Source: Raillietiella orientalis (Eukaryota). From it: 64,000 bases of DNA. The stretch lies in the NCBI GenBank assembly GCA_036172245.1, contig JAYWIR010000001.1:1178001-1242000 (forward strand), read 5' to 3'. Shown here one piece after another: positions 1-64,000 of the stretch. The first letter of the stretch is position 1. Each line of letters opens with the position of its first letter. The notes under the pieces are model-generated. The model had not been told where the DNA came from. It made no database searches and saw nothing but the letters and a program-made list of their open reading frames with translations. The translations under genes and the position numbers were made by a program.

Positions 1-2507
1 ATTTCACAGCATCCCAAACTTCGCCTAAAATTAATTGCCGCGAAAGACTCCGTCCACCGCGTCCGATGGACGTTCGATTTGCTGCTTCGAGCCCGGGAGG
101 ATTCGCGGTGCAAACCATCAGCTCATCTGATTTTACACCGAGGCAGGACCTTCGCGCCTGCATCCCTCGAGCCAGTCTTCCGAGTTTTCTAGCCGCGAGA
201 CGTTCGGAGGGAAGGCCCTGTGCTCGTGGTGGCAGCAGCAGCTTCTTGAAACGTTCTTTCGTCCTTTCGCAGCAGAACTCGGGCGCGACCAGTTTTTTTT
301 CCAACTGAGTGTGCACGGCCGGAAAAAAACAATAATTACTATCATAATCGTAATAATAAGGACAGCATTAAAAATGTGCTTTGTCGTCCTGATTAAAGCT
401 TTGCTACACGAGTGCCTGGCCACAGAGTAAATCACGCTGTTTTTCTCCTCCTTGCGAGCGCAACCACGGAAGACCATGTCTTTTATTGGTCGATTCACAT
501 TTCATTGAAGATTTAGTATCTGCTGGGTGCACAAAACAAACAGCGAGCTTTGAAATCTCAGCTTTTCCTTCAGAGATAACATCGTGGCTGAACAGCGCGA
601 AGGGCGAATACCAGGCAGTTTCTGGTTACACTTTTACAAACAAAACCAAAACACAAAACACACACACACAATTTGAGAAGGAGAAAAGGAAAGCTTATCT
701 GCTTGTTATCTAAATTGAGCGGGGGAATTTTTACTCCCGCTCTGACCAGCACGTACGCACACAAGGTTATGTAATGCATATAGTAGAAAGCAAACAGTCC
801 ATCTACTGACGAGAGAGCCTTCCCGGCAACCTGTACGTTGGTTACAGGGAAGCAGTCCTTCCATGTCTACCAACCGCTGAAAGAAACACTCGAATTTTGG
901 CTCTGCCTTCCCCGGGAGCCAACCTGGCTCTTTCCGGTTTGCAGGCGAGGAGCCGCGGTTGCTAACGCATCCGATCATGCGCCGCGATATATGCGACGAC
1001 TCCGGGAGAGTGGATCGTGTGTTTCTCAAAGGCTTCCCCTGGGTGGCCTCCTAATAAGCAGCCGATGCGAATGCGACTCAGGTTGTTCCGTTCCGCTACA
1101 ATGAAATTTTGGGAATAGAAAGAATAGACTTGCACCTGACGTTTCTATTCATGAATATATTTGGAGAGAGAGAAGAGGGAGAAAAGACTGATTCGACCCG
1201 GTTCTCGAGTAGATCTCGAGCTTAAGAAAAATGAAACAAATCTCGGCTGCATTTTCAGGGGGTCTGCGACCCCGGCAGCGCAGCTCGGTAAGCGGATTGA
1301 AGAAATGGCGGTAAAAGTTTTCGGGACGAGAACGGTGTCCCTTTCGAAAACAACAGCAGCAGCAAATAAGCAAGGTGGTAACGGAAAGAGACCAAAAAAG
1401 CCTCAACGCGTGTTGAGAAACTGCGAACAATTTTTCTTCCCCTCATTAGAATGCCTCTCCCCCCCCCCCCCCCAATTGACGGAAAAGTCGAAGACTTGCG
1501 AAGAGATGCGTTATCAACGCAGATATAAAAATGACAGTCGATACCTGATGTCGTAACGCTTTTGCCACGTTCTCGCTTTGCATCATCTTCTCGAGATAAA
1601 AGAATTCTCAACTCTGACATTTCTGTCCAATAAAATCTTTCCACTTTGAATGCAACCACGAAATCGAAAAAGGGAAAAGAGATTCCGTGGTAAAATGGCT
1701 CTGGATTCCGATTTTACATCTATTTAGGCTGATGGGCTTCACGAACTAGTTTATGTATTTGTGATGTACCTAAATGGCAAAGAAGACTCCTTTTCACGAC
1801 TTCCACTACGTCTCAAACAGCTGCAGGGAAGTTGAGCTAGTGAATGTCCTGGGCCCTTCGAAGAACGGAAGATCATTTGAAATCGGAACCTTGTCTGTTT
1901 TGATGATCCCGGACAACAAATGGCCCGAGGGCATGCATCTCACTCCGACCTTCACTTCTGGTTGGTTTGCGGTCAAATGAAATCCTGCGGCAGCGATCCG
2001 ACTTGAGCAACACCTTGGAAAGAGTTCCTGGTCCGTTCGCTTCTTTGCTGTTCCTTCCGCTGCTTCGCTCCCCCGCCGCAACTCGGACACGCAGGTGCCC
2101 GCACACGCTTCTGCACCCCTTCCTGCCCCTCCAGACTGTCCTTTGTATTTATTTTTTGTTGTATTTTTTCTTTCTGTTTTTCTCCCGTCCCCCTCCGCTG
2201 CCGAGGTGAGCCCAGCCGGTCTCCGCACCGGCGACCCGGCAAGTCTATTGGAAGGTCGGCCGTGATGGGCTGCGCGCCCCACCATCACTGTTGCGTGTTT
2301 ATTTTTATTGATAAACGTTCCCCGCGTGACCGGGTGGCAACGCCCGCTTCTTCTTCTCTCTTGCGTATTCGCGACGCGCGTTTTTTCGCGCGCGGGTTTT
2401 TTTTTTTTTCTCCCACGACGCTCCCTCCAAGGAACCGCGCACCGGGTGGGCGAACATAGTTGCCTGGTCGACGACGACCGGCCCGAGAAATCTGCGTCGT
2501 CTTCCAG

Positions 2508-2758
2508 AGCGAAAACGAGAGCACCGACTGCTTACCTTACCTGACCGCCATCCGACCACGCAGGAAAATCATCTACCCGTTGGAGAAGCTGGGCGAAAAC
2601 GTTCCGAACTCGAACACGCTCAGGGATGACTCGCCGTTCTGCTTGCTTTACTGCAACAAAAGGAGCCTCGTGTCAGGGAAGGTGAACGTCAACAAGAAGA
2701 TTCTCATCGTCGGCTACAACGAGGTGTCGCTAGGATTACTGGAGACTCTCATATTCAG
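2508..2758 (+). CDS. CFAP61: CFAP61-like, first exon visible in window (internal exon)
   Basis: ttccag acceptor, AG|gtgag donor. Encodes ...LTAIRPRRKIIYPLEKLGENVP...NKRSLVSGKVNVNKKILIVGYNEVSLGLLETLIF, resembling remembered vertebrate CFAP61 (VPVRPRRQIVYPLEKLG...KITVNAKIIVVGASSVGISFLETLVF). Confidence 0.9.
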
Positions 2759-2817
2759 GTGAGGCAATTATCTCTGGCTGCCGGGAGCACCCTGCCCCCC
2801 CAAAATCCTGCGCGCAG

Positions 2818-3003
2818 CAGCTGTTTCAATTTCAACGGCGTCACCTTGGTCGAGCCCAACGGGCTGCCTGGAGACCTGGAAGACGACGATTTGAGACCAG
2901 TTATGCTCCGGCAGGCCTCCCCTCACGACGCTTCCTCGCTGCAAAGCCTGTGCCTGGATTTCTGGATCAGCGTCGTCCACGCGAACCTCACTCGGATTTC
3001 GAG
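2818..3003 (+). CDS. CFAP61: CFAP61-like exon
   Basis: Follows a 59-nt GT-AG intron; tandem CAGCAG acceptor gives start 2818 or 2821; phase 2 on both sides. FNGVTLVEPNGLPG...LCLDFWISVVHANLTRISR matches FNNLTLISTHGLPG...SLCSWVNVVVGRMTGIDR. Confidence 0.88.
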
Positions 3004-3473
3004 GTAGGGCTCCTGAGGCTGGGACACACAAAGACACATAAAGAGATTCCTGATGGACAGGAAGCCTCGCGGAACACAGCAAAGGGAATTTCTTAAAAGA
3101 AAGCAGCAGCCTACGGATGAACCGTTTTCTTTGTTTTGTTGGGGGAAGGTGGCCCTCTCAAGATTCAAGAGGGGGTTCGGGAAAGAACTGTTGAGAATGT
3201 TTCAATTGCATGGATGCGTCCACTCGTCAAGAGCCACAGGTGCACCACATACAACACGTCGCTGCTGCGCCTAGGGAGAACCCCTCGATGGTACTCGAGC
3301 ACGCAAGAGTCCAGGGAATTTCCCTTCGTCAGGGAATCTCCGTGGAGTCCCGAATTTCATTCAATCAGTGCGACAGCACATGAAAAAAAAAAAAAAAGCA
3401 GAGGGGTGCACACAAACTTTGTCGACTCTTTTTCGGCAGCAACCTTAACACACGGAACTGTTGCTACTCCTGC

Positions 3474-4219
3474 TACGAGGGGCATTTCAAAAGTAAAAGC
3501 CGATCGGATAGAAAGAAAGAACAAATAAGAGAAACAAATACGTACATACTCATGTCATTTTTCCACGTAGTCGCCATTTTTTTCTAAATACTGTTGATAC
3601 CGTGGAAGAAGCCTTTTGAAACCGTCTGCATGAAATTCTGCCTCCTGGGAGTTCAGCCAGTTCAGCAGCACCGCAGTTTTCCACTCCTCCCTTTCCCCCT
3701 CGCGTCGTCGAGCCACTTCTTGAGGTGCAGGAAGACGTGGTAGTCACTGGGCGCGAGGTCAGGACTGTAAGACCAAAAAGTTCCCATTTGAATTTCGGAA
3801 TTGTCTGGAATGTGCAAACAGCATGCGTTGCCAAGGCGCGCGTTGTCGTGAAGGAGAACAATTCCTCATCTCAGCATTCCATATGTCGTCGGTTCTGAAT
3901 GGCACGCCGCAGTTTCACAGAAGGCTTGCGAAGTAATGGTTGTTCCAGGCTCCATAAAGTCCACCAAAAGCACACCTTTCGGATCCCACACACTGCTGTC
4001 CTCACATTCCAGACAGTTGAGAAATTCAAATGGGAATGTCCACAACAGTGTTTCAAAAAGCTTCCTCCACGGTATCCAAAGTGTTTGGAAAAAAATGGTG
4101 ACTACGTGGAAAAGTGACATGGGGATGTACGTGTTTAGAGCCACGAATACATTTTTCCCCCCTCTTATTTGCTCTCTGTTTCTATCCGATCGGCCATTAC
4201 TTTTGAGAGGCGCCTGGTA
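3474..4219. mobile_element. Non-autonomous Tc1/mariner derivative in a CFAP61 intron
   Basis: TA at both ends. Imperfect TIRs (CGAGGGGCATTTCAAAAGTAAAAGCCGATCGGATAGAAA versus the reverse complement of the right end). Transposase remnants on the minus strand (WDPKGVLLVDFMEPGTTITS, KLRRAIQNRR, IVLLHDNAR) and the mariner C-terminus KCLEKNGDYVEK*. Confidence 0.88.
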
Positions 4220-4614
4220 TTTTGCGTGGCCAACGTGCGCTAGCGGAAAGTCGACCTGCCAAGCTCCGCGCGCGGGAGTTTCAAAAAACGCCTCATAGAC
4301 GGCTTCCGAATGTCGCAACGGATTTTCCGGTTCCCGCGCCGAGCAGGCGCCGAAAGACTGCAGCCAGAGTGGCTCTATGGTTGCAACCATAAAGCCGGTT
4401 TCTCGTCTGCCACGTCGCATTCGACGATCCCGCTTTCGAGAAAGGAAAAGGAAAAAAAGTGGCCGATTGAAAGCGCAGTACCTATGCGGGTTTCAGCGAA
4501 TGCATAGAAAGTGTGGCAGTGCCAGAGACGGTGGCAACAGGACTCCCTCGCTCCTCGGCTGTTACTGTACGACGGGATTCCCTAGAGTCCTTTCGATAAA
4601 ACGCCGAATCTGGA

Positions 4615-4800
4615 GAAAAACACTTGCATTCCAGCCACAGTCGTTAACCACAGCTTGGGAGGAAGTGAAGAAGGAATACGTGTACATAGTACAGTGTACA
4701 TAAATGATGTATCATTCGATACGGGATCCGAAGATGACGAGAGACCGATTTCCGAGGTCTCGTCATCCATTCGTGAGGGGGGAGAAGCGAAAGGGCAACC
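4615..4800 (+). repeat. Dispersed repeat module A, copy 1 (copy 2 at about 9943-10125)
   Basis: Shares TACGTGTACATAGTACAGTGTACAT...GTATCATTCG and long flanks with 9943-10125, same orientation. Confidence 0.8.
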
Positions 4801-6149
4801 GTGAGCATGGGGTGCATCAAAGATTTGTTCTGGAGGTGGTGATATTCTTCTACCCGTCGTATCCAAACGTCGGCCTCGCCTTGCCCTTTCGTCTTTGCTC
4901 GTCGTCTTTGGAGCGAGTTGAGGCGATCGCCTCCCAACTGCTCGCAAGAGTCTGAAGGAAGTGGGGGCGCGTCCCGGTTTCCTCCCGACTCGCGAAAGCC
5001 CCAATCGCAGGGGTTTTCTTCGCCGACTGAACAGGAAAAGAGTGCAAGGGTTAAAAAGGGGAAGACTTCACTTCCAACCGCTCTTTCGCCAAAGTTCCCG
5101 GCTTTTCGTTCCTGGCTGGACGCTGCCCCCCTTCCCCCGTGAGATGGTTCTGACAAAGCGTCGACTCTATGAACTGATTCGGATGCACGAAGAAGAAAAA
5201 GAAAAAATCTCACATGTCGATCTCAACTGCTCCGGGTGGACCACCGCACATCATGAGATTCCAATGGACGCACGTGATGGTGTCGTCTCCAGTGCACGCG
5301 CATGCACACTCTTCCCCCCTCTCACCACGCTCAGGTCTTGCCGCGAAGCGGACTGCTGCGGTGATCGCTTGAGCGGAACCTCGAACTGCGTGCCGCCAGC
5401 TCGAAAGCGCCCCCTCACACGCGGGAGATGCCCGCTGGTGACCTCTCTTCGCATTCCCGAGAACCGATCCCGCCACAGCGGAACAAAAAGGAGCGTGCAA
5501 GGGGAGGGCTGGCCGCCGAGCCGCTTCCCGTGGGAGGAGGAATCCCCCCCTCCCTCTTGCTCCGCGAACTCACCAAAGATCATCATCTTTTGATCCCTGA
5601 CGCAGACCGCGCGGGCGTGTGCTGTTCGGTTCTCTTTCAAGCCGGGCGGCTTCCGCTGACTCCACGGAAGGACCAGATTCTCGGCCGTGGGGGCTGCCGC
5701 AGAAAACGAACGGGTTCCAGGAGTTGCATTCGTTCCCGCTTGCTCCTCCGTACCAAACTCGCACTCCATCTCTTCCGTCGTGGCGTCGTCTTCAATGGTC
5801 GATGCATGTTGCGACAGCTTCGCGTCCGCCTCTGATGTCAGATCTGCGCAGGCTTCCCTCCCTATTCGAACTACCACATCACCCCTCGCCACCGGAAGCG
5901 AGCGCGGGACGTTCCCCTGCCTCGGTTTCCAGTCGCGACGTGGTCCGCCCATCCCGTTCCCGGCTCTCACGAGCCCGCGCGTTCCAAACTGCGACCTGTT
6001 GCTGGGAAGGGAAGAACCGAAAACTCCCAAGGCCACTCGCACCGATGCATCCCGGTTCGGTTCTCCCAGATGAGGTGAGCTGGGTCGACCAGGAAGCACT
6101 CTGTCTTCCCTCCCCTTAGAAGCTGAAACCTGCTCTCTTCTCCCCTTAG

Positions 6150-6256
6150 GAGCGAGCGGTGCGTCGTCCTGAATGGGAATTCGTGCCTTCCTTACGACGA
6201 CCTCGTGCTCTGCTGCGGCCTCCATTACGAGCCGCCGGCCTTGGAAGGGAAGAAGA
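6150..6256 (+). CDS. CFAP61: CFAP61-like exon (not shown in the ORF track)
   Basis: ccccttag acceptor (phase 2), a|gtaaaa donor (phase 1). RSERCVVLNGNSCLPYDDLVLCCGLHYEPP matches KHVVLSTDEIVPYDHLILCTGQQYQVP, the YDxLxxxxG motif of FAD oxidoreductase folds. Confidence 0.88.
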
Positions 6257-6303
6257 GTAAAATCGGTCGTCGGTCCGCATGACGCGCCCCGTTTCCTTTT
6301 CAG

Positions 6304-6405
6304 GATCGGAAGAAGGAAGTCCATTCAACGTGTTCGTCGTCAACAACGACTACGAAGCCGCAAGAGCCCTGTACTGCATAGAACACTACGTGGTCCAGAA
6401 GACAA
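6304..6405 (+). CDS. CFAP61: CFAP61-like exon
   Basis: After a 47-nt intron ending ttttcag; phase 1/1. SPFNVFVVNNDYEAARALYCIEH resembles VPCNHFTLNEEEDCFKALIWIRN. Confidence 0.82.
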
Positions 6406-6806
6406 GTGCGTGCGTCGCATCTGTCAGCTCTCCAGGGGGGGCGCTGTTTCGAATTCCAAGATCACAGACTCCCTTCCCCTTCCCAAGGCTCCCAACCGAC
6501 CGCCTGGTCTTGACCGCTCATCACGCCGTCATCCTGCCTTTTTTCTTTTTTTCGACGCTGGGCAGGTGACCTGTCCTGCGGGAGCGGCGACTCGCGATTT
6601 ACGTGTGGGCGGACGTCCAGTATGACGCGCTCGCGGGTCCGCTTTGCTCTTATCCCGCGCTTCTCTTGATACTATGGGCTTTCCTTCCTGCCTCCGGCCG
6701 AGCTGACCTTTCGCGAACACCCGAATCACCAACCCGAGGTCTCGCGTTGCCGCCCGGCGCGGGAGACTGAAATCCGCCTCCTCTTCTTCTTCTTCTTGTC
6801 CTGCAG

Positions 6807-6973
6807 TCGTGTTCCCGTCCGAGGACATTGTTGTGTACGGAGAGACGTTGGATGCGTACTGCTGCGTCTCTGCGCTCCTGAAGCTGGGGGTGCATCCCGC
6901 CAACATAATTCTGGTGCAGCCGTCCCTGAAGGATGAAAGGCAGGCCTCGCTGTACGACGAGATGGCAGAGCCG
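6807..6973 (+). CDS. CFAP61: CFAP61-like exon (3' boundary uncertain: 6973 GT donor or 6985 GC donor)
   Basis: Polypyrimidine tract plus ctgcag acceptor. DIVVYGETLDAYCCVSALLKLGVHPANIILVQP matches [33 protein letters not shown]. Confidence 0.85.
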
Positions 6974-7086
6974 GTGGTTCCAGAGGCAAGAATCCAAGTC
7001 CCCCACCCGCTCTCCCCACACAACCGACTTCTCTTCCTCCTCCCGAGGAAAGGAGAGGGGGGAACCGTCGGATCGTTCCTTTGCAG

Positions 7087-7507
7087 GTGGAAGAGCTGCT
7101 GTCAAACGTGCTGGAGTCCCTTTCCATCAGGAGATACTACGGTTTCCGCATATCCAAATACTTGTACCAGCACTACCTGGGGAGCGACGAGGAGGAGGAC
7201 ATTTTCCTGGAGGTCGACGCCATGACCGAAGTGGAGCAGCAGCTTCAGTCGATGCAGGCGTCCGTCCGGAGGGACATTCTTCACAGGCACGCCTCCTCCG
7301 CGTGGCTGAAGACGCCGTCCGCAATGACCACCACCCTCAGAAAAAGTCTCGCGAACGTCTCGCCTGTCCCGGAGCTGCAAGACGACGAGAGGCCCTTGAG
7401 GTTCCTGCGCTGCGCGTACTTCGTGTCCCGCTACAAGCCGATCTACCTCAACTGCTGCGCCCTCTTCATCTACGAGAGCAGGACTCTCAAGAAGGGATTC
7501 TTGAAAG
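7087..7507 (+). CDS. CFAP61: CFAP61-like exon with a large in-frame insertion
   Basis: ttgcag acceptor (phase 0), g|gtgagt donor (phase 1). Both ends align to CFAP61 (VEELLSNVL...; KPIYLNCCALFIYESR...), the middle does not. GC3-rich codons throughout. Confidence 0.83.
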
Positions 7508-8629
7508 GTGAGTCGTTGAGTCTGTGCTTTTGAGGGGGCCGCCGCCGCCGATGCTGCTGCTGGCCGACCCGAGCCGCGGGGAGCGGCGCCCTCCCGCCTC
7601 TTCCATCCCGTGGCTTAAGATTCTGCACCTATCCCTTTCTTTGCTTCTCCTCTCCCTTTCCCGCGCTCCTGACTCCGTGCTTTCCTGGGTGATGATCCCT
7701 GGCGGCATCCGAAGGTGGTGCGCGCGCAGAGCCCTGAAGAGCGAGCGCTGGCAACGGGGTAGAAGGGTGGTCGTCGCCGATCTAAGGTCAGGGCTGCGTG
7801 CGGCGTCGCAAGGCGAAAGGTTGCGGTCATCTGCTGGTCACCCTCCTCGAATGCTGCTGGACCAGGGTGGGGGTTGGGGCAATTCGTCACCGCTCGGAGC
7901 CGCACATACAGCCAGCGAACCTTCAGCAGCTAAAAGCGTCCTTCACCGTGACAAAGGACGTGTGAGCAAAATATCCTTCCGATAATCCACGTCGGCGCTC
8001 AGCAGCTCCGGAGATCGACAGAGTACCAGATCGGCAACCCGCAAAAGACAAAGGAAACAGAAAAAATCTATCTTGGGAAGAAGGATGTGGTGGCAATTTT
8101 TTTCTTCTTTTTTTCTTTTTTCACGTCGTGAATCGGTGGCTTTCCTGATCCCCGTTTATCCTTCCCGGCTCCGTGCCGAACATGCTCGTGATCCACGAGG
8201 AGGACTTTTGTGTGTTCCCTCGTCCGTGACACGCGGTGTGAGGGAGGGGGAAAGTTGCGCGCGCATGCGCGTCCCATGTACCTGAAACACGGACTTTTTG
8301 ACGGGGACTCCCGAAGACCTTGATGTGTTGTTATCGATGTACCGTGCGGCATGCAGAACGTATTTCATGCCTAATCAATATCGAAGTTTCGAGAAGAGGG
8401 CGTGTGGCATTGCTACCTCCACTGCCGCCGCTCGCCCGCGCCGCCGACGGCATCCAGCGACCCCACACGCTTGAACTTCGTTCTTCGAGGGCATGTGGTC
8501 TGGAGTATCCGCCTCGTGCGTGGCTGCTGCGTTCAAGGTGCAGGCAGCTCTCTTCTTTCTTTCCTCTCGGCACGCCTGAGCTTTTGCCCCCCCCCCCCCT
8601 TTGCCCTGCCGGGAGGCAATTTAGAATTG

Positions 8630-8830
8630 TGGAACCGTCGCGTTCCGGAGATTCGCGGGAAGGTTCCACCCTTTCTAGCCCGTGCTTGTCGGCGAGGACC
8701 GATGCTTCAGCGGGGGTGGAGGGAGGTGGACGGTCGTTGTGGTCCACGCTCGTATCAACCCGAGTGGAATGTGAAAAGAGCGGCAAAGCTTTCGACCCCC
8801 CGACGGAGGGGACAGAGTCACCAGATCAGG
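8630..8830 (-). repeat. Repeat module B, inverted relative to about 10165-10385
   Basis: AGCCCGTGCTTGTCGGC...CGATGCTTCAGCGGGG...AGTGGAA...CGGCAAAG is the reverse complement of sequence in 10165-10385. Confidence 0.8.
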
Positions 8831-9942
8831 CAAAGTGTGGTGCCTCCAGGCAACTTGAATACTCCGTTTGGAGGAGCCTTCCGACAGTGTTCGGATCCAT
8901 TCCTGGAGAGTTTTTACGTCGATCTAGTGGATGCATCTGAGGAAGAGACGACCACCTGCGGTCAAGGCAAGGACCAGCCCTTCCCTCGATGCAGAGATGG
9001 CAAGGAAGGCAGCGTCATCCCCTTGCTGCAGGCGGCGGTGTCTTCAGAGCAGGGGGGACGCTGTGCAGAAAGCACTCGGTCAGCCCCATTCTAGGATCAG
9101 TGGCCAGCTCTGGGAAGGGATCCGAGGGAGGAGCCCCTAGGCTGCCGCCGACACGTCGCGAGAACTGCCATTGCTGCAATCTTCGAGTCTCACGGCGGAC
9201 AAAACCCCCTTTTTTTTGTATTTTGGGACGGAAAAGTGGACTGCGAACGGAGGAAGGGAGGAGGGAGGGCACATTGCAGTGGTGCACTCCCGCAGGCGAT
9301 CCCCAGTCGGAAGCCTGGGGAACTTGGATGCGCAAGTCCAGTCCATCCGCATGCTGCCGGCTTTGGCCCGAAGGCGGCGGGAATATTTCGCTTCAAGCGC
9401 TTGCGGCCATGTTTCCTGGTCGATGGAAGGATGCAAGCGTCTCTTGTGCGGAGGGGTTCGCCGGCCCTTAGGACGAACGTGCCGAAGGAGACCACGTGTG
9501 CTGGAACCGTCGCCGGAAAGGTTGAAGGGACCTCACCCTCTTTGATCTGACGAACCTTCGGGGTTTCCTTCCGGTGGCTGCGTGAAGCATCAGGGAGTCG
9601 TCGCATCTGGTCTGCTCCCGTCTTGGCCGCCCTCGTTACCGTAGATGGCTCGTTACCACAGTCGTCACTCGGACTGCCCCTGAGGCATCAAGTTCTGGAA
9701 CCTTGGACACCTGTGTTCTCCAGCCAACGGGTCAGAGGAGCCTCTCTGAGCCGGTGGCTGCTGAATCCCTGAAGATCGGGGGGGTAGAAAGCGGCTCTGC
9801 TTCTTTCCACGTCGTTCCAGCCAGCGCCAGTGCAGTCCGATAGCCCCAGGATTCTTCCTCGGTCGCCGATGAGGTCCCCCATTCCGACGTCTCCGTGCGG
9901 GGAACGGGCTGAGACGGGGGTCAGCACTGAATGCAAGTGTTG

Positions 9943-10385
9943 GAAAGCACCTGCATTCAGGCGATAATCATAGCCACAGCTTGAGAGGAAGAGAAGAAGG
10001 GATACGTGTACATAGTACAGTGTACATGAATGGTGTATCATTCGGTACGAGAACCGAAAATGACGAGAACCTGATTTTCGATGTCTCGTCGGCCGTTCGT
10101 GAGGGAGAGAAGCGAAAGGACGACAGTGCGTTAGCCTTCGACCTCTCTTCCGATCCGAAGGGTGAGCCTGACATGTTGGTGGCTTTGTCCTCCGTCGAGG
10201 TTGCAAACTTTGCCGTTCTTTCCACGTTCCACTGGGGTCGATATGGGCGTCGGCCACGGTGACTGGAAATCGTCTACCCCCCAACCCCGCTGAAGCATCG
10301 TTTCTAGCCGACAAGCACGGGCTGGAGGGGGGGGGGGGAGAGGGAAGCTTTCCTCGAATCTCGGGAATGCGATGTTGGAAAGAGT
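9943..10385 (+). mobile_element. Unclassified element copy carrying modules A and B
   Basis: 5' part matches 4615-4800 directly; 3' part matches 8630-8830 inverted. No coding remnant recognised. Confidence 0.6.
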
Positions 10386-11081
10386 TGCATGCACCTCGCC
10401 GTCCTGGGAGGATTCCCGCAAACGGGCGCCTGGAAGACACGTGGCCGAGCTGCACAGCACGTCACGCAATGGGCGCTCCTTTCGTATTCCGCCGTCTACA
10501 TCTCTCTCTAGCCGACGGTCTGTGGCGTCGCGGCGAGGCGAGCAAACTGTCGGTCCTCCTGGGCAACTCTACGGCTTATCATGATGAAGATTAATGGCAT
10601 GCGACGGGCTTCCAATCACGACGCTGACTTACCCTTAATCAAGAAAACCAGGAACGATGCTTCGGGAGTCCCAGAACATGGACGCAAGTAGTCGGGATGG
10701 GCATCTACCAAAGGCGCAGGACCAGAAACAGTCAAGTTCCCGTAGGTTCCCGTTTCTTCACCCACGACGGACTGTCTGAACACTTTCAGATACTCCAGTT
10801 CTATTGGTTATTCGCGCTTCAGCTCAGTGGCTTGCTTTCTCTTGCAGCGTTGCGAGCAAGCGAAAATAAAGAAAAAACATGGCGGCGCGAAAGCAGCTCC
10901 GTGGCTACGAGGAACATTACACGAGGCACGGCATATGTGTGTGTGTCTTCTATTTCTCTCTCTTTTTCTGGAGAACTCATAAAGATACGCGCTTCGTTAA
11001 GGTACACGACCAATAAAGTACCTTGCACTGTACAAATCCCTCCCGAGAGTCCGCGCTTGACTCCTTGTCTTCCTTGTTCAG

Positions 11082-11254
11082 CGTTCGAAGAGGCATCCCT
11101 CGTCTGCGAAGGCGGGTATCTGATCATCAACAGGGACTTGCAGACAAATGATCCACGTATCTACGCAGCTGGAGAGCACACGAAATACTCACGCTTAATC
11201 AATCTTCGTTTCTGCGATCACATCTGTAGCAATCAGCGCGCCGTCGGGATGCTG
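11082..11254 (+). CDS. CFAP61: CFAP61-like exon
   Basis: ttgttcag acceptor (phase 1), ctg|gtaacg donor. AFEEASLVCEGGYLIINRDLQTNDPRIYAAGEHTKYS matches [36 protein letters not shown] (TxxxxIYAxG flavoprotein motif). Confidence 0.9.
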
Positions 11255-11307
11255 GTAACGCCGCGCTTTCGTTTTCCACAACGCGCCGCCTGTCTGCTCC
11301 TCTGAAG

Positions 11308-11586
11308 CTGGGGAGGCGACTGGGCACGGCGAGCACCAGCTGCTGGCCAGGAGGACCACCCGACGCGGACGAAGAGGCCTCAACGCTCGCCAAGCCCATC
11401 ACGACCTACGCGACGCTGCCCGGAGGCTGGCATTACTTCGGCGTCAGGAGCCCCGGCGTTTGCAACAACAGCTCGGGGCTGTTCAACCTAAAGACGGGTT
11501 CCGTCGCCAGCCAATCCAAGAGCTACTTCCGCGTCTCCTTGGACCGCAATGACACCGTCTGCTGCCTCATCTGCCTGAGAACCGAG
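11308..11586 (+). CDS. CFAP61: CFAP61-like exon
   Basis: After a 53-nt intron ending ctgaag; phase 0/0. TLPGGWHYFGVRSP...TGSVASQSKSYFRVSLDRNDTVCCLICL matches ILPGSYHYLHIAKP...TGSAKNGTYFRIHINKYKMVETITCL. Confidence 0.87.
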
Positions 11587-11640
11587 GTGACTCCCGCTCT
11601 GCTGCAGCGCGCCCACCCACCCGCGGACTCATCTCCACAG

Positions 11641-11847
11641 CCCATCCGGACAGCAGGGAACCTGACGCGCCTGCACGGTCTCCACGAAAGACACCTCAGC
11701 AACCTCCGGGAGAGATACGACGATGGATCCATACAAGACTTTTACGAATTCTTCTCTGAGCCCTGGTGCATCGCCCTGTACCACGACGGTTACGCCGAGC
11801 TGAGGAAGCAGCTGAGGAGGATCATGACGACGGATGCTAAAGGGAAG
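11641..11847 (+). CDS. CFAP61: CFAP61-like exon
   Basis: After a 54-nt intron. NLTRLHGLHERHLSNLRERYDDGSIQDFYEFFSEPWCIALYHDGYAELRKQLRRIM matches NYIRLFGQHEQLLNNLCARYDENLITDLYSYFTEPWCLALFHDRFIDLRKELRQIL, the most diagnostic block. Confidence 0.93.
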
Positions 11848-11901
11848 GTAAAAGCGGGAACTTGGTGCTTCCCGCCCTCCCCCCAACGCAGGTGCTTTCA
11901 G

Positions 11902-11949
11902 AATACCGCCTTGTATCAGAGGATTCTCGACATGGCCGATTCGCTGCAG
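11902..11949 (+). CDS. CFAP61: CFAP61-like short exon
   Basis: tttcag acceptor, cag|gtaggg donor, phase 0/0; encodes NTALYQRILDMADSLQ. Supported mainly by splice signals and frame continuity. Confidence 0.7.
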
Positions 11950-12899
11950 GTAGGGACGTGCAGCGAGCGACTGCGAAGCCTTCCAGGGTGCTACGAGTCC
12001 GTGGACGCCTCGCGAGGCGGTTGCGATGCAGCGAGCGACGTCCGTCCGCTGGACTGCTGCGAATCCGTGAACGCCGCGCGAGGTGGTCGCTGGCACGTCG
12101 TCTTCCTTTCGGGTGCACGGATGGGGTGGGAACACGTGGGCTGCTTGGAGGAGGCGAAGCCCTTCCGTACTGCACTTTGGATGCAGGCGGCTCCGCCACC
12201 TCATCTGCTGCCGCATCCGTCCGTCGCTTCTAATCGGCGCCTTGGACCATCTGCAAGTGGCGTGCCTGGTCCTCGTCTGGCTGCCGGTTTGAGTTCTCTC
12301 CTGAGCAGAGGTTTTCGCTTTGTCTTCCACTGACCTCCCGACGCTGAGGAGGATGCGGTGTCCAAGAACGCGGGACTTTGTCGGTCTTTGCGGGGAACCG
12401 TAGGAGTCCATGCGGTTTGCGAGGTGGTGGCTATACTCTCGGATTCCCGGACAGGTTCTTTGCCAGCCGCGGTCGTCTTCCGTCGCCGCCGCCGCCGCCG
12501 CCGCAGCAGCAGCAGCATTGCATGTCTCACCAGCACATGGGGGGGTCACCACCAGGGTCCCCGTCGTGAGCTGCAGCCCTCGCAGCTTTGTCCGGCTCCC
12601 TGAAGTGATAGCATCATTCGCCAGCAGCCACTCCAAAAGGGAGAGAGGGTCTGAGACTTACTCACTCTACCCCCGGACTCGTCAAAGCGACGTCTCAACG
12701 AGGCTTCTCGGCGCTCGTTCTTCCTTCGCGCTTCTGGAACTTCCGTTCCCTAGCCGGATCCTCAGCGTGCCCGCCCTTCCGTTCTTCCCTGCTTTTCCGA
12801 AATTCGTTTCCCGCGCGCCCACTCTGAAAGGAACAGATCCACGAACGTCCAGCGTCCGCGCTTCCCCGGCACGCAACATCGGCTTCCTTTCCGCGTCGG

Positions 12900-13620
12900 G
12901 AGCCGGGACCCTCAGGCGTGGAACCTGCTGTGCGCGCGCGCTTCGATCCAGCCCGGTTCCTGGTAGATCTGGATGCTGCGCGCCGGAGAATCGCGCTTCT
13001 CGCTTGCACTGCACCCATGGAAGTGTGTACAGCCCCTCTTCGACGGACTCGCGCGGAGGTGATCCCTTTCTTAGCTTCACCAATGCGGGCAGGGGCTCCC
13101 CAGGCGGCGGGCGGCCGTCTCTTCCCCTATCCTCGTCGGTCGGCGGAGCTCGAAGACTCTCTTTTTTTCTTCTCCCCCCTCCCCCCCTCCGCGAAAACGG
13201 AGTCACAGTTCGCTTCCATCCCTCAGGGTGCACGCACGCGGCCTCTGACATCTAGCGTCACTCCCCCCCCCCCCACCTGCTCTCTTCCCCGTTGTCTCCA
13301 CCCCGTCGTCGCCTTGCAGGCCGGCATTGCTTCGGAGCCGCGTGGACACGCCGGTAGAGAGCAGACTCGTGCGGAGGAAATGGGAGAGGAGCTGGAGTTT
13401 TCGCTCCGGGTGGTGGTTTTCTTTGGTACTCCTGAGGAAGCCCTCAGGAGATCTCCGAGCCGAAACTTCCCGCCGCCGCGGGTGTTTCCTTTCTCCTTCC
13501 GCAGGCCCGAGCGGTCCCCACGAGAGAGAGAGCTTTTTGTTGTCTCCTGCAACCCGCCGCGCGCACGTTTCGATCCGGCTCGGCTCCTCCCGAGAGGCCG
13601 GGATGCTGCGCGCCGCCGTT
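12900..13620 (+). repeat. Degenerate local direct duplication (about 12920-12990 and 13550-13620)
   Basis: GCGCGC...TTCGATCC(A/G)GC(C/T)CGG(T/C)TCCT...GGATGCTGCGCGCCG occurs twice about 630 bp apart. Confidence 0.65.
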
Positions 13621-15806
13621 TCCGTTCGGACGGGAGACGGAACCGCCGTTGCCGACTCCGTCGTCGCTTCGCTTTGTCTCTCCCCACCCCCGTCGAGAGC
13701 CCGCGGGGGGGCGTGCCATCGCGCGGATTCCTTCTTCCCCCTCCCCCTCCCGGCTTTCCCGGCTGGTTTGCCCCGCGGAAACACGGAAAGCGCGCGCGCG
13801 GCTGTCCTCCGCGCGGCAGCTTCTTCCTTCCGCCGCGGGGCGGCGCTCCTCCCTCCCTTCCCTCGGAAGCCCCACTCGCCCTCAAAACCCGGATGTCTGG
13901 AATTCGCAAGCAGGAGGATGCCGGAATTCATAAGGAAGTGAATCCCGGGATGTCCTCTCCCGTGGCGACCTCCTGGGAAAGGCTGCCCCACCTCCGCCGC
14001 GCAGCTCGGCGGTCGGGGTAGCGCCCGGCCCGTCCACCGCCAGATGACGCATGATCCACGCCTCCCGGGGGAGGAAGACGTTTCCGGCCCGCGGATGGGG
14101 ACCGCTCGTACTCTCGCGACCTTCCCACTCCAGCCGGTTGCTTCCCTTCGTGCCATGTGAGGTGACGGCGCAAAGCATCCGACGAGGCCGACTTGCCCGG
14201 GGGCGCTTCAGTTTCTCCTCCTCCGGACCCCTCCGCCCAGCGGATCTCTGCGCGGCTTCGGTTGTTCTCCCCCCCCCCCAAACAGCCGGACCGCCCCCTT
14301 GAGATTTTGCTGCAGGCGAAGTAGGAGGGCGGTGGGGCCGTCGTGACAACTCTTGGTTCTGCTGCGTCCCTCGCCGCGGCTGGAAGCACCACGGAAACCT
14401 CAGCCTCCTTCGGGACCAACTTCTCGCTGCCTCGCCTTCCCAGAGGTCGCTGGACGCGCTTGTCCTCGCAACAACAATGAGATATTATTGGCTTCCGTAA
14501 ATATCCAGGAGGCATCCTCGCCGCGTCCGTGTGTAGTCCCGTGATCAGTCCACAAGCAGGCAGCGTCCTCGATGAGTTTCCAGCAGTACCGCAGCGCGCT
14601 GGACGCCGACGCGGAACTGCAGAGCGCAACCGTCGGGCAGCCGGGGGGCCAGTCGGAGAGGAGGGTCGCTTGTACGATCGGAGGAGGGGCTGAGTATTTT
14701 ATTCTTGCACCCCCATTCTGGCCATGGACCCCGAGCTCGACTTCCTTTGCGGACGTCCGCTGTGCCCTCAGGGCGAAGACTTCGGAAGATTCGCTTCAGG
14801 GAGGTCGTCTGCCTTTCCCCCCACTCCCTCGTCCGCCAGAGCGATCTCCCCGGAAGATCGGGGCATTTCCACGGAAACGGGGCGAGCGACTCTCCTCGTC
14901 ATCTCCGACCCCTTCGAGCCACCCGCCACGGGAGTTCGCGACGCTCTGTGCAACCGACCCCCCCCCCCTCCCGGCTACCTGGCCTCACAAGAGTCCAATA
15001 GAGAACCATCTCGTCTCATTCTCCGTCCGCGCGACCATCCTCGGTCAAATCCGGGTCTTTGGATCCGCGGAAAGCCTGCGGATCCGTCCGGCAGCAAGCA
15101 GCCGCTTAAGAATGGAAGAGGGAAGCGCTGTGGGTGCACGCCGTCCGCGAGGACCCGGCGTTTCCCGGCGTGCCAGGCGCGGATTGCGACACGCCCGGGG
15201 TGACTCGCCGACCGGTGGTGGATTCCACCGCTGACAGGGGACCGTCCGTCCGCTGGCAAGTTTGCTTCACTTGGACTGACGTCATAGCTCGCGAGGACTT
15301 TTTGACGAATGCCGGAGGACACTGGGGCCGCTGCCCCCTCCGCTGCTTGCCAGTAGTCTGTCTCCTCTGGAAAGCGTGTCTTCACGCAGTGACTCTTGAG
15401 GGACGGCAGGATGCGTGCTCTTCGGGCCAATTTGCGATTGTGAGTCGGGTCGCTCCCAACTCACTTCAGGAGTCTTCCGCAGACAGCGGCGCTAGCTGCA
15501 AGGACCTTTCGTTCGCAAGCGTGCCTCGTATTGCTAAAGAAAGCAGCGCGCCGTTGTGCTGGGTTCCGGAGGTACCGCTGCTCGCGTGTAGATGGCGCGC
15601 TTTATCCCTTCCCCGCCTTCACATTTGCTCCCTCCTGGAATCGCACCCGTTCTCCCCGCCCGCCAACCGCTCCCCTCAAGGATGGATTTGCTGGCGGGCG
15701 GTTCGCATCTCCGCTGCGGGCCATATGAGCGCTGTCCTCGGCGCTGCGGAAGGAACGTGCGCGCCTGCACCCCACCGCGGCGCTGCTCACATGTCCTCTG
15801 TTGCAG

Positions 15807-15968
15807 TTGAGGAACGTCGGGGACGACCCCGAGCTGTGCAGGGAGCTGAAGGAAGTTTTCTTCGCGTCCACCCTGAGGGAGGAGGTCAAGGAAGGTGTAC
15901 TAGCCTTCCTGGAAGGTCACAGGGACCAGCTGACTGTCTACGCCACCCGACTGCAGCTGCCCCACTGA
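15807..15968 (+). CDS. CFAP61: CFAP61-like terminal exon with stop (not shown in the ORF track)
   Basis: gttgcag acceptor, phase 0. LRNVGDDPELCRELKEVFFASTLREEVKEGVLAFLEGHRDQLTVYATRLQLPH* resembles the CFAP61 end (YLKRVFEESIYKTLVERSTLDYLHYNRYHLPMYA). The 11 exons sum to 2103 nt, 701 codons including TGA. Confidence 0.85.
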   Translation: MRNVGDDPELCRELKEVFFASTLREEVKEGVLAFLEGHRDQLTVYATRLQLPH

Positions 15969-16489
15969 CTCTCTCCGCCCATCCCGCGACTGGTCTGGAG
16001 GCTCCCGAAAGAAATATACCCCTGGGGTCGAGGAGCTGCGTCTTGGGGCGCGCCCGCGAGGTTGGCACAGGCCCCTGAAGAAAGAGAGCGCAAGGGTGGC
16101 TCTCCGGGTGCCTCGTGTCGCCACTTCGGGGTGGCTTCCTGCTCGCCAAGGAGAGGCTTGGGATGACCCTGCGTCCAGAGGTCAAAAGTTCTTCTCGGAA
16201 AGCTCCCGGAAGGCGTCGTCCCGGGAGACAAGCAGGGTTTCTCCTGATCCAAGAGCGCAGAGCGCTCGCCGGTGGCGGCCGGGTCAGTGGGTCGAGGGGC
16301 CGGTCCGCGCCGCCGCCGCCGCCGCCGCCGCCGCCCGGGGCCATGACGGACGAGGAGCTCTTCTCCCAGGAGGGAGGCGACGAAGGCGCCGCCGCCCGCC
16401 GGTCGGGGAATTCGGCGCGCTTCTCTCGAGCGCGGCCCGGGGTCGTCGCCGGACGCGACGTTAGCAGTTTGCCCCCAGGCATCTTTCCG

Positions 16490-16570
16490 TGACGTAACGC
16501 AGAGCAAACACGGAGCGATCTCTGCTGATCTGTTGATTGGCATCCCCGATAAGAGTTATCTCTTGTTTGC
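16490..16570 (+). promoter_or_regulatory. Candidate promoter motif cluster upstream of NK2.2 exon 1a
   Basis: Within 80 bp: TGACGTAA (16490), GCAAACA (16504) and TGTTTGC (16564; forkhead-type), ATTGG (16536), GATAAG (16548) and TTATCT (16556; GATA pair). Lies about 130 bp before ATG 16700. Confidence 0.4.
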
Positions 16571-16699
16571 GCCCATCCGAGGATGAGGAGAAAAAGCGGC
16601 CCGGCGAGCGCCGCCGGTCGATCGGCGCCTCTCGCACAGGGAGGTGGCGCGCGTTCCCTCGGGCCCGCCCCTGGTGACACGCAGTGACTCCGGCCCGCC

Positions 16700-16809
16700 A
16701 TGAGCACGTACGAGACCCCCGAGTACGCGTACCTGACCCAGGACGACGCGCTCCAGCCCCTCTGGCAGCAGTTTTCGTCCCTGTCGTCCCTGGAAGAGGA
16801 GTACCTCAG
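16700..16809 (+). CDS. Candidate distal alternative first coding exon (1a) of NK2.2/vnd
   Basis: cccgccATG context, strong GC3 bias, MSTYETPEYAYLTQDDALQPLWQQFSSLSSLEEEYLR, CAG|gtcagt donor in phase 2, matching the phase-2 acceptor at 20383. No homology support. Confidence 0.55.
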
Positions 16810-17504
16810 GTCAGTAGTCCTCCCCCTTTCGCGCGGCCACCCGCTCCCACCCCCAAGCACTCCCCCTCCCCTTGGAGGAAAGTGGGAGGGAGCAGGAAAA
16901 AAGGAAGAGTCGCGCGCGCGCGCGCAAGATCGGACCGAACGCGCAGGCGCAGGTGGCAGCGGGAGGCTGGTGGCCGCGCGCGATTCGGCGCCGAGGCTTC
17001 CCCTCCTCTCCCGGACAGGAAGGTCGCGCTCTCGGCCCCGCTCGGAGGCGCTTCGCCGCTACCCGCTGGCATCTCCCCCGGCAGCCCTTCCCGATCCGGC
17101 TGGGAGACGCTTCAGCGGTCAGTGACGATGAGTCGGCCAGGCGATCCGCGGTGCCGACACGGACGGCAGGACGGAGGCCGTCTGGGGCCTTCCGAAAGAG
17201 AGGCCGCACACGAGCCGCCTTCGACCGCGCGCGAGCGAGCGATGCAGCCGTTCCACCCGTGATGTCCCAGGCTCGCGGCAGGAGAGGTCCCCTCCAGCCG
17301 TGAGGGATTGTCTCCGGCACGTAAGCCCCGCCATCCCGACCGGGACGGTGTCGCCCGGGAATGCTTCAGGAGCGGCGACATGATCTCCCACGAGGGCGAG
17401 GTCGAACCCGCCCTGCCTCGTGTCGTCAGCTGACGGCCCCGGAGTCGCTGCTCCAGAAGGAGAAGGGGAGTAGGCGGGCGCCGTCCTTGGACGTCCGAGG
17501 AGGA

Positions 17505-17655
17505 ATGGGGAGCGGGGAGAGAGAACTGATCAGGGAACGAAAAAGGAGGAAGGGAAGAAAAAGGAAAGAGGAGGAAGGGAGAAGGAGGGAGAAAGGGAGA
17601 AAAAAGGAAGGAAAAGAAGGAGGAAAAAGGGAAGAGAGGGAGGAGGAGGAAAGAA
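17505..17655. repeat. GA-rich homopurine tract
   Basis: About 150 bp almost entirely G/A on the + strand. Confidence 0.85.
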
Positions 17656-20064
17656 TCCCAGTCTCCCGGTTCCCGATATGTTCTCCGGGAGTGACGACAG
17701 GCACGCCCGGATTCCTGGCAGCTCCGAAAGCCCCCCAGCGGGCGTGTCGAGCGCCATCGCCGCAGCCAAGGCAGTGCAGTGAACTGCGGGAGGGAGGCCG
17801 GGGGCGCGCCCTGTCGGCGGAGGGTCGCCCACGTGACCCGCGATGCCGACGTCACACTGCTTTCTCCGAGCACCGCTGCTCGCGCGTGTGGCGGGTATTC
17901 CCTCGGCCGTCCGGGAGCGGCCCCGGGCGGAGGGTGGGAGTGGCGTGGCCAGAAGGGATCTCTTTCCAGGCGGCCCGTCTATCCGGGGTGAGTCCTTTGC
18001 GGGCGACGGACACGCGCGGCGCGGGGGAGAGACGGAAAGGAAAGCGAGGGCAAAGCTCCAGGTCGATGGAGCTCGGGTTTCCAGGAAACTCTTCGCCTCC
18101 GCCCTCTCCCTGCTGCCTCTCGGACTCCCGCACTCGACCGATGGGAGCGACCACGTGTCCGCCCCCTTTCTCCCCCCCCCGTCATCCCCGGCAGCGTGCG
18201 CTTCCCTGAGGGTTGCCTCCGCACCTCCGGATGCAGCGTCCTCGCGAGGGGTCACTGTGCTGAGCAGGGGAAGGAGGAGCGCATGGGGGTAGTGGGAAGG
18301 ACACTCTCTCGCCTGGGGCGCCGCGTTGATCGGCCGCAATGCTGCCGCCGCCGCCGCCGTGCGTGGCCCGTGAGACAGCTTGACGCCAGCGCCTGGGGCG
18401 CGGGACGGAAGGGTCGGCGAGCGGGGCACAGCTTGGGGCGGAGAACGCTCGACTGAGCGAGCGGGGGTGGGGGAGGGGGGGTTCCGCGGGCTGGGGCGTC
18501 CGTCCGTCCCCACGCTGTCTCGGGCGGGCGGACCTCCACTGACGATACGCCGGAGGGTGGGTGGTCCGCGCGCAGCGGGAAGGGGCGAAAGGATTGGGGC
18601 CGGGTAAATTGGGCGCGCCGAAATCCGGCGCTCCTCGAGAGATTAGAGGGGGGGGGGGGGGGCGTTGCAGAAAACCTGGTGGAGCGCTTCTCCGTCCCAC
18701 CCTTCCGCGCACCCTCTCGGACGACCGCTCAACGATGGGGGGGTCGCCTACCTCGTCCACTCCTTTCCTGCAGGAAGAGAGCGAGCGACGGGGCACCAGC
18801 AGTCTGCTGACCTCCTCTTTCCCTCCAGGGTCTCCGGGCGTCCAAGGCGGTCGGCGGGTAAAGGGCGGAGTCGTTCGCCCCAGGCGGCGGCGGCGGCGCC
18901 ACGCCGTCTGCAGCCTTCTCCCGTCTGCCGGCGGGGCTACCCTGGGGGCGGGGGCGGAAAGCGGCATATTCGAGGTCCCTGCGGGGAAACCTCCCGAGGG
19001 GACCGGGCCGATCCCATCAGGTCACTTGCTCGGGGTCAGCCCTCAAGCAGCGCTGCGTGCGAGCGCATAGGAAAAGGAGAGGATGAAGGGGGTGAGGGAC
19101 ACCGGCCCGTGACCGCCACCTCGCCTGCAGCAGCATCCCCCGCGGGCACCTCCTCGCTCGCGGGCCGGAGCAGTGCGCTAATGCCGTGCCCCCATTGTGC
19201 AGTCACGCACTTCCTGTTTACAGGGGTCGCCGTCGCCCCTAATCCCCCTTTCCCGAGGAGCGAACCTCCCTTGTAGGGGTGGGGGTGAGACTGGAGGGAG
19301 GGCCGCCTGGAGCGGGCGGGGAGCGGGAGAAAGGGGGAAGAAGGACCCGCTGGGATGAGGTGGGGTCGGGAAACCGATCCCAACTCCTGAGGCTCCCCGT
19401 TCTCCCCCCGACCCTTCCTCCCTCCCTTCACCCGGGGCGCACCGAGGTGTAGCCCGAGGAGAGGGAGGGATGGGAGCAAGGAGGAGGACTTACTCTTCCG
19501 TTCCTGCTCCGAGTCCCCCCCTCCTCCCTCCCTGTCAGCGGTCGCTGCCGGGAGGAACCACCGCCTCCTCTTCTGCGCGTGGCGGCAGCAGCAGCGAGGG
19601 AGGCGCTTCTTTTGTCCGTGAGCAGCTATGCGAACCCATTGGCTGCAGAGCGCCGGCGTCCGGAGCGGCGATTGGAGGAGCTGCCTGCGGACGCCCCACC
19701 CCCTTCTCCGTGCGTCCGGCCCCTCGAGCGGCGGTGGCGGTGCTCTCTCCGTCGCTCTCGCTTCCGCGCTCGCGGCGGGGAATCCAAGCAGAGCGGGGAA
19801 GCGAAGGGAGAGAGAAAGGGGGAGAGGAAGGGAGGGAGAGGCATGCGCCTCCCCCCTCCTCCTCCTCCTCGCCTGGCCGGCGGGGCGAGAGCCGGTCCAT
19901 TCCGCGCGTGACTCTCGAGCGAGGCGCGCCGTCCGAGAACGGGAGATGCGCGTCGTCGCTGTGTGCGGTCGGCGGCAGCAGCAGCAGCAGCAGACACTCC
20001 GAACGGCGGCTCCCGGTGGTGGAGGCTGCGGCACCAGCAGCGCGGCGGCGGCTGTCCGGTCGCC

Positions 20065-20153
20065 ATGGAAGCGCCCTTCTCCCTCCTGGAGAGGCTGCGA
20101 TACCTCAATCTGTGCCTGGCGCTGTACCCGCACCTCTACTCTAGGCTGTTCAG
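20065..20153 (+). CDS. Candidate proximal alternative first coding exon (1b) of NK2.2/vnd
   Basis: gccATGg Kozak context, GC3-rich, MEAPFSLLERLRYLNLCLALYPHLYSRLFR, CAG|gtagaa donor in phase 2, matching acceptor 20383. No homology support. Confidence 0.5.
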
Positions 20154-20382
20154 GTAGAAGAAAAAAACAAAAAGTGGGGGTGGAGGGGGGAGGGAGGGAG
20201 GGGGGCATGAGCGCGCCCTAGGGACGGCGAGATGGAGGGGAGGGGGGTGGCATCCGTCCATTCGCTTGGGTAGGGAGTAAGAAGCGCGTGTACTCCTCCA
20301 CCACCATCCTTACCCCTTTGAACCCGCGGTTGCCAGGGAAATTCTCGCGCCTGCTCATGGCCCCTGCGGCGGCTGCTTGCAG

Positions 20383-20537
20383 GTCCTTCGACATGAAGAT
20401 GAACCTGGGCGGGGGCGTGAAGACGAGCTTCAACGTACGGGACATCCTGGACCTGCCCGACAGCGCGGCAGCGGTCCAGGAAGACGCGGCGGCCGTCGCC
20501 AAGCAACAGCAGCAGCAGCAGCAGCACGCCGCGGCTG
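20383..20537 (+). CDS. NKX2-2: NK2.2/vnd exon with TN (eh1) motif
   Basis: ttgcag acceptor, in-frame ATG at 20393. KTSFNVRDILDLP matches the NK2.2-type TN motif (KTGFSVKDILDLP). Poly-Q run; g|gtgagg donor, phase 1. Confidence 0.88.
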
Positions 20538-20649
20538 GTGAGGCGCGCCCCGCTCTGGCGCTTCATAGCGGCTCCTGACCGCGGCCCCTCCCCCTTCCTT
20601 CTTTCCCTCTTCGCGGTGGCTGTCGCCCGGGGTGCGTGCTCCCATGCAG

Positions 20650-20835
20650 ACCCCCTGGAGATCGACAAGATGGCCGACTTCTCCGACCTGCGGTACATCA
20701 GTCCCGCCCTCTTCGCAGCCCACGACGAGGACACCGCCCACAAGCATCATCATCATCATCAGCATCATCATCAGCAGCAGCAGCAGTTCCTCCGCTCCTG
20801 GAGCGCGGAGGTGGACGTCGCACCCTCCTACCAAG
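20650..20835 (+). CDS. NKX2-2: NK2.2/vnd exon (His/Gln-rich)
   Basis: atgcag acceptor and g|gtgagg donor, phase 1/1, open frame DPLEIDKMADFSDLRYISP...HHHHHQHHHQQQQQFLRSW. Confidence 0.78.
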
Positions 20836-20906
20836 GTGAGGGCACCCGTCCCCACCCCAGAAATCCCCACGCGGCGGTGCGCATACGAGCCCCCCTCCTC
20901 TTCCAG

Positions 20907-21355
20907 TGCTGTCGTCGCTCCCCGTAAGCTTCCCCCTGCAGCTCAGCCCGGACACTACCTGCGCAACCCCGAACAGGGTGACCCCGGCGTCGCCCCCGGC
21001 ATCCCCCGCCAGCCGGGTGCCTCCGCGCCCCGCCGCCCCATCCTCATCCGGAGGCAGCACCCCGCCGGACAGCACTCGGGTGCTGGACAAGGAGGTCGAC
21101 GGCGGCGGCGGGGGCGCGGCCGGGGAGGACGACGAAGACGCGGAGGAAGGGGCAGACGAGGGGGAGGAAGGGGGGACGGTTCGCCCTCCATCCTTGGCCC
21201 CTCCCCCCGGCGGCGGCGCCAAGAAGCGGAAGTCGCGCGTCCTCTTCTCCAAGATGCAGACCTTCGAGCTGGAGAAGCGATTCCGACAGCAGCGCTACCT
21301 GTCCGCCCCCGAACGGGAGCATCTGGCCAGCGTCATCCAGCTGACCCCCACCCAG
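20907..21355 (+). CDS. NKX2-2: NK2.2/vnd exon with homeodomain residues 1-44
   Basis: ttccag acceptor, phase 1. Acidic tract, then [44 protein letters not shown]; cag|gtaact donor. Confidence 0.95.
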
Positions 21356-21407
21356 GTAACTCTCCGGGCGGCAGCGCCTCCATCACTTCCCCCCTCTCTG
21401 TCCACAG

Positions 21408-21995
21408 GTCAAGATCTGGTTCCAGAACCACCGGTACAAGACCAAGCGCGCCCAGCACGAGCGGGGTCACAAGCTAGACTTGGAGGGCGTGACCTCCCCG
21501 AGGCGCATATCCGTCCCCGTCCTCGTCAGGGACGGAAAGCCCTGCGCCGCCGCCACCGCCGCCGCAGGAGGACGCGTGGCGGCCGCTGCTGCCGGGCCGC
21601 CGCCAGGACGGGGCTGCGACCCCCACGGGGGCAGGGGCGGCGTAGCGTCCGCGGTGCATCACCCTGCCCACCCCCACCACCCCCATCATCACCCTCACCA
21701 CCCGCACCATCACCATCCCCACCCCTACGCCCTGCAGCACTCGGCGGCTGCGGCCGCGGCGGCCGCCGCCGTCCTCTCCTCCGCAGTGACAGCCGGCGGG
21801 GGCGCCCTGAACGTGCCCGACCTGGCGCCCCTCAGTGGCGGTGGCGGCGCCGGAGGCCCCGTCGTCGTCCCGCCGCCACCGCCTTCGGCCGCCTCCCTTG
21901 CCCCCACCTCCCTCGCCTACGCCGCTGCCGCCGTCAACCTGGCGTCCCTCCCCTCCTACAGCCACCCCCTCATCTCCCAGCAGCGGTGGTGGTAG
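21408..21995 (+). CDS. NKX2-2: NK2.2/vnd terminal exon: helix 3, NK2-specific domain, stop
   Basis: After a 52-nt intron between homeodomain codons 44 and 45. [16 protein letters not shown] (Tyr54), [17 protein letters not shown] (NK2-SD), His/Pro and poly-Ala tracts, ends QQRWW*. Confidence 0.96.
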
Positions 21996-22531
21996 CCCCC
22001 CCGCTCCCTCCCCCTTCTCCACCCCCCCATCTTCCCCCCACAAACAGACCGACAAACAGATCCCACCCCTTCTTTTTTTGTACGAAATACACTCTTCTGG
22101 AAGCCAGAAAAAATGAGGTCCTGCTCGCGCGCACCCCCCGCCCTTCTCCCCCTCTCCGTCACCGCGGCGGGGAGGGACCGGGGCGCGCGCGCATCGATCG
22201 TCGCCGAGCGACGTGGGAAGGGGGGAGGGAGACGGACGACCCCTCGAGCTCTGCCGGAGGCGGGCGACCCCCTCGCACGGGCACTCCGCTCGAAAAAAAC
22301 AGGTCGCCGACCGATGACCCGCCCCTGCCCTCAGGAGGGCTGCGCAAGCAGTGCCCCCCCCCCCCAAACTCCTCTTTCCCTGACCACTCCCGCTCGCCTC
22401 GGCGGCTCCACCGCAGCCGCCGCCACTACCGAGGTCACCCGTCCTTTCTATGACCACCCCAGCATTCCCAAAAGCGAGCTAGCAGCGCTGCTGCACACCC
22501 TCCGGCCACAGCGATTGCGGACAGCCCTGCT

Positions 22532-23605
22532 TCATCCCCAGGAGGGTCAGCTACGCCGCTGGAGGGATACCGTCCAGGAAGGCGAGGTGCGGCAAAGGTC
22601 AAAGTAAAAAAAAACGCCGGCAGTCCCCACCGGTCGCTGGACATCCGGCAGGAACGCGACCTCCCTCGGGTCGAGGCATCGCATAGAGGTCCTCAGGAGG
22701 GTCAGCTACTCTGCTGGAAGGACACGGCCGGGGTCAGCAGGAAGCAGAGGGTGCGCGAGAGGTCGGAGTGGTCTCCACCGGTTGCTGGCGGCGGCGATGT
22801 CCTCGCTCCGGGGCACACGGTGAGAACGCGACCTCCCCGCTCCCCCCCCCCGGGGTCGATGCGTTGCATCAGCGGCTCCGAGGAGGCGGGTCGGCCGAGA
22901 TCAGCCGGTCGAGGAGTTGCGCCAGGAGGGTTGGAAGTCTGCAGTCTCTTCGACGATGTCCAGAGTGGCCTAAGGAAGGCCCCCCTGACTGGACACCGAC
23001 TACTCGACCTGCACGGAGCGCCGTCAGCCAGCACGCCATCTGCGAAGGGCATTCGCCGAGGCGGCGGCGCCTTGACTACGGGGAGGTCGCCTTCTCGCAG
23101 GGTGTCCCGGGGAGAAGAGGTCGCCCTAGCGACCGGTGCTGATCACTGCGGCCTTCCTTTTCCCTTTGACGCGCCTCGTCTTCCTGGTGACTCTGGCAAG
23201 CTGACCATCAGGGGACCTCGGTGCGACCGTCTCTTCCCGGGGGGGGGGGGGGCGTTCGCGCTTTATGCCTCGGTGTGAAGATGCCGCCCTAGTGACTGGT
23301 GTGGTTGACCTCTGCAACCTTTTTCTCTTTGATCTTTGGAGCGCCTCGCCTTCCTGATGACCCCGGGCCATGCCCCTTCAGCGTAGCTGACTCTCTCTTC
23401 CGGCGTCCCCACCGCGGGGAGTTCAACGGGGATGCAGCCACCTCGCTTTCTTCCGGGTGATAGAGGTCGTGTCATGTCCTTTCCTCCCTCTGAGGAAGGG
23501 TGGAATATCCCTCGTCTCGTTCCTCACCCGCAGTGGGGTCGTCTGAAGCGTCCAGGAAGGGAGGCCGCTGGTCCGCAGAGGGAGAAAGTGCCGGACGGCC
23601 GCCCC
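22532..23605. repeat. Cluster of repeat family D fragments (inverted at about 22532-22612 and 22690-22755; direct at about 23155-23200 and 23318-23605)
   Basis: Core CTTCCTGATGACC...CCCTTCAGCGTAGCTGAC on +; reverse-complement form GGAGGGTCAGCTAC...CAGGAAGG in the upstream fragments. Confidence 0.7.
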
Positions 23606-25184
23606 TCTGGCACCACTCCCTCGGATTTCCATGGCGCCGTTCCTGACGCTGCTGATCCGCCATGCTTCAGGCGTCCCGAAATCGCGAGAGGTGGGAGGCA
23701 CGGCACGGGGGGAGGGCTGTGGGGGGGTTCTCCCCTTTCAGGCGGGAGGAGCACGCCGAAGAGATGTCGCCGCTGAGGGTGGACACCTCTGCCAGCCCCT
23801 GACGAGGGTATCCCCAGGCCGCCAAGCTCCCGAAGTCTCGGGGGCGCCAAGAGCAAATTTGCCCTCGGGCGACTCGCCTACGGGGGCGTCTCTGGGTTCC
23901 TTCCATTCCAGGAGGGGATGCCGCGGAGGTGGTGCTGGATGCTCTCCAGTCACATCGCTCGAGGTCGCTACCGCCGTCCCGTTCCTGCCCGCGGGGGAGA
24001 CCCCTCGCGACCGGCCTGCCCGATACTCGAAGTGTTGCCGCCTGTCCGCTCTCGCGGAGGCGGAGGCGTAACCATGGCAGCGCGCGCGCGCGCCTCCGTC
24101 GGGGTTAACCAGCACCGACGAGTGAAAGGGGGGGAGGAGGAGCGCCCCTAGCCTTCGCGCGCAAAAAAAAGGCCCTGGGGGCACGCAAAAATAAAAAAAT
24201 AAAAAAAAAAACAACAGACGAGGAGGAGGAGGAGGAGATGAAAGAGGCGTCGTCCTCTCTTCTCCCGCCCGAAAGAAACCTCCAAACACGTCGTCCTGGT
24301 CATGTCGGGCGCGGCGGAATGGAATTATGACGTGCACCCCCTTGACGTTTACTTTGTATCCCTGTTTGTTTGGGGAAGGCACCGTTCAGGATGGATGGCG
24401 AGCGGACCCATCGCAAATGGGGTGTTATGGGAGGCAATTTGTCAGCTCGCCGAGCGCCGGAGACGCATCCGACGGTCGCGGGCGACCAGCCAGCTTTGAC
24501 ACTTTTGTGCCGGGCCCCATTGTGCTCCGGGGAAGGCCGGCTCCGCGCAGGACAATGTTTGCGATCGCGCACCCCTATTTTCCCGATTTGCACAGCTGGG
24601 TAGCGGGGGCAACGAATGCCTGGCTCCCGACAAATCTCGGGTGAAAGGCGCGCCAAATTAAGGATTTATTTTAGCAGCGAAATTGAATTTCGGAAGATGC
24701 CACGTGATTAATGGAGGCAATTCCGCCCGTTGCCATGGCGCGCGCGCGAGCCCACGCGGGGGAGAGAAGGGGGGGGGGGGGAGGAAGGAAGGGAGCAAAG
24801 GATTTCCCGCTTCTGGCTTTGCTTGGCGGAGGCGCGGGGGAGGACGCGCACGCACGCCGGTAGAGTGGGTGGTAGGGAGAGGTTCGGCGGACCCACGCGC
24901 GGCCGCAGTTCAGCCCGCTCGACCCCGTGAAACCGGACCCACCCAACCGTTGACCCGCTTCCGACGTCCCCGGAGGATGCCGCGCCGCAGGGACCCCGCC
25001 TGACGGCCCGAGAAACCAGGGGTTCGAGGACCGACCTCTCTTCCTCCTCCTGCTGCTTAACCGGCGGTGGTATATCCCCGGCGGAGAGGACAAGAAGCGG
25101 AAGTGCCGCCCGGAAGCGCGTCCGAGCGCGCCTCCCGTCGGAAAGGAGACGCATCGCGAGGCATCACCAGCGTTGCTGTCTCCA

Positions 25185-25297
25185 TCAGCTCCTCCTCCTC
25201 TTCCTCCTCTTCCTTCCTTTCCCCTCCTTCCCTTTCTCCTATTCCTCCCTTTCTTCCCCCTTCCCCCTCCCTTCCTTCCTTCCTTCTCTCCTCCTCT
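25185..25297. repeat. CT-rich homopyrimidine tract
   Basis: Near-pure C/T run. Confidence 0.85.
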
Positions 25298-26018
25298 TGG
25301 TTCGGAGACGATGGTCCCGAGGGCAGGCAGCACCCCCCGTGCGGGAAGGGACGGCAAGGGTGGACCCGCCATGTCGCGGAGCCTGCGCGCCGTCTCCCGA
25401 TGAGCGACGCTTCCCGTCCGCCGGGGTTTCGGGGGGCCGCTGGAAAATTAACGATCGCGCGGACGGACATTCCGCCTGCGCGCCGGGGCGCGACCAGCTG
25501 GCCATCCCGGAAACGCCGGAGCTCGAATGGCTGCAGAGCCGCCCCCGCGTTTGGGGGGAAGGCCACACTCAAGAGCGCGGGATGTCGAATTCCTGGAGTG
25601 GGGGGAAGGAAGGGGGGGGGGGGGGAGGGCAAACCAGCGATGTGGTCCGTGGAACGCACCAAGGGCGTCCCCTCCACCCCCCACCCCCCTCCTCCTTCCG
25701 AGGCTGCGGAGGCAGGCAGGCGCTTCGCGGATCCTTTTATTGCCGTCGCCGTAATCCTTTTATTACGGCAGCGACATCTCGAACGCGCGCGGGTCCGTCG
25801 GCCGGGCGAGGGAGACTGCAGAGGAGCACCCATAAACGTCGTCTCCGGGCCGCTCCTTCACTGCACGCCGCTGCCGCCGCCCCCGCGGTCGCCACATCAC
25901 ACGGCCTGCCCCTCCTTCTCCTCGACCTCGTCATCCGGCTGCTCCCCTTCCCCCACGCCACCGCCGCCCGGAGACCACTTCTGGAGAGGAACAGCACTCG
26001 AGAGCAGCGCCGACACGA

Positions 26019-26320
26019 CCTTTTTCCCTTTGGCCTTTAGTGTATCTTGTCTTCCTGATGACCCGGGCCGTCACCCTTCAGCGTAGCTGACCCTCCTCAG
26101 GCATCCTCGCCGCGTGGCGTTCGACGGGGACGCAACTGTCCTCCCCTCTCCCCCCCCCCCCTTCCGGGTGGGGGTGGTCGAGCTCTGTGCTCTCTGAGGA
26201 TGGGAGGAGCTTCCCTCGGCTCGTTCACTCGCTCGCGGCGGGGTCGTCTGGCGCGTCCAGACCGGGAGGCCGCTCGTCCGTCCGCGTAGGGCGAGGAAAA
26301 TGGGACATCCGGACGGCTTC
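26019..26320 (+). repeat. Repeat family D copy, direct match to 23318-23605
   Basis: Collinear shared blocks CTTCCTGATGACCC, CCCTTCAGCGTAGCTGAC, CTCTGAGGA, GGGGTCGTCTG, GCGTCCAG, GGGAGGCCGCT. Confidence 0.78.
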
Positions 26321-27262
26321 TGCTGACCCGTCGGAGCGACACCCACAGTGTGACTTTCTTCAGAGGATGGGGCGTGCGGGGGCGGAGGAGGACTCGTCGT
26401 CCTTCCCTTCCCGCTCCCAGAGGGCTGGGAAGGGAGGCGGGAGGGGAGGCGGGAAGGCATTTGTTCCGCGCGCACTTCCCGTGAATGGAGGTGGGAACGC
26501 CGGGTTCTCCCGCGGAGGCTTCCCCAGAAGGGTCAACGGCGGGGGAAGGGGGAGGGAGGAGGGGGAGGGGCCCCCGGCGCGCGGCAGCGCCCGCCTCCTT
26601 GCCGAGGCGAATTGCGGAGGCGCCTCCGGGCGGAAGGGGCGGGAACCACTCCGTTCCCGCTCCGGGGAAGGGCGGTACGGAGGCGGGGGAGTTCTTCCGG
26701 GGAAAAGTAGGCGCCTCCTCCCTCGCGGGCGCGGCCCGGAACCCGACCGCGGGGGACGCGGTTTCCTCCTTCCCCCGCCGCCGCTGCCGCCTGCGCTGCG
26801 AGCAGCTTTCGCCCAGAGAGAGTGAAATTTCCAGGAAGGGAAGGGGAGCGGGATAGGGCGTGGGGAGGAGGGCGGTGGCGTGGAGTGGAGGCGCGCACGG
26901 ACGCGGCATGGGGCCCCCCAAGCATCTCCGCGCGCCGCGCCGGGGGGCGGATTCCCCAGAAATTCGGAAACGGCCTAAGCCCCCCTTTGTGGCAGGCGGG
27001 ACCCGCGCGCGGATTAAGACCTCCAACCCCTTCGGATGTGTGAAAGGTCACACCTGGAGATGCGCGCTCCGTCACTTAAGATGAGGCTGCGGCAGGTGTG
27101 CACGCGAGGGCGTCGGTGGGCGGGCGTCAGCGGCGGCGGAATTTTTATGGCCTCTTCGGAGGTTTCGGAGGAAAAGGCCCGCTCCCTCTGCGGCGTTCTG
27201 AGGGGGGGAGTCCCGGAGCAGGAGGAGGGAAAAGGATCGGAAAGCCGGCGGGGAGTGCGCGC

Positions 27263-27482
27263 GAAGAGGCGGAGGAGGAAGAAAGGGGAGGAGGACGGGA
27301 AAAGGGAAAAGGAGGAGGAAGGGAAAAAGAAGGAAAGGAAGGGAAGAGGAGATGGAGGAGAAAAGGGAGGAGGAGGTGGAGGGAAGATAGGGAGAAGGAA
27401 GAAAAGGAGAGTGAAAAGAAGAAGAGGAGGAATGGAAAGAGAACAGGCAATGAGGATGAGGAGGAAGAAGTGGAGGAGGAGG
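27263..27482. repeat. GA-rich homopurine tract
   Basis: About 220 bp G/A-rich low-complexity sequence. Confidence 0.85.
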
Positions 27483-28779
27483 CTGGCCTGACGGCAGCCG
27501 TCCGCACTGCCGGTAGCTCCATGGCCTGTCTCTTCCAGACGCTCTTCCTCGGACCGGCCTTCGCCGCCCGCGTCGCTCGAGAGTGGAGGTCGCGCCCTCT
27601 GGCATCCGACTTCAGAGAGAAGGACAGGTCTCGTCTCCTCCTGAGAAAATCCTCGACATTTCGCGATCTTCCCCGCGGGTCGGGAAACATCACTGAAAGA
27701 GGGGTAGGTGGCCCCGTGCTCTCCAGCAGTTTCCTAGGTGGTGCATGAGAGCGCATCTCCTCGCTGTAGCCCTGAGGTTGAGTTGGAATGGGGGCTGGAG
27801 GGGGGGAGGGGAGCAGCTCCCGCTTTCTTCCCCGAGGCAAGAGGAGGACGCTGCTTCCCGAAGAAGCTCCATACGTGACCCTCTTTCTTTCCGGGTTAAG
27901 CCTTGCCGAGCTCTCAAATCAAATGACCCCAAGCGTTCGTGGCGCCTCCATGCCAGACGAAGGAACTTCCATCCTCCTCGGCGGTCGTAGCAGGTCCACC
28001 CCCTGGACAATGTGGCTCGTATGTCCGGACGACGTCGCCGTCCGAAAGCGCCCGATGGGAGAGGCAGCGGAGGACACCCGCCAGGGACACGACTGCATTT
28101 GGACTCGGACCACGCTCGCACGTGCCAATGCTCCCTCAGGAGGTTCGGGCCGCTTCGCCCCCGCGAGCGGCGGCGGACGGAGTTTGTTGTGGCCTCTGGA
28201 ATCTTCGGCGCGAGCCGTTCCGGGGCCTCAGCGGCTACGCTTGGGTCCGACGAGTTTCGGGAAAGAGGGGACTCCCATGGCCAGGTTCCCACCGGAGCGC
28301 ATCGAAGCGCTGCAGGAGACGCTCCAGTGAAGTGTCGCCGTCGCCGCAGTGGAACACCTCACGCGGTGAGCGAGTGGGCAGTGCTTTTTCCCACACACGG
28401 AGAGGAGGATGCCCAATCCAGAGGCTGCTTCCTGACTGCGAAGCTCCTGCATTGTCCCGCTTGAGAGGGATGGATCACGCGACCGTCATCTTCTAGAGAC
28501 GCTCGTTCTTCAGCTCGCCGTTCCGACCAATTCCCAGGCCGGAACGTCTTCTTCGGCAGGGAGGAGCAATAGGTGGACCAGCTCGAGGGCTCCAAACCAA
28601 AAAGTTTCCACGGTCCGGCAACGAGGGAAACTCTGCAACGAACGCACTACGAAGAGCTGAGCTCTCTTTCCCGTGGCTGCTAGCAGTCTCCACCTTCGGG
28701 CGGTTTGCCAAAATCGCCAGGCTCTGCTTCCAAGGCGACACGAACCAGCTCGTTTCCCGGAAAGTCATCAGCCGAGGGA

Positions 28780-28952
28780 ACTTCTATCTCTTGTACGTCT
28801 CTTGTCCTCCGTGTCACGTCTTCCATCTCTCCTCTTCTGTCACTTGTCTCCTGTCCCTGGTCTTCTGTCTCGTCTTTTTCCACTCTTCTGTCTCGTATCT
28901 TCCATCTCTTGTCTCTTGCATGTCTCGTGTCTTCCGTCTTTTGTTTCTTGTA
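28780..28952. repeat. Degenerate (TGTCTC/TCT)n simple repeat
   Basis: Recurring tgtctc, tgtctt and tcttgtc units. Confidence 0.7.
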
Positions 28953-31900
28953 TGCCTGGAGAAAAGCAGCTGAGCAGCTTCTCACAAGCGGAGTCTCTAT
29001 AAGAGCGAGGCGAGCTTCCTTTTCGCCTCCGACTCGCAGCTTCCACGAAGGATCTCTCCACCACGTTTTCTTTTTGTTTCCCAGGTCTGTCGCTTTGGTT
29101 CGTGCCGATGCTGCTGGCTTCTGGGATGACGGAGAGCATCTGCCTCTTTGTGTCCCCAGCCGCCGGAGGACTGCGCGTCCTTGGATGCATGAGACATGCA
29201 AGAGCCGGAGTTTCCCTAAAGGGCGTGGAGGGGCGATCCCCGTCGTGCACCGAGGACGTGGCGGTTCCCCTCTGCAGGCGTCGGCCTAGCCTCCTCATTC
29301 CCGGGAGACGGTTGCGCAGCGGTTCCTCTCACCCTCGGATCGAAGGGAGACTGGGAGCCAGCAAGGTCTCCTGCACGGAGCCATGAGTGCGGACGGCAGG
29401 ATGGCTCCACCGCCCGCCCTTCCACTGCGCTGGAACCTCTCCCGACCAAGTCGCCATGGCGACTGCGCCGACGCACTGCCGCTGGCAGTAGATGCAGGCT
29501 GCCTTTCCTGTTCCTGAAGGGAAAAAAGGGGGGCGTTGGAGCCAAGGCAGGAGCCAGGAGGCGGCCTTCCCCGTTCCGTCCTTCCTCGAGCGCACGTCCG
29601 TCAGGACGCATCGGGAGCGTCAGCATCTGTTCTCTTCCCCGGGATCGCCAGCTGCTGAGGGTGGGAGAGCGTACCCCCGTTCAATTCCCTGGGTACCCTA
29701 CCCCCAACCCTCCTCCCCCTCCGGTCCTTTTTCCTCCCTGCTCTGTAGGTTCGGGGAACCCGGGAAACGTGCTGCGAGACGTAGGGGCTGCCGCTCGCCC
29801 CAGTCGCCCCTCTCCCTCACTCCGGCTTGCCGCTTCGCGCGCAGGGAATGACTCCCCTCTCTTTCCCCACTCTCTCCCAGACCGTCGATCGATCACTGGG
29901 GCTCGTCCACGCGGACCCATCGCGCGTTCACCACGGGATTAGACGGCGCCTCGCGAGAGACCCTCGCGCCATTGAATTAGGCGGCCGCGCCGGGGGCAGA
30001 TCCCCCTCTCCTGAATAAGGGCTCGGGATTTCGGAACGAGGGACCGCTCGTGCAAGATGGGAGCAGGGAGGGACGGCGGGATCCTCTGCTTTCCCCCGTG
30101 GGGTGGGGGGGGGGACGAGGGGGCGCGGGGAGTGCCTGAGGGAAAAGCAGCGCGCTCACATCCCGCCGGCGCCTCGGGGCGAGTCTGCCTCGACCTCGGA
30201 GATCCCGCTGGAAAACCCACCGCTCGCCCCTCCCCTTCCCCCTTCTCCATCCCGACCCAACCCGCAAAGGTAGGACGGCGCATCTCTCCCTCCCACCTCC
30301 GTTCCCGCCGCAGCGCTCCCGGCTCCAAGATCGGAGGCGTCTCCAGGTGGGTACGGGAGGAGGTGGACGTCGGGAGCAGGGAGCTCTTTCGGAAGGGGAG
30401 AGGAGAGGTCCCGGATAGTCCTTTTGGCTGGAGAGGGGGAGAGTAGCTGCCCTAGGTAGCGGAGGGCGATCGTTGGTGCGGTGTCAGGGGGAGGTGCCCG
30501 CGTGCACTGCTGAGAGCATGCGCGTTCCCCCGGGCGCGCTCTCGACGCCGCAGCGTGCGGACCAGGTGAGCGGGAGCTGCCGTCCCTTGGGGAGGGAATG
30601 ATGGAGGAGGAGAGACGTCACAGAGGGGGAGCGGCCGGCCGTCGGGACACGCAGGAGATTCCTGTGCGTTAGAAGGATTGACGCAGGCGTCCCGTCATGG
30701 CGCCCCGGCTGCGGGCCGGGAGGGGCGATGCCGTTATCGGGAACAGCCAAAGATCAAGTGGGCTCGTCCTCGGGCCTCCGCTCGCGGGCTTCAGCATCCG
30801 TCCCCGAGCTGATAACGCAGGCGGAGCCGGGTCGGTGGCGCTGGCCTGAGCGGCTGCGGCGGCGGCGGGGCAGGAGGGCGCGGAGGGGAGAAGTGAAGGG
30901 GAGGGCGCCCTGGAGCGGGTGGCGCGCAGCCTTTCCTTCCGCTTCCGGGAGGGGCTGCCTGCCTGGAGTGCCAGGGACGGCGAAGCCGTGGGTAGGTCAG
31001 GAGGGAGGATGCTGGAGGATGACCTCCGGGCTGTCCCGCTTTCTATTCCTTCTCCCCCTTCGTTCCTCGAGGACGCGGGGGTTGCTCCGCCGCAGACAGT
31101 GAATGACAGAGTCCGGAGGTGCGGCGGAGGTGGTTTCTGAGGGGGTGGAGGGAAGGAGAGGGGAAGGGAAGGGGGGGGGGGAGATAAGGCCGCATTTTTA
31201 TCTGTTTGCGCTCCCGAGATAACCCTTATCTTCCCGTCGATCCCGCTCGCCCTCCCGGAACGGTTCCTCCCATATCGGAGTTTCCGAGGACGCCCGCCCG
31301 GCAGAAGGGAGGCTGGCGACGTCGCGCGCCGCCTCCGCCGCCCACGTGCGCCCTCCCTACGTCTCGCGCGGAGCGGAGGGAACAGAAAACTAGGGGGTCC
31401 GAGAAACGTCCCTCCTCCACCTCGAGTGGGGCGACCTGTCGGGAATCGGAACAGGGGCGTCGTGCCCCACGAGGACCGTCGTCCTGGAGGAGGGAGGGAG
31501 GGAGCATGGAGGCGCGCTGTCCACGGCTCGCATCCCCCAAGGGAAGAACTCAAAGCGGGCCAGGACGAGCCCCCCCACTCTTGAAGGGAGCAAGCGGAAA
31601 ACGGAAGGGCCGGTCCAAGGGTTTCTCACCTTCTCCACCGGCCCGCTTTCTTGTAAGGTCATGTGGCCTTTCCGGAGGTCAGCGGCCCTCAGAAATAACT
31701 CTGGCCGACACCAGCCCTGATGAAGCCGGCAGGGGGACGAATCCATGCGATCGAGGAGAAGACGACCCTTCCTTTGATGACTCTCCGAAAAAAAAATCCC
31801 CAAAAGGCGCAGAGACGACCTGGGTCCGCAGACATGCGGCCCGCGGACCCCAGGAGTGCCCGCAGCGCTGAGAAGGCGCCGGGGCGCAGCACAGGAAATC

Positions 31901-31995
31901 GGGGGTGCGTGCTCCCCAGAAAACGTGGGTTCTAGGCCGCGAGCACGCCAGCCAGAAAACAGCTGCTGCCCAACGAGGGGATAGGAGGTCCAGGG

Positions 31996-32297
31996 TTTGC
32001 CTGCCTCTCCTCCTTTCCTCTTTATCCTTTCCTCCCTTCGTCCTCCTCCTCCTATTCCTCTCTTCCTTCTCTTTCTCCTCTTCGTCCTCCCTTCCTATTT
32101 TTCTCTTCTTCCACCTCCTCCTCCCTTCTACCATTCGTCATGCTCCTCCTCTTCCTCCCTTCCTCTCTCTATTTCTCGTCCACCTCCCCTCGCTTCCTTC
32201 TCCTCTTCCCTTCGTTCTCTTCATCCCATCGTCCTCCGCCTCCTCTCTTTCCCTCTGCTTCCTCCTCCCATCCTTCTCCTCCCTCGCTCCCGCTCTC
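31996..32297. repeat. CT-rich homopyrimidine tract
   Basis: About 300 bp C/T-rich low-complexity sequence. Confidence 0.85.
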
Positions 32298-33248
32298 GCG
32301 TCAAGTCTCGGGCATGTGCATGTGCGTCGCCAAGGTCACGATGCAGGAGGAAGGGCTGTGGACACGCTGGGACGCGGCGGCGGGAGCACGAGCGAGCAAT
32401 CCGTCCTCTGACAGCAGAGACGGCCTCGGTCTGCTGCTTCCGGCACCTCTGGGGATGTTTGCTCCCCCTCCTGTTAGCTTCGCGCGTCTTAGACTCGTTC
32501 CCTCCCTCCTCGCAAGGAAGGAGCGCCACCGAACCCACGAAACCTCGATCTCTGAAGGCCGCCGCCGTTCTTGGAGAACGCAGATCTAGGACCAGACTCC
32601 CTGTGGGGTGGTTGGTAGGAGGGATCCACAGGGTTTCCGGAGTCCCGCAGAGACCCCCGGGTTTCGAGTCAGAGCCATCTCCAGTGGGAATTCCCAATCA
32701 CGCGCGAACCTCCCCCGATGCAGTGGCGGGTCCATGGAAGTGAGCAGCCTGTCTGGCACGAGAGGCTGCGGGTCTAGTGTCCCCTTCCTCCCGGAGGAAT
32801 GGGGGCGCGCGCCCATTTTCCACGGGCAGAAATATCGTAGATGATCATGACGCGGAATTCTCAAGGAGCTTTGAGGACGGAGGAAGGGTTGCCAGAACGC
32901 TCAGGAATTTTTTTATGGCCGTTCCCCGAGACATCGATCCATCATCGGTGATGGGTAAATGTCGTGTCGTCCGGATGGGGGAACGAGAGGGGTCATCCGG
33001 TGCGTGAGCCGTGGAGGCTCGCTCGGGCGCGCCAAGAGGCGAACCGCCCGGATCGGCTCCTGCGCATCGCCTGTTGTCCGAGTATCGCCTCCGGCCTGCG
33101 TTCCGCTCCTTCCGCCCTGTCGCGCGGTGACATCGCGAGGGCTTGCATTAAGAGGAGGAGAGGGGAAAAAATCGCCGAAGATGTGGGTGTTCTCCAGCTG
33201 GAGGTGGTTGCAAGCAGCTTCCCGCTTCATCCGCCCCCTTTTTCCCCC

Positions 33249-33408
33249 TCTGGACTCCGGAAGTCTTTCCAAGCGGGAACCTATTCAACTCTCTTCTTAC
33301 GCAGGGTGTGGGACCCGCTGCCCTTGTCCTCGAGCGCTCCGTCCTCCGGGCAGATGCCCAGTCCGTTCAAGGTATCCGTACGTCCCCTGACGTGTGTCCG
33401 TTTTCGCT
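33249..33408 (+). repeat. 160-bp direct repeat, copy 1
   Basis: Matches 37577-37736 with only 2 substitutions that I can see. Confidence 0.92.
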
Positions 33409-34339
33409 CCCTCCCTTCGTCCGGCGAGTGCCCAGCCATGGCCACCTTCGGACATGCAGCTTTCCGGTTTCTCTCGCCCAGCCACCGCAATCCCTTCCGG
33501 GAGCCGGAGGGCACCAGCACCTGCTGCCGACCCCCGGCCTCTCTCTCTTCCTCCTTCCCTTCTCTTAGCTTTTCTTCGAGTTCGCCCTGAACTGTCTGCG
33601 ACTCCTGTCGCCGAGTGGGGCTTCGTCCCACCCTCTCGCCCCTCCCTGGTGTCCAGGCAGCACGCCGACTTCCGCTTCAGTCGTACACTCCATCCGGTGC
33701 TGAAATCCAACCCTTCCCTTTTGTCCTCACCCCGGTCCGTTTCCCTCCTTGGGGAGAAAGAAAATGCCCGAAGGGGGTGCAAAGAGGGCGCGAAGAACTT
33801 CGTTCCTCCCTGCGCAGATGGCGAATCCGGCTCTGCCATGAGGACGCAGAGGACGTCGCTCCCTCCCACCCCGTCCCCGCGTAAGAGTGCCGCTGCTTCC
33901 GTCACTCCCCGCGTCTGGAGACCACCTCTCCCGGCGAACACGGTGGCGGCGTCCTGCGAAAGACGTCTTCATGGTTCAGGTGTTCGTCCGTGGCACCACG
34001 GAGGGTGATGCCGCAGAGAGGTGGAAGAGCTGGCGACGGTTCCCTTTGGAAGGTGAATTTCCCGTGTTGCTCATCCAGCAGCCACTCCTCGGACTATGGG
34101 CAAGACCTGTGTAAGAGGAAGTGGATGGTGAGGGTCGCCAGGGTTTCAGATCAAGTGCGTCGCCTCGGTGATGCCACGCCATAGAACACCGTGATGCCTT
34201 TGAGGCAGCGATTTCAACAGGCGGTTGGAGATGGATCCAGCCAAACCGAAGTGATCAAGGAACCACAGTTGTGGGCTCGGAAGCAGTTACTCAACCCTGA
34301 GCCCGCGATGACACCCCAAGCTTCCATTTTTCTTTTTTT

Positions 34340-34940
34340 AAATTCGGGGGGAAACCTCGCGGGGGCCACCCTTTGAACCCAGGAAGGCTCTGGAGGAAGG
34401 AGTCCGTTCCCTCTACTCTTGGTAGGGTACCCAGGAGGCAACCTTTACCATTGTCGTCTCCTAAAGGAGTCTGCAAGGGGACCACTTCCTTATTCTCTCG
34501 GGAGGGATCCCCCGGAAGGGGCCACTCCTCGCTTCTTCTCCAGAGGGAACCCTCAAGGGAACTGCTCCTTGTTTCCCTCTCTGAAGAGAACCTCGAAGAG
34601 ACCACCGCGCTTCTGGCACTCTGGAAAGGTATCACTCAACCAGCTCCATGGTAACAGCTCCATTATCTCTACCGGAAAGGAAACCCCGAAGGGGTCCTTG
34701 ATTCTTGGAAGAATCCCAGAAGGTCGACTTCCTATCCTGAGCAGTCAACGGGGGGGCATCCAGCTTCCAGCAGTGCCGCTCCCGAAGCCAACCGGGGCAG
34801 CCAGCGTCATCTTGCAGGGAGGACTCGAAACCCGCGACCCAACCCCATTTCTCGGCATCGATCCTTCCCCGGGTGGGATTCCAACCCACAACACGTGGTA
34901 CCATGGGCGGAGAACGCAGCCACACGGCCGCCAACGAGGA
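34340..34940 (-). mobile_element. tRNA-headed SINE-like element, copy a
   Basis: Minus-strand head TCCTCGTTGGCGGCCGTGTGGCTGCG...GTGGGTTGGAATCCCACCCGGGGAAGG; body matches the copies at 51.5, 56.4 and 60.9 kb. Confidence 0.75.
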
Positions 34941-36589
34941 CCATGTGGTCCAAGGCACGAACAGTTTCATGTCTATTGCTGGAGGTTTAGCATCTGCCAT
35001 CACGTAAGTGGCTCTCGCGGCAAGGCACCTGTGTCGTGTTGACGACCACTTCTGGCCAGTGCACCGACGAAGGCTGGCCGTCGGCTGGAGACGACGGAGA
35101 TGACGGCAACTTCTCGGGGGCGCTCCCACCGTTGCGCCACCCTTTCCCCAGCCCGTGCCGCAGCCTCTTGCGGGAGCGGCGTCGCATCGCCCTCTGCTCC
35201 CTGTGCCAGCGCGAGGCAGGAAGGCTTCCCTCATGATCCCTAAAGGTGGTCAGTGCGGTGTGAAATTCGCTCCCGTCGCGCGGTTCGTCTTTCTCTCTCG
35301 AAAATCGCTGGCTCGAACCGCGCCGGTGCTGCTCGGTGCGCGCGCACGCCGAAGACAATGCTGAATGCGATCGACCCGCCGACCAATCGGGGCGATGCTG
35401 CTGGCGCCTGCAGCACCGGGAGCTCCCAAACAAGCCACCTGCCAACACGTGTACTGCGATCCATCATAAAGGAAACCTGGCAACCATTACCCCTCCATCG
35501 CAGCACTACATAAATTACGAACCAACGCTTCACACACCCTTGGCACCCTTCTTTTCACGAGGGACCAACCTTAATTCTCCCTCAATGTGGAGAGGGGATT
35601 TGAAATCCATACTTTGATTCCCATTTAGCGTAAGAACTCTTAAGCGTCGGCTGTCGCCGCGCCTGCGCAAAGGAGGGCCGTTCCTTTCAAGGAGGGCGAA
35701 GCCGGAAAGGATGCCGGGGTTCCCTGCCGGCTGCGGACTGGGTCCGGAAAGCGCGAGGGAAGGTGAGTCGTGGATGCACGCGTTTTCGGCGGTCACCTTT
35801 CCGAGGCACCGCGAGCGCTCGCGAGCGGTCGAGTACCGCTCGGCCCCGCTGGCGTGAAGACGAGGAGGGGAAGAGGCGAAGCAGCACCGTTCGCCGGCCG
35901 GAACCCCGCGAAGAGCGACTAGCGGTCCTGGACCAGCCGACGGATGCACGCGCAGTCCTGGGTCCCGCCAGGGGGCACGCGGGGTTGTTCCGAATGAGCC
36001 AGACGTTCCTCCTCCTTCCCGCTGGGACACGACAAAACAGATCCCGCCACTTTCGGAGAGACGGGTATCGGGAGTGAACGGGAATCCCCTGCGAGGCATT
36101 TCCCCGTGGAACGAGCAGGTGGGGCGAGCTCTCTGGATGGCGCTGATCGACCGCAGCGCTACGCGGGACACGTCGGGAAGCGGAACGTGGAAAGTCCGGA
36201 GCAGAGATCCAGTCGCCGTCCGCTGCATAGACCTTGGCGCCCTAAAGGAGGCCCTGAGACTCCCGTCCGTTCCAGCGCCCCTCCCTCGCATCTCTTCAGC
36301 AGCGCGAGACGGCTGCGAACGACCGCCCAAACCGAAGACACCTCTCGGAGCAGGAGCACAGACCGCCGGGATGCAGCATCCTTCAAAAATCTTCACTTGA
36401 CGATAATCCGAGTGATCGGCACTGATCCCGGCTTCGGCTACGCAAACATCCCGCAGGACGAAAAGGAGGGTCCCTCGCTGAAAGCAAATTATGCTGTACA
36501 AACACCACCTTTCCAATATGCGAAGAGTTTCTTTGGATAACCGCGCGCGTGACGTATGCGGCACGCGACGCACATGCGCACGGACGCCG

Positions 36590-36908
36590 CGTTGACCTGC
36601 GACCGAGCCAAGTCCCACGTACATCAGAAACGGGTATGTGTAGGCACGTATGTACAACGTACACGTGAATGCAAGTATGCACAACGCATACTTGGACGAA
36701 CGCATGTACACGGTATATGTGAAGCAAGTATGCAGAACGTATATGTGTAGGGACGTATATGCAACATATATGTGTAGGCAAGTATGAGGAACGTACACTT
36801 GTAGGCGGTTAGGCTTAAAGAATATATAGGTAACGCATATGTGCAAAGATGTAATGTATATGTCTAGGTATGTATCGTGTATGGCGTACATACGTGACTC
36901 ACACATGT
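36590..36908. repeat. Degenerate alternating purine-pyrimidine (TA/CA/TG) tract
   Basis: Recurring gtatgtgtag, acgtac and atatatgtgt units; AT-rich island in a GC-rich context. Confidence 0.8.
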
Positions 36909-37576
36909 GCGGGAGACGCCAAAACTGCGCTGTTGTCCATGAAGTCGCCAGGAAAATGCCAGCTCGCTGGAAGGCCGGTGGCTTTCCGGTCACCTCCGGT
37001 TATGATGAAACCCAAGTAATTTTCTGGGACTCTATCGACCTGTGCCCTTGGTCAAGTGGCACCCTCTCTAAGAAGGGATCCAGATGTCCGGCACGTCCGT
37101 GGATCGGCGAACAAGTCCACAGAACTTGGCATGGCCGGTTGTTCGTTCAATGGAACCACGAAATCGGCGAGGCCTGACACCTCGTCAGCAGACGGAAAGC
37201 CGTGCCGCCGTGCCATCCATCTTACCGGTGTTGGTAACCACAGCGCAGTCCATCGTCGGTTCCATGAGAGAGAGAGAGCTCCATTTTCGGATCCATCAGC
37301 CACACGCTTGCGGGAGGGAAGGCTGCTTCACCTGTCAGCCAAGAACGAGGCGTCCCACCGTGCGGTCCTTCTTCCCGTGTTCGACCGGCCTCCGTCTGTC
37401 CTGGAGAGGCGGCGGTCTTGCTTTTACAAATTGGAGCACTTTCGCCTGGAAGCGGGCAAGACGGATGGCTGCAGGAGATCAGCCGCGTGGGCTCTCCGTC
37501 GAATGGCACGAAATGCAGCCACCGCGTCCGGCAGGTCTTGAAAGAAGTGGAGCCGGGGAAGCGATTAGGCGATCCG

Positions 37577-37736
37577 TCTGGACTCCGGAAGTCTTTCCAA
37601 GCGGGAACCTATTCAACTCTCTTCTTACGCAGGGTGTGGGACCCGCTGCCCCTGTCCTCGAGCGCTCCGTCCTCCGGGCAGATGTCCAGTCCGTTCAAGG
37701 TATCCGTACGTCCCCTGACGTGTGTCCGTTTTCGCT
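37577..37736 (+). repeat. 160-bp direct repeat, copy 2
   Basis: Matches 33249-33408, offset 4328 bp. Confidence 0.92.
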
Positions 37737-39019
37737 TCCGTAATGGTCGCCGTGGCAGCGGCGTAATCGTCGCGCGAGCCCTGCTCTCGGGACAGGACGG
37801 TGCGCGATCACACGGCTCGCGCGTGAACCGAGGAAGGCGTTGACGTCACCGTGATGTGGGTGTCGGGAGACGGCGCTCCTGTCCCACCGTAGTTCGGAGA
37901 ACAGGGCGGCTTTCCCCGAGCTTGCGAACCCGCCAAGGAACACCACATGAATGACCCGGAGCACGCTGCACTTGTGCAAGGTACAGGGTGGAGGGAACAC
38001 TTGGTGTTGGATACGAATGGAACACCATTCATCCACTGCTGGATTCCGAAGTGGATTGGCGGACTGCCCGCTCGCACCGGACCCCGGAGGTGGACGTGTA
38101 GAGACGCGCGCGTCTCGCTTTGCTTTCTCGCGCCACCAACACCGCGCTGTGCGGTGCGCACACTTCGAGGCGTGACACACATAGGGGCGGGTGGGGGAGA
38201 AAATAAAAAACAAAAAAAAATAAAATGCGCGTGAATTGGCTTACGGGATTTCTGGTGTTAATCCCGGGATGGTCTTGAATGACCGGCGTATCCAAACGAC
38301 TACCAGCAGCGATTCTGCGAGTTCTGTGGGGCTCTCTTAATTGTTGACCTACGCCCTCCATTCTGAACTACGGGCAGAATGGAGGGGATTTCCGTGCCAC
38401 CAGACCGTCCTTATTCGTTTCGGATGAGCGTTATATTTCATCCGGGAACTGCTGCTCAGAAGAGATGCTGATTTCTCGAATGAAGGATTCTGTGACCAGG
38501 CAACCGGCTTGGAGATTTGGGTTCCCGCAAAGCAATTCGAGAGAGAGGAGGGGCACTAAATACCGGAATAAAATCTGGCTTGACGTTAATGGTAGCCATT
38601 CGCGGAGCTGAAGAGCGTCGTCGCTGCGGAAAGCCGCGGAATACTTCAGCGGCGAAGCTCAACTTGAGGAACCAAATCCCGGCGCTTGAAAGGTGCGTCC
38701 CGCCGCTCGCCGCGCGTTCCCATAAATACCGAAGGCGAGCGCTCCTGGAGGCGCAGCCGCCGCAGAAGAACCTTCGGGACGGGGGGAAGGGAGTGTTCCC
38801 AGCAGCGCATCTCGAACACGCGCGGGCTTTCCCTTTCGGATGCGTTCACTCCCTCCTCTGTGGAGAACTTTTCTCGAAGGCTCGAACTTTCCAAGCACCG
38901 TCGCGACGTGGAGGAACGCTGGAGCCAGCAGCTCTTCGGCTTCCTCGAGGACCGTGGGAGGCCGTGGCCGCTGGGATCCCCGAGGAGAGGAGACCCCGGA
39001 TGCGAAGGTCGTCCACGCG

Positions 39020-39197
39020 GGGAAACTTCGAAAGAACGAAGGAAGGAAGCTTTTGTCCCTTCTTTGTCCTTCCGACGGACTGGCAGCCTGGAGACGGAAG
39101 ATGTGGAGACAGGAGAGGAATCGGAGCCATAGCTGGGAACGCATTGCGTGGGAGGTCTCATCGGAGTGGACGCTGTCAGCACCCCTCTGGCATTATT
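39020..39197 (+). repeat. Dispersed repeat G, copy 1 (copy 2 at about 42185-42365)
   Basis: Shared CTTCTTTGTCCTTC, TGGCAG, TCGGAGC, GCATTGCGTGGGAGGTCTCATCGGA. Confidence 0.78.
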
Positions 39198-40542
39198 CTC
39201 CTTTAGCGTGTGTAGCTTATGGTTCAGTTGGGGGGGGGGGGGGAAGAAAGACGGTTTTCATCATTCAGGGGACCCGTTGTAGTTGTGGCTAGATGGCGCG
39301 GCAAGGCTCCGGTGCCATCCACACCATGCGAACGCACTTGACAGAAAGAGTGCTTTGTCTTGGTGGCAGCAGCCGACAGGACGGTAGCGTGGATTCCATA
39401 AGAGGGTAACAGTGATGGCTCAGTAGGAAGAGTGCAGTGTTTCTGGAGACCGTAACCGTTAATTTTAGCTTAATTTAAAAAATTAGATGCAGTCATAAAA
39501 CTGCACGCAAGTGGAGCATCTACAAAGCGCTTCACTTCATCCAGAATGCACACGGTCAAGTTTCACAAGAAACCTGCTTTTTTGTTCCATGCTTGCGCTG
39601 GAGAGAAAGAATCCTCTTCTTTGGAAAGGTTCATCGGAAACCATCATCAGCAGAGCTCTAGTTCCAGCTAGAGGAGAAATCCCCATTCGAAAAAGCAGCA
39701 CACCCATCCGGGTGGCCACCGCGAGTGAGCGGGTACTCGGTGGCACCTGACTCATCGGCTCGAGCAGGCACCACCCTACCTCCGGAAGACGAAGGCGCAA
39801 CCAATCGTTTCGAGGTTGCATCCGAGCGTCACACCTGACCAAGAGCACCCTGCCCTGGGTACTGGGAAGCTGTCGGGGATGGATTCATTCTTTGTTTCCT
39901 CCTCCTGGCAGAAGATCTAGAGGACTCCAAGGCGAGGGAGGTAGCAAGAGTCGCCGACTGGACTTTTCCCTTCAGATCGACCTCAACACTTCTCATCGAT
40001 GGAAAATTACTTTTGATGATGATGTTAGAGTTTGTCCATCGATGTTAGACGATGTTGGGGCTGTCCATCTCTTTGTTTTGTGTGACTGTTTCCAATTTGG
40101 TTAAATCATTTTTTTTTCCTTTTTCTTAGGATACATAGAGAGACAATTTAACACTCTGAGGTTTGAGAATTGAAGAAGGAGAGAGGATGAGGAGGGGGCA
40201 GAAACGATCATAATTTGGAGGTTCATCTAGTTTCTAAAAATAGGGGCCCTTGTTAGCGGCTGGGCGTAGATAAGCCAGTCGGATGTTTACCTGACTTTGT
40301 TATTTTCTTTCGCAGATCCTTCGTGAACGGGCAGACGAAGAAAATGGGAGGCTGCCTGGGCTGGCAGCGGGAGAGGCCGACAACCGAACTGAGCGACTTG
40401 TCACGGAGGCAGCTGAGCTCACGGAAAGTTCTCCAGCAGGGAGAGCAGCACCTGGAGTGTTGGTGTGACAATTCGTGTGCATCCTGAGGTGCTTTCGGCT
40501 GTCGTGAATGACGACATCACATCCGCACGAGGGCTAAAATCA

Positions 40543-40910
40543 TAATGGTACCTCGGTGCTCGTCGGTAATTCGTTCTGGAACTCGTGACGAGTGCCGAAA
40601 CCAACGAGTACCGAACGGGTCCCTTTCTAGGCTCCGTGGTTTTATTTTTAACCACTTTAAGATCCACGAATAACTCTTAAAATGCATAGAAAGCACACAA
40701 AAAAGGAACGATCCGGGAGGCACTCTATGGAAGTGTTCGGCACTATTCGCGAGCTACCATGAGACGAAAGGGTTCACTCGTTCCATCATGGGTGGGGTGT
40801 CGAGTTCCGAGCATGAGCCGAGTGTCGAAACTTTTTTTTTTCTCTCGTCAAAATGCGACGAGTAGCAAGTTTGACGAGTTCTGAAACCGTCGAGTACCGA
40901 GGTACCACTG
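40543..40910. mobile_element. MITE-like element, possibly hAT-derived
   Basis: Inverted termini TGGTACCTCGGT(G/A)CTCG(T/A)CGG; the right end reads CAGTGGTACC on the minus strand; several subterminal CGAGTNCCGA motifs. No intact TSD seen. Confidence 0.6.
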
Positions 40911-42184
40911 TTCGAATTCTTTGTGTCTGTTTGTTTTCTTTGCTTTTCCGGTTCGTGTTCAACCGCTGAGTGTTTCATATTTGCCCACTGAATCACCCGC
41001 TATCCTTCTCGTGGGAACTCCCCAGGCTTCGTTCGAACGGCCCGACTTTCACTCTCCTTTCGACACCCACCGGGTCTTCCTCGCGGGAAGTTTTGTCCGG
41101 TCACCGAGCAGTGGATTTCCGAATCTGCTCCCGTCGACACTTTCAAATATTTTTTCTTCTTCCTTTTTGAGAGACGGAGGGGAGGCGGAGGGAAGAAAAA
41201 GTCAACTTCCCCTTCCCTCTCCCTTCCTCCTCCCCTCCAAAAAAAAAAAAATGTTGGGTAGTCTTCTCCCATTCTCCTCCTTTTTCACAGCTTGGGCCCC
41301 GCCGAGCTCCTGGCTTCGGGAAGGCTCCCACAGGAAGAGGAGAACCATTAAAGGCTGTGAATGACTACGATATGAAATTGCCGGGAAAAGACTCAAAGAC
41401 CAGGAAATCAGACTTCTGGGAGAATGATGGCCTGCAGCCACCTGTTGCCGGGTGGCCAATTCACCGCGGAGTGATTTCTCCCTTGTTATGATCAACAGGG
41501 AGGGACGGAAAGGAGGAGAAAAGGAGAATCGATCCCTGCAGCCGCCCGGAGGAGGACAGACAATGGAGGACGCCGGAGGCAGGGTGCTCGGGGTGCGAGG
41601 CATCTTGAGAGTCCAGACGAAAGAAGCCCCCGGGGGAGGAGAGAGGAAGGAATGAGCGAAGGCGAGTCGGGGGGGAATTTCCGACAGAGATGCGCATTCA
41701 TGGGAATCGACAGCGGCACTATGTGACAGGTAGCGGAGCGGTCCAGAAGCTCCTGCTGCCAGGTAGGAGAGAGGCTGCAGAAGTCGGACAGCCACGTCGG
41801 AACCAGCGGTCGGAGGAGAGACCGATCTTTACTTCCGAGGCAGCAAGTCCAGCAACAACCAAGTCGAAAGAGTCCCTCTCAGAGGAACGGATGAGGAGGA
41901 CAAAGTTCCGATATAGTCACCAAGGGAAAAGCGCGGGTCATCGCAACCGTTCATCGCGCGGGCGCTGCAGCTCCGGAAGACAGCGGATCCAGGCGCAACC
42001 AGGCAGAGGAACACGAGCGAAGGAACGTTTCTTCTCCTCCGGTCTGGAGTAGTGTTCGGAGTTCGCGGGGAAGACCCGTGGAAGGAGTGTACCAATGCCC
42101 TTCTGACGTGCACCCTAATCATCATGCGTAGGGTCATGGCGTTACCGGGTTACCGGAGTGTTGAACCAATCATCAGGTTGGCGG

Positions 42185-42365
42185 GAATTCCGAAGGGATG
42201 GAGAAAGAGGACTCTGTCTCTTCTTTGTCCTTCTGGTGGATGGCAGTTTGGAGGCGAAAGACGTGGAGGTAGGATGAAAACGGTGAGAGTTCGGAGCAGC
42301 AGCTGAGAATGCATTGCGTGGGAGGTCTCATCGGAAAGGACTCTGCTGTCACCCTTCTGATATCT
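42185..42365 (+). repeat. Dispersed repeat G, copy 2
   Basis: Collinear match to 39020-39197. Confidence 0.78.
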
Positions 42366-42892
42366 CAGAGGAACCGTGTGGTAGCGTCTGCGAGAGCTCT
42401 GCGTCTGCGAATTTCATGGTAGGCACCCAGAAAGTGGGAAGCAACCTGTCGTTGTCTTCGCGTCCAGGAACCTCAGCATCATGGAGGCATTTCCCTCGAG
42501 GCCGTGGGACGTAAGACCATACAAGCCAAAAGTTCCCTTAGTTACCGTGGAAATGCATGGCTCACGGATGTTCTCTGAACCGACGCTTCAGGGAGGATGG
42601 ACGCTAAAGCTTCAAATTCTTGTTTTCTGTTATTTCTATATTTTGGTTTCTTCCGTTAGTCGCGAATTAACGATCTGGTTTGGTCTGGTGTGACAATGGT
42701 GTCACGGACCCTGCCACGTTCCCCAGTCCTCCCAAGCAACCATCTGCGGATGCTTAAGACGGTCTGGTTGGCCTTTCGAATGCTTGCAGGAGGACTGAGA
42801 TGTCTTTGAGGCACTCAGTGGTTCTTTCAGACGAGGAGTCAGTGGACACGACAAAGGAGCCAGGCGGCTTGTCTTCGTCTGCATGCTTGAAT

Positions 42893-44065
42893 TCGCCGTC
42901 TGGATGAAATTCCATCCGGGAATTCTACCTTCGCATGCTCTGAAAGGTGTGCTCAGTGCGCTCGGCGCTCTTCTCGGCGGCCGTGCGGAGGAGCGCCGAT
43001 GAACGACGGCGTTGGGGTCCCCCACCGCAGCCGCGAAAAGCGTGCTCCATTTTGACGTGATGCAGCAGCTCATTGGATGTCTCTTTGGCGGCGCCGTTGT
43101 ACCTGGACGAGGCCCCGTAATCGCCGAGAAGAGACCCTGAACCAATGGGAATTCCGGAACGCGTCGGAATGAGCAGAGAGAAGTCGCTCAAACAGGGAAC
43201 ACGGGGAATTCGATCCAGGAAAAGCGTGAAGATCGATAAAAAAAAAAAGAAAGAAAGAAAAGAAACTCCTGAAGGTTCCCCGTGAAGCCACCGCGAGATG
43301 AAGAGTTCTTGACTGGTTCCCGGCATCCCGAAAAGGAACGCAAGGATGAAAGGAAGAATGGGGGCCCGCCAGCTCCATATGCAGCGCCTCCGGAAACAAA
43401 AGACGTGATGGCTGAAAGAAATTCTCATTGAAATTAGGGGGAAGCGAAGGGAAAAACAGGACCATGGGCGCTGCAGAAGAAAGGGGTGTGATAATAAAAC
43501 GTGCAGCCCATTCCAAGGACGGCTCGGATGCAGGAGATCAAGGAGGGAGCATCTGTCTTCGGCAGGAGGTTAATCCGTTCACTTGGCGGGAATGCGGAAG
43601 GCCCCGGAAAGAGGGGAGGTTGGGGCGGACGTGGAAAGGCGCCGTCGGTGGCCATCTTCTGCGGATAGGAGAAGGTCGAACGACGCAGAGAGCTGCCAGC
43701 CGGTGATGCTGGCAGGGGACGCGCACGCGCGTTCCTGGAAACTTCGAGCTTGGGCCGTTTAACCAAGACTTTTCCTCCGGGAAAAGGCTTGGAGAGATGA
43801 GGGGACTCTTGCGAGACGGATGCAGAGGGTGCGCCCTCGCGGGTCCTCGTCCAGGTGCAACAGCGTCGCCAAAGGGACATCCAATGAGCTGCTGCATCAC
43901 GTCAAAATGGAGCACGCTTTTCGCGGCTGCGGTGGGGGACCCCAACGCCGTCGTTCATCGGCGCTTCTCCGCTCGGCCGCCGCGAAGAGCGCCGAGCTGC
44001 GCTGAGCACACCTTTCAGAGGATGCGAAGGTAGAATTCCCGGATGGAATTTCATCCGGACGGTGA
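42893..44065. repeat. Long inverted repeat 1 (arms about 42893-43117 and 43840-44065)
   Basis: About 225-bp arms that are close reverse complements, with a spacer of about 720 bp. Confidence 0.92.
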
Positions 44066-44719
44066 CAGAGTAGCCGGCCTCATCGGAAGAAGGAGTCCGT
44101 TCGAAACGTGCGGATGGAGTCTGGGTACTATGGAAACGGCGCGTTTCCCGTCGGAAGGAAGGCAGGACGGAACATCGGGCACGAGCTCCCTTTCATCTCA
44201 AGTGGCGACCTCGGTTTCTGCGTCGGGAGTCTGTCGAGAGGTTGTCTCCGCGGCTATCCCCTTTGCTTCTTGCAGCCACCCAGCGAGACGTGGCTGCCCG
44301 ACGTTTTTTCGTCGGTCGGACGAGTCCGGCGGACCCTGCCGGCTGTGGACGCGACTTCGCTAGAAATCCGGTATCTCCGAGGGAGATTACGCTCTCGAGA
44401 TTTGGGAAGATTGCCTCTACACAAGCACCCTCGACGAACGTTAATGTTGGAGTTTTATGAGTGCTCCGGGATTCTGAAGATGGGTGCTAATTGAGAGAGC
44501 TGCAAAGGTCAAATCCTCTCCGACCGGATGGAGAGTCCAGCTGTGAAGCCATTCGCGCGTGTTTTTCTTCCGAGAGAGAATCCCCGACGTTTCAGGTCTT
44601 TCTCCGCTGACGTATTCGGCAATGCGATCTCTCTCCACTCGCGGTACTCGGAGATCCGGATTGCGCAGCATCCAAGCGAAGCATGAAGAACTTGTCAAGA
44701 AGCGAAGGTTGGAATCCTC

Positions 44720-46138
44720 CCGAAGACTTGGGTGAGTCCTTCTGGATCATCGATCTTTTTCGCTCTATTGTACTGCACGACAATCCTCCGACATGGGTTG
44801 CTTTCAGGAGGGTCGCCTCACAACCGGTCGGTACCAGGAGGACCGGCCTTCTAGAGGAGAAGAAACGCCGGTCCTCTGTTGCGGTTCTTTCCTTTTCTTC
44901 TGCGGTGCACGGAGCCGAAGCGTACCTCTAGGGACCTCCTACCGTCTCGTTCTACGCAGTCGGGTCGGAAAAAGGCGAGCGTAAGGATGCAAACAACCCT
45001 CTGAAAGAGAAGAGGATTTCCTCTTCTCTTTCTTCAAGATATCAGCTCCTCAAGAGTCGCAGCGCTTCCACGGCACAACGAGCCCGCAGTGGGGTTCGCC
45101 CCGAAAAGGCAGGCAGCTGCCTTGCATCCAAGACCCACTAATGCGCCTCCGACACGAAAATTCCCTGTTATCGTGTATTTTCTTTTTTTCTTTTTTCTCT
45201 CGAATGGCTGCTCCTCGAAACGCGTCCTCCATTAGTGGGATTGCGGAATTCCCGTGGAGATTAACAGGAGTTTCCTTTTATTCAGGCCTGCTTCCTGTCT
45301 TTCCATTCACGGAGGATTTCTTCTCCTTTTTCTCAAGATCTTTGACAATCCCTCAGAGAGTACGCGCGGACGGAGCGGCTGCTGGGAGTTGGAATCGCAG
45401 GCTCATGACGTCACGGCCGGCATTCCCACTTCCGGCTTTTAAAAGGACTTACCGGCAAAAGCCATCATATTGTAACAGGGCACGCAGCGTTTCCATGGAC
45501 GCAAGCCCTCCCCAGAGCAGAGCGCATTGTCTGCCGGGGACTTATTGTCACGAGTCTAATTTGTCGATGCCTGTTTTGTCTGCGTTCCCGTTCGCCCTGT
45601 CATGGTCCTGCACTCCTCCCGGCTCTCGCGTGGCTCCGTCAAAGGGGTCTCGGGCGGGTCTGAGGAAACAAGGTTTTTGTTCCGGTCAAGATGTGGCCGG
45701 CTCCCCACTCCCACGGCAAGGGCAGAAGCCGAATCTTCCTAGTCGAGCACTTCGGCAGCCCTCTGCCAAAACGGAGAGGGCTGAAGGAAAAACGAAAGTG
45801 AAATAATAAAAAAAGGAAGAAGGCGCGAAAAGTTGAGGGAAGGTTATCTAATCTGGGTTGTTGTTTGCATCTTTACTCTTGCCTTTCTCCGACTTCGGCT
45901 GCGTGGGACGAGACGGTAGGAGGTCCCTAGAGGTACGCTTCGGCTCCGTGCACCGCAGAAGAAAAGGAAAGAACCGCAACAGAGGACCGGTGTTTCTTCT
46001 CCTCTAGAAGGCCGGTCCTCCTGGTACCGACCGGTTGCGAGGCGACCTTCCGGAAAGCACTGCGTGTCGGAGGATTGTCGTGAGGCACGAAAGAGCGAGA
46101 AGGATGGACGATCCAGAAGGATTCACCCAAGTCTTCGA
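44720..46138. repeat. Long inverted repeat 2 (arms about 44720-45000 and 45855-46138)
   Basis: About 280-bp reverse-complement arms, near-identical in the centre, with a spacer of about 855 bp. Confidence 0.92.
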
Positions 46139-47435
46139 GGACACGGAGCGGAAGACAGCAACCCTTTAGTGAGGGAGCAGACAGTGGAACAGGATGACCC
46201 CTGAGTATCCCTCGCCGAAGCCTGCGGGAGCACGCCGTCCGCGACAACTTCCCTTCACCACTTCGGCACCCAACCGTCTTATCGTGCCCGAGTGTCCGGT
46301 ACTCCGAGGAAACGAGTCTATACACAAACGGAAGGAGGGGGAAGACTTTGCAGAAGAGCGGGGAGGAAAGGGAGGTGAGGTTGTGGACCGTCGTTGAGTC
46401 TCGGAGAAGAGAAAATCCGGTTTCCCTTGGCGCCGCATCCTCTCGTTCCCCACTTCGCAGCCGACGAGCTGTTCGCGGCGCAAAGTGCGAGAGAGCTCCC
46501 GCACCGGAGTCGAGGTTCCCTTGGAAACGGAGAGTTCCCGCCGCCGCGCGCCCTCGTCATGATTATTCTTGCACGGCGCCGGTCGAGCCGAGCTCCACTC
46601 GATAGCGTGGAGGCCGAAAGTGGAGTGCCAAAGCACGAGAAACCAACCATCTGGCGACGATCTCAATATCCCGCCTGATCTGATGCGAACCCTGATTTCA
46701 ATGCTCCCGAAAGGTCATCAATCAAATGCTTGATTCCATTTGAAGTCACCGATGTTGTCAAGTGTGCGGAATTCCTTCCGTTTTATAGCACCCATCAAGA
46801 GTGTCTTTTGAAACTCAAGAAGGAAATGGGACTCAGAACAGCTAGCTGTAATCTTTCAGTAAACAATGAAAGAAAATCCTTTTTGCTTCCTTTTTTCCCT
46901 AACACGTTTCCTTCCTTTACGAATAACTTCTTTGGGATCCTTTGTGCGAAGCGGGAGCTACATAGGAAGGAGGGACAGACCCTTCCGGAAGTGCATACAA
47001 GAGGCCCAAGCATTTGCATCGTATTCGATTTGTTTTTCAATTCAGCCTGAGGTCTCTGACAAGAATCCAGTCAATAGCACTTCATCCGGCAAGGTCAGCC
47101 GAGCGACTCGCGCTGACTCGGAAACCTCGGCGAAAACATGCGGAAGAGTGCCGAACGTGTTCGGATGAAAATTCCACAGCTGGGTGCCGCTTCCAGCCTG
47201 GATTCGTGCACAAAAATTCCTGCGGAGTGCCAAGTGCTCCGCGGATCTCAGTGCAGCGTCTGGAGCACGCCCGACTCCAAATGCTGGGCTCACATGAGCC
47301 GCCTGTCATTTGCTCTACAGCGAACACTACGGATGGACAACGCCGCCACTAGAAAATTAGCATCAAGAGAAGCAAAATAAAATGGAATTTCTTCTTGACG
47401 GGAAAGCAGACAGAAGAGCGGCTTGAGCTCACAGC

Positions 47436-47556
47436 ACGAGGTCGTGAAGAGGCAAATGAGGGCTCATGACATTCCTTCATTTCGCGTTGACACGAGGTGC
47501 AACTTGACTGCCAGTACGAGGTCGTAAAGAGGCAAATGCGCGCTCATTGCATCCGT
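47436..47556 (+). repeat. Short tandem-like duplication (about 40 bp unit, 80 bp period)
   Basis: ACGAGGTCGT(G/A)AAGAGGCAAATG(A/C)G(G/C)GCTCAT occurs twice. Confidence 0.75.
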
Positions 47557-50500
47557 CCATTTGGGGCGTTGCTATGAGATGTTCCACAGCGAGAGAGCGC
47601 GTAGAGACGGGTTTGCTGAGGTGGTCTCCAAAAAGATCAAAACCCCTAGTCTCACCAGATGAGGGTGAGTCACCAAACGAGTGGCGGTCTCCGCAGAGCT
47701 CCCACGGCTTGATTCTTCCTGAACAGCCTCCAGTGCAGGGGAAAAGCGAATGGGATCAGCGAACGGGATCCCATTCACCGAGTGAAAAGGACGCGCGCGT
47801 ATAACTCGTCACGTAGGTTCGCAGGACCCCTGTACTCGTCGCCTGGAGACGAGAGAACAGGGTGAAGGATTTTCTAGTTGGGAAGAGAGCGAAAGGAAGA
47901 AAAGGAAAAAGGGAGGGGAAGATTCACCTCGCACGACTGCACGTTCGTTCCATGAAAGCTGTGGAAAATTCTTCGTCGCCATCACAAAAGGGATAAGACT
48001 GTAATTTATACTGTACCGGTATCCTCCCCAGAGGCCATACTGATGGGGTGGGCATGTCGCGCCGTTTGAGGGACCATCCCGACGTGCTCTACAAGCGATC
48101 CTCGGTTCTCATGAGGCTGCCGTCGCAAGACCCCAAAAGCTTTTTGCCTTCTGGGTGCGCGTGACGTTCCTCCCGCGCAAGGCGCTCCGCACCGGATGGG
48201 GAGCTGTGCAGACATTGATCCGAGGCTCGCGCAGGCAGGCGAATTCCATCCAAGGCTTTTGGTGAACGTGGGATCCGAATGGGCGAGCGTGCCGCTCAAG
48301 AGTAGGGCTCACAATGAGCGGGCCGAATCCACGCTGGAAGCTGCGTCTCCGCACCATGAGCATCCCGTCTTGTGAGGCCTTCGAATGCTCATCACAGATG
48401 CGGTGAAGTGCCGGAAATGGTAAAGCGAAGGCCATGCAAGCATATCAAGGGTAGGCTTCGGAGTCGACATGGCAACCGCTGCCTCAGGTGCTAGGTTTCG
48501 GTTGAGGCATCCTTGCAGATTACGTGGACGAATCTGTGGTCGGCAGAGGCGGCGAAGAGCAGAGCTCCGCGGATTGCGGTACTCGATTTTCGTGGTCATC
48601 TGAACCGTGGAGCCAGCGTAGGAACTGAAGAGTTCCCTTTCGCTTGGAAGAATCTGCAACCTGTGGCTGCAGAGACCAAAGCTTTCCGGAGCTGAATGCA
48701 GAGGACGCTACGGGGAAGGTGAATTGCTTTCGGAGGAGCAGTCGGTAAACCCGACTCCTTCCAAACTCGAGAGCAAACCATGGCAACCAAAAAGAGAAAG
48801 TGGACAGTTGTCCATCCGCCGAACAGATCTCCCGGGATGAATCACCTGGACCAACCATTCGAAGCAGGAATGAGGCCCGTGAGGCGTTTCTTCCATTGCC
48901 TTTCGATCTTCATTTGGTGGCAGGGTGAGATCTTCAAGATTTTTCTTCTGCAGAGCAACGGTCAGTTTCCTTCTGCTCGAATTCCGATCCCGCAGCTCAT
49001 CCGCCTCACTACCCGAGGCTCGTGATTTCATCTGTACCTGCTGCGCGCTGGTCAGAATCAGAATCATCACAATGGAACGGTGCTGACCGCTCTTACTGCA
49101 TCGGTCTGTGGTAAGCCATTCTCTTCTTGTTTGGATGCAGGGTCCTCGGATGCTTTCGTCGACTTGAGGCGTCCAGATGTCGCTCGCCAATGTTCTTCAA
49201 TACTGCAGCGGAAATCCATCAGCCAGTGTGTAATTAGCCAGGGGCAATCATCTGAAGAGCAGTCCCGCTTTGAAACAGTGGTGTACATACAGCATTTTCA
49301 CGATCCATCCTTTTCCAAGTGGCCTCTAGAATATGCGGGTGCTGGAAACCTCCTTTCGCTCTGGAGGTGATGCTCTTCGACTCTCGAGTGAAGGCTGGGC
49401 TTGGAATACTGTGCCGTCTTCCTTTTCTCGGTTTGATCTAAATGGTTCCGGGGAGGGGAGGACAGAGAAAAAACTCAACAGGAAAAAAAAGCTAGAGGAA
49501 CATGGGAGGTGTTTTATTACAGAAATGTTGCTTTTCCTCGTTCAAAAACACTAGGACGAAGAAGAAAGGAGGCGCAGGAAGACACATTATCATCACACAG
49601 AGACCATTTCCAGAGCGCTTGTGTCAACCTTCATCCCCGCTACAGACATCGAAACCAAACCTATCCACGTAAGGCAGCGTGAACGCGGCAGACATTGGCG
49701 ATGTCCGCCGCGTCCACGGTCGGCAGGATCCCTCCATGTAGAGGGATTCTGCCGGCCGACTCGCAGCCATTGCTACTCTAAATGCTTGTGCGGAGGATGT
49801 GGTACATGGGAAGATATGTCACACCCTTAGGTGTTGAGCAGCAAGTGGAGGAAAGTTACAGGAAGGCACAAAAGAGCTGGAAGCCAGATCGACAAAGGGC
49901 ATTATGAAACACTGAATTCGTGGCTCCAACCAGTTCAGTCCAGAAACAGACCCGAAGCTAAAGACGAACAACATTACGGAACAACTGCGCTTTTCGGGGT
50001 CTTTCACTCCTCCTAGAGGGAAGAAAGGTGGACGTTGCGTTAGAAGAAGCATGACAGAAGAAAGGCAAATGTCGAGGACTCTGCACTTCTCCAAAGGAGT
50101 GCCTTGTGATTGTTGTAGGATCCTTGAAGATCCTGAAAGGATCCGCAAGAGTGTTGAGGGATCGAATAATCTAAGGAAGGAGGCAGAAAGAAACGGCGCA
50201 CTTGCGGGATGTGTATTAGAAAGGCCGGACGAGTCACTGTCGGTGACGGAAGAACCTTCAAAGTCACAGAATGGTTGCAGAAAAGAGAGAAGTGAAGAAA
50301 GTGTCGTTTTCCCTATGCTTTTATTCCCCTTTAAACTTGAATTTAATGGGGAAGAAATGCAGTGGACTTGAAGAAACGACATTACAACAAGCAACGGAAG
50401 GAAGGAACTCCGGCATCCACGGCGTCTCGAGATTTTGAGGGTTTTCTGAATCGAAGGTCCTAACCGAAGGGGATTCTTCCTCCACGTTTCCTTCTCCCTC

Positions 50501-51456
50501 CTCTTTCTCCTTTTCTTCCTCCTCGTTCTCGTAACCGAATGGGATTCCGAACGCTGCGTGGTGGTCACGAAAATTCTATCCGAAGTGCTTTGCTATTGCA
50601 ACAGTTCACTTCTTGCGTCTTCAAGGTGCCCTGCCTCCTCCGGTCTGTTTTTGGAAAAGGCACCTCTTCCAGTAACCGCTCCCTGCTTGCTCCTTCCCGA
50701 CAGGAAGATGCCCCGATAGAAGGCTGCTGTCCACATCCACAGAAAATGTTGTCAAGAGGCGTGCTTAACCTCTTCTGAGCTGGTCTCCTCTCCCAGTCCC
50801 ATTGGGCAACGAGGCGTCGGGGAAGAGTAATGAGGCTTCCAGAGGGAACGTGACTCGCGCCCCCTCGGTATCCTGGATTATGTGCGACACTTTTGTAACC
50901 GCTCCGGAATGATCAGGCTGCTTTTCTGTTGCCTTTGAGAGTCAGCGTAGGGAAGCGTCGTCGATCCCACAAACCCGGATGGAACGGGGGTGTCTGCAAG
51001 AAAATTCCCGATTTTTTCTGCACGCCAGGTTGCGCCGAGAACGGAGTTTGTTTCCGAATTTCCTGGAGCAGGCGTCGTTTCGGAAAAGGCGAAGTCCTCT
51101 TTGCGGTCAGGGCCCGTGAATCTAAGACTGCGTCTTCATTCAGGGAGGGTGAGAGAGAGAGAAATGGACCAGTCACGGCAAGCGCTCGCTTACCTTTCTT
51201 TGTTCTTCCAGCTCCTTGGAAGGCAAGAGATGACCCCTCGCAGTTTCCCTCACCAGGAACCAGAAGCCTGCGAATGCCGATGGCTTCCAGAGTTAAAAGA
51301 GAGGGCATTCGTTTTCCTTCCTGGTGGGGTTTCTTTCCCTACGTCACCCTTCTTAAGAAAGGAAGAGGCGCACCCAGTTCTCTATTCTTCCAGCGACTCT
51401 TTTATGGAACCAACCCTTGAGATCGAGTCCCGGATTTGGGTCCATCGGAAGGAAAT

Positions 51457-51900
51457 TCCCGCGTTGGCGGCCTTGTGTCTGCGATCTGCGCGTGGCACCA
51501 AACGTTGCGGGTTCGAATCCCGCCGAGGGAAGGATTGACGCTGACAAATCGGTGAGTGCGTCGTGGGTTTTCAGCTCCCCTATCCCCGCAGGATGACACT
51601 GATTGGCTTATAGACTTCGGGTGCGGCACTGGTGGAAACTGGATGACCCCCTTGACTGGAGGTGATCGGAGTCCGGAGTCCTTCCAGGAATCAAGGGGTC
51701 GTCTCCCATCCGGAAGAAAGACCCCCCATCGCGTTCCATGGGTTGGTTGATACCCCTCTTCAGAGATTGCCTCTCCAGAGTGTTGTGAAGCGCTCTGCTC
51801 CCTTCGAGATTCTCTTCAGAGGAGTAACAAGGATCGGTTTCCTTAGGGATCCCCCTATAGTTGTGAGAATGAAGCCGTCCCCCTATGTGGCATCGGGAGG
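51457..51900 (+). mobile_element. tRNA-headed SINE-like element, copy b (3' truncated or diverged)
   Basis: TCCCGCGTTGGCGGCC...GCGGGTTCGAATCCCGCCGAGGGAAGG (B box 51510-51520); body shares GTGCGGCACTGGTG, GAGTCCTTC, TTCTCTTCAGAGGAG with other copies. Confidence 0.78.
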
Positions 51901-52186
51901 AGTGAGTGTGGTCTCCTACCATATCCGCCTCCGGCTTCAAAAGCGCGGACACCTCTGAAGCTAAAAAGCGGAGGCAGAGATAAGGCGACGGGGGCAAGGG
52001 TTGCACACGAGGCAGAGAGATTTCGATCAGGCCCGTGGCCATTTTTCGCAGTAGCTTCGAACAACCTCACGGCGATGCTCTGTGAAAGGTTTCTTCCTCA
52101 GCGGCGGCCCACTCGCGAGTCAATCAAGGTCGCATCCTAGTGAGTGGGTGCCAGGCAGCGTTCGGAAATCCTCAACTTCCTATTTG

Positions 52187-52538
52187 TGGCAGAACCAGAT
52201 GGAAAAAAAAAAAAAAAAAATCGGCGATCGCTTAGTGCTTGCGCGTTCCGCAGAAGGGCAACCCAGGACTCCTCCTCTCTTCCTCCTCTCCTTTCTTGCC
52301 CTTCCCTCCTCCCTCTTCCTCCTCCTCCCCCTCTTCCTCCTCTCCTCCTCCTTCCCTTGTCTTCTTCCTCCTCTTCTCTTCCTCTCCTTTCCTTCTCTCC
52401 CCCTCTTCCTTTCCTCCTCCTCTTCTCTTCCTTCTCCTCTTCTCCCCATCCTCCTCCCTTATGGCAGAACCAAACACAAAAAAAGAATCAGAGATCGCTT
52501 AGTGCTTGCGCGTTTAGCGGAGAGGCAACCCAGGACTT
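52187..52538 (+). repeat. About 80-bp direct repeats flanking a CT tract
   Basis: TGGCAGAACCA...GATCGCTTAGTGCTTGCGCGTT...GGCAACCCAGGACT at about 52187-52270 and 52462-52538, with about 190 bp of C/T between. Confidence 0.85.
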
Positions 52539-52861
52539 GAGGTTCTCTTGCGTGGCAGCCGCTGCTTCCCATTGGTGCAATCGGAGAACCGAGTCCGCAT
52601 TTTCTCCCGGCGACGGCATCCATCCCCGTTCGCACGCTTTCCCTTGCCGCGCAAGCTGCAACTCGGGAGCGCGCGCGCCCTAGCAGTCATCCCGTAAACG
52701 CAGACACCCAATCCCAGCACTGCGTGCTCGCCATTCCGTTTTCCAACGGAAACCCGAGGGACCGCAACCCGAAAGCTGCAGCAGCCGACGCCTCTTTGTT
52801 TCGCAAGAGAGCCGAAAAGCGCAGAGCGTCCCGTGTCTGGTGAATGAAAACCCGAAGAGCA

Positions 52862-52933
52862 GATGACGAGGCCCTCCAGAGATTTTTTTTCTGCCGTTAG
52901 ACAGAAAAAAAATCTCTGGAGGGTCTCATTATC
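52862..52933. other. Near-perfect hairpin
   Basis: CCCTCCAGAGATTTTTTTTCTG / loop CCGTTAGA / CAGAAAAAAAATCTCTGGAGGG: a 22-bp perfect stem extendable with G-U pairs. Confidence 0.9.
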
Positions 52934-55900
52934 ATCTCAGTGGCTCGAGCGGCTACTTTGTCTGGAGTCGCCTCTTGAACAATCGCGAGTCGGTGTCTTC
53001 CTTCTTTGTCCATCCATTGCGAGGATTTTGAACCACGCCAACATCCGAGGCCTCTGCGACTTGAGGCGGTTCCCTCATTAAGAGCGCGCCTCGTTTGCCA
53101 ACGGCGCGATTTGTCCTCAGTGACTCTCATGTTCGTCTCAGGTACTTCTATCCACCCTACTCGTAGACTGATGATCCATGAAGGTCCAGAGGGACGGATC
53201 GATTCGCCGCAACTGCCAAGCGGCGCTGAGCTCTTCAAAGAATGTTCGGGATTCGGCAGCGCCGTATCCGGTATGCTCTGTCCCACATGAAACCACATGC
53301 CCCATTTTGATAGTGGTCCACAAACCTTTATCCACACCGGAGCACGCAACAGCAGGCTTTCTCTTTAATGTTCTGCTGACACCTCGACGCTCAAAAAAAG
53401 TTGGAGAGGCGGGGGGGGAGGACCTCAGTGGGGTTCTCGAAGGGTTGCTGACTCTCAGTGGATGAGCTGCGTGCTGTTCTTCCAGTTTTCCCACAGCGCA
53501 CATTTCCGCGTTCTCTTTCGCAATGAAGATAAGAAAAAAACGAAGGAAAAATCCCTGAGCAGATTCCAGAAATAAAAATGATTCCAAAAAAAATAGCACG
53601 CCGGTCGGATGCATGGCAACGCAGCATCAAAGACACCACGAACGAGTCACGGCAGTGCCCAAAGCCATTCTCTTTAATGAACATTATTTAAGGGAACATC
53701 CATCTCTCTGCAGCCACCTGTAACGACACTTTCAAAAAGATTGGGATTTCTGCTTCTTTCTTCCTTTGTTTCGATAATGTGACGCGTACCTTTGGAGCCT
53801 GGAAGAACTGCGGGCCAATTAGTTAGGATTATTGACGTTCCCTCTATGGCTTGATATGGGGAAATAACGAAACAGGAACTTCATAGACTTTCCAAGCGCA
53901 AACAAGGGACACCGACGGATGTCAACCGGTTGAATGGGGGAGACGGGATCTAGGAAATGCAGCGGAGGCGTTTGATCCGATCGCTAGACTGAAATACCTA
54001 TCTCTTTACCGTCACGTGGAACACGTGACGATGAAGAAAAATTTCACTATATGTACATGCTCCGGCTGTACATATAATAAAATTGGAACATCGTCTTTAT
54101 TAGAGTGTACAGATTATTCCTGAGTACAGTTGTCCGATGGAAACTCTGCATCTTCTATTTGCTCATATCTTTTCGAATATCCCGTCCTGTGGAATGTACT
54201 TTTGTGGCTAGGTGTGTCCCTCTCCGAAAGGGAACGATAAAACAACGTTCCTTAAAAGGGCAGTGGAGACCCTGGACACATTGCTTCACTAGGTTCCGCT
54301 GAACCACTCACTAATGCCAGCAGCTCCTCCACCGGCGTCGTAGAAGAACGCTGACGACTGACTCCAGACGTATCGCCAGCAGTCACTAACATCAACAGAA
54401 CCTTCATCGAGATAATATTCGAGAACTCCTTATCTGTGGTCTCATCTTCAAATTACGATCATCACACCAAAGAGCACAAAAGAACTCTTGCATCCCGCTG
54501 CCCTGGGCGGAAACTCACTGCTCTCACACGCACCAAGGAAACCCTGTTCGTCCAGAAATCTCGCAGGCCTCTCAGCTCAAGTAGTTGGATGTCTTTTCGC
54601 TCTCGTGGCACAGCTATCGTGTACACCCGATATAGAAAACAGTTGTGCTGGAGAGCAGGAGTGGAAAAATAGATGACCATTCTAATAAAATAGTCAGGCA
54701 TCCTAAGGAGAGGTGACCATTCTGATGTCTTCCGTCCGGCAAAGATCTACTTATTCGAGAGGCCATTGTCAGACCGTTGTACCTCCAAGAACTAGAGGCA
54801 GTTTCCTTTTCTTTTTCTCTTTGTCAGTCCGGACTTTTGTGCGAAATTCGAACGTCTATCGTACGCGTGGAATTTCCCGTGCGTTTTCTTCCGAAGCTCG
54901 GATTCCCTTTCTCGCGCGAAGGCGGAAGATGCGCGCTTCTTCGAGGCGCGCGGGCGGCCAGAAAACCCGAGAGCCGCAGCAGCTAAGGGTGGTGGATGGG
55001 GACAGCAAACCGAGCCGTTGTAAATCAGCCTGCAAGCAGCCCAGTAGACCGGCGCTGCTTGGGCGAAGACACGCGGTGCTCTCAGATGGACGGACGTGCG
55101 GATGTCAGGGAAGGCGTGCAAGAAAAGGACGCATCGGGAGAGTGCGCGGAACCTCTTTAGGCGTCGGTGCGCGCGCGCGCTCCCACGTAGTCTCCAGAAG
55201 GCGCGGTGAGACGAAACGTGGAGAAAATGGCGGTGCTGAGCGGGGTGCTGGTTATTCTCACCTGAGGAGTGGGTAGGCTGCCGAGGAGGAGGAGGGGAGG
55301 GTCTCCCGTTCGCGGGAGAGGGGAATACGGGAACCGTAGCATTCCGCCAGGGATGAACAGCGGCGACACCGCCATCCGGAACTCGGACTTCGGTCCTCGG
55401 TAACGCGAGATCGGAGAACGGAAGGAAGAGAAGGGGAAGGGAAGGGGGAAGGGGTAGGGAAGGTAGTACCCTCTTCGGGTTTTTGCTTTTTCCTTTCGGG
55501 GACCCCGAGAAGGAGGAGGAGGAGGAGGAAGGAAGAAGGCGCGCGCAAACAAGCCATTCGGCCCCCCCGGCGGTGAAAAGGCACGCCTCCCGCTCGCCTC
55601 GGCGGTGTGTTTATGGCCGCCGCCGCAGGTACGCGGTGTGTTTTTTTCCAGTACACTTCACCGGCGGCGCACGGCCTCCGCGCCGAAGACGTCAGTCCCG
55701 CGTTCGCCGAGACCCGCGAGAGTCCCTTCCGCGTCTCACAATGGCGGACAAAAGGCCGGAGTCCATGATTTCCAGTGAATTGGAAGTTGGTTATCCTCTC
55801 ACACTTGAGTGCGGAACAAGAAAGGATGGAGCAGCCTCCTTTCATGGCCCTCGCCATCCCGCCGGCATCCGTTCCGTCTCTCGGTGATGAAATACTGCCG

Positions 55901-56380
55901 GCGGAGCGCTTCCTATCGGAAATCCCCGTTCCCTTTTTTTTTTTTTCTTCCCTCTCTCTCTGTCTCCCTCCCGAGAGTGGCGTCGATTGTGTCCGTTCGA
56001 GATCCTCCCGCGATCGGCTATTCATCGGACCGCGCACGCTCTGACCATCTCGTCCGCCTTCCAGCAGGCAGCAGGTCATTTGTTCCCATTCAAGGGAGGG
56101 AATCAGGCGAAAGCTCCTTTCAGTTCCTTCTTCTTCTTCTTCTTCTTCTTCTTTTTTGCTTGTGGGAGGAGGTGCCTGGATGGACCCGTAGGAGTATGAA
56201 ATACGAGCGAGTCGCGGCCGATTCTCAAGTGCGGTCCTTTCGAAGAACAAGTGCGCCGGGAGGTGGCTGCAGGCACCCTTCGCCTGAGGGCTCGCGCTTG
56301 CGTGCGCGCGCGCGCGCGAGAAAGGCAGTCACTGTCGAGGGAAACGGGATGATGGCCGGAGAGGAAACGGAAGGAGCCCC

Positions 56381-57130
56381 TTCCGACGACGCAACGCTGC
56401 AACCCAGCAGCCAGACCAAGAACTGTGGGTTCGAATCCCACCCGAGGAAAAAATCGACTACGAGAAATGAGAGGTACTTCGTGAGCTTCTAGCCACCCTC
56501 TCCTTCCCTCCGCCGCAGGACAACGCCGGTTGACTTCGAGTGCGGCACTGGTGAAAGCTGGATGCCCCGTTGGACTGGTCAAGATTGGAGGTTGACCCTC
56601 CGAGGTCATACCGGTGATCAAGGAGTCCTTCAGGATTTCCCCTATAGTTGTGGGGACCGGTGCCGTTATCATGGAGCTGGTTGATTGATGCCTCTCCAGA
56701 GTGTCAGGAAGCGCCTGCTCCCTCGAGGGTTCTCTTCAGAGGAGGAGTAACGATGAGAGGTTCCTTCCAGAGGAGAAATTCCAGGAGCCGATCCTTTCCG
56801 GGTTCCCTTTGGGGAAGAAACGAGGAGTGGATCCCTCCAAGGGGCTACATCCGTCCCTCCGGAGAGAATGAAGAGGTTCCTTTCGGAGACGACCAGGGAG
56901 GAGGATCTCCTTCGAAGTTTTCCCTCCCGAGCGTGAGAGGGGCGGATTCCTTTCTCCGGAGCCTTCCTGGGTTCCATAAGGTGGTCCCCTTCCTACAACT
57001 TGAGGAGTCACGCTCACCTTCCGATGGTGTGGACCCGTGTCAAGGAGCTTCGTGATCGCTCCTCCCTCCCTCCTCCTGATGAGGCGAGAGCGTTCTTCAG
57101 CACCTGGCGAACCAGAAAAGAGGAGAGAGA
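56381..57130 (+). mobile_element. tRNA-headed SINE-like element, copy c
   Basis: GGTTCGAATCC B box at 56428-56438; body collinear with 60853-61680 (GTTCTCTTCAGAGGAGG, AATTCCAGGAGC, CCGGGTTCC, GCCTTCCTGG..TCCATA..GTGGTCCC, AACTTGA). Confidence 0.78.
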
Positions 57131-59330
57131 AGGAATCCGCGACGAGTGCTCACGCGTCCGTCGAGCCGCGAGCCCCTGGACGCAGACGCCGCGCCTAAAT
57201 CCGGAGTGGCAGAGGGGCGCACGAACTCCAAAAAGCTGCGACGGAGGAGCACACAATCTTCGTCTTCCGCCCCATAAACTTTTATGTAAAATGCAATTTA
57301 TTCTTCGACGGTCGCAGAGAAAAGGAATATTAATAAAAAAAAAAAAATTGATGAGGAGGGAGAAGGGAAAAACGGAGGCTGGGAGAATCGAACGGAAAAC
57401 GATCCTGATGGAGATGGAGAGAATTGGGAGTGGCCAGTGTTAAATCATCTGGAAAGCGTTCCAGAGTGGATGGGCACACACACAAAAAAGGAGAACGTAC
57501 GGCCCCTCCAGCGAGAGATCGCAATCTCGTCTTCACATGATTGAGATCGATTTTGATTACGGTAGGAGCTGCTGCGGGACGCCGGAGTCCCCGGTCCGGG
57601 GCGGTTTCCACGTCTCGACCCCGGGTGAAATACGAAGTTTCGCTAATGGGGCCTTCTCGTCCGCCCGTCAACAGAGACGCGACCATCGGACATCCATCGT
57701 AACGAAGCTTTCGAGGACTGCGAACGTATGGCAGTCGGGGATGGCTCGGAGGGGACCCGTTTCCATGGCGACCGCTGTTTCCGCAGGGAGGAATCGGGGA
57801 GACGGCGACCGACGATCATATAAGATCTGATCCCCCTCCGAGGAAGAAAGGGGATTCAGCAAGGAGGAACCCCCCCCTTTCCCCCACCTCCCCTTTGTTA
57901 GCACACCCTGCGGTGTCCTCCATGTCCAAAAGATGGCAGCTATCATGAGGATGCATGAAATCCGATTCAGGAAAAAGAGGGGAGACATCCCTCGTGCCAG
58001 GAAGGGGTAAAGTCCCACAGAGGCGTCGATTCAAGTGGAGTGGAGCACTTCTCACGTATCGCTCCGCCGCCGTGGCGCCAGATGCAGCGCGGAGCCGCCA
58101 GACCGATCTCGTCAGCAAGGGTCGCTTGCATCGTGGGGCAGGGAAAATGAACTGTGACCCCATATAGGAGATGACGACAGTCAAGCGTCCCTCTCCAGGG
58201 CGCGGGAGCGTCTGCAAGAAGAGCGGCAGGTGTCGGCTTCCGTAATGGCTCGGGCTCTGGGCATCTGCCTCGCGGGCAACTCCGAAGCTGGACAGCCATG
58301 CAGGTCTGGGGCCGGAAGAAGTATCCGCGTCGGGGCAGCAGCCACCTGGTGACCCTTGCCCGTGCGAGCGCTGCTGCGACCTCCTCCCCGGGCCCTCGTG
58401 CCGCGAGGACGTCCGAACCTCCAGTTCGCGGCGAACGTATTGGCATCGCATTCTTCCAGCAGGAAACCTGGCCAAAGACCAGGCATGGAGGTCGTCCCGA
58501 AGGGTTTCTCCCGCGTCCTTTGGATTGTTTTTTTCTTCCTCTTTCCTGGAGTGCAGAATTTTCTTTCCCAGCTCTCAGTGGAGCAAAGCTAGGTAGATTA
58601 TTTTTAGATGATGAAAACAAAATGCAAGAATTAGAGAGAACAATAAGGTTCAGTTGGGCACATTATTAATAGGAACGGATTGGCGACCTTACCATGTATT
58701 TATTACAGGTTGGCGTTCTCACTAGATACACATATATATAGTAAGACCTGCATCCCTTACTATATATACATTAGAGATATACTGCTCTCTATATTAGAGC
58801 TTGGTGGCCTCACTATATGTTTATTAGGGGCTGGTGGTCCTGCTGGATAGATAGACAGATAGTAATGTACATATATGTGATAGGATGCTTATGAATAATG
58901 TGCACGGATTTCTGCGGATGCAGCGGGTGTGGGAGTGGGAGTTTGTGAGGATGCACCTTCACGGGAAATACACGCCACGCAGTGACTTTCTCGTGGCTCA
59001 ACTCGAAGATTCGTTCTTTCGTAATCCTTGGAGTGAAACCAAAAAGTAACTCCACTGTGTGCACGCCTCCTCCCCATTCCATTTTTTCTTCTTCTTTCCT
59101 TTTCCTTTTTCTTGCACCTTTTGTTCACGCTGGCTCGACCTTTCTATTTTGGCGATTGTAGTTTATCGGCCACCGTTTATCACCGGCGGCGCTCGTCCCT
59201 TTTATCCTGCTCCGTGTTTTTGTTGCGTCGCTTTTTTGTGCACTCTTTAGAATCCTAGGCCGGAGGGAGTTTTTCCTCCTCGGAGGAAGAAGAAAAAGAA
59301 AAAGAAAAAAAAAAAATTTCTGCCCCAAAT

Positions 59331-60259
59331 TTTCAATAGGGTGCGTTTGGGCAGGAGAGCTGCTTCCGCGTAAATCAGTCTTTCACAAATCTGCCTGCCT
59401 CCGCGTCATTTATCCTTCCACAGAATCTCTCGACTGAGGTTTCAAGTTGGGATGCAGCCGGGATGCTCCAAGTGCAGACAACAGGCAAATCGATGAATGC
59501 ACTTCATGAAGCGAAGATAAATTGGAAGTTTCTTCTTCTTCTTTTTCCTCCTCCTCTTCTTTTTTCGCTCTCAATAAACATTCAAAGCGATGGCAACAGG
59601 AAATCTGCAGATTCCTTTCATCTCGAGGTTTCTTTATGCCCGGGTGGCAGCAGGAATTTATGAAAACGGGAGAGGAACACTTCAGACATCATAAAAGGAG
59701 GATGTGCTTGGATCCGGCGTACGCAAGAGAGTCTGCCGACCGGTGACCGCAGGCGCCGCTCGTGCGCTTGGAACCGCCGCCGCTGGCGCGGCTCCGGAGG
59801 GAAAGCACGGGGACCCTGGACTGGAGCACGTGGTGCCAGGCCGGGAGACGCAGCCTCCTGCGATCTGCGTCTGCAAGCTCCCGGGTCGGCACGGCAGCTT
59901 CCTCTACAGGGACTAGGGCGTCCTCGGCAGAGAGGCTGCGGAGCTGCCCTGCTTCACCCATGGTGGAGGAACACTCGCGTCGCCAGGGTCCGGCGACATC
60001 GTGCCGGATGGGTGGCGGTGTCGTAGACCACCATCAGGATAACCGGCTCGGCATCCTGCGGATCGGGAGCGTCCTCGAGGGAAGTCGTCAGCTGCTGCTG
60101 CTACTGTTGCTGCTGAGACGATGGCGACCGGTCCACGCCGTGGTCTCCTCCCGGCGTTTCAATAGGGCGCGTTTGCGCGTAAATCAGTCTTTCACAAATC
60201 TACCTGCCTCCGCGTCATTTATCCTTCCACAGAATCTCTCGACTGAGGTTTAAAGTTGG
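59331..60259 (+). repeat. About 100-bp near-identical direct repeat (59331-59451 and 60157-60259)
   Basis: CGCGTAAATCAGTCTTTCACAAATCT(G/A)CCTGCCTCCGCGTCATTTATCCTTCCACAGAATCTCTCGACTGAGGTTT(C/A)AAGTTGGG occurs twice. Confidence 0.9.
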
Positions 60260-60852
60260 GGAGGAACGGCAGGAGGAGGAGCGGTTGCCGAGTAGAAGGT
60301 GCACGAGATCTCTGAGTTTCCTGGAGAAGAGGAGCTGCGGGCCCTCGGTGAGGCTCCTTGCGGCGCCGCCGATGCCCCTTCACCAGGGGGCCGAAGCGCC
60401 CCCGAACAGGCCCCCGTCCGTATTCGAGACCTTCCAGGCGCCCCCTAGGTCCACTCGCGAGACGGCTCCCTACTTGGACCCACGAGGATGACCGCAAGCG
60501 GGGCACGAAGGACGCCCGCCAGCGCGAGCAGGGGGCATCCAGACCGGCTGAGGAGCGCTCCAGGGACCACTGCACTTCCCAAGGGTCCGTGGACAAGAGA
60601 GCCGCCGTCGCCGACACCTCTTCACGGTCGCCATCTCTTGAAACGAAGAGCTCGGAAACCGGGAGGTGGTCTCCTCCCAAGTGCTGCCGGAGAGGCACTG
60701 ACTCCTCGGTCCGGTTGCCGAGGGCAACCGGAGCACCGAAGGACTGCTTACTGCTGCTGGTGGTGGCGGTGCCGTCCGAACATGTGGTGGGGGCGCTGCA
60801 TCTCACGCAGGCACAGGGAATGCCTGACTGATGGAACGCGGGTACCTTCAGG

Positions 60853-61680
60853 GCCCGTGCTAGCGGCCGTGCGACTGAGACCTCTGCGAGTGTCACGAGG
60901 CGTCCCGGGTTCGAGTCCCGACAGGAGAAGGAAAGACACTGAGAACAGGAAGTGCGTCGTGATTTCCAGTCCTCCTTGCAAGATGACGGTGGTTACACGA
61001 GGGAGAAGACGGCTTCAGGTGCGGCGCTGATGGAAGTCGGATGTTTCCTTGACTGGTCGCCGGGATTAAAATTTGACCCTCCGAGATCCTTCCAGGAGTC
61101 AAGGACACCTTGGGGCTGTGGACTGGAGCCGTCTTTTCCCTCGTAGGGGACCCTCTATACGTCCCATTAAGTTGGCTTATACCCCCTCGGAGGTTATCGA
61201 CTTCTCTTAACCGCAACGCTTCCTTCGGGCTGCGCCCTTCAGAGAAATTGGGAAGCGTCCCTTCGGGGTTCTCTTCAGAGGAGGAAACCAAGAGCGGTCT
61301 CCTTGGGGGCTCCCTCCAGAAAAGGAATTCCAGGAGCGGATTCTTTCCGGGTTCCTTTTGGGAAAGAAGCGGAGGGTGACCACTTGGGAAGTCCTCCAGG
61401 AGAGAACAAAAAAGGTTTTCTTGAGGATTCCCTTCAGAGACAACCAGGGAGAGGGTTCCTCCGGGGTTCCTCTCCCATGAGTAAAGAAAACAGACTCCTT
61501 CCTTTAAAGCCTTCCTGGATTCCATATGGTGGTCCCTACAGAATTGTTCCTATAACTTGAAGAGTAGCACGTACCCTCAGGTGCCGTGGACGCTGTCAAA
61601 GAGCTTCTGAGCACCCCCCAAGGAGGCGGACGGCTCTTTAACACTTGGAGAAACAAAGAAAGAAAAAAGCCGAAAGGAAA
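60853..61680 (+). mobile_element. tRNA-headed SINE-like element, copy d
   Basis: GGTTCGAGTCC B box at 60908-60918; full body and an A-rich purine tail near 61650-61680. Confidence 0.78.
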
Positions 61681-63949
61681 GCAGCAAAGGCAGAAGAACC
61701 CGAAGGTATCTCCGTCATCTCGAACGAAGAGACGCAACGGACAGCGTGATCCCGGAAAGGTAGGAAGCGCCGTGCTGCATAGCAGCTAAGATCGAACTTG
61801 TGGAGGCGTGGACAGCTCGGGAGGTGACGGGCGCGGCGATTCCCAGTGTCCTACCTTGCGAACTTCTACGCTGGGAAGCGCGGCTCGACATCCTCCCAGA
61901 GGAGGTGGAGTGGCCCCCAGAGTTTTGGAACAGCGGCACCCTCCCCCTCAAGTGGAGGTAGTCGGCGTTGCCAGCGGCGCACGGGGAAATCCGGTGCGAA
62001 GCGAGGCCTTCGCCACTGGACACGAGGGAGAGTGTACACTTGGTACGGCAGGTGTGGGAAGAAGGAAAACCCCCGTGCCTTCTGTTGACCCTCCGACTCC
62101 TTCGGCATCGTCTCGCGGCGACCCTACGATCCCCGGTGGTTGGCGGTCCCAGGGACATTTTCAGGCGCCTCTTCGCTCGCGGTACTGCGTCCCTCGCGGT
62201 CCTCTGCTGTTCTCGCGAGATCACTGTAGCCCGGAATGTAAGGAGAAGAGGCCGGAGCGGCAGGACCGGCATCCGCTGGGTGCAGATCTTCCCGAAGACC
62301 ACCAGGAGATGGCCCCACCTGCGCGAGACACGGACAGAGCTTTTCAGCATCGCGAGCGGAGTGCAGAGGACACCTGGCAGCATGCTGTGTGTGATTCCTT
62401 CCTCGGTCCCTGTTATGTTTGTTTATTTTTTTGGTTTTTGTTTCTTCTTCCCCCACGCTGCTGAACCGGACCTCGCCGGTCTGCGTATCTCTCTTCGGCA
62501 GGTTCGTTGCACACAAATGTAATCTCATTATTCTATGTAATAAATGTTCCGGCACAACCAGGTGACAGTTATCAGGAAAACACTGTTGGGTTCCCCGAAA
62601 ACCTGCTGTCGGGATGCTGTGATCGCAACGGCAAATCCAGGATCGCAGCACGATTACATCTCGTGAATGACATCTCGGAAAAAAGGGTCTGTAGGAACAA
62701 GGAAGCGGAAGGAAACCGAACGTTCGGCCGGCAGCCGCGGAACCCTCGTGGACCGCAAAATCCGGCCCTTGCCTTTCCGCTGCTTCGGGCTCGGATTCGG
62801 CAAACTTTCCCTGTTGCAAGCTTGTTTTCCGGAGGCAAACACTTGGACACTTACCCTCGGTCCTGTAAAGAGTGCATCTTCATCTTGAGGGCTTGGCTCG
62901 ACGCGGTCTTGGTGCGCACGTCTGTGCAAAGAAGTCCTAGGCCACGCAGCATCTAATTTTATCCGCCTAAGCCTTTTCAAACAAGGACAGTCCGTTCTCT
63001 CTTCGTTCTTTCCTGTTTTCAAGTTGTCTTAAGGATTCACGGCGGGTGACTCGATTGCTCAGAGGGTAAACATTTGATCATTGAGCGTAGCCAGCGGGGA
63101 GTGCTACAGTCGAGTCTCCTCACCATCTTGAAACAGAATGAACAAGGCTCTTCGATCCAGGGCAAACCAGTTGTCGTGAGAACCCAGAATGCATTTTTAG
63201 GAATAGAGGTCGCCAGAGATTGCAACTGCTCAATTCCGTCCACGATTTCACCCCACATCACCTCGGAAGACGCCTCGGTGCCCGGTTCCGGAGGCATCGC
63301 ACTTAACGTACAGGCGGACTGGCTGGAGAAAGCCTGACATGGCTCTCGAGCTCGCGATTCAGGATCACAGCCGATGCAGATGGCATGGTGCTCCATCCAT
63401 CTGCCAGATATCATCGCATTCCGAGGAGTGACTGAGATAGGCTGTTTCACCGATTCCTCGAACACGGCAACGCGCTTCCATCTCGAGAGTAAACACTCAG
63501 GGGCATCGTCCCTCGCCGCTTACATCCCTCGAGATCTTCACATTTTTGTTGTTCTTCTTCTTCCTTTTACTGATCTTCCCGCGTTGAAAGTGCGAAGAAC
63601 TGGACGTGGACTCTGGCGCTCGGAATCAACATAAGATCTTCGAATTCCTACAGATAGCATTCTGCTTTCCGATGAGCATTTGGAGCGAAAGAATAATCGA
63701 AACGGTTGCCGGGCAACCAAGTCAGCATCCAAAAAATAGGCAGCCTGCATCAATTCAATTATTAGTTTAGCCGCACCTGCTGGCACACGCTACGTAGTGT
63801 GGCGAAATTTCACAGCAAGCACCAGATTAATTGATCATTGTGTTCAAAGCTCTCATTAAGTGCTCCTCAACATTTGTGTACACCAAGTTGCATTGTGTGT
63901 ACCTTTCCGCCATAATTTGAATCTTTCTTTCTTTCTTTCATTTTTTTAG

Positions 63950-64000
63950 GTGCCCATCGTGTCGTAGATTCTGAAGACGGTTCTCCTCTTGGGCTGACTC
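63950..64000 (+). other. Possible exon of an unidentified gene running off the window end
   Basis: Long T-rich tract ending ttttag at 63949; only the phase-1 frame stays open (AHRVVDSEDGSPLGLT). Confidence 0.3.

Follow-up and report, generated by a model that had tools for sequence, protein, structure and literature searches.

A CFAP61-vnd/NK2.2 gene contact in Raillietiella orientalis, probably derived by shuffling within ancestral linkage group A1

In published descriptions of the pharyngeal cluster, the ancestral gene order is xrn2-nkx2.1-nkx2.2-msx, which leaves no slot for CFAP61 beside NK2.2; in a sea spider, NK2.1 lies close to NK2.2. In human, the order is CFAP61, INSM1, RALGAPA2, KIZ, XRN2, NKX2-4, NKX2-2, PAX1 (PMC11220097), with five genes between CFAP61 and NKX2-2. 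On the scale of whole chromosomes, CFAP61, NK2.1, NK2.2 and FoxA all belong to linkage group A1 in five of five deuterostomes, A1 being represented by part of BFL1 and by SPU5, POC1 and PFL14 (Lin et al. 2024, PMC11175523). In S1 Data of that study, the CFAP61 row reads Bf01/Sp05/Po01 g18640/Pf14 TCONS_00009920/Sc01, and the NK2.1, NK2.2 and FoxA rows (g19772, g19776 and g19786; TCONS_00009628, 9627 and 9611) fall on the same chromosomes as CFAP61 (PMC11175523).

We analyzed a 64,000-bp stretch (the window) of contig JAYWIR010000001.1 from the arthropod Raillietiella orientalis, in which CFAP61 lies directly 5' of vnd/NK2.2 on the same (+) strand. The 3' half of CFAP61, comprising the FAD/NAD-binding-like region and the dimerisation domain, occupies positions 2508..15968 (+), and the gene is full length, starting ~10.7 kb upstream of the window; the single match to PF16092 (CFAP61_N) in the whole genome was found there, 10.7 kb upstream. 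The best-conserved exon (2508-2756; span 2508..2758, +) matched PDB chains named CFAP61 (E 2e-16 and 6e-16), and two exons (11305-11583 and 11641-11847; span 11305..11848, +) encode the dimerisation domain, scoring above the cut-off of PF23150 (CFAP61_dimer). With 15 full-length homologues as a profile, model positions 42-1155 mapped collinearly from ~-10,700 to 15,947. The last coding exon (15807..15968, +; stop TGA at 15966-15968) was the weakest piece of this profile match (E 0.09), yet it is collinear, with a GT donor and an AG acceptor. One exon used alone as query against longer proteins gave no match, an uninformative outcome. In a tree built with FastTree, the protein clustered, on a long branch, with CFAP61 of Limulus, Diploptera and Periplaneta (support 91). 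The gene, which has CFAP61_N, the FAD/NAD-binding-like region and the dimerisation domain in order and CFAP61 as its best matches, is thus a CFAP61 orthologue. On its 5' side are a Nop-family gene, a CIR1-like gene and RpL32.

The homeodomain of the downstream gene (21221-21355 and 21408-21452, +) had Drosophila vnd as its best PDB match and fell within the NK2.2/vnd clade (SH-like support 96), separate from the NK2.1/scro of the same genome. The shared exons (20383-20537, encoding the TN domain, 20650-20835, 20907-21355 and 21408-21995, +) carry in addition the NK2-specific domain and a terminal WW. An NK2.2-type homeodomain, a TN domain, an NK2-specific domain and a separate NK2.1 in the genome together identify this gene as the NK2.2/vnd orthologue. 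Two candidate first coding exons were predicted, a distal one at 16700..16809 (+; 36 codons, phase-2 donor) and a proximal one at 20065..20153 (+). Either joins the shared exons in frame by GT-AG splicing, giving a 495- or 488-residue protein that ends at 21995; likeness to insect vnd N termini was not significant for the distal exon (p ~0.15) or for the other (p 0.26; 1,000 shuffles).

The distal candidate ATG lies 732 bp, and the TN exon 4,415 bp, downstream of the CFAP61 stop (15968). Use of the distal exon would require the 731-bp intergenic segment (15969..16699, +) to accommodate the 3' end of CFAP61 together with the distal promoter of vnd. An earlier sequence-only reading of this DNA had named both orthologues, their common strand, these distances and three large CFAP61 introns (3004-6149, 7508-11081 and 11950-15806), and in each of these respects, intron coordinates included, it proved correct.

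That reading had also taken the direct adjacency as a hint of an old linkage, possibly an ancient microsynteny. Gene order was read in human, sea star and hemichordate. According to the table identifiers, ~1,136 gene models separate CFAP61 from NK2.2 in the sea star (Pisaster) and ~293 same-strand transcripts do so in the hemichordate (Ptychodera), gene-number gaps that serve as a proxy for coordinates. From g19772 to g19786 there are eight rows, all of which belong to one of two tight TCONS runs (9611-9628 and 10941-10944), so both numberings follow position. The NK2.1, NK2.2 and FoxA rows were assigned to these genes by accession number, an assignment that has the clustering of the rows as its sole support. 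Independently of the table row, the size of the P. flava contig carrying CFAP61 (41,862,543) is that of Scaffold_14, that is, PFL14 and hence A1. The sea star and the hemichordate both possess the compact cluster, and CFAP61 there neither lies inside xrn2...egln3 nor abuts it. Human CFAP61 has five genes between it and NKX2-2 and also lies on the other flank of that gene: a fused macaque gene model runs NKX2-2 then NKX2-4, which places CFAP61 3' of NKX2-2 there and not 5' as in R. orientalis. The proposed old linkage therefore stands as macrosynteny, on A1-derived chromosomes in all five deuterostomes, and is contradicted as microsynteny in the three lineages whose gene order was read.

We think it most likely that the head-to-tail contact is a derived adjacency that arose through shuffling within A1. 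CFAP61 and vnd both trace to one ancestral bilaterian chromosome and remain here on one chromosome arm; an intrachromosomal rearrangement would have parted vnd from XRN2-NK2.1, its partners in the ancestral order, and joined the 3' end of CFAP61 to it at a breakpoint immediately upstream of the vnd promoter. In this genome, XRN2(+) and scro/NK2.1(-) face each other at C1:6.95-6.97 Mb, 5.8 Mb from vnd on the same contig. A rough null, with assumed gene numbers, gave a chance of ~2% per locus that one vnd flank is among 5-15 genes of the human neighbourhood, and several such adjacencies per genome are thus to be expected in a post-hoc scan. Against shuffling, the sea star and the hemichordate are both ambulacrarians, so that one stem inversion could explain both gaps, and the human genes are only ~1 Mb apart.

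After such shuffling, the two genes would act independently, CFAP61 as a radial-spoke/CSC axonemal protein and vnd as a ventral neuroectoderm homeodomain factor. The vnd enhancers would most likely reside in the 3.3-kb first intron of vnd itself and in the ~83 kb without a detected gene that start 3' of it (21996..64000 within the window) and end at a gene for a PP1 catalytic subunit. This stretch, judged by a composition-based gene scan that small exons could escape, is the likelier regulatory desert. A point on the other side is that the last CFAP61 intron (11950..15806, +; 3,857 bp), in which no repeat was found, lies within the GC-rich domain of vnd (0.64, compared with 0.50-0.57 in the rest of CFAP61).

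It is this intron that could plausibly, as the only one of CFAP61, double as 5' regulatory space for vnd. We regard it as possible, though rather unlikely, that vnd enhancers came to lie in it or spread into it after the rearrangement, with constraint in this lineage only, a reading compatible with shuffling. The GC content of the intron is continuous with that of the vnd domain (0.68-0.69), the distal CFAP61 introns are poorer in GC and carry repeats, and there is scant room 5' of the distal vnd promoter. However, GC declines on both sides of vnd, so that proximity alone explains the value, and the repeat screen was confined to the window and a further 0.72 Mb of 210 Mb. No enrichment of Dorsal, Twist, Su(H) or NK2 motifs was seen in the intron, and the sole silencer-like motif is in vnd's own first intron, where a weak match to a Schnurri/Mad/Medea silencer motif was found at 18895..18910 (+). 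The window holds two matches to it against 0.43 expected, a number reached in 6 of 100 shuffles.

An older association of a looser kind appears improbable to us. CFAP61 would have lain a few genes from xrn2-nkx2.1-nkx2.2 in the bilaterian ancestor, a neighbourhood kept in vertebrates and lost on the ambulacrarian stem, and a short inversion in this arthropod would have created the direct contact before XRN2-scro moved off. The five genes separating human CFAP61 from NKX2-2 and the survival of the ancient XRN2-NK2.1 pair in R. orientalis are in line with this, and two inversions of the human order would give CFAP61+ vnd+ ... XRN2+ scro-, a one-in-two coincidence. The wide gaps in both ambulacrarians argue against it, as does the prediction that INSM, RALGAPA or KIZ should lie by XRN2: the 120 kb to the left of XRN2 carry RCC1-like, rhodanese-domain, E1 dehydrogenase, hnRNP Q, GPR158-like and kinase genes, and RALGAPA is on contig C31. 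A CRNKL1-like gene is on C35, and the INSM/nerfin zinc finger, searched with a short degenerate pattern, had no match. Nor did a full-text search, in which most matches were judged by listing, find a paper that ties CFAP61/C20orf26 of invertebrates to the NK2 cluster; two supplementary files each of Simakov 2015 and Martin-Zamora 2023 likewise held no occurrence. We consider it decidedly doubtful that an ancient xrn2-NK2 neighbourhood included CFAP61 as an outer member that has escaped recognition, with the gene kept near NK2.2 in vertebrates and this arthropod, lost from there once on the ambulacrarian stem, and its last intron now forming a 5' enhancer field of vnd.

The sequence-only reading had itself suggested that the pair is perhaps an old regulatory block, with CFAP61 as a bystander holding NK2.2 enhancers in its large introns; in an ancient block of this kind, selection would hold the pair together. 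The partners fit, since vnd is a trans-dev gene and CFAP61 a non-developmental bystander (as in the predictions of Irimia 2012). CFAP61 has several introns of 2-4 kb where other introns in this genome are often 50-110 bp, and only 732 bp of intergenic DNA lie 5' of the distal exon. Yet the large introns (~4.0, 2.2, 1.4, 3.2, 3.1, 3.6 and 3.9 kb) are spread along the whole gene, without a size trend toward vnd, the one farthest from it being among the largest. Two of the three introns singled out earlier contain repeats or a mariner remnant; that at 3004-6149 harbors a mariner-derived MITE (3474..4219; transposase remnant, PF01359, E 1.6e-4) with nested inverted repeats and many copies across the genome. 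CFAP61 was matched at none of 78 metagenome NK-homeobox loci, a weak test with about five NK2.2-like loci having at least 9 kb upstream. The idea of a bystander thus gained no positive support, and with the pair non-adjacent in human, sea star and hemichordate, every other genome that could be read, an ancient block is very unlikely and largely refuted by gene order. Least probable is an assembly mis-join: between 12 and 22 kb the sequence has neither N nor repeats and its GC content changes smoothly, and a random mis-join would rarely respect the common A1 origin of the two genes.

Compared with the microsyntenic pairs and regulatory blocks Isl-Scaper, Otx-Ehbp1, Pax1/9-Slc25a21 and FoxA-Mipol1 (PMC3514665; Simakov 2015), the locus likewise joins a gene for a transcription factor with a non-developmental neighbor that has large introns; those pairs, however, recur in many phyla with tested intronic enhancers, whereas the CFAP61-vnd contact was found in one genome. 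It shares with the human 20p11 segment (PMC11220097) the presence of CFAP61 and NK2.2 in one region, but there the direct neighbor of CFAP61 is INSM1. Human and this arthropod thus both have CFAP61 near NK2.2, yet in two genomes with a compact cluster it is far away. Were the looser ancestral neighbourhood true, the pharyngeal-cluster region would gain one gene and a testable enhancer field; the evidence points the other way. With the pharyngeal cluster xrn2-nkx2.1-nkx2.2-msxlx (PMC4729200; PMC7978419; Lin 2024), whose available descriptions do not name CFAP61 as a member, R. orientalis has in common vnd as the NK2.2 member and the convergent XRN2-NK2.1 pair; unlike in the cluster, NK2.2 is megabases away, and the genome offers an example of XRN2-NK2.1 being retained while NK2.2 left. 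A further counterpart is the macrosynteny of A1 (Lin et al. 2024, PMC11175523). CFAP61, NK2.1, NK2.2 and XRN2 share one contig here, although they stand in scrambled order, genes foreign to the 20p11 neighbourhood occur on it as well, and FoxA (C13) and Pax1/9 (C6) are on other contigs, which in this contig-level assembly may not equal chromosomes. The locus adds CFAP61 to the A1 genes recorded in an arthropod and is a worked example of how common ancestral linkage groups yield gene adjacencies that look convincing and are probably independent.

The adjacency of CFAP61 and vnd/NK2.2 is real, the orthologies are correct and the linkage is ancient at the level of macrosynteny, yet the contact itself is most probably derived. 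As the sequence-only reading had it, CFAP61 lies directly upstream of vnd on the same strand, its stop 732 bp from the candidate distal first exon of vnd and 4,415 bp from the TN exon. In the 210-Mb Raillietiella orientalis genome (G000, 491 contigs; window at G000:C1:1,178,001-1,242,000), the exon at 2508-2756 matched PDB chains named CFAP61 (E 2e-16 and 6e-16); a third strong match among the four listed is labeled CFAP20, yet has the length of CFAP61. Two later exons passed the cut-off for the CFAP61 dimerisation domain in a domain search, and the whole genome had a single match to the N-terminal family, located 10.7 kb 5' of where the window starts. A profile from 15 full-length homologues mapped collinearly onto the locus (about -10,700 to 15,947), so CFAP61 is complete, single-copy and divergent (about 30% identity). 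Taken alone, the last exon matches weakly (E 0.09), yet it follows the profile order and stays in frame to the TGA at 15966-15968. In the tree, CFAP61 has a long branch (1.46 changes per site) and groups with its Limulus and cockroach counterparts at support 91; this tree and the homeobox sequences put the genome among the arthropods. The 5' neighbours of CFAP61 are a Nop-family gene, a CIR1-like one and RpL32.

The homeobox gene is vnd/NK2.2: it has Drosophila vnd as top PDB match, falls in the NK2.2 clade (support 96) and carries TN and NK2-specific domains; NK2.1/scro is a separate gene at C1:6.974 Mb. Domains, PDB matches and trees thus bore out both proposed orthologies. Two candidate first coding exons, 16700-16809 and 20065-20153 (+ strand, both phase 2), feed the TN exon, and all junctions are GT-AG and in frame, predicting 495 or 488 residues. 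Between 11,950 and 20,380 there are four ATG-to-phase-2-donor candidates, of which two overlap the CFAP61 exon and two are these vnd exons. The N-terminus of insect vnd proteins is likewise of two types, Y/D/E-rich and P/W-rich, and this pair of isoforms may go back a long way in Pancrustacea, the sequence likeness itself being without significance. The homeodomain (21221-21452; about 89 to 93% identity to best matches) shows several substitutions relative to the arthropod consensus, and these, with the long CFAP61 branch, suggest that both genes evolve fast in this lineage.

We considered the idea that CFAP61 is a bystander in a vnd regulatory block, for which Irimia et al. give four marks (PMC3514665). 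The pair shows the first, a trans-dev gene beside a non-developmental one. With regard to the second, the mapped CFAP61 exons are separated by about 4.0, 2.2, 0.9, 1.4, 3.2, 3.1, 3.6 and 3.9 kb, gaps of which some may conceal exons, but these run along the entire gene without trend towards vnd. Intron 3004-6149 contains a high-copy mariner-derived foldback/MITE (3474-4219), and intron 7508-11081 an inverted repeat and a 135-bp repeat in common with intron 3004-6149. The last intron (11950-15806) speaks against a contact that is merely derived: no repeat was seen there in a 0.72-Mb screen, and its GC of 0.64 carries on into the 0.68-0.69 of the vnd domain, compared with about 0.50 in the 5' part of CFAP61; GC declines 3' of vnd too, however, so proximity alone accounts for this value. 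Motifs for Dorsal, Twist, Su(H) and NK2 were not concentrated there. The one silencer-like motif near the gene lies inside vnd's first intron (6 of 100 shuffles yield at least its count), and downstream of vnd about 83 kb are without a detected gene, as far as a PP1 gene.

The surroundings (G000:C1:1,028,001-1,392,000) are a marked mosaic in base composition. Stretches with housekeeping genes are rich in AT and depleted of CpG (GC 0.30-0.39, CpG o/e 0.3-0.6), and the vnd and scro domains have GC of 0.62-0.70 and CpG o/e near 0.9-1.0, which suggests gene-body methylation together with GC-rich developmental domains. An AT-richer island in the GC-rich 3' flank (24300-24750), with clustered TAAT/ATTA and TGACGT motifs, is by eye a candidate enhancer. 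Two long inverted-repeat elements occupy 42893-44065 and 44721-46137 (arms 158-242 bp, 91-95% complementary). Downstream of vnd, on its strand, come Six1/2 at 195 kb and another Six-class gene at 304 kb (C1:1.395 and 1.504 Mb). Elsewhere, a single open frame of 2,055 residues that matches the homeodomain four times (G000:C15:1,407,177-1,409,693) is probably a ZFH-type gene.

The old linkage that had been proposed stands at chromosome scale (five deuterostomes, linkage group A1) but not, wherever gene order is readable, at neighbourhood scale. The Ptychodera flava CFAP61 protein derives from a 41,862,543 bp contig, the size of Scaffold_14, and PMC11175523 gives PFL14 as homologous to SPU5, which bears the pharyngeal cluster and equals A1. 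Gene order came from the ortholog rows of S1 Data of Lin et al. 2024 (PMC11175523), where the CFAP61 row reads Bf01, Sp05, Po01, Pf14, Sc01. This row is valid because amphioxus and urchin transcript numbers, separately derived from two CFAP61 accessions, meet in it. The rows taken as NK2.1, NK2.2 and FoxA name the same five chromosomes.

Gene numbers served as a proxy for coordinates. Eight cluster rows group together in both the Pisaster and P. flava numberings, which shows that these numbers track position, unlike the identifiers of amphioxus, urchin and Schizocardium. The Pisaster cluster occupies rows g19772-g19786, and CFAP61, as g18640, is 1,136 models from NK2.2 on a chromosome with a seen range of 1,347 numbers. 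The P. flava cluster has TCONS 9611-9628 and, for the opposite strand, 10941-10944; CFAP61 (TCONS 9920) is at a distance of 293 same-strand transcripts. Rows 91 and 830 of the Lin 2024 S1 Data hold Po01 g18643, whose SPU transcript number is consecutive to that of CFAP61. With a position match on the opposite strand in P. flava, this gene seems to have been conserved beside CFAP61 in ambulacrarians. CRNKL1 is a guess at its identity. The ancestral order reconstructed in PMC11175523 (xrn2, nkx2.1, nkx2.2, msx, cnga, pax1/9, slc25a21, mipol1, foxa, egln3), with the NK2.1-NK2.2 and NK2.2-Msxlx links of protostomes described in PMC7978419, indicates that both ancestral NK2.2 flanks were taken by other genes; PMC12220506 likewise places NK2.1 close to NK2.2 in a sea spider. 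Of 78 NK-homeobox loci from metagenomes, none had a CFAP61 match; the test is weak, as the NK2.2-like loci with at least 9 kb of upstream sequence numbered about five. Literature searches found no paper tying CFAP61 to the cluster in invertebrates, although some supplementary data may bear on the question.

In R. orientalis, XRN2 (+, C1:6.949-6.952 Mb) faces scro (-), a convergent pair (G000:C1:6,949,287-6,974,363; L029 and L013) that is a known ancient block, 5.77 Mb from vnd; a truly ancient pair is therefore retained here while vnd is 5.8 Mb off. Left of XRN2 are RCC1-like, rhodanese-domain, E1 dehydrogenase, hnRNP Q, GPR158-like and kinase genes. On that side, too, one reading frame occurs twice without any difference, at L152:705-1040 and, inverted and 30 kb off, at L155:886-1221. 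Two E1-dehydrogenase-like pieces (L153) separate the copies, and the arrangement is either an inverted duplication of recent date or a repeat in the assembly. None of the other human-neighbourhood genes located, RALGAPA (C31), CRNKL1-like (C35), FoxA (C13) and Pax1/9 (C6), is near vnd; the assembly being contig-level, they may share one chromosome. A genome search with a short degenerate zinc-finger pattern gave no INSM match. Under assumed gene numbers, a human-neighbourhood gene would fall on one vnd flank by chance in about 2% of cases, and several such adjacencies per genome are expected across a few hundred developmental genes.

That CFAP61 belonged to a loose ancestral neighbourhood of NK2.2 is improbable, and is kept at all because the two informative invertebrates, Pisaster and P. 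flava, are both ambulacrarians, the main gap in the contrary evidence; two inversions from the human order would produce the orientations found here, but this path predicts INSM, RALGAPA and KIZ adjoining XRN2, where they were not seen. The derived contact remains the preferred reading, and the suggested ancient microsynteny gives way before the ambulacrarian distances and the human arrangement. Human order, from PMC11220097, is CFAP61, INSM1, RALGAPA2, KIZ, XRN2, NKX2-4, NKX2-2, PAX1, and a macaque fused gene model runs NKX2-2 first, then NKX2-4, placing CFAP61 3' of NKX2-2 there. In the human segment CFAP61 is thus on the 3' side of NKX2-2, whereas in R. orientalis it is on the 5' side of vnd.
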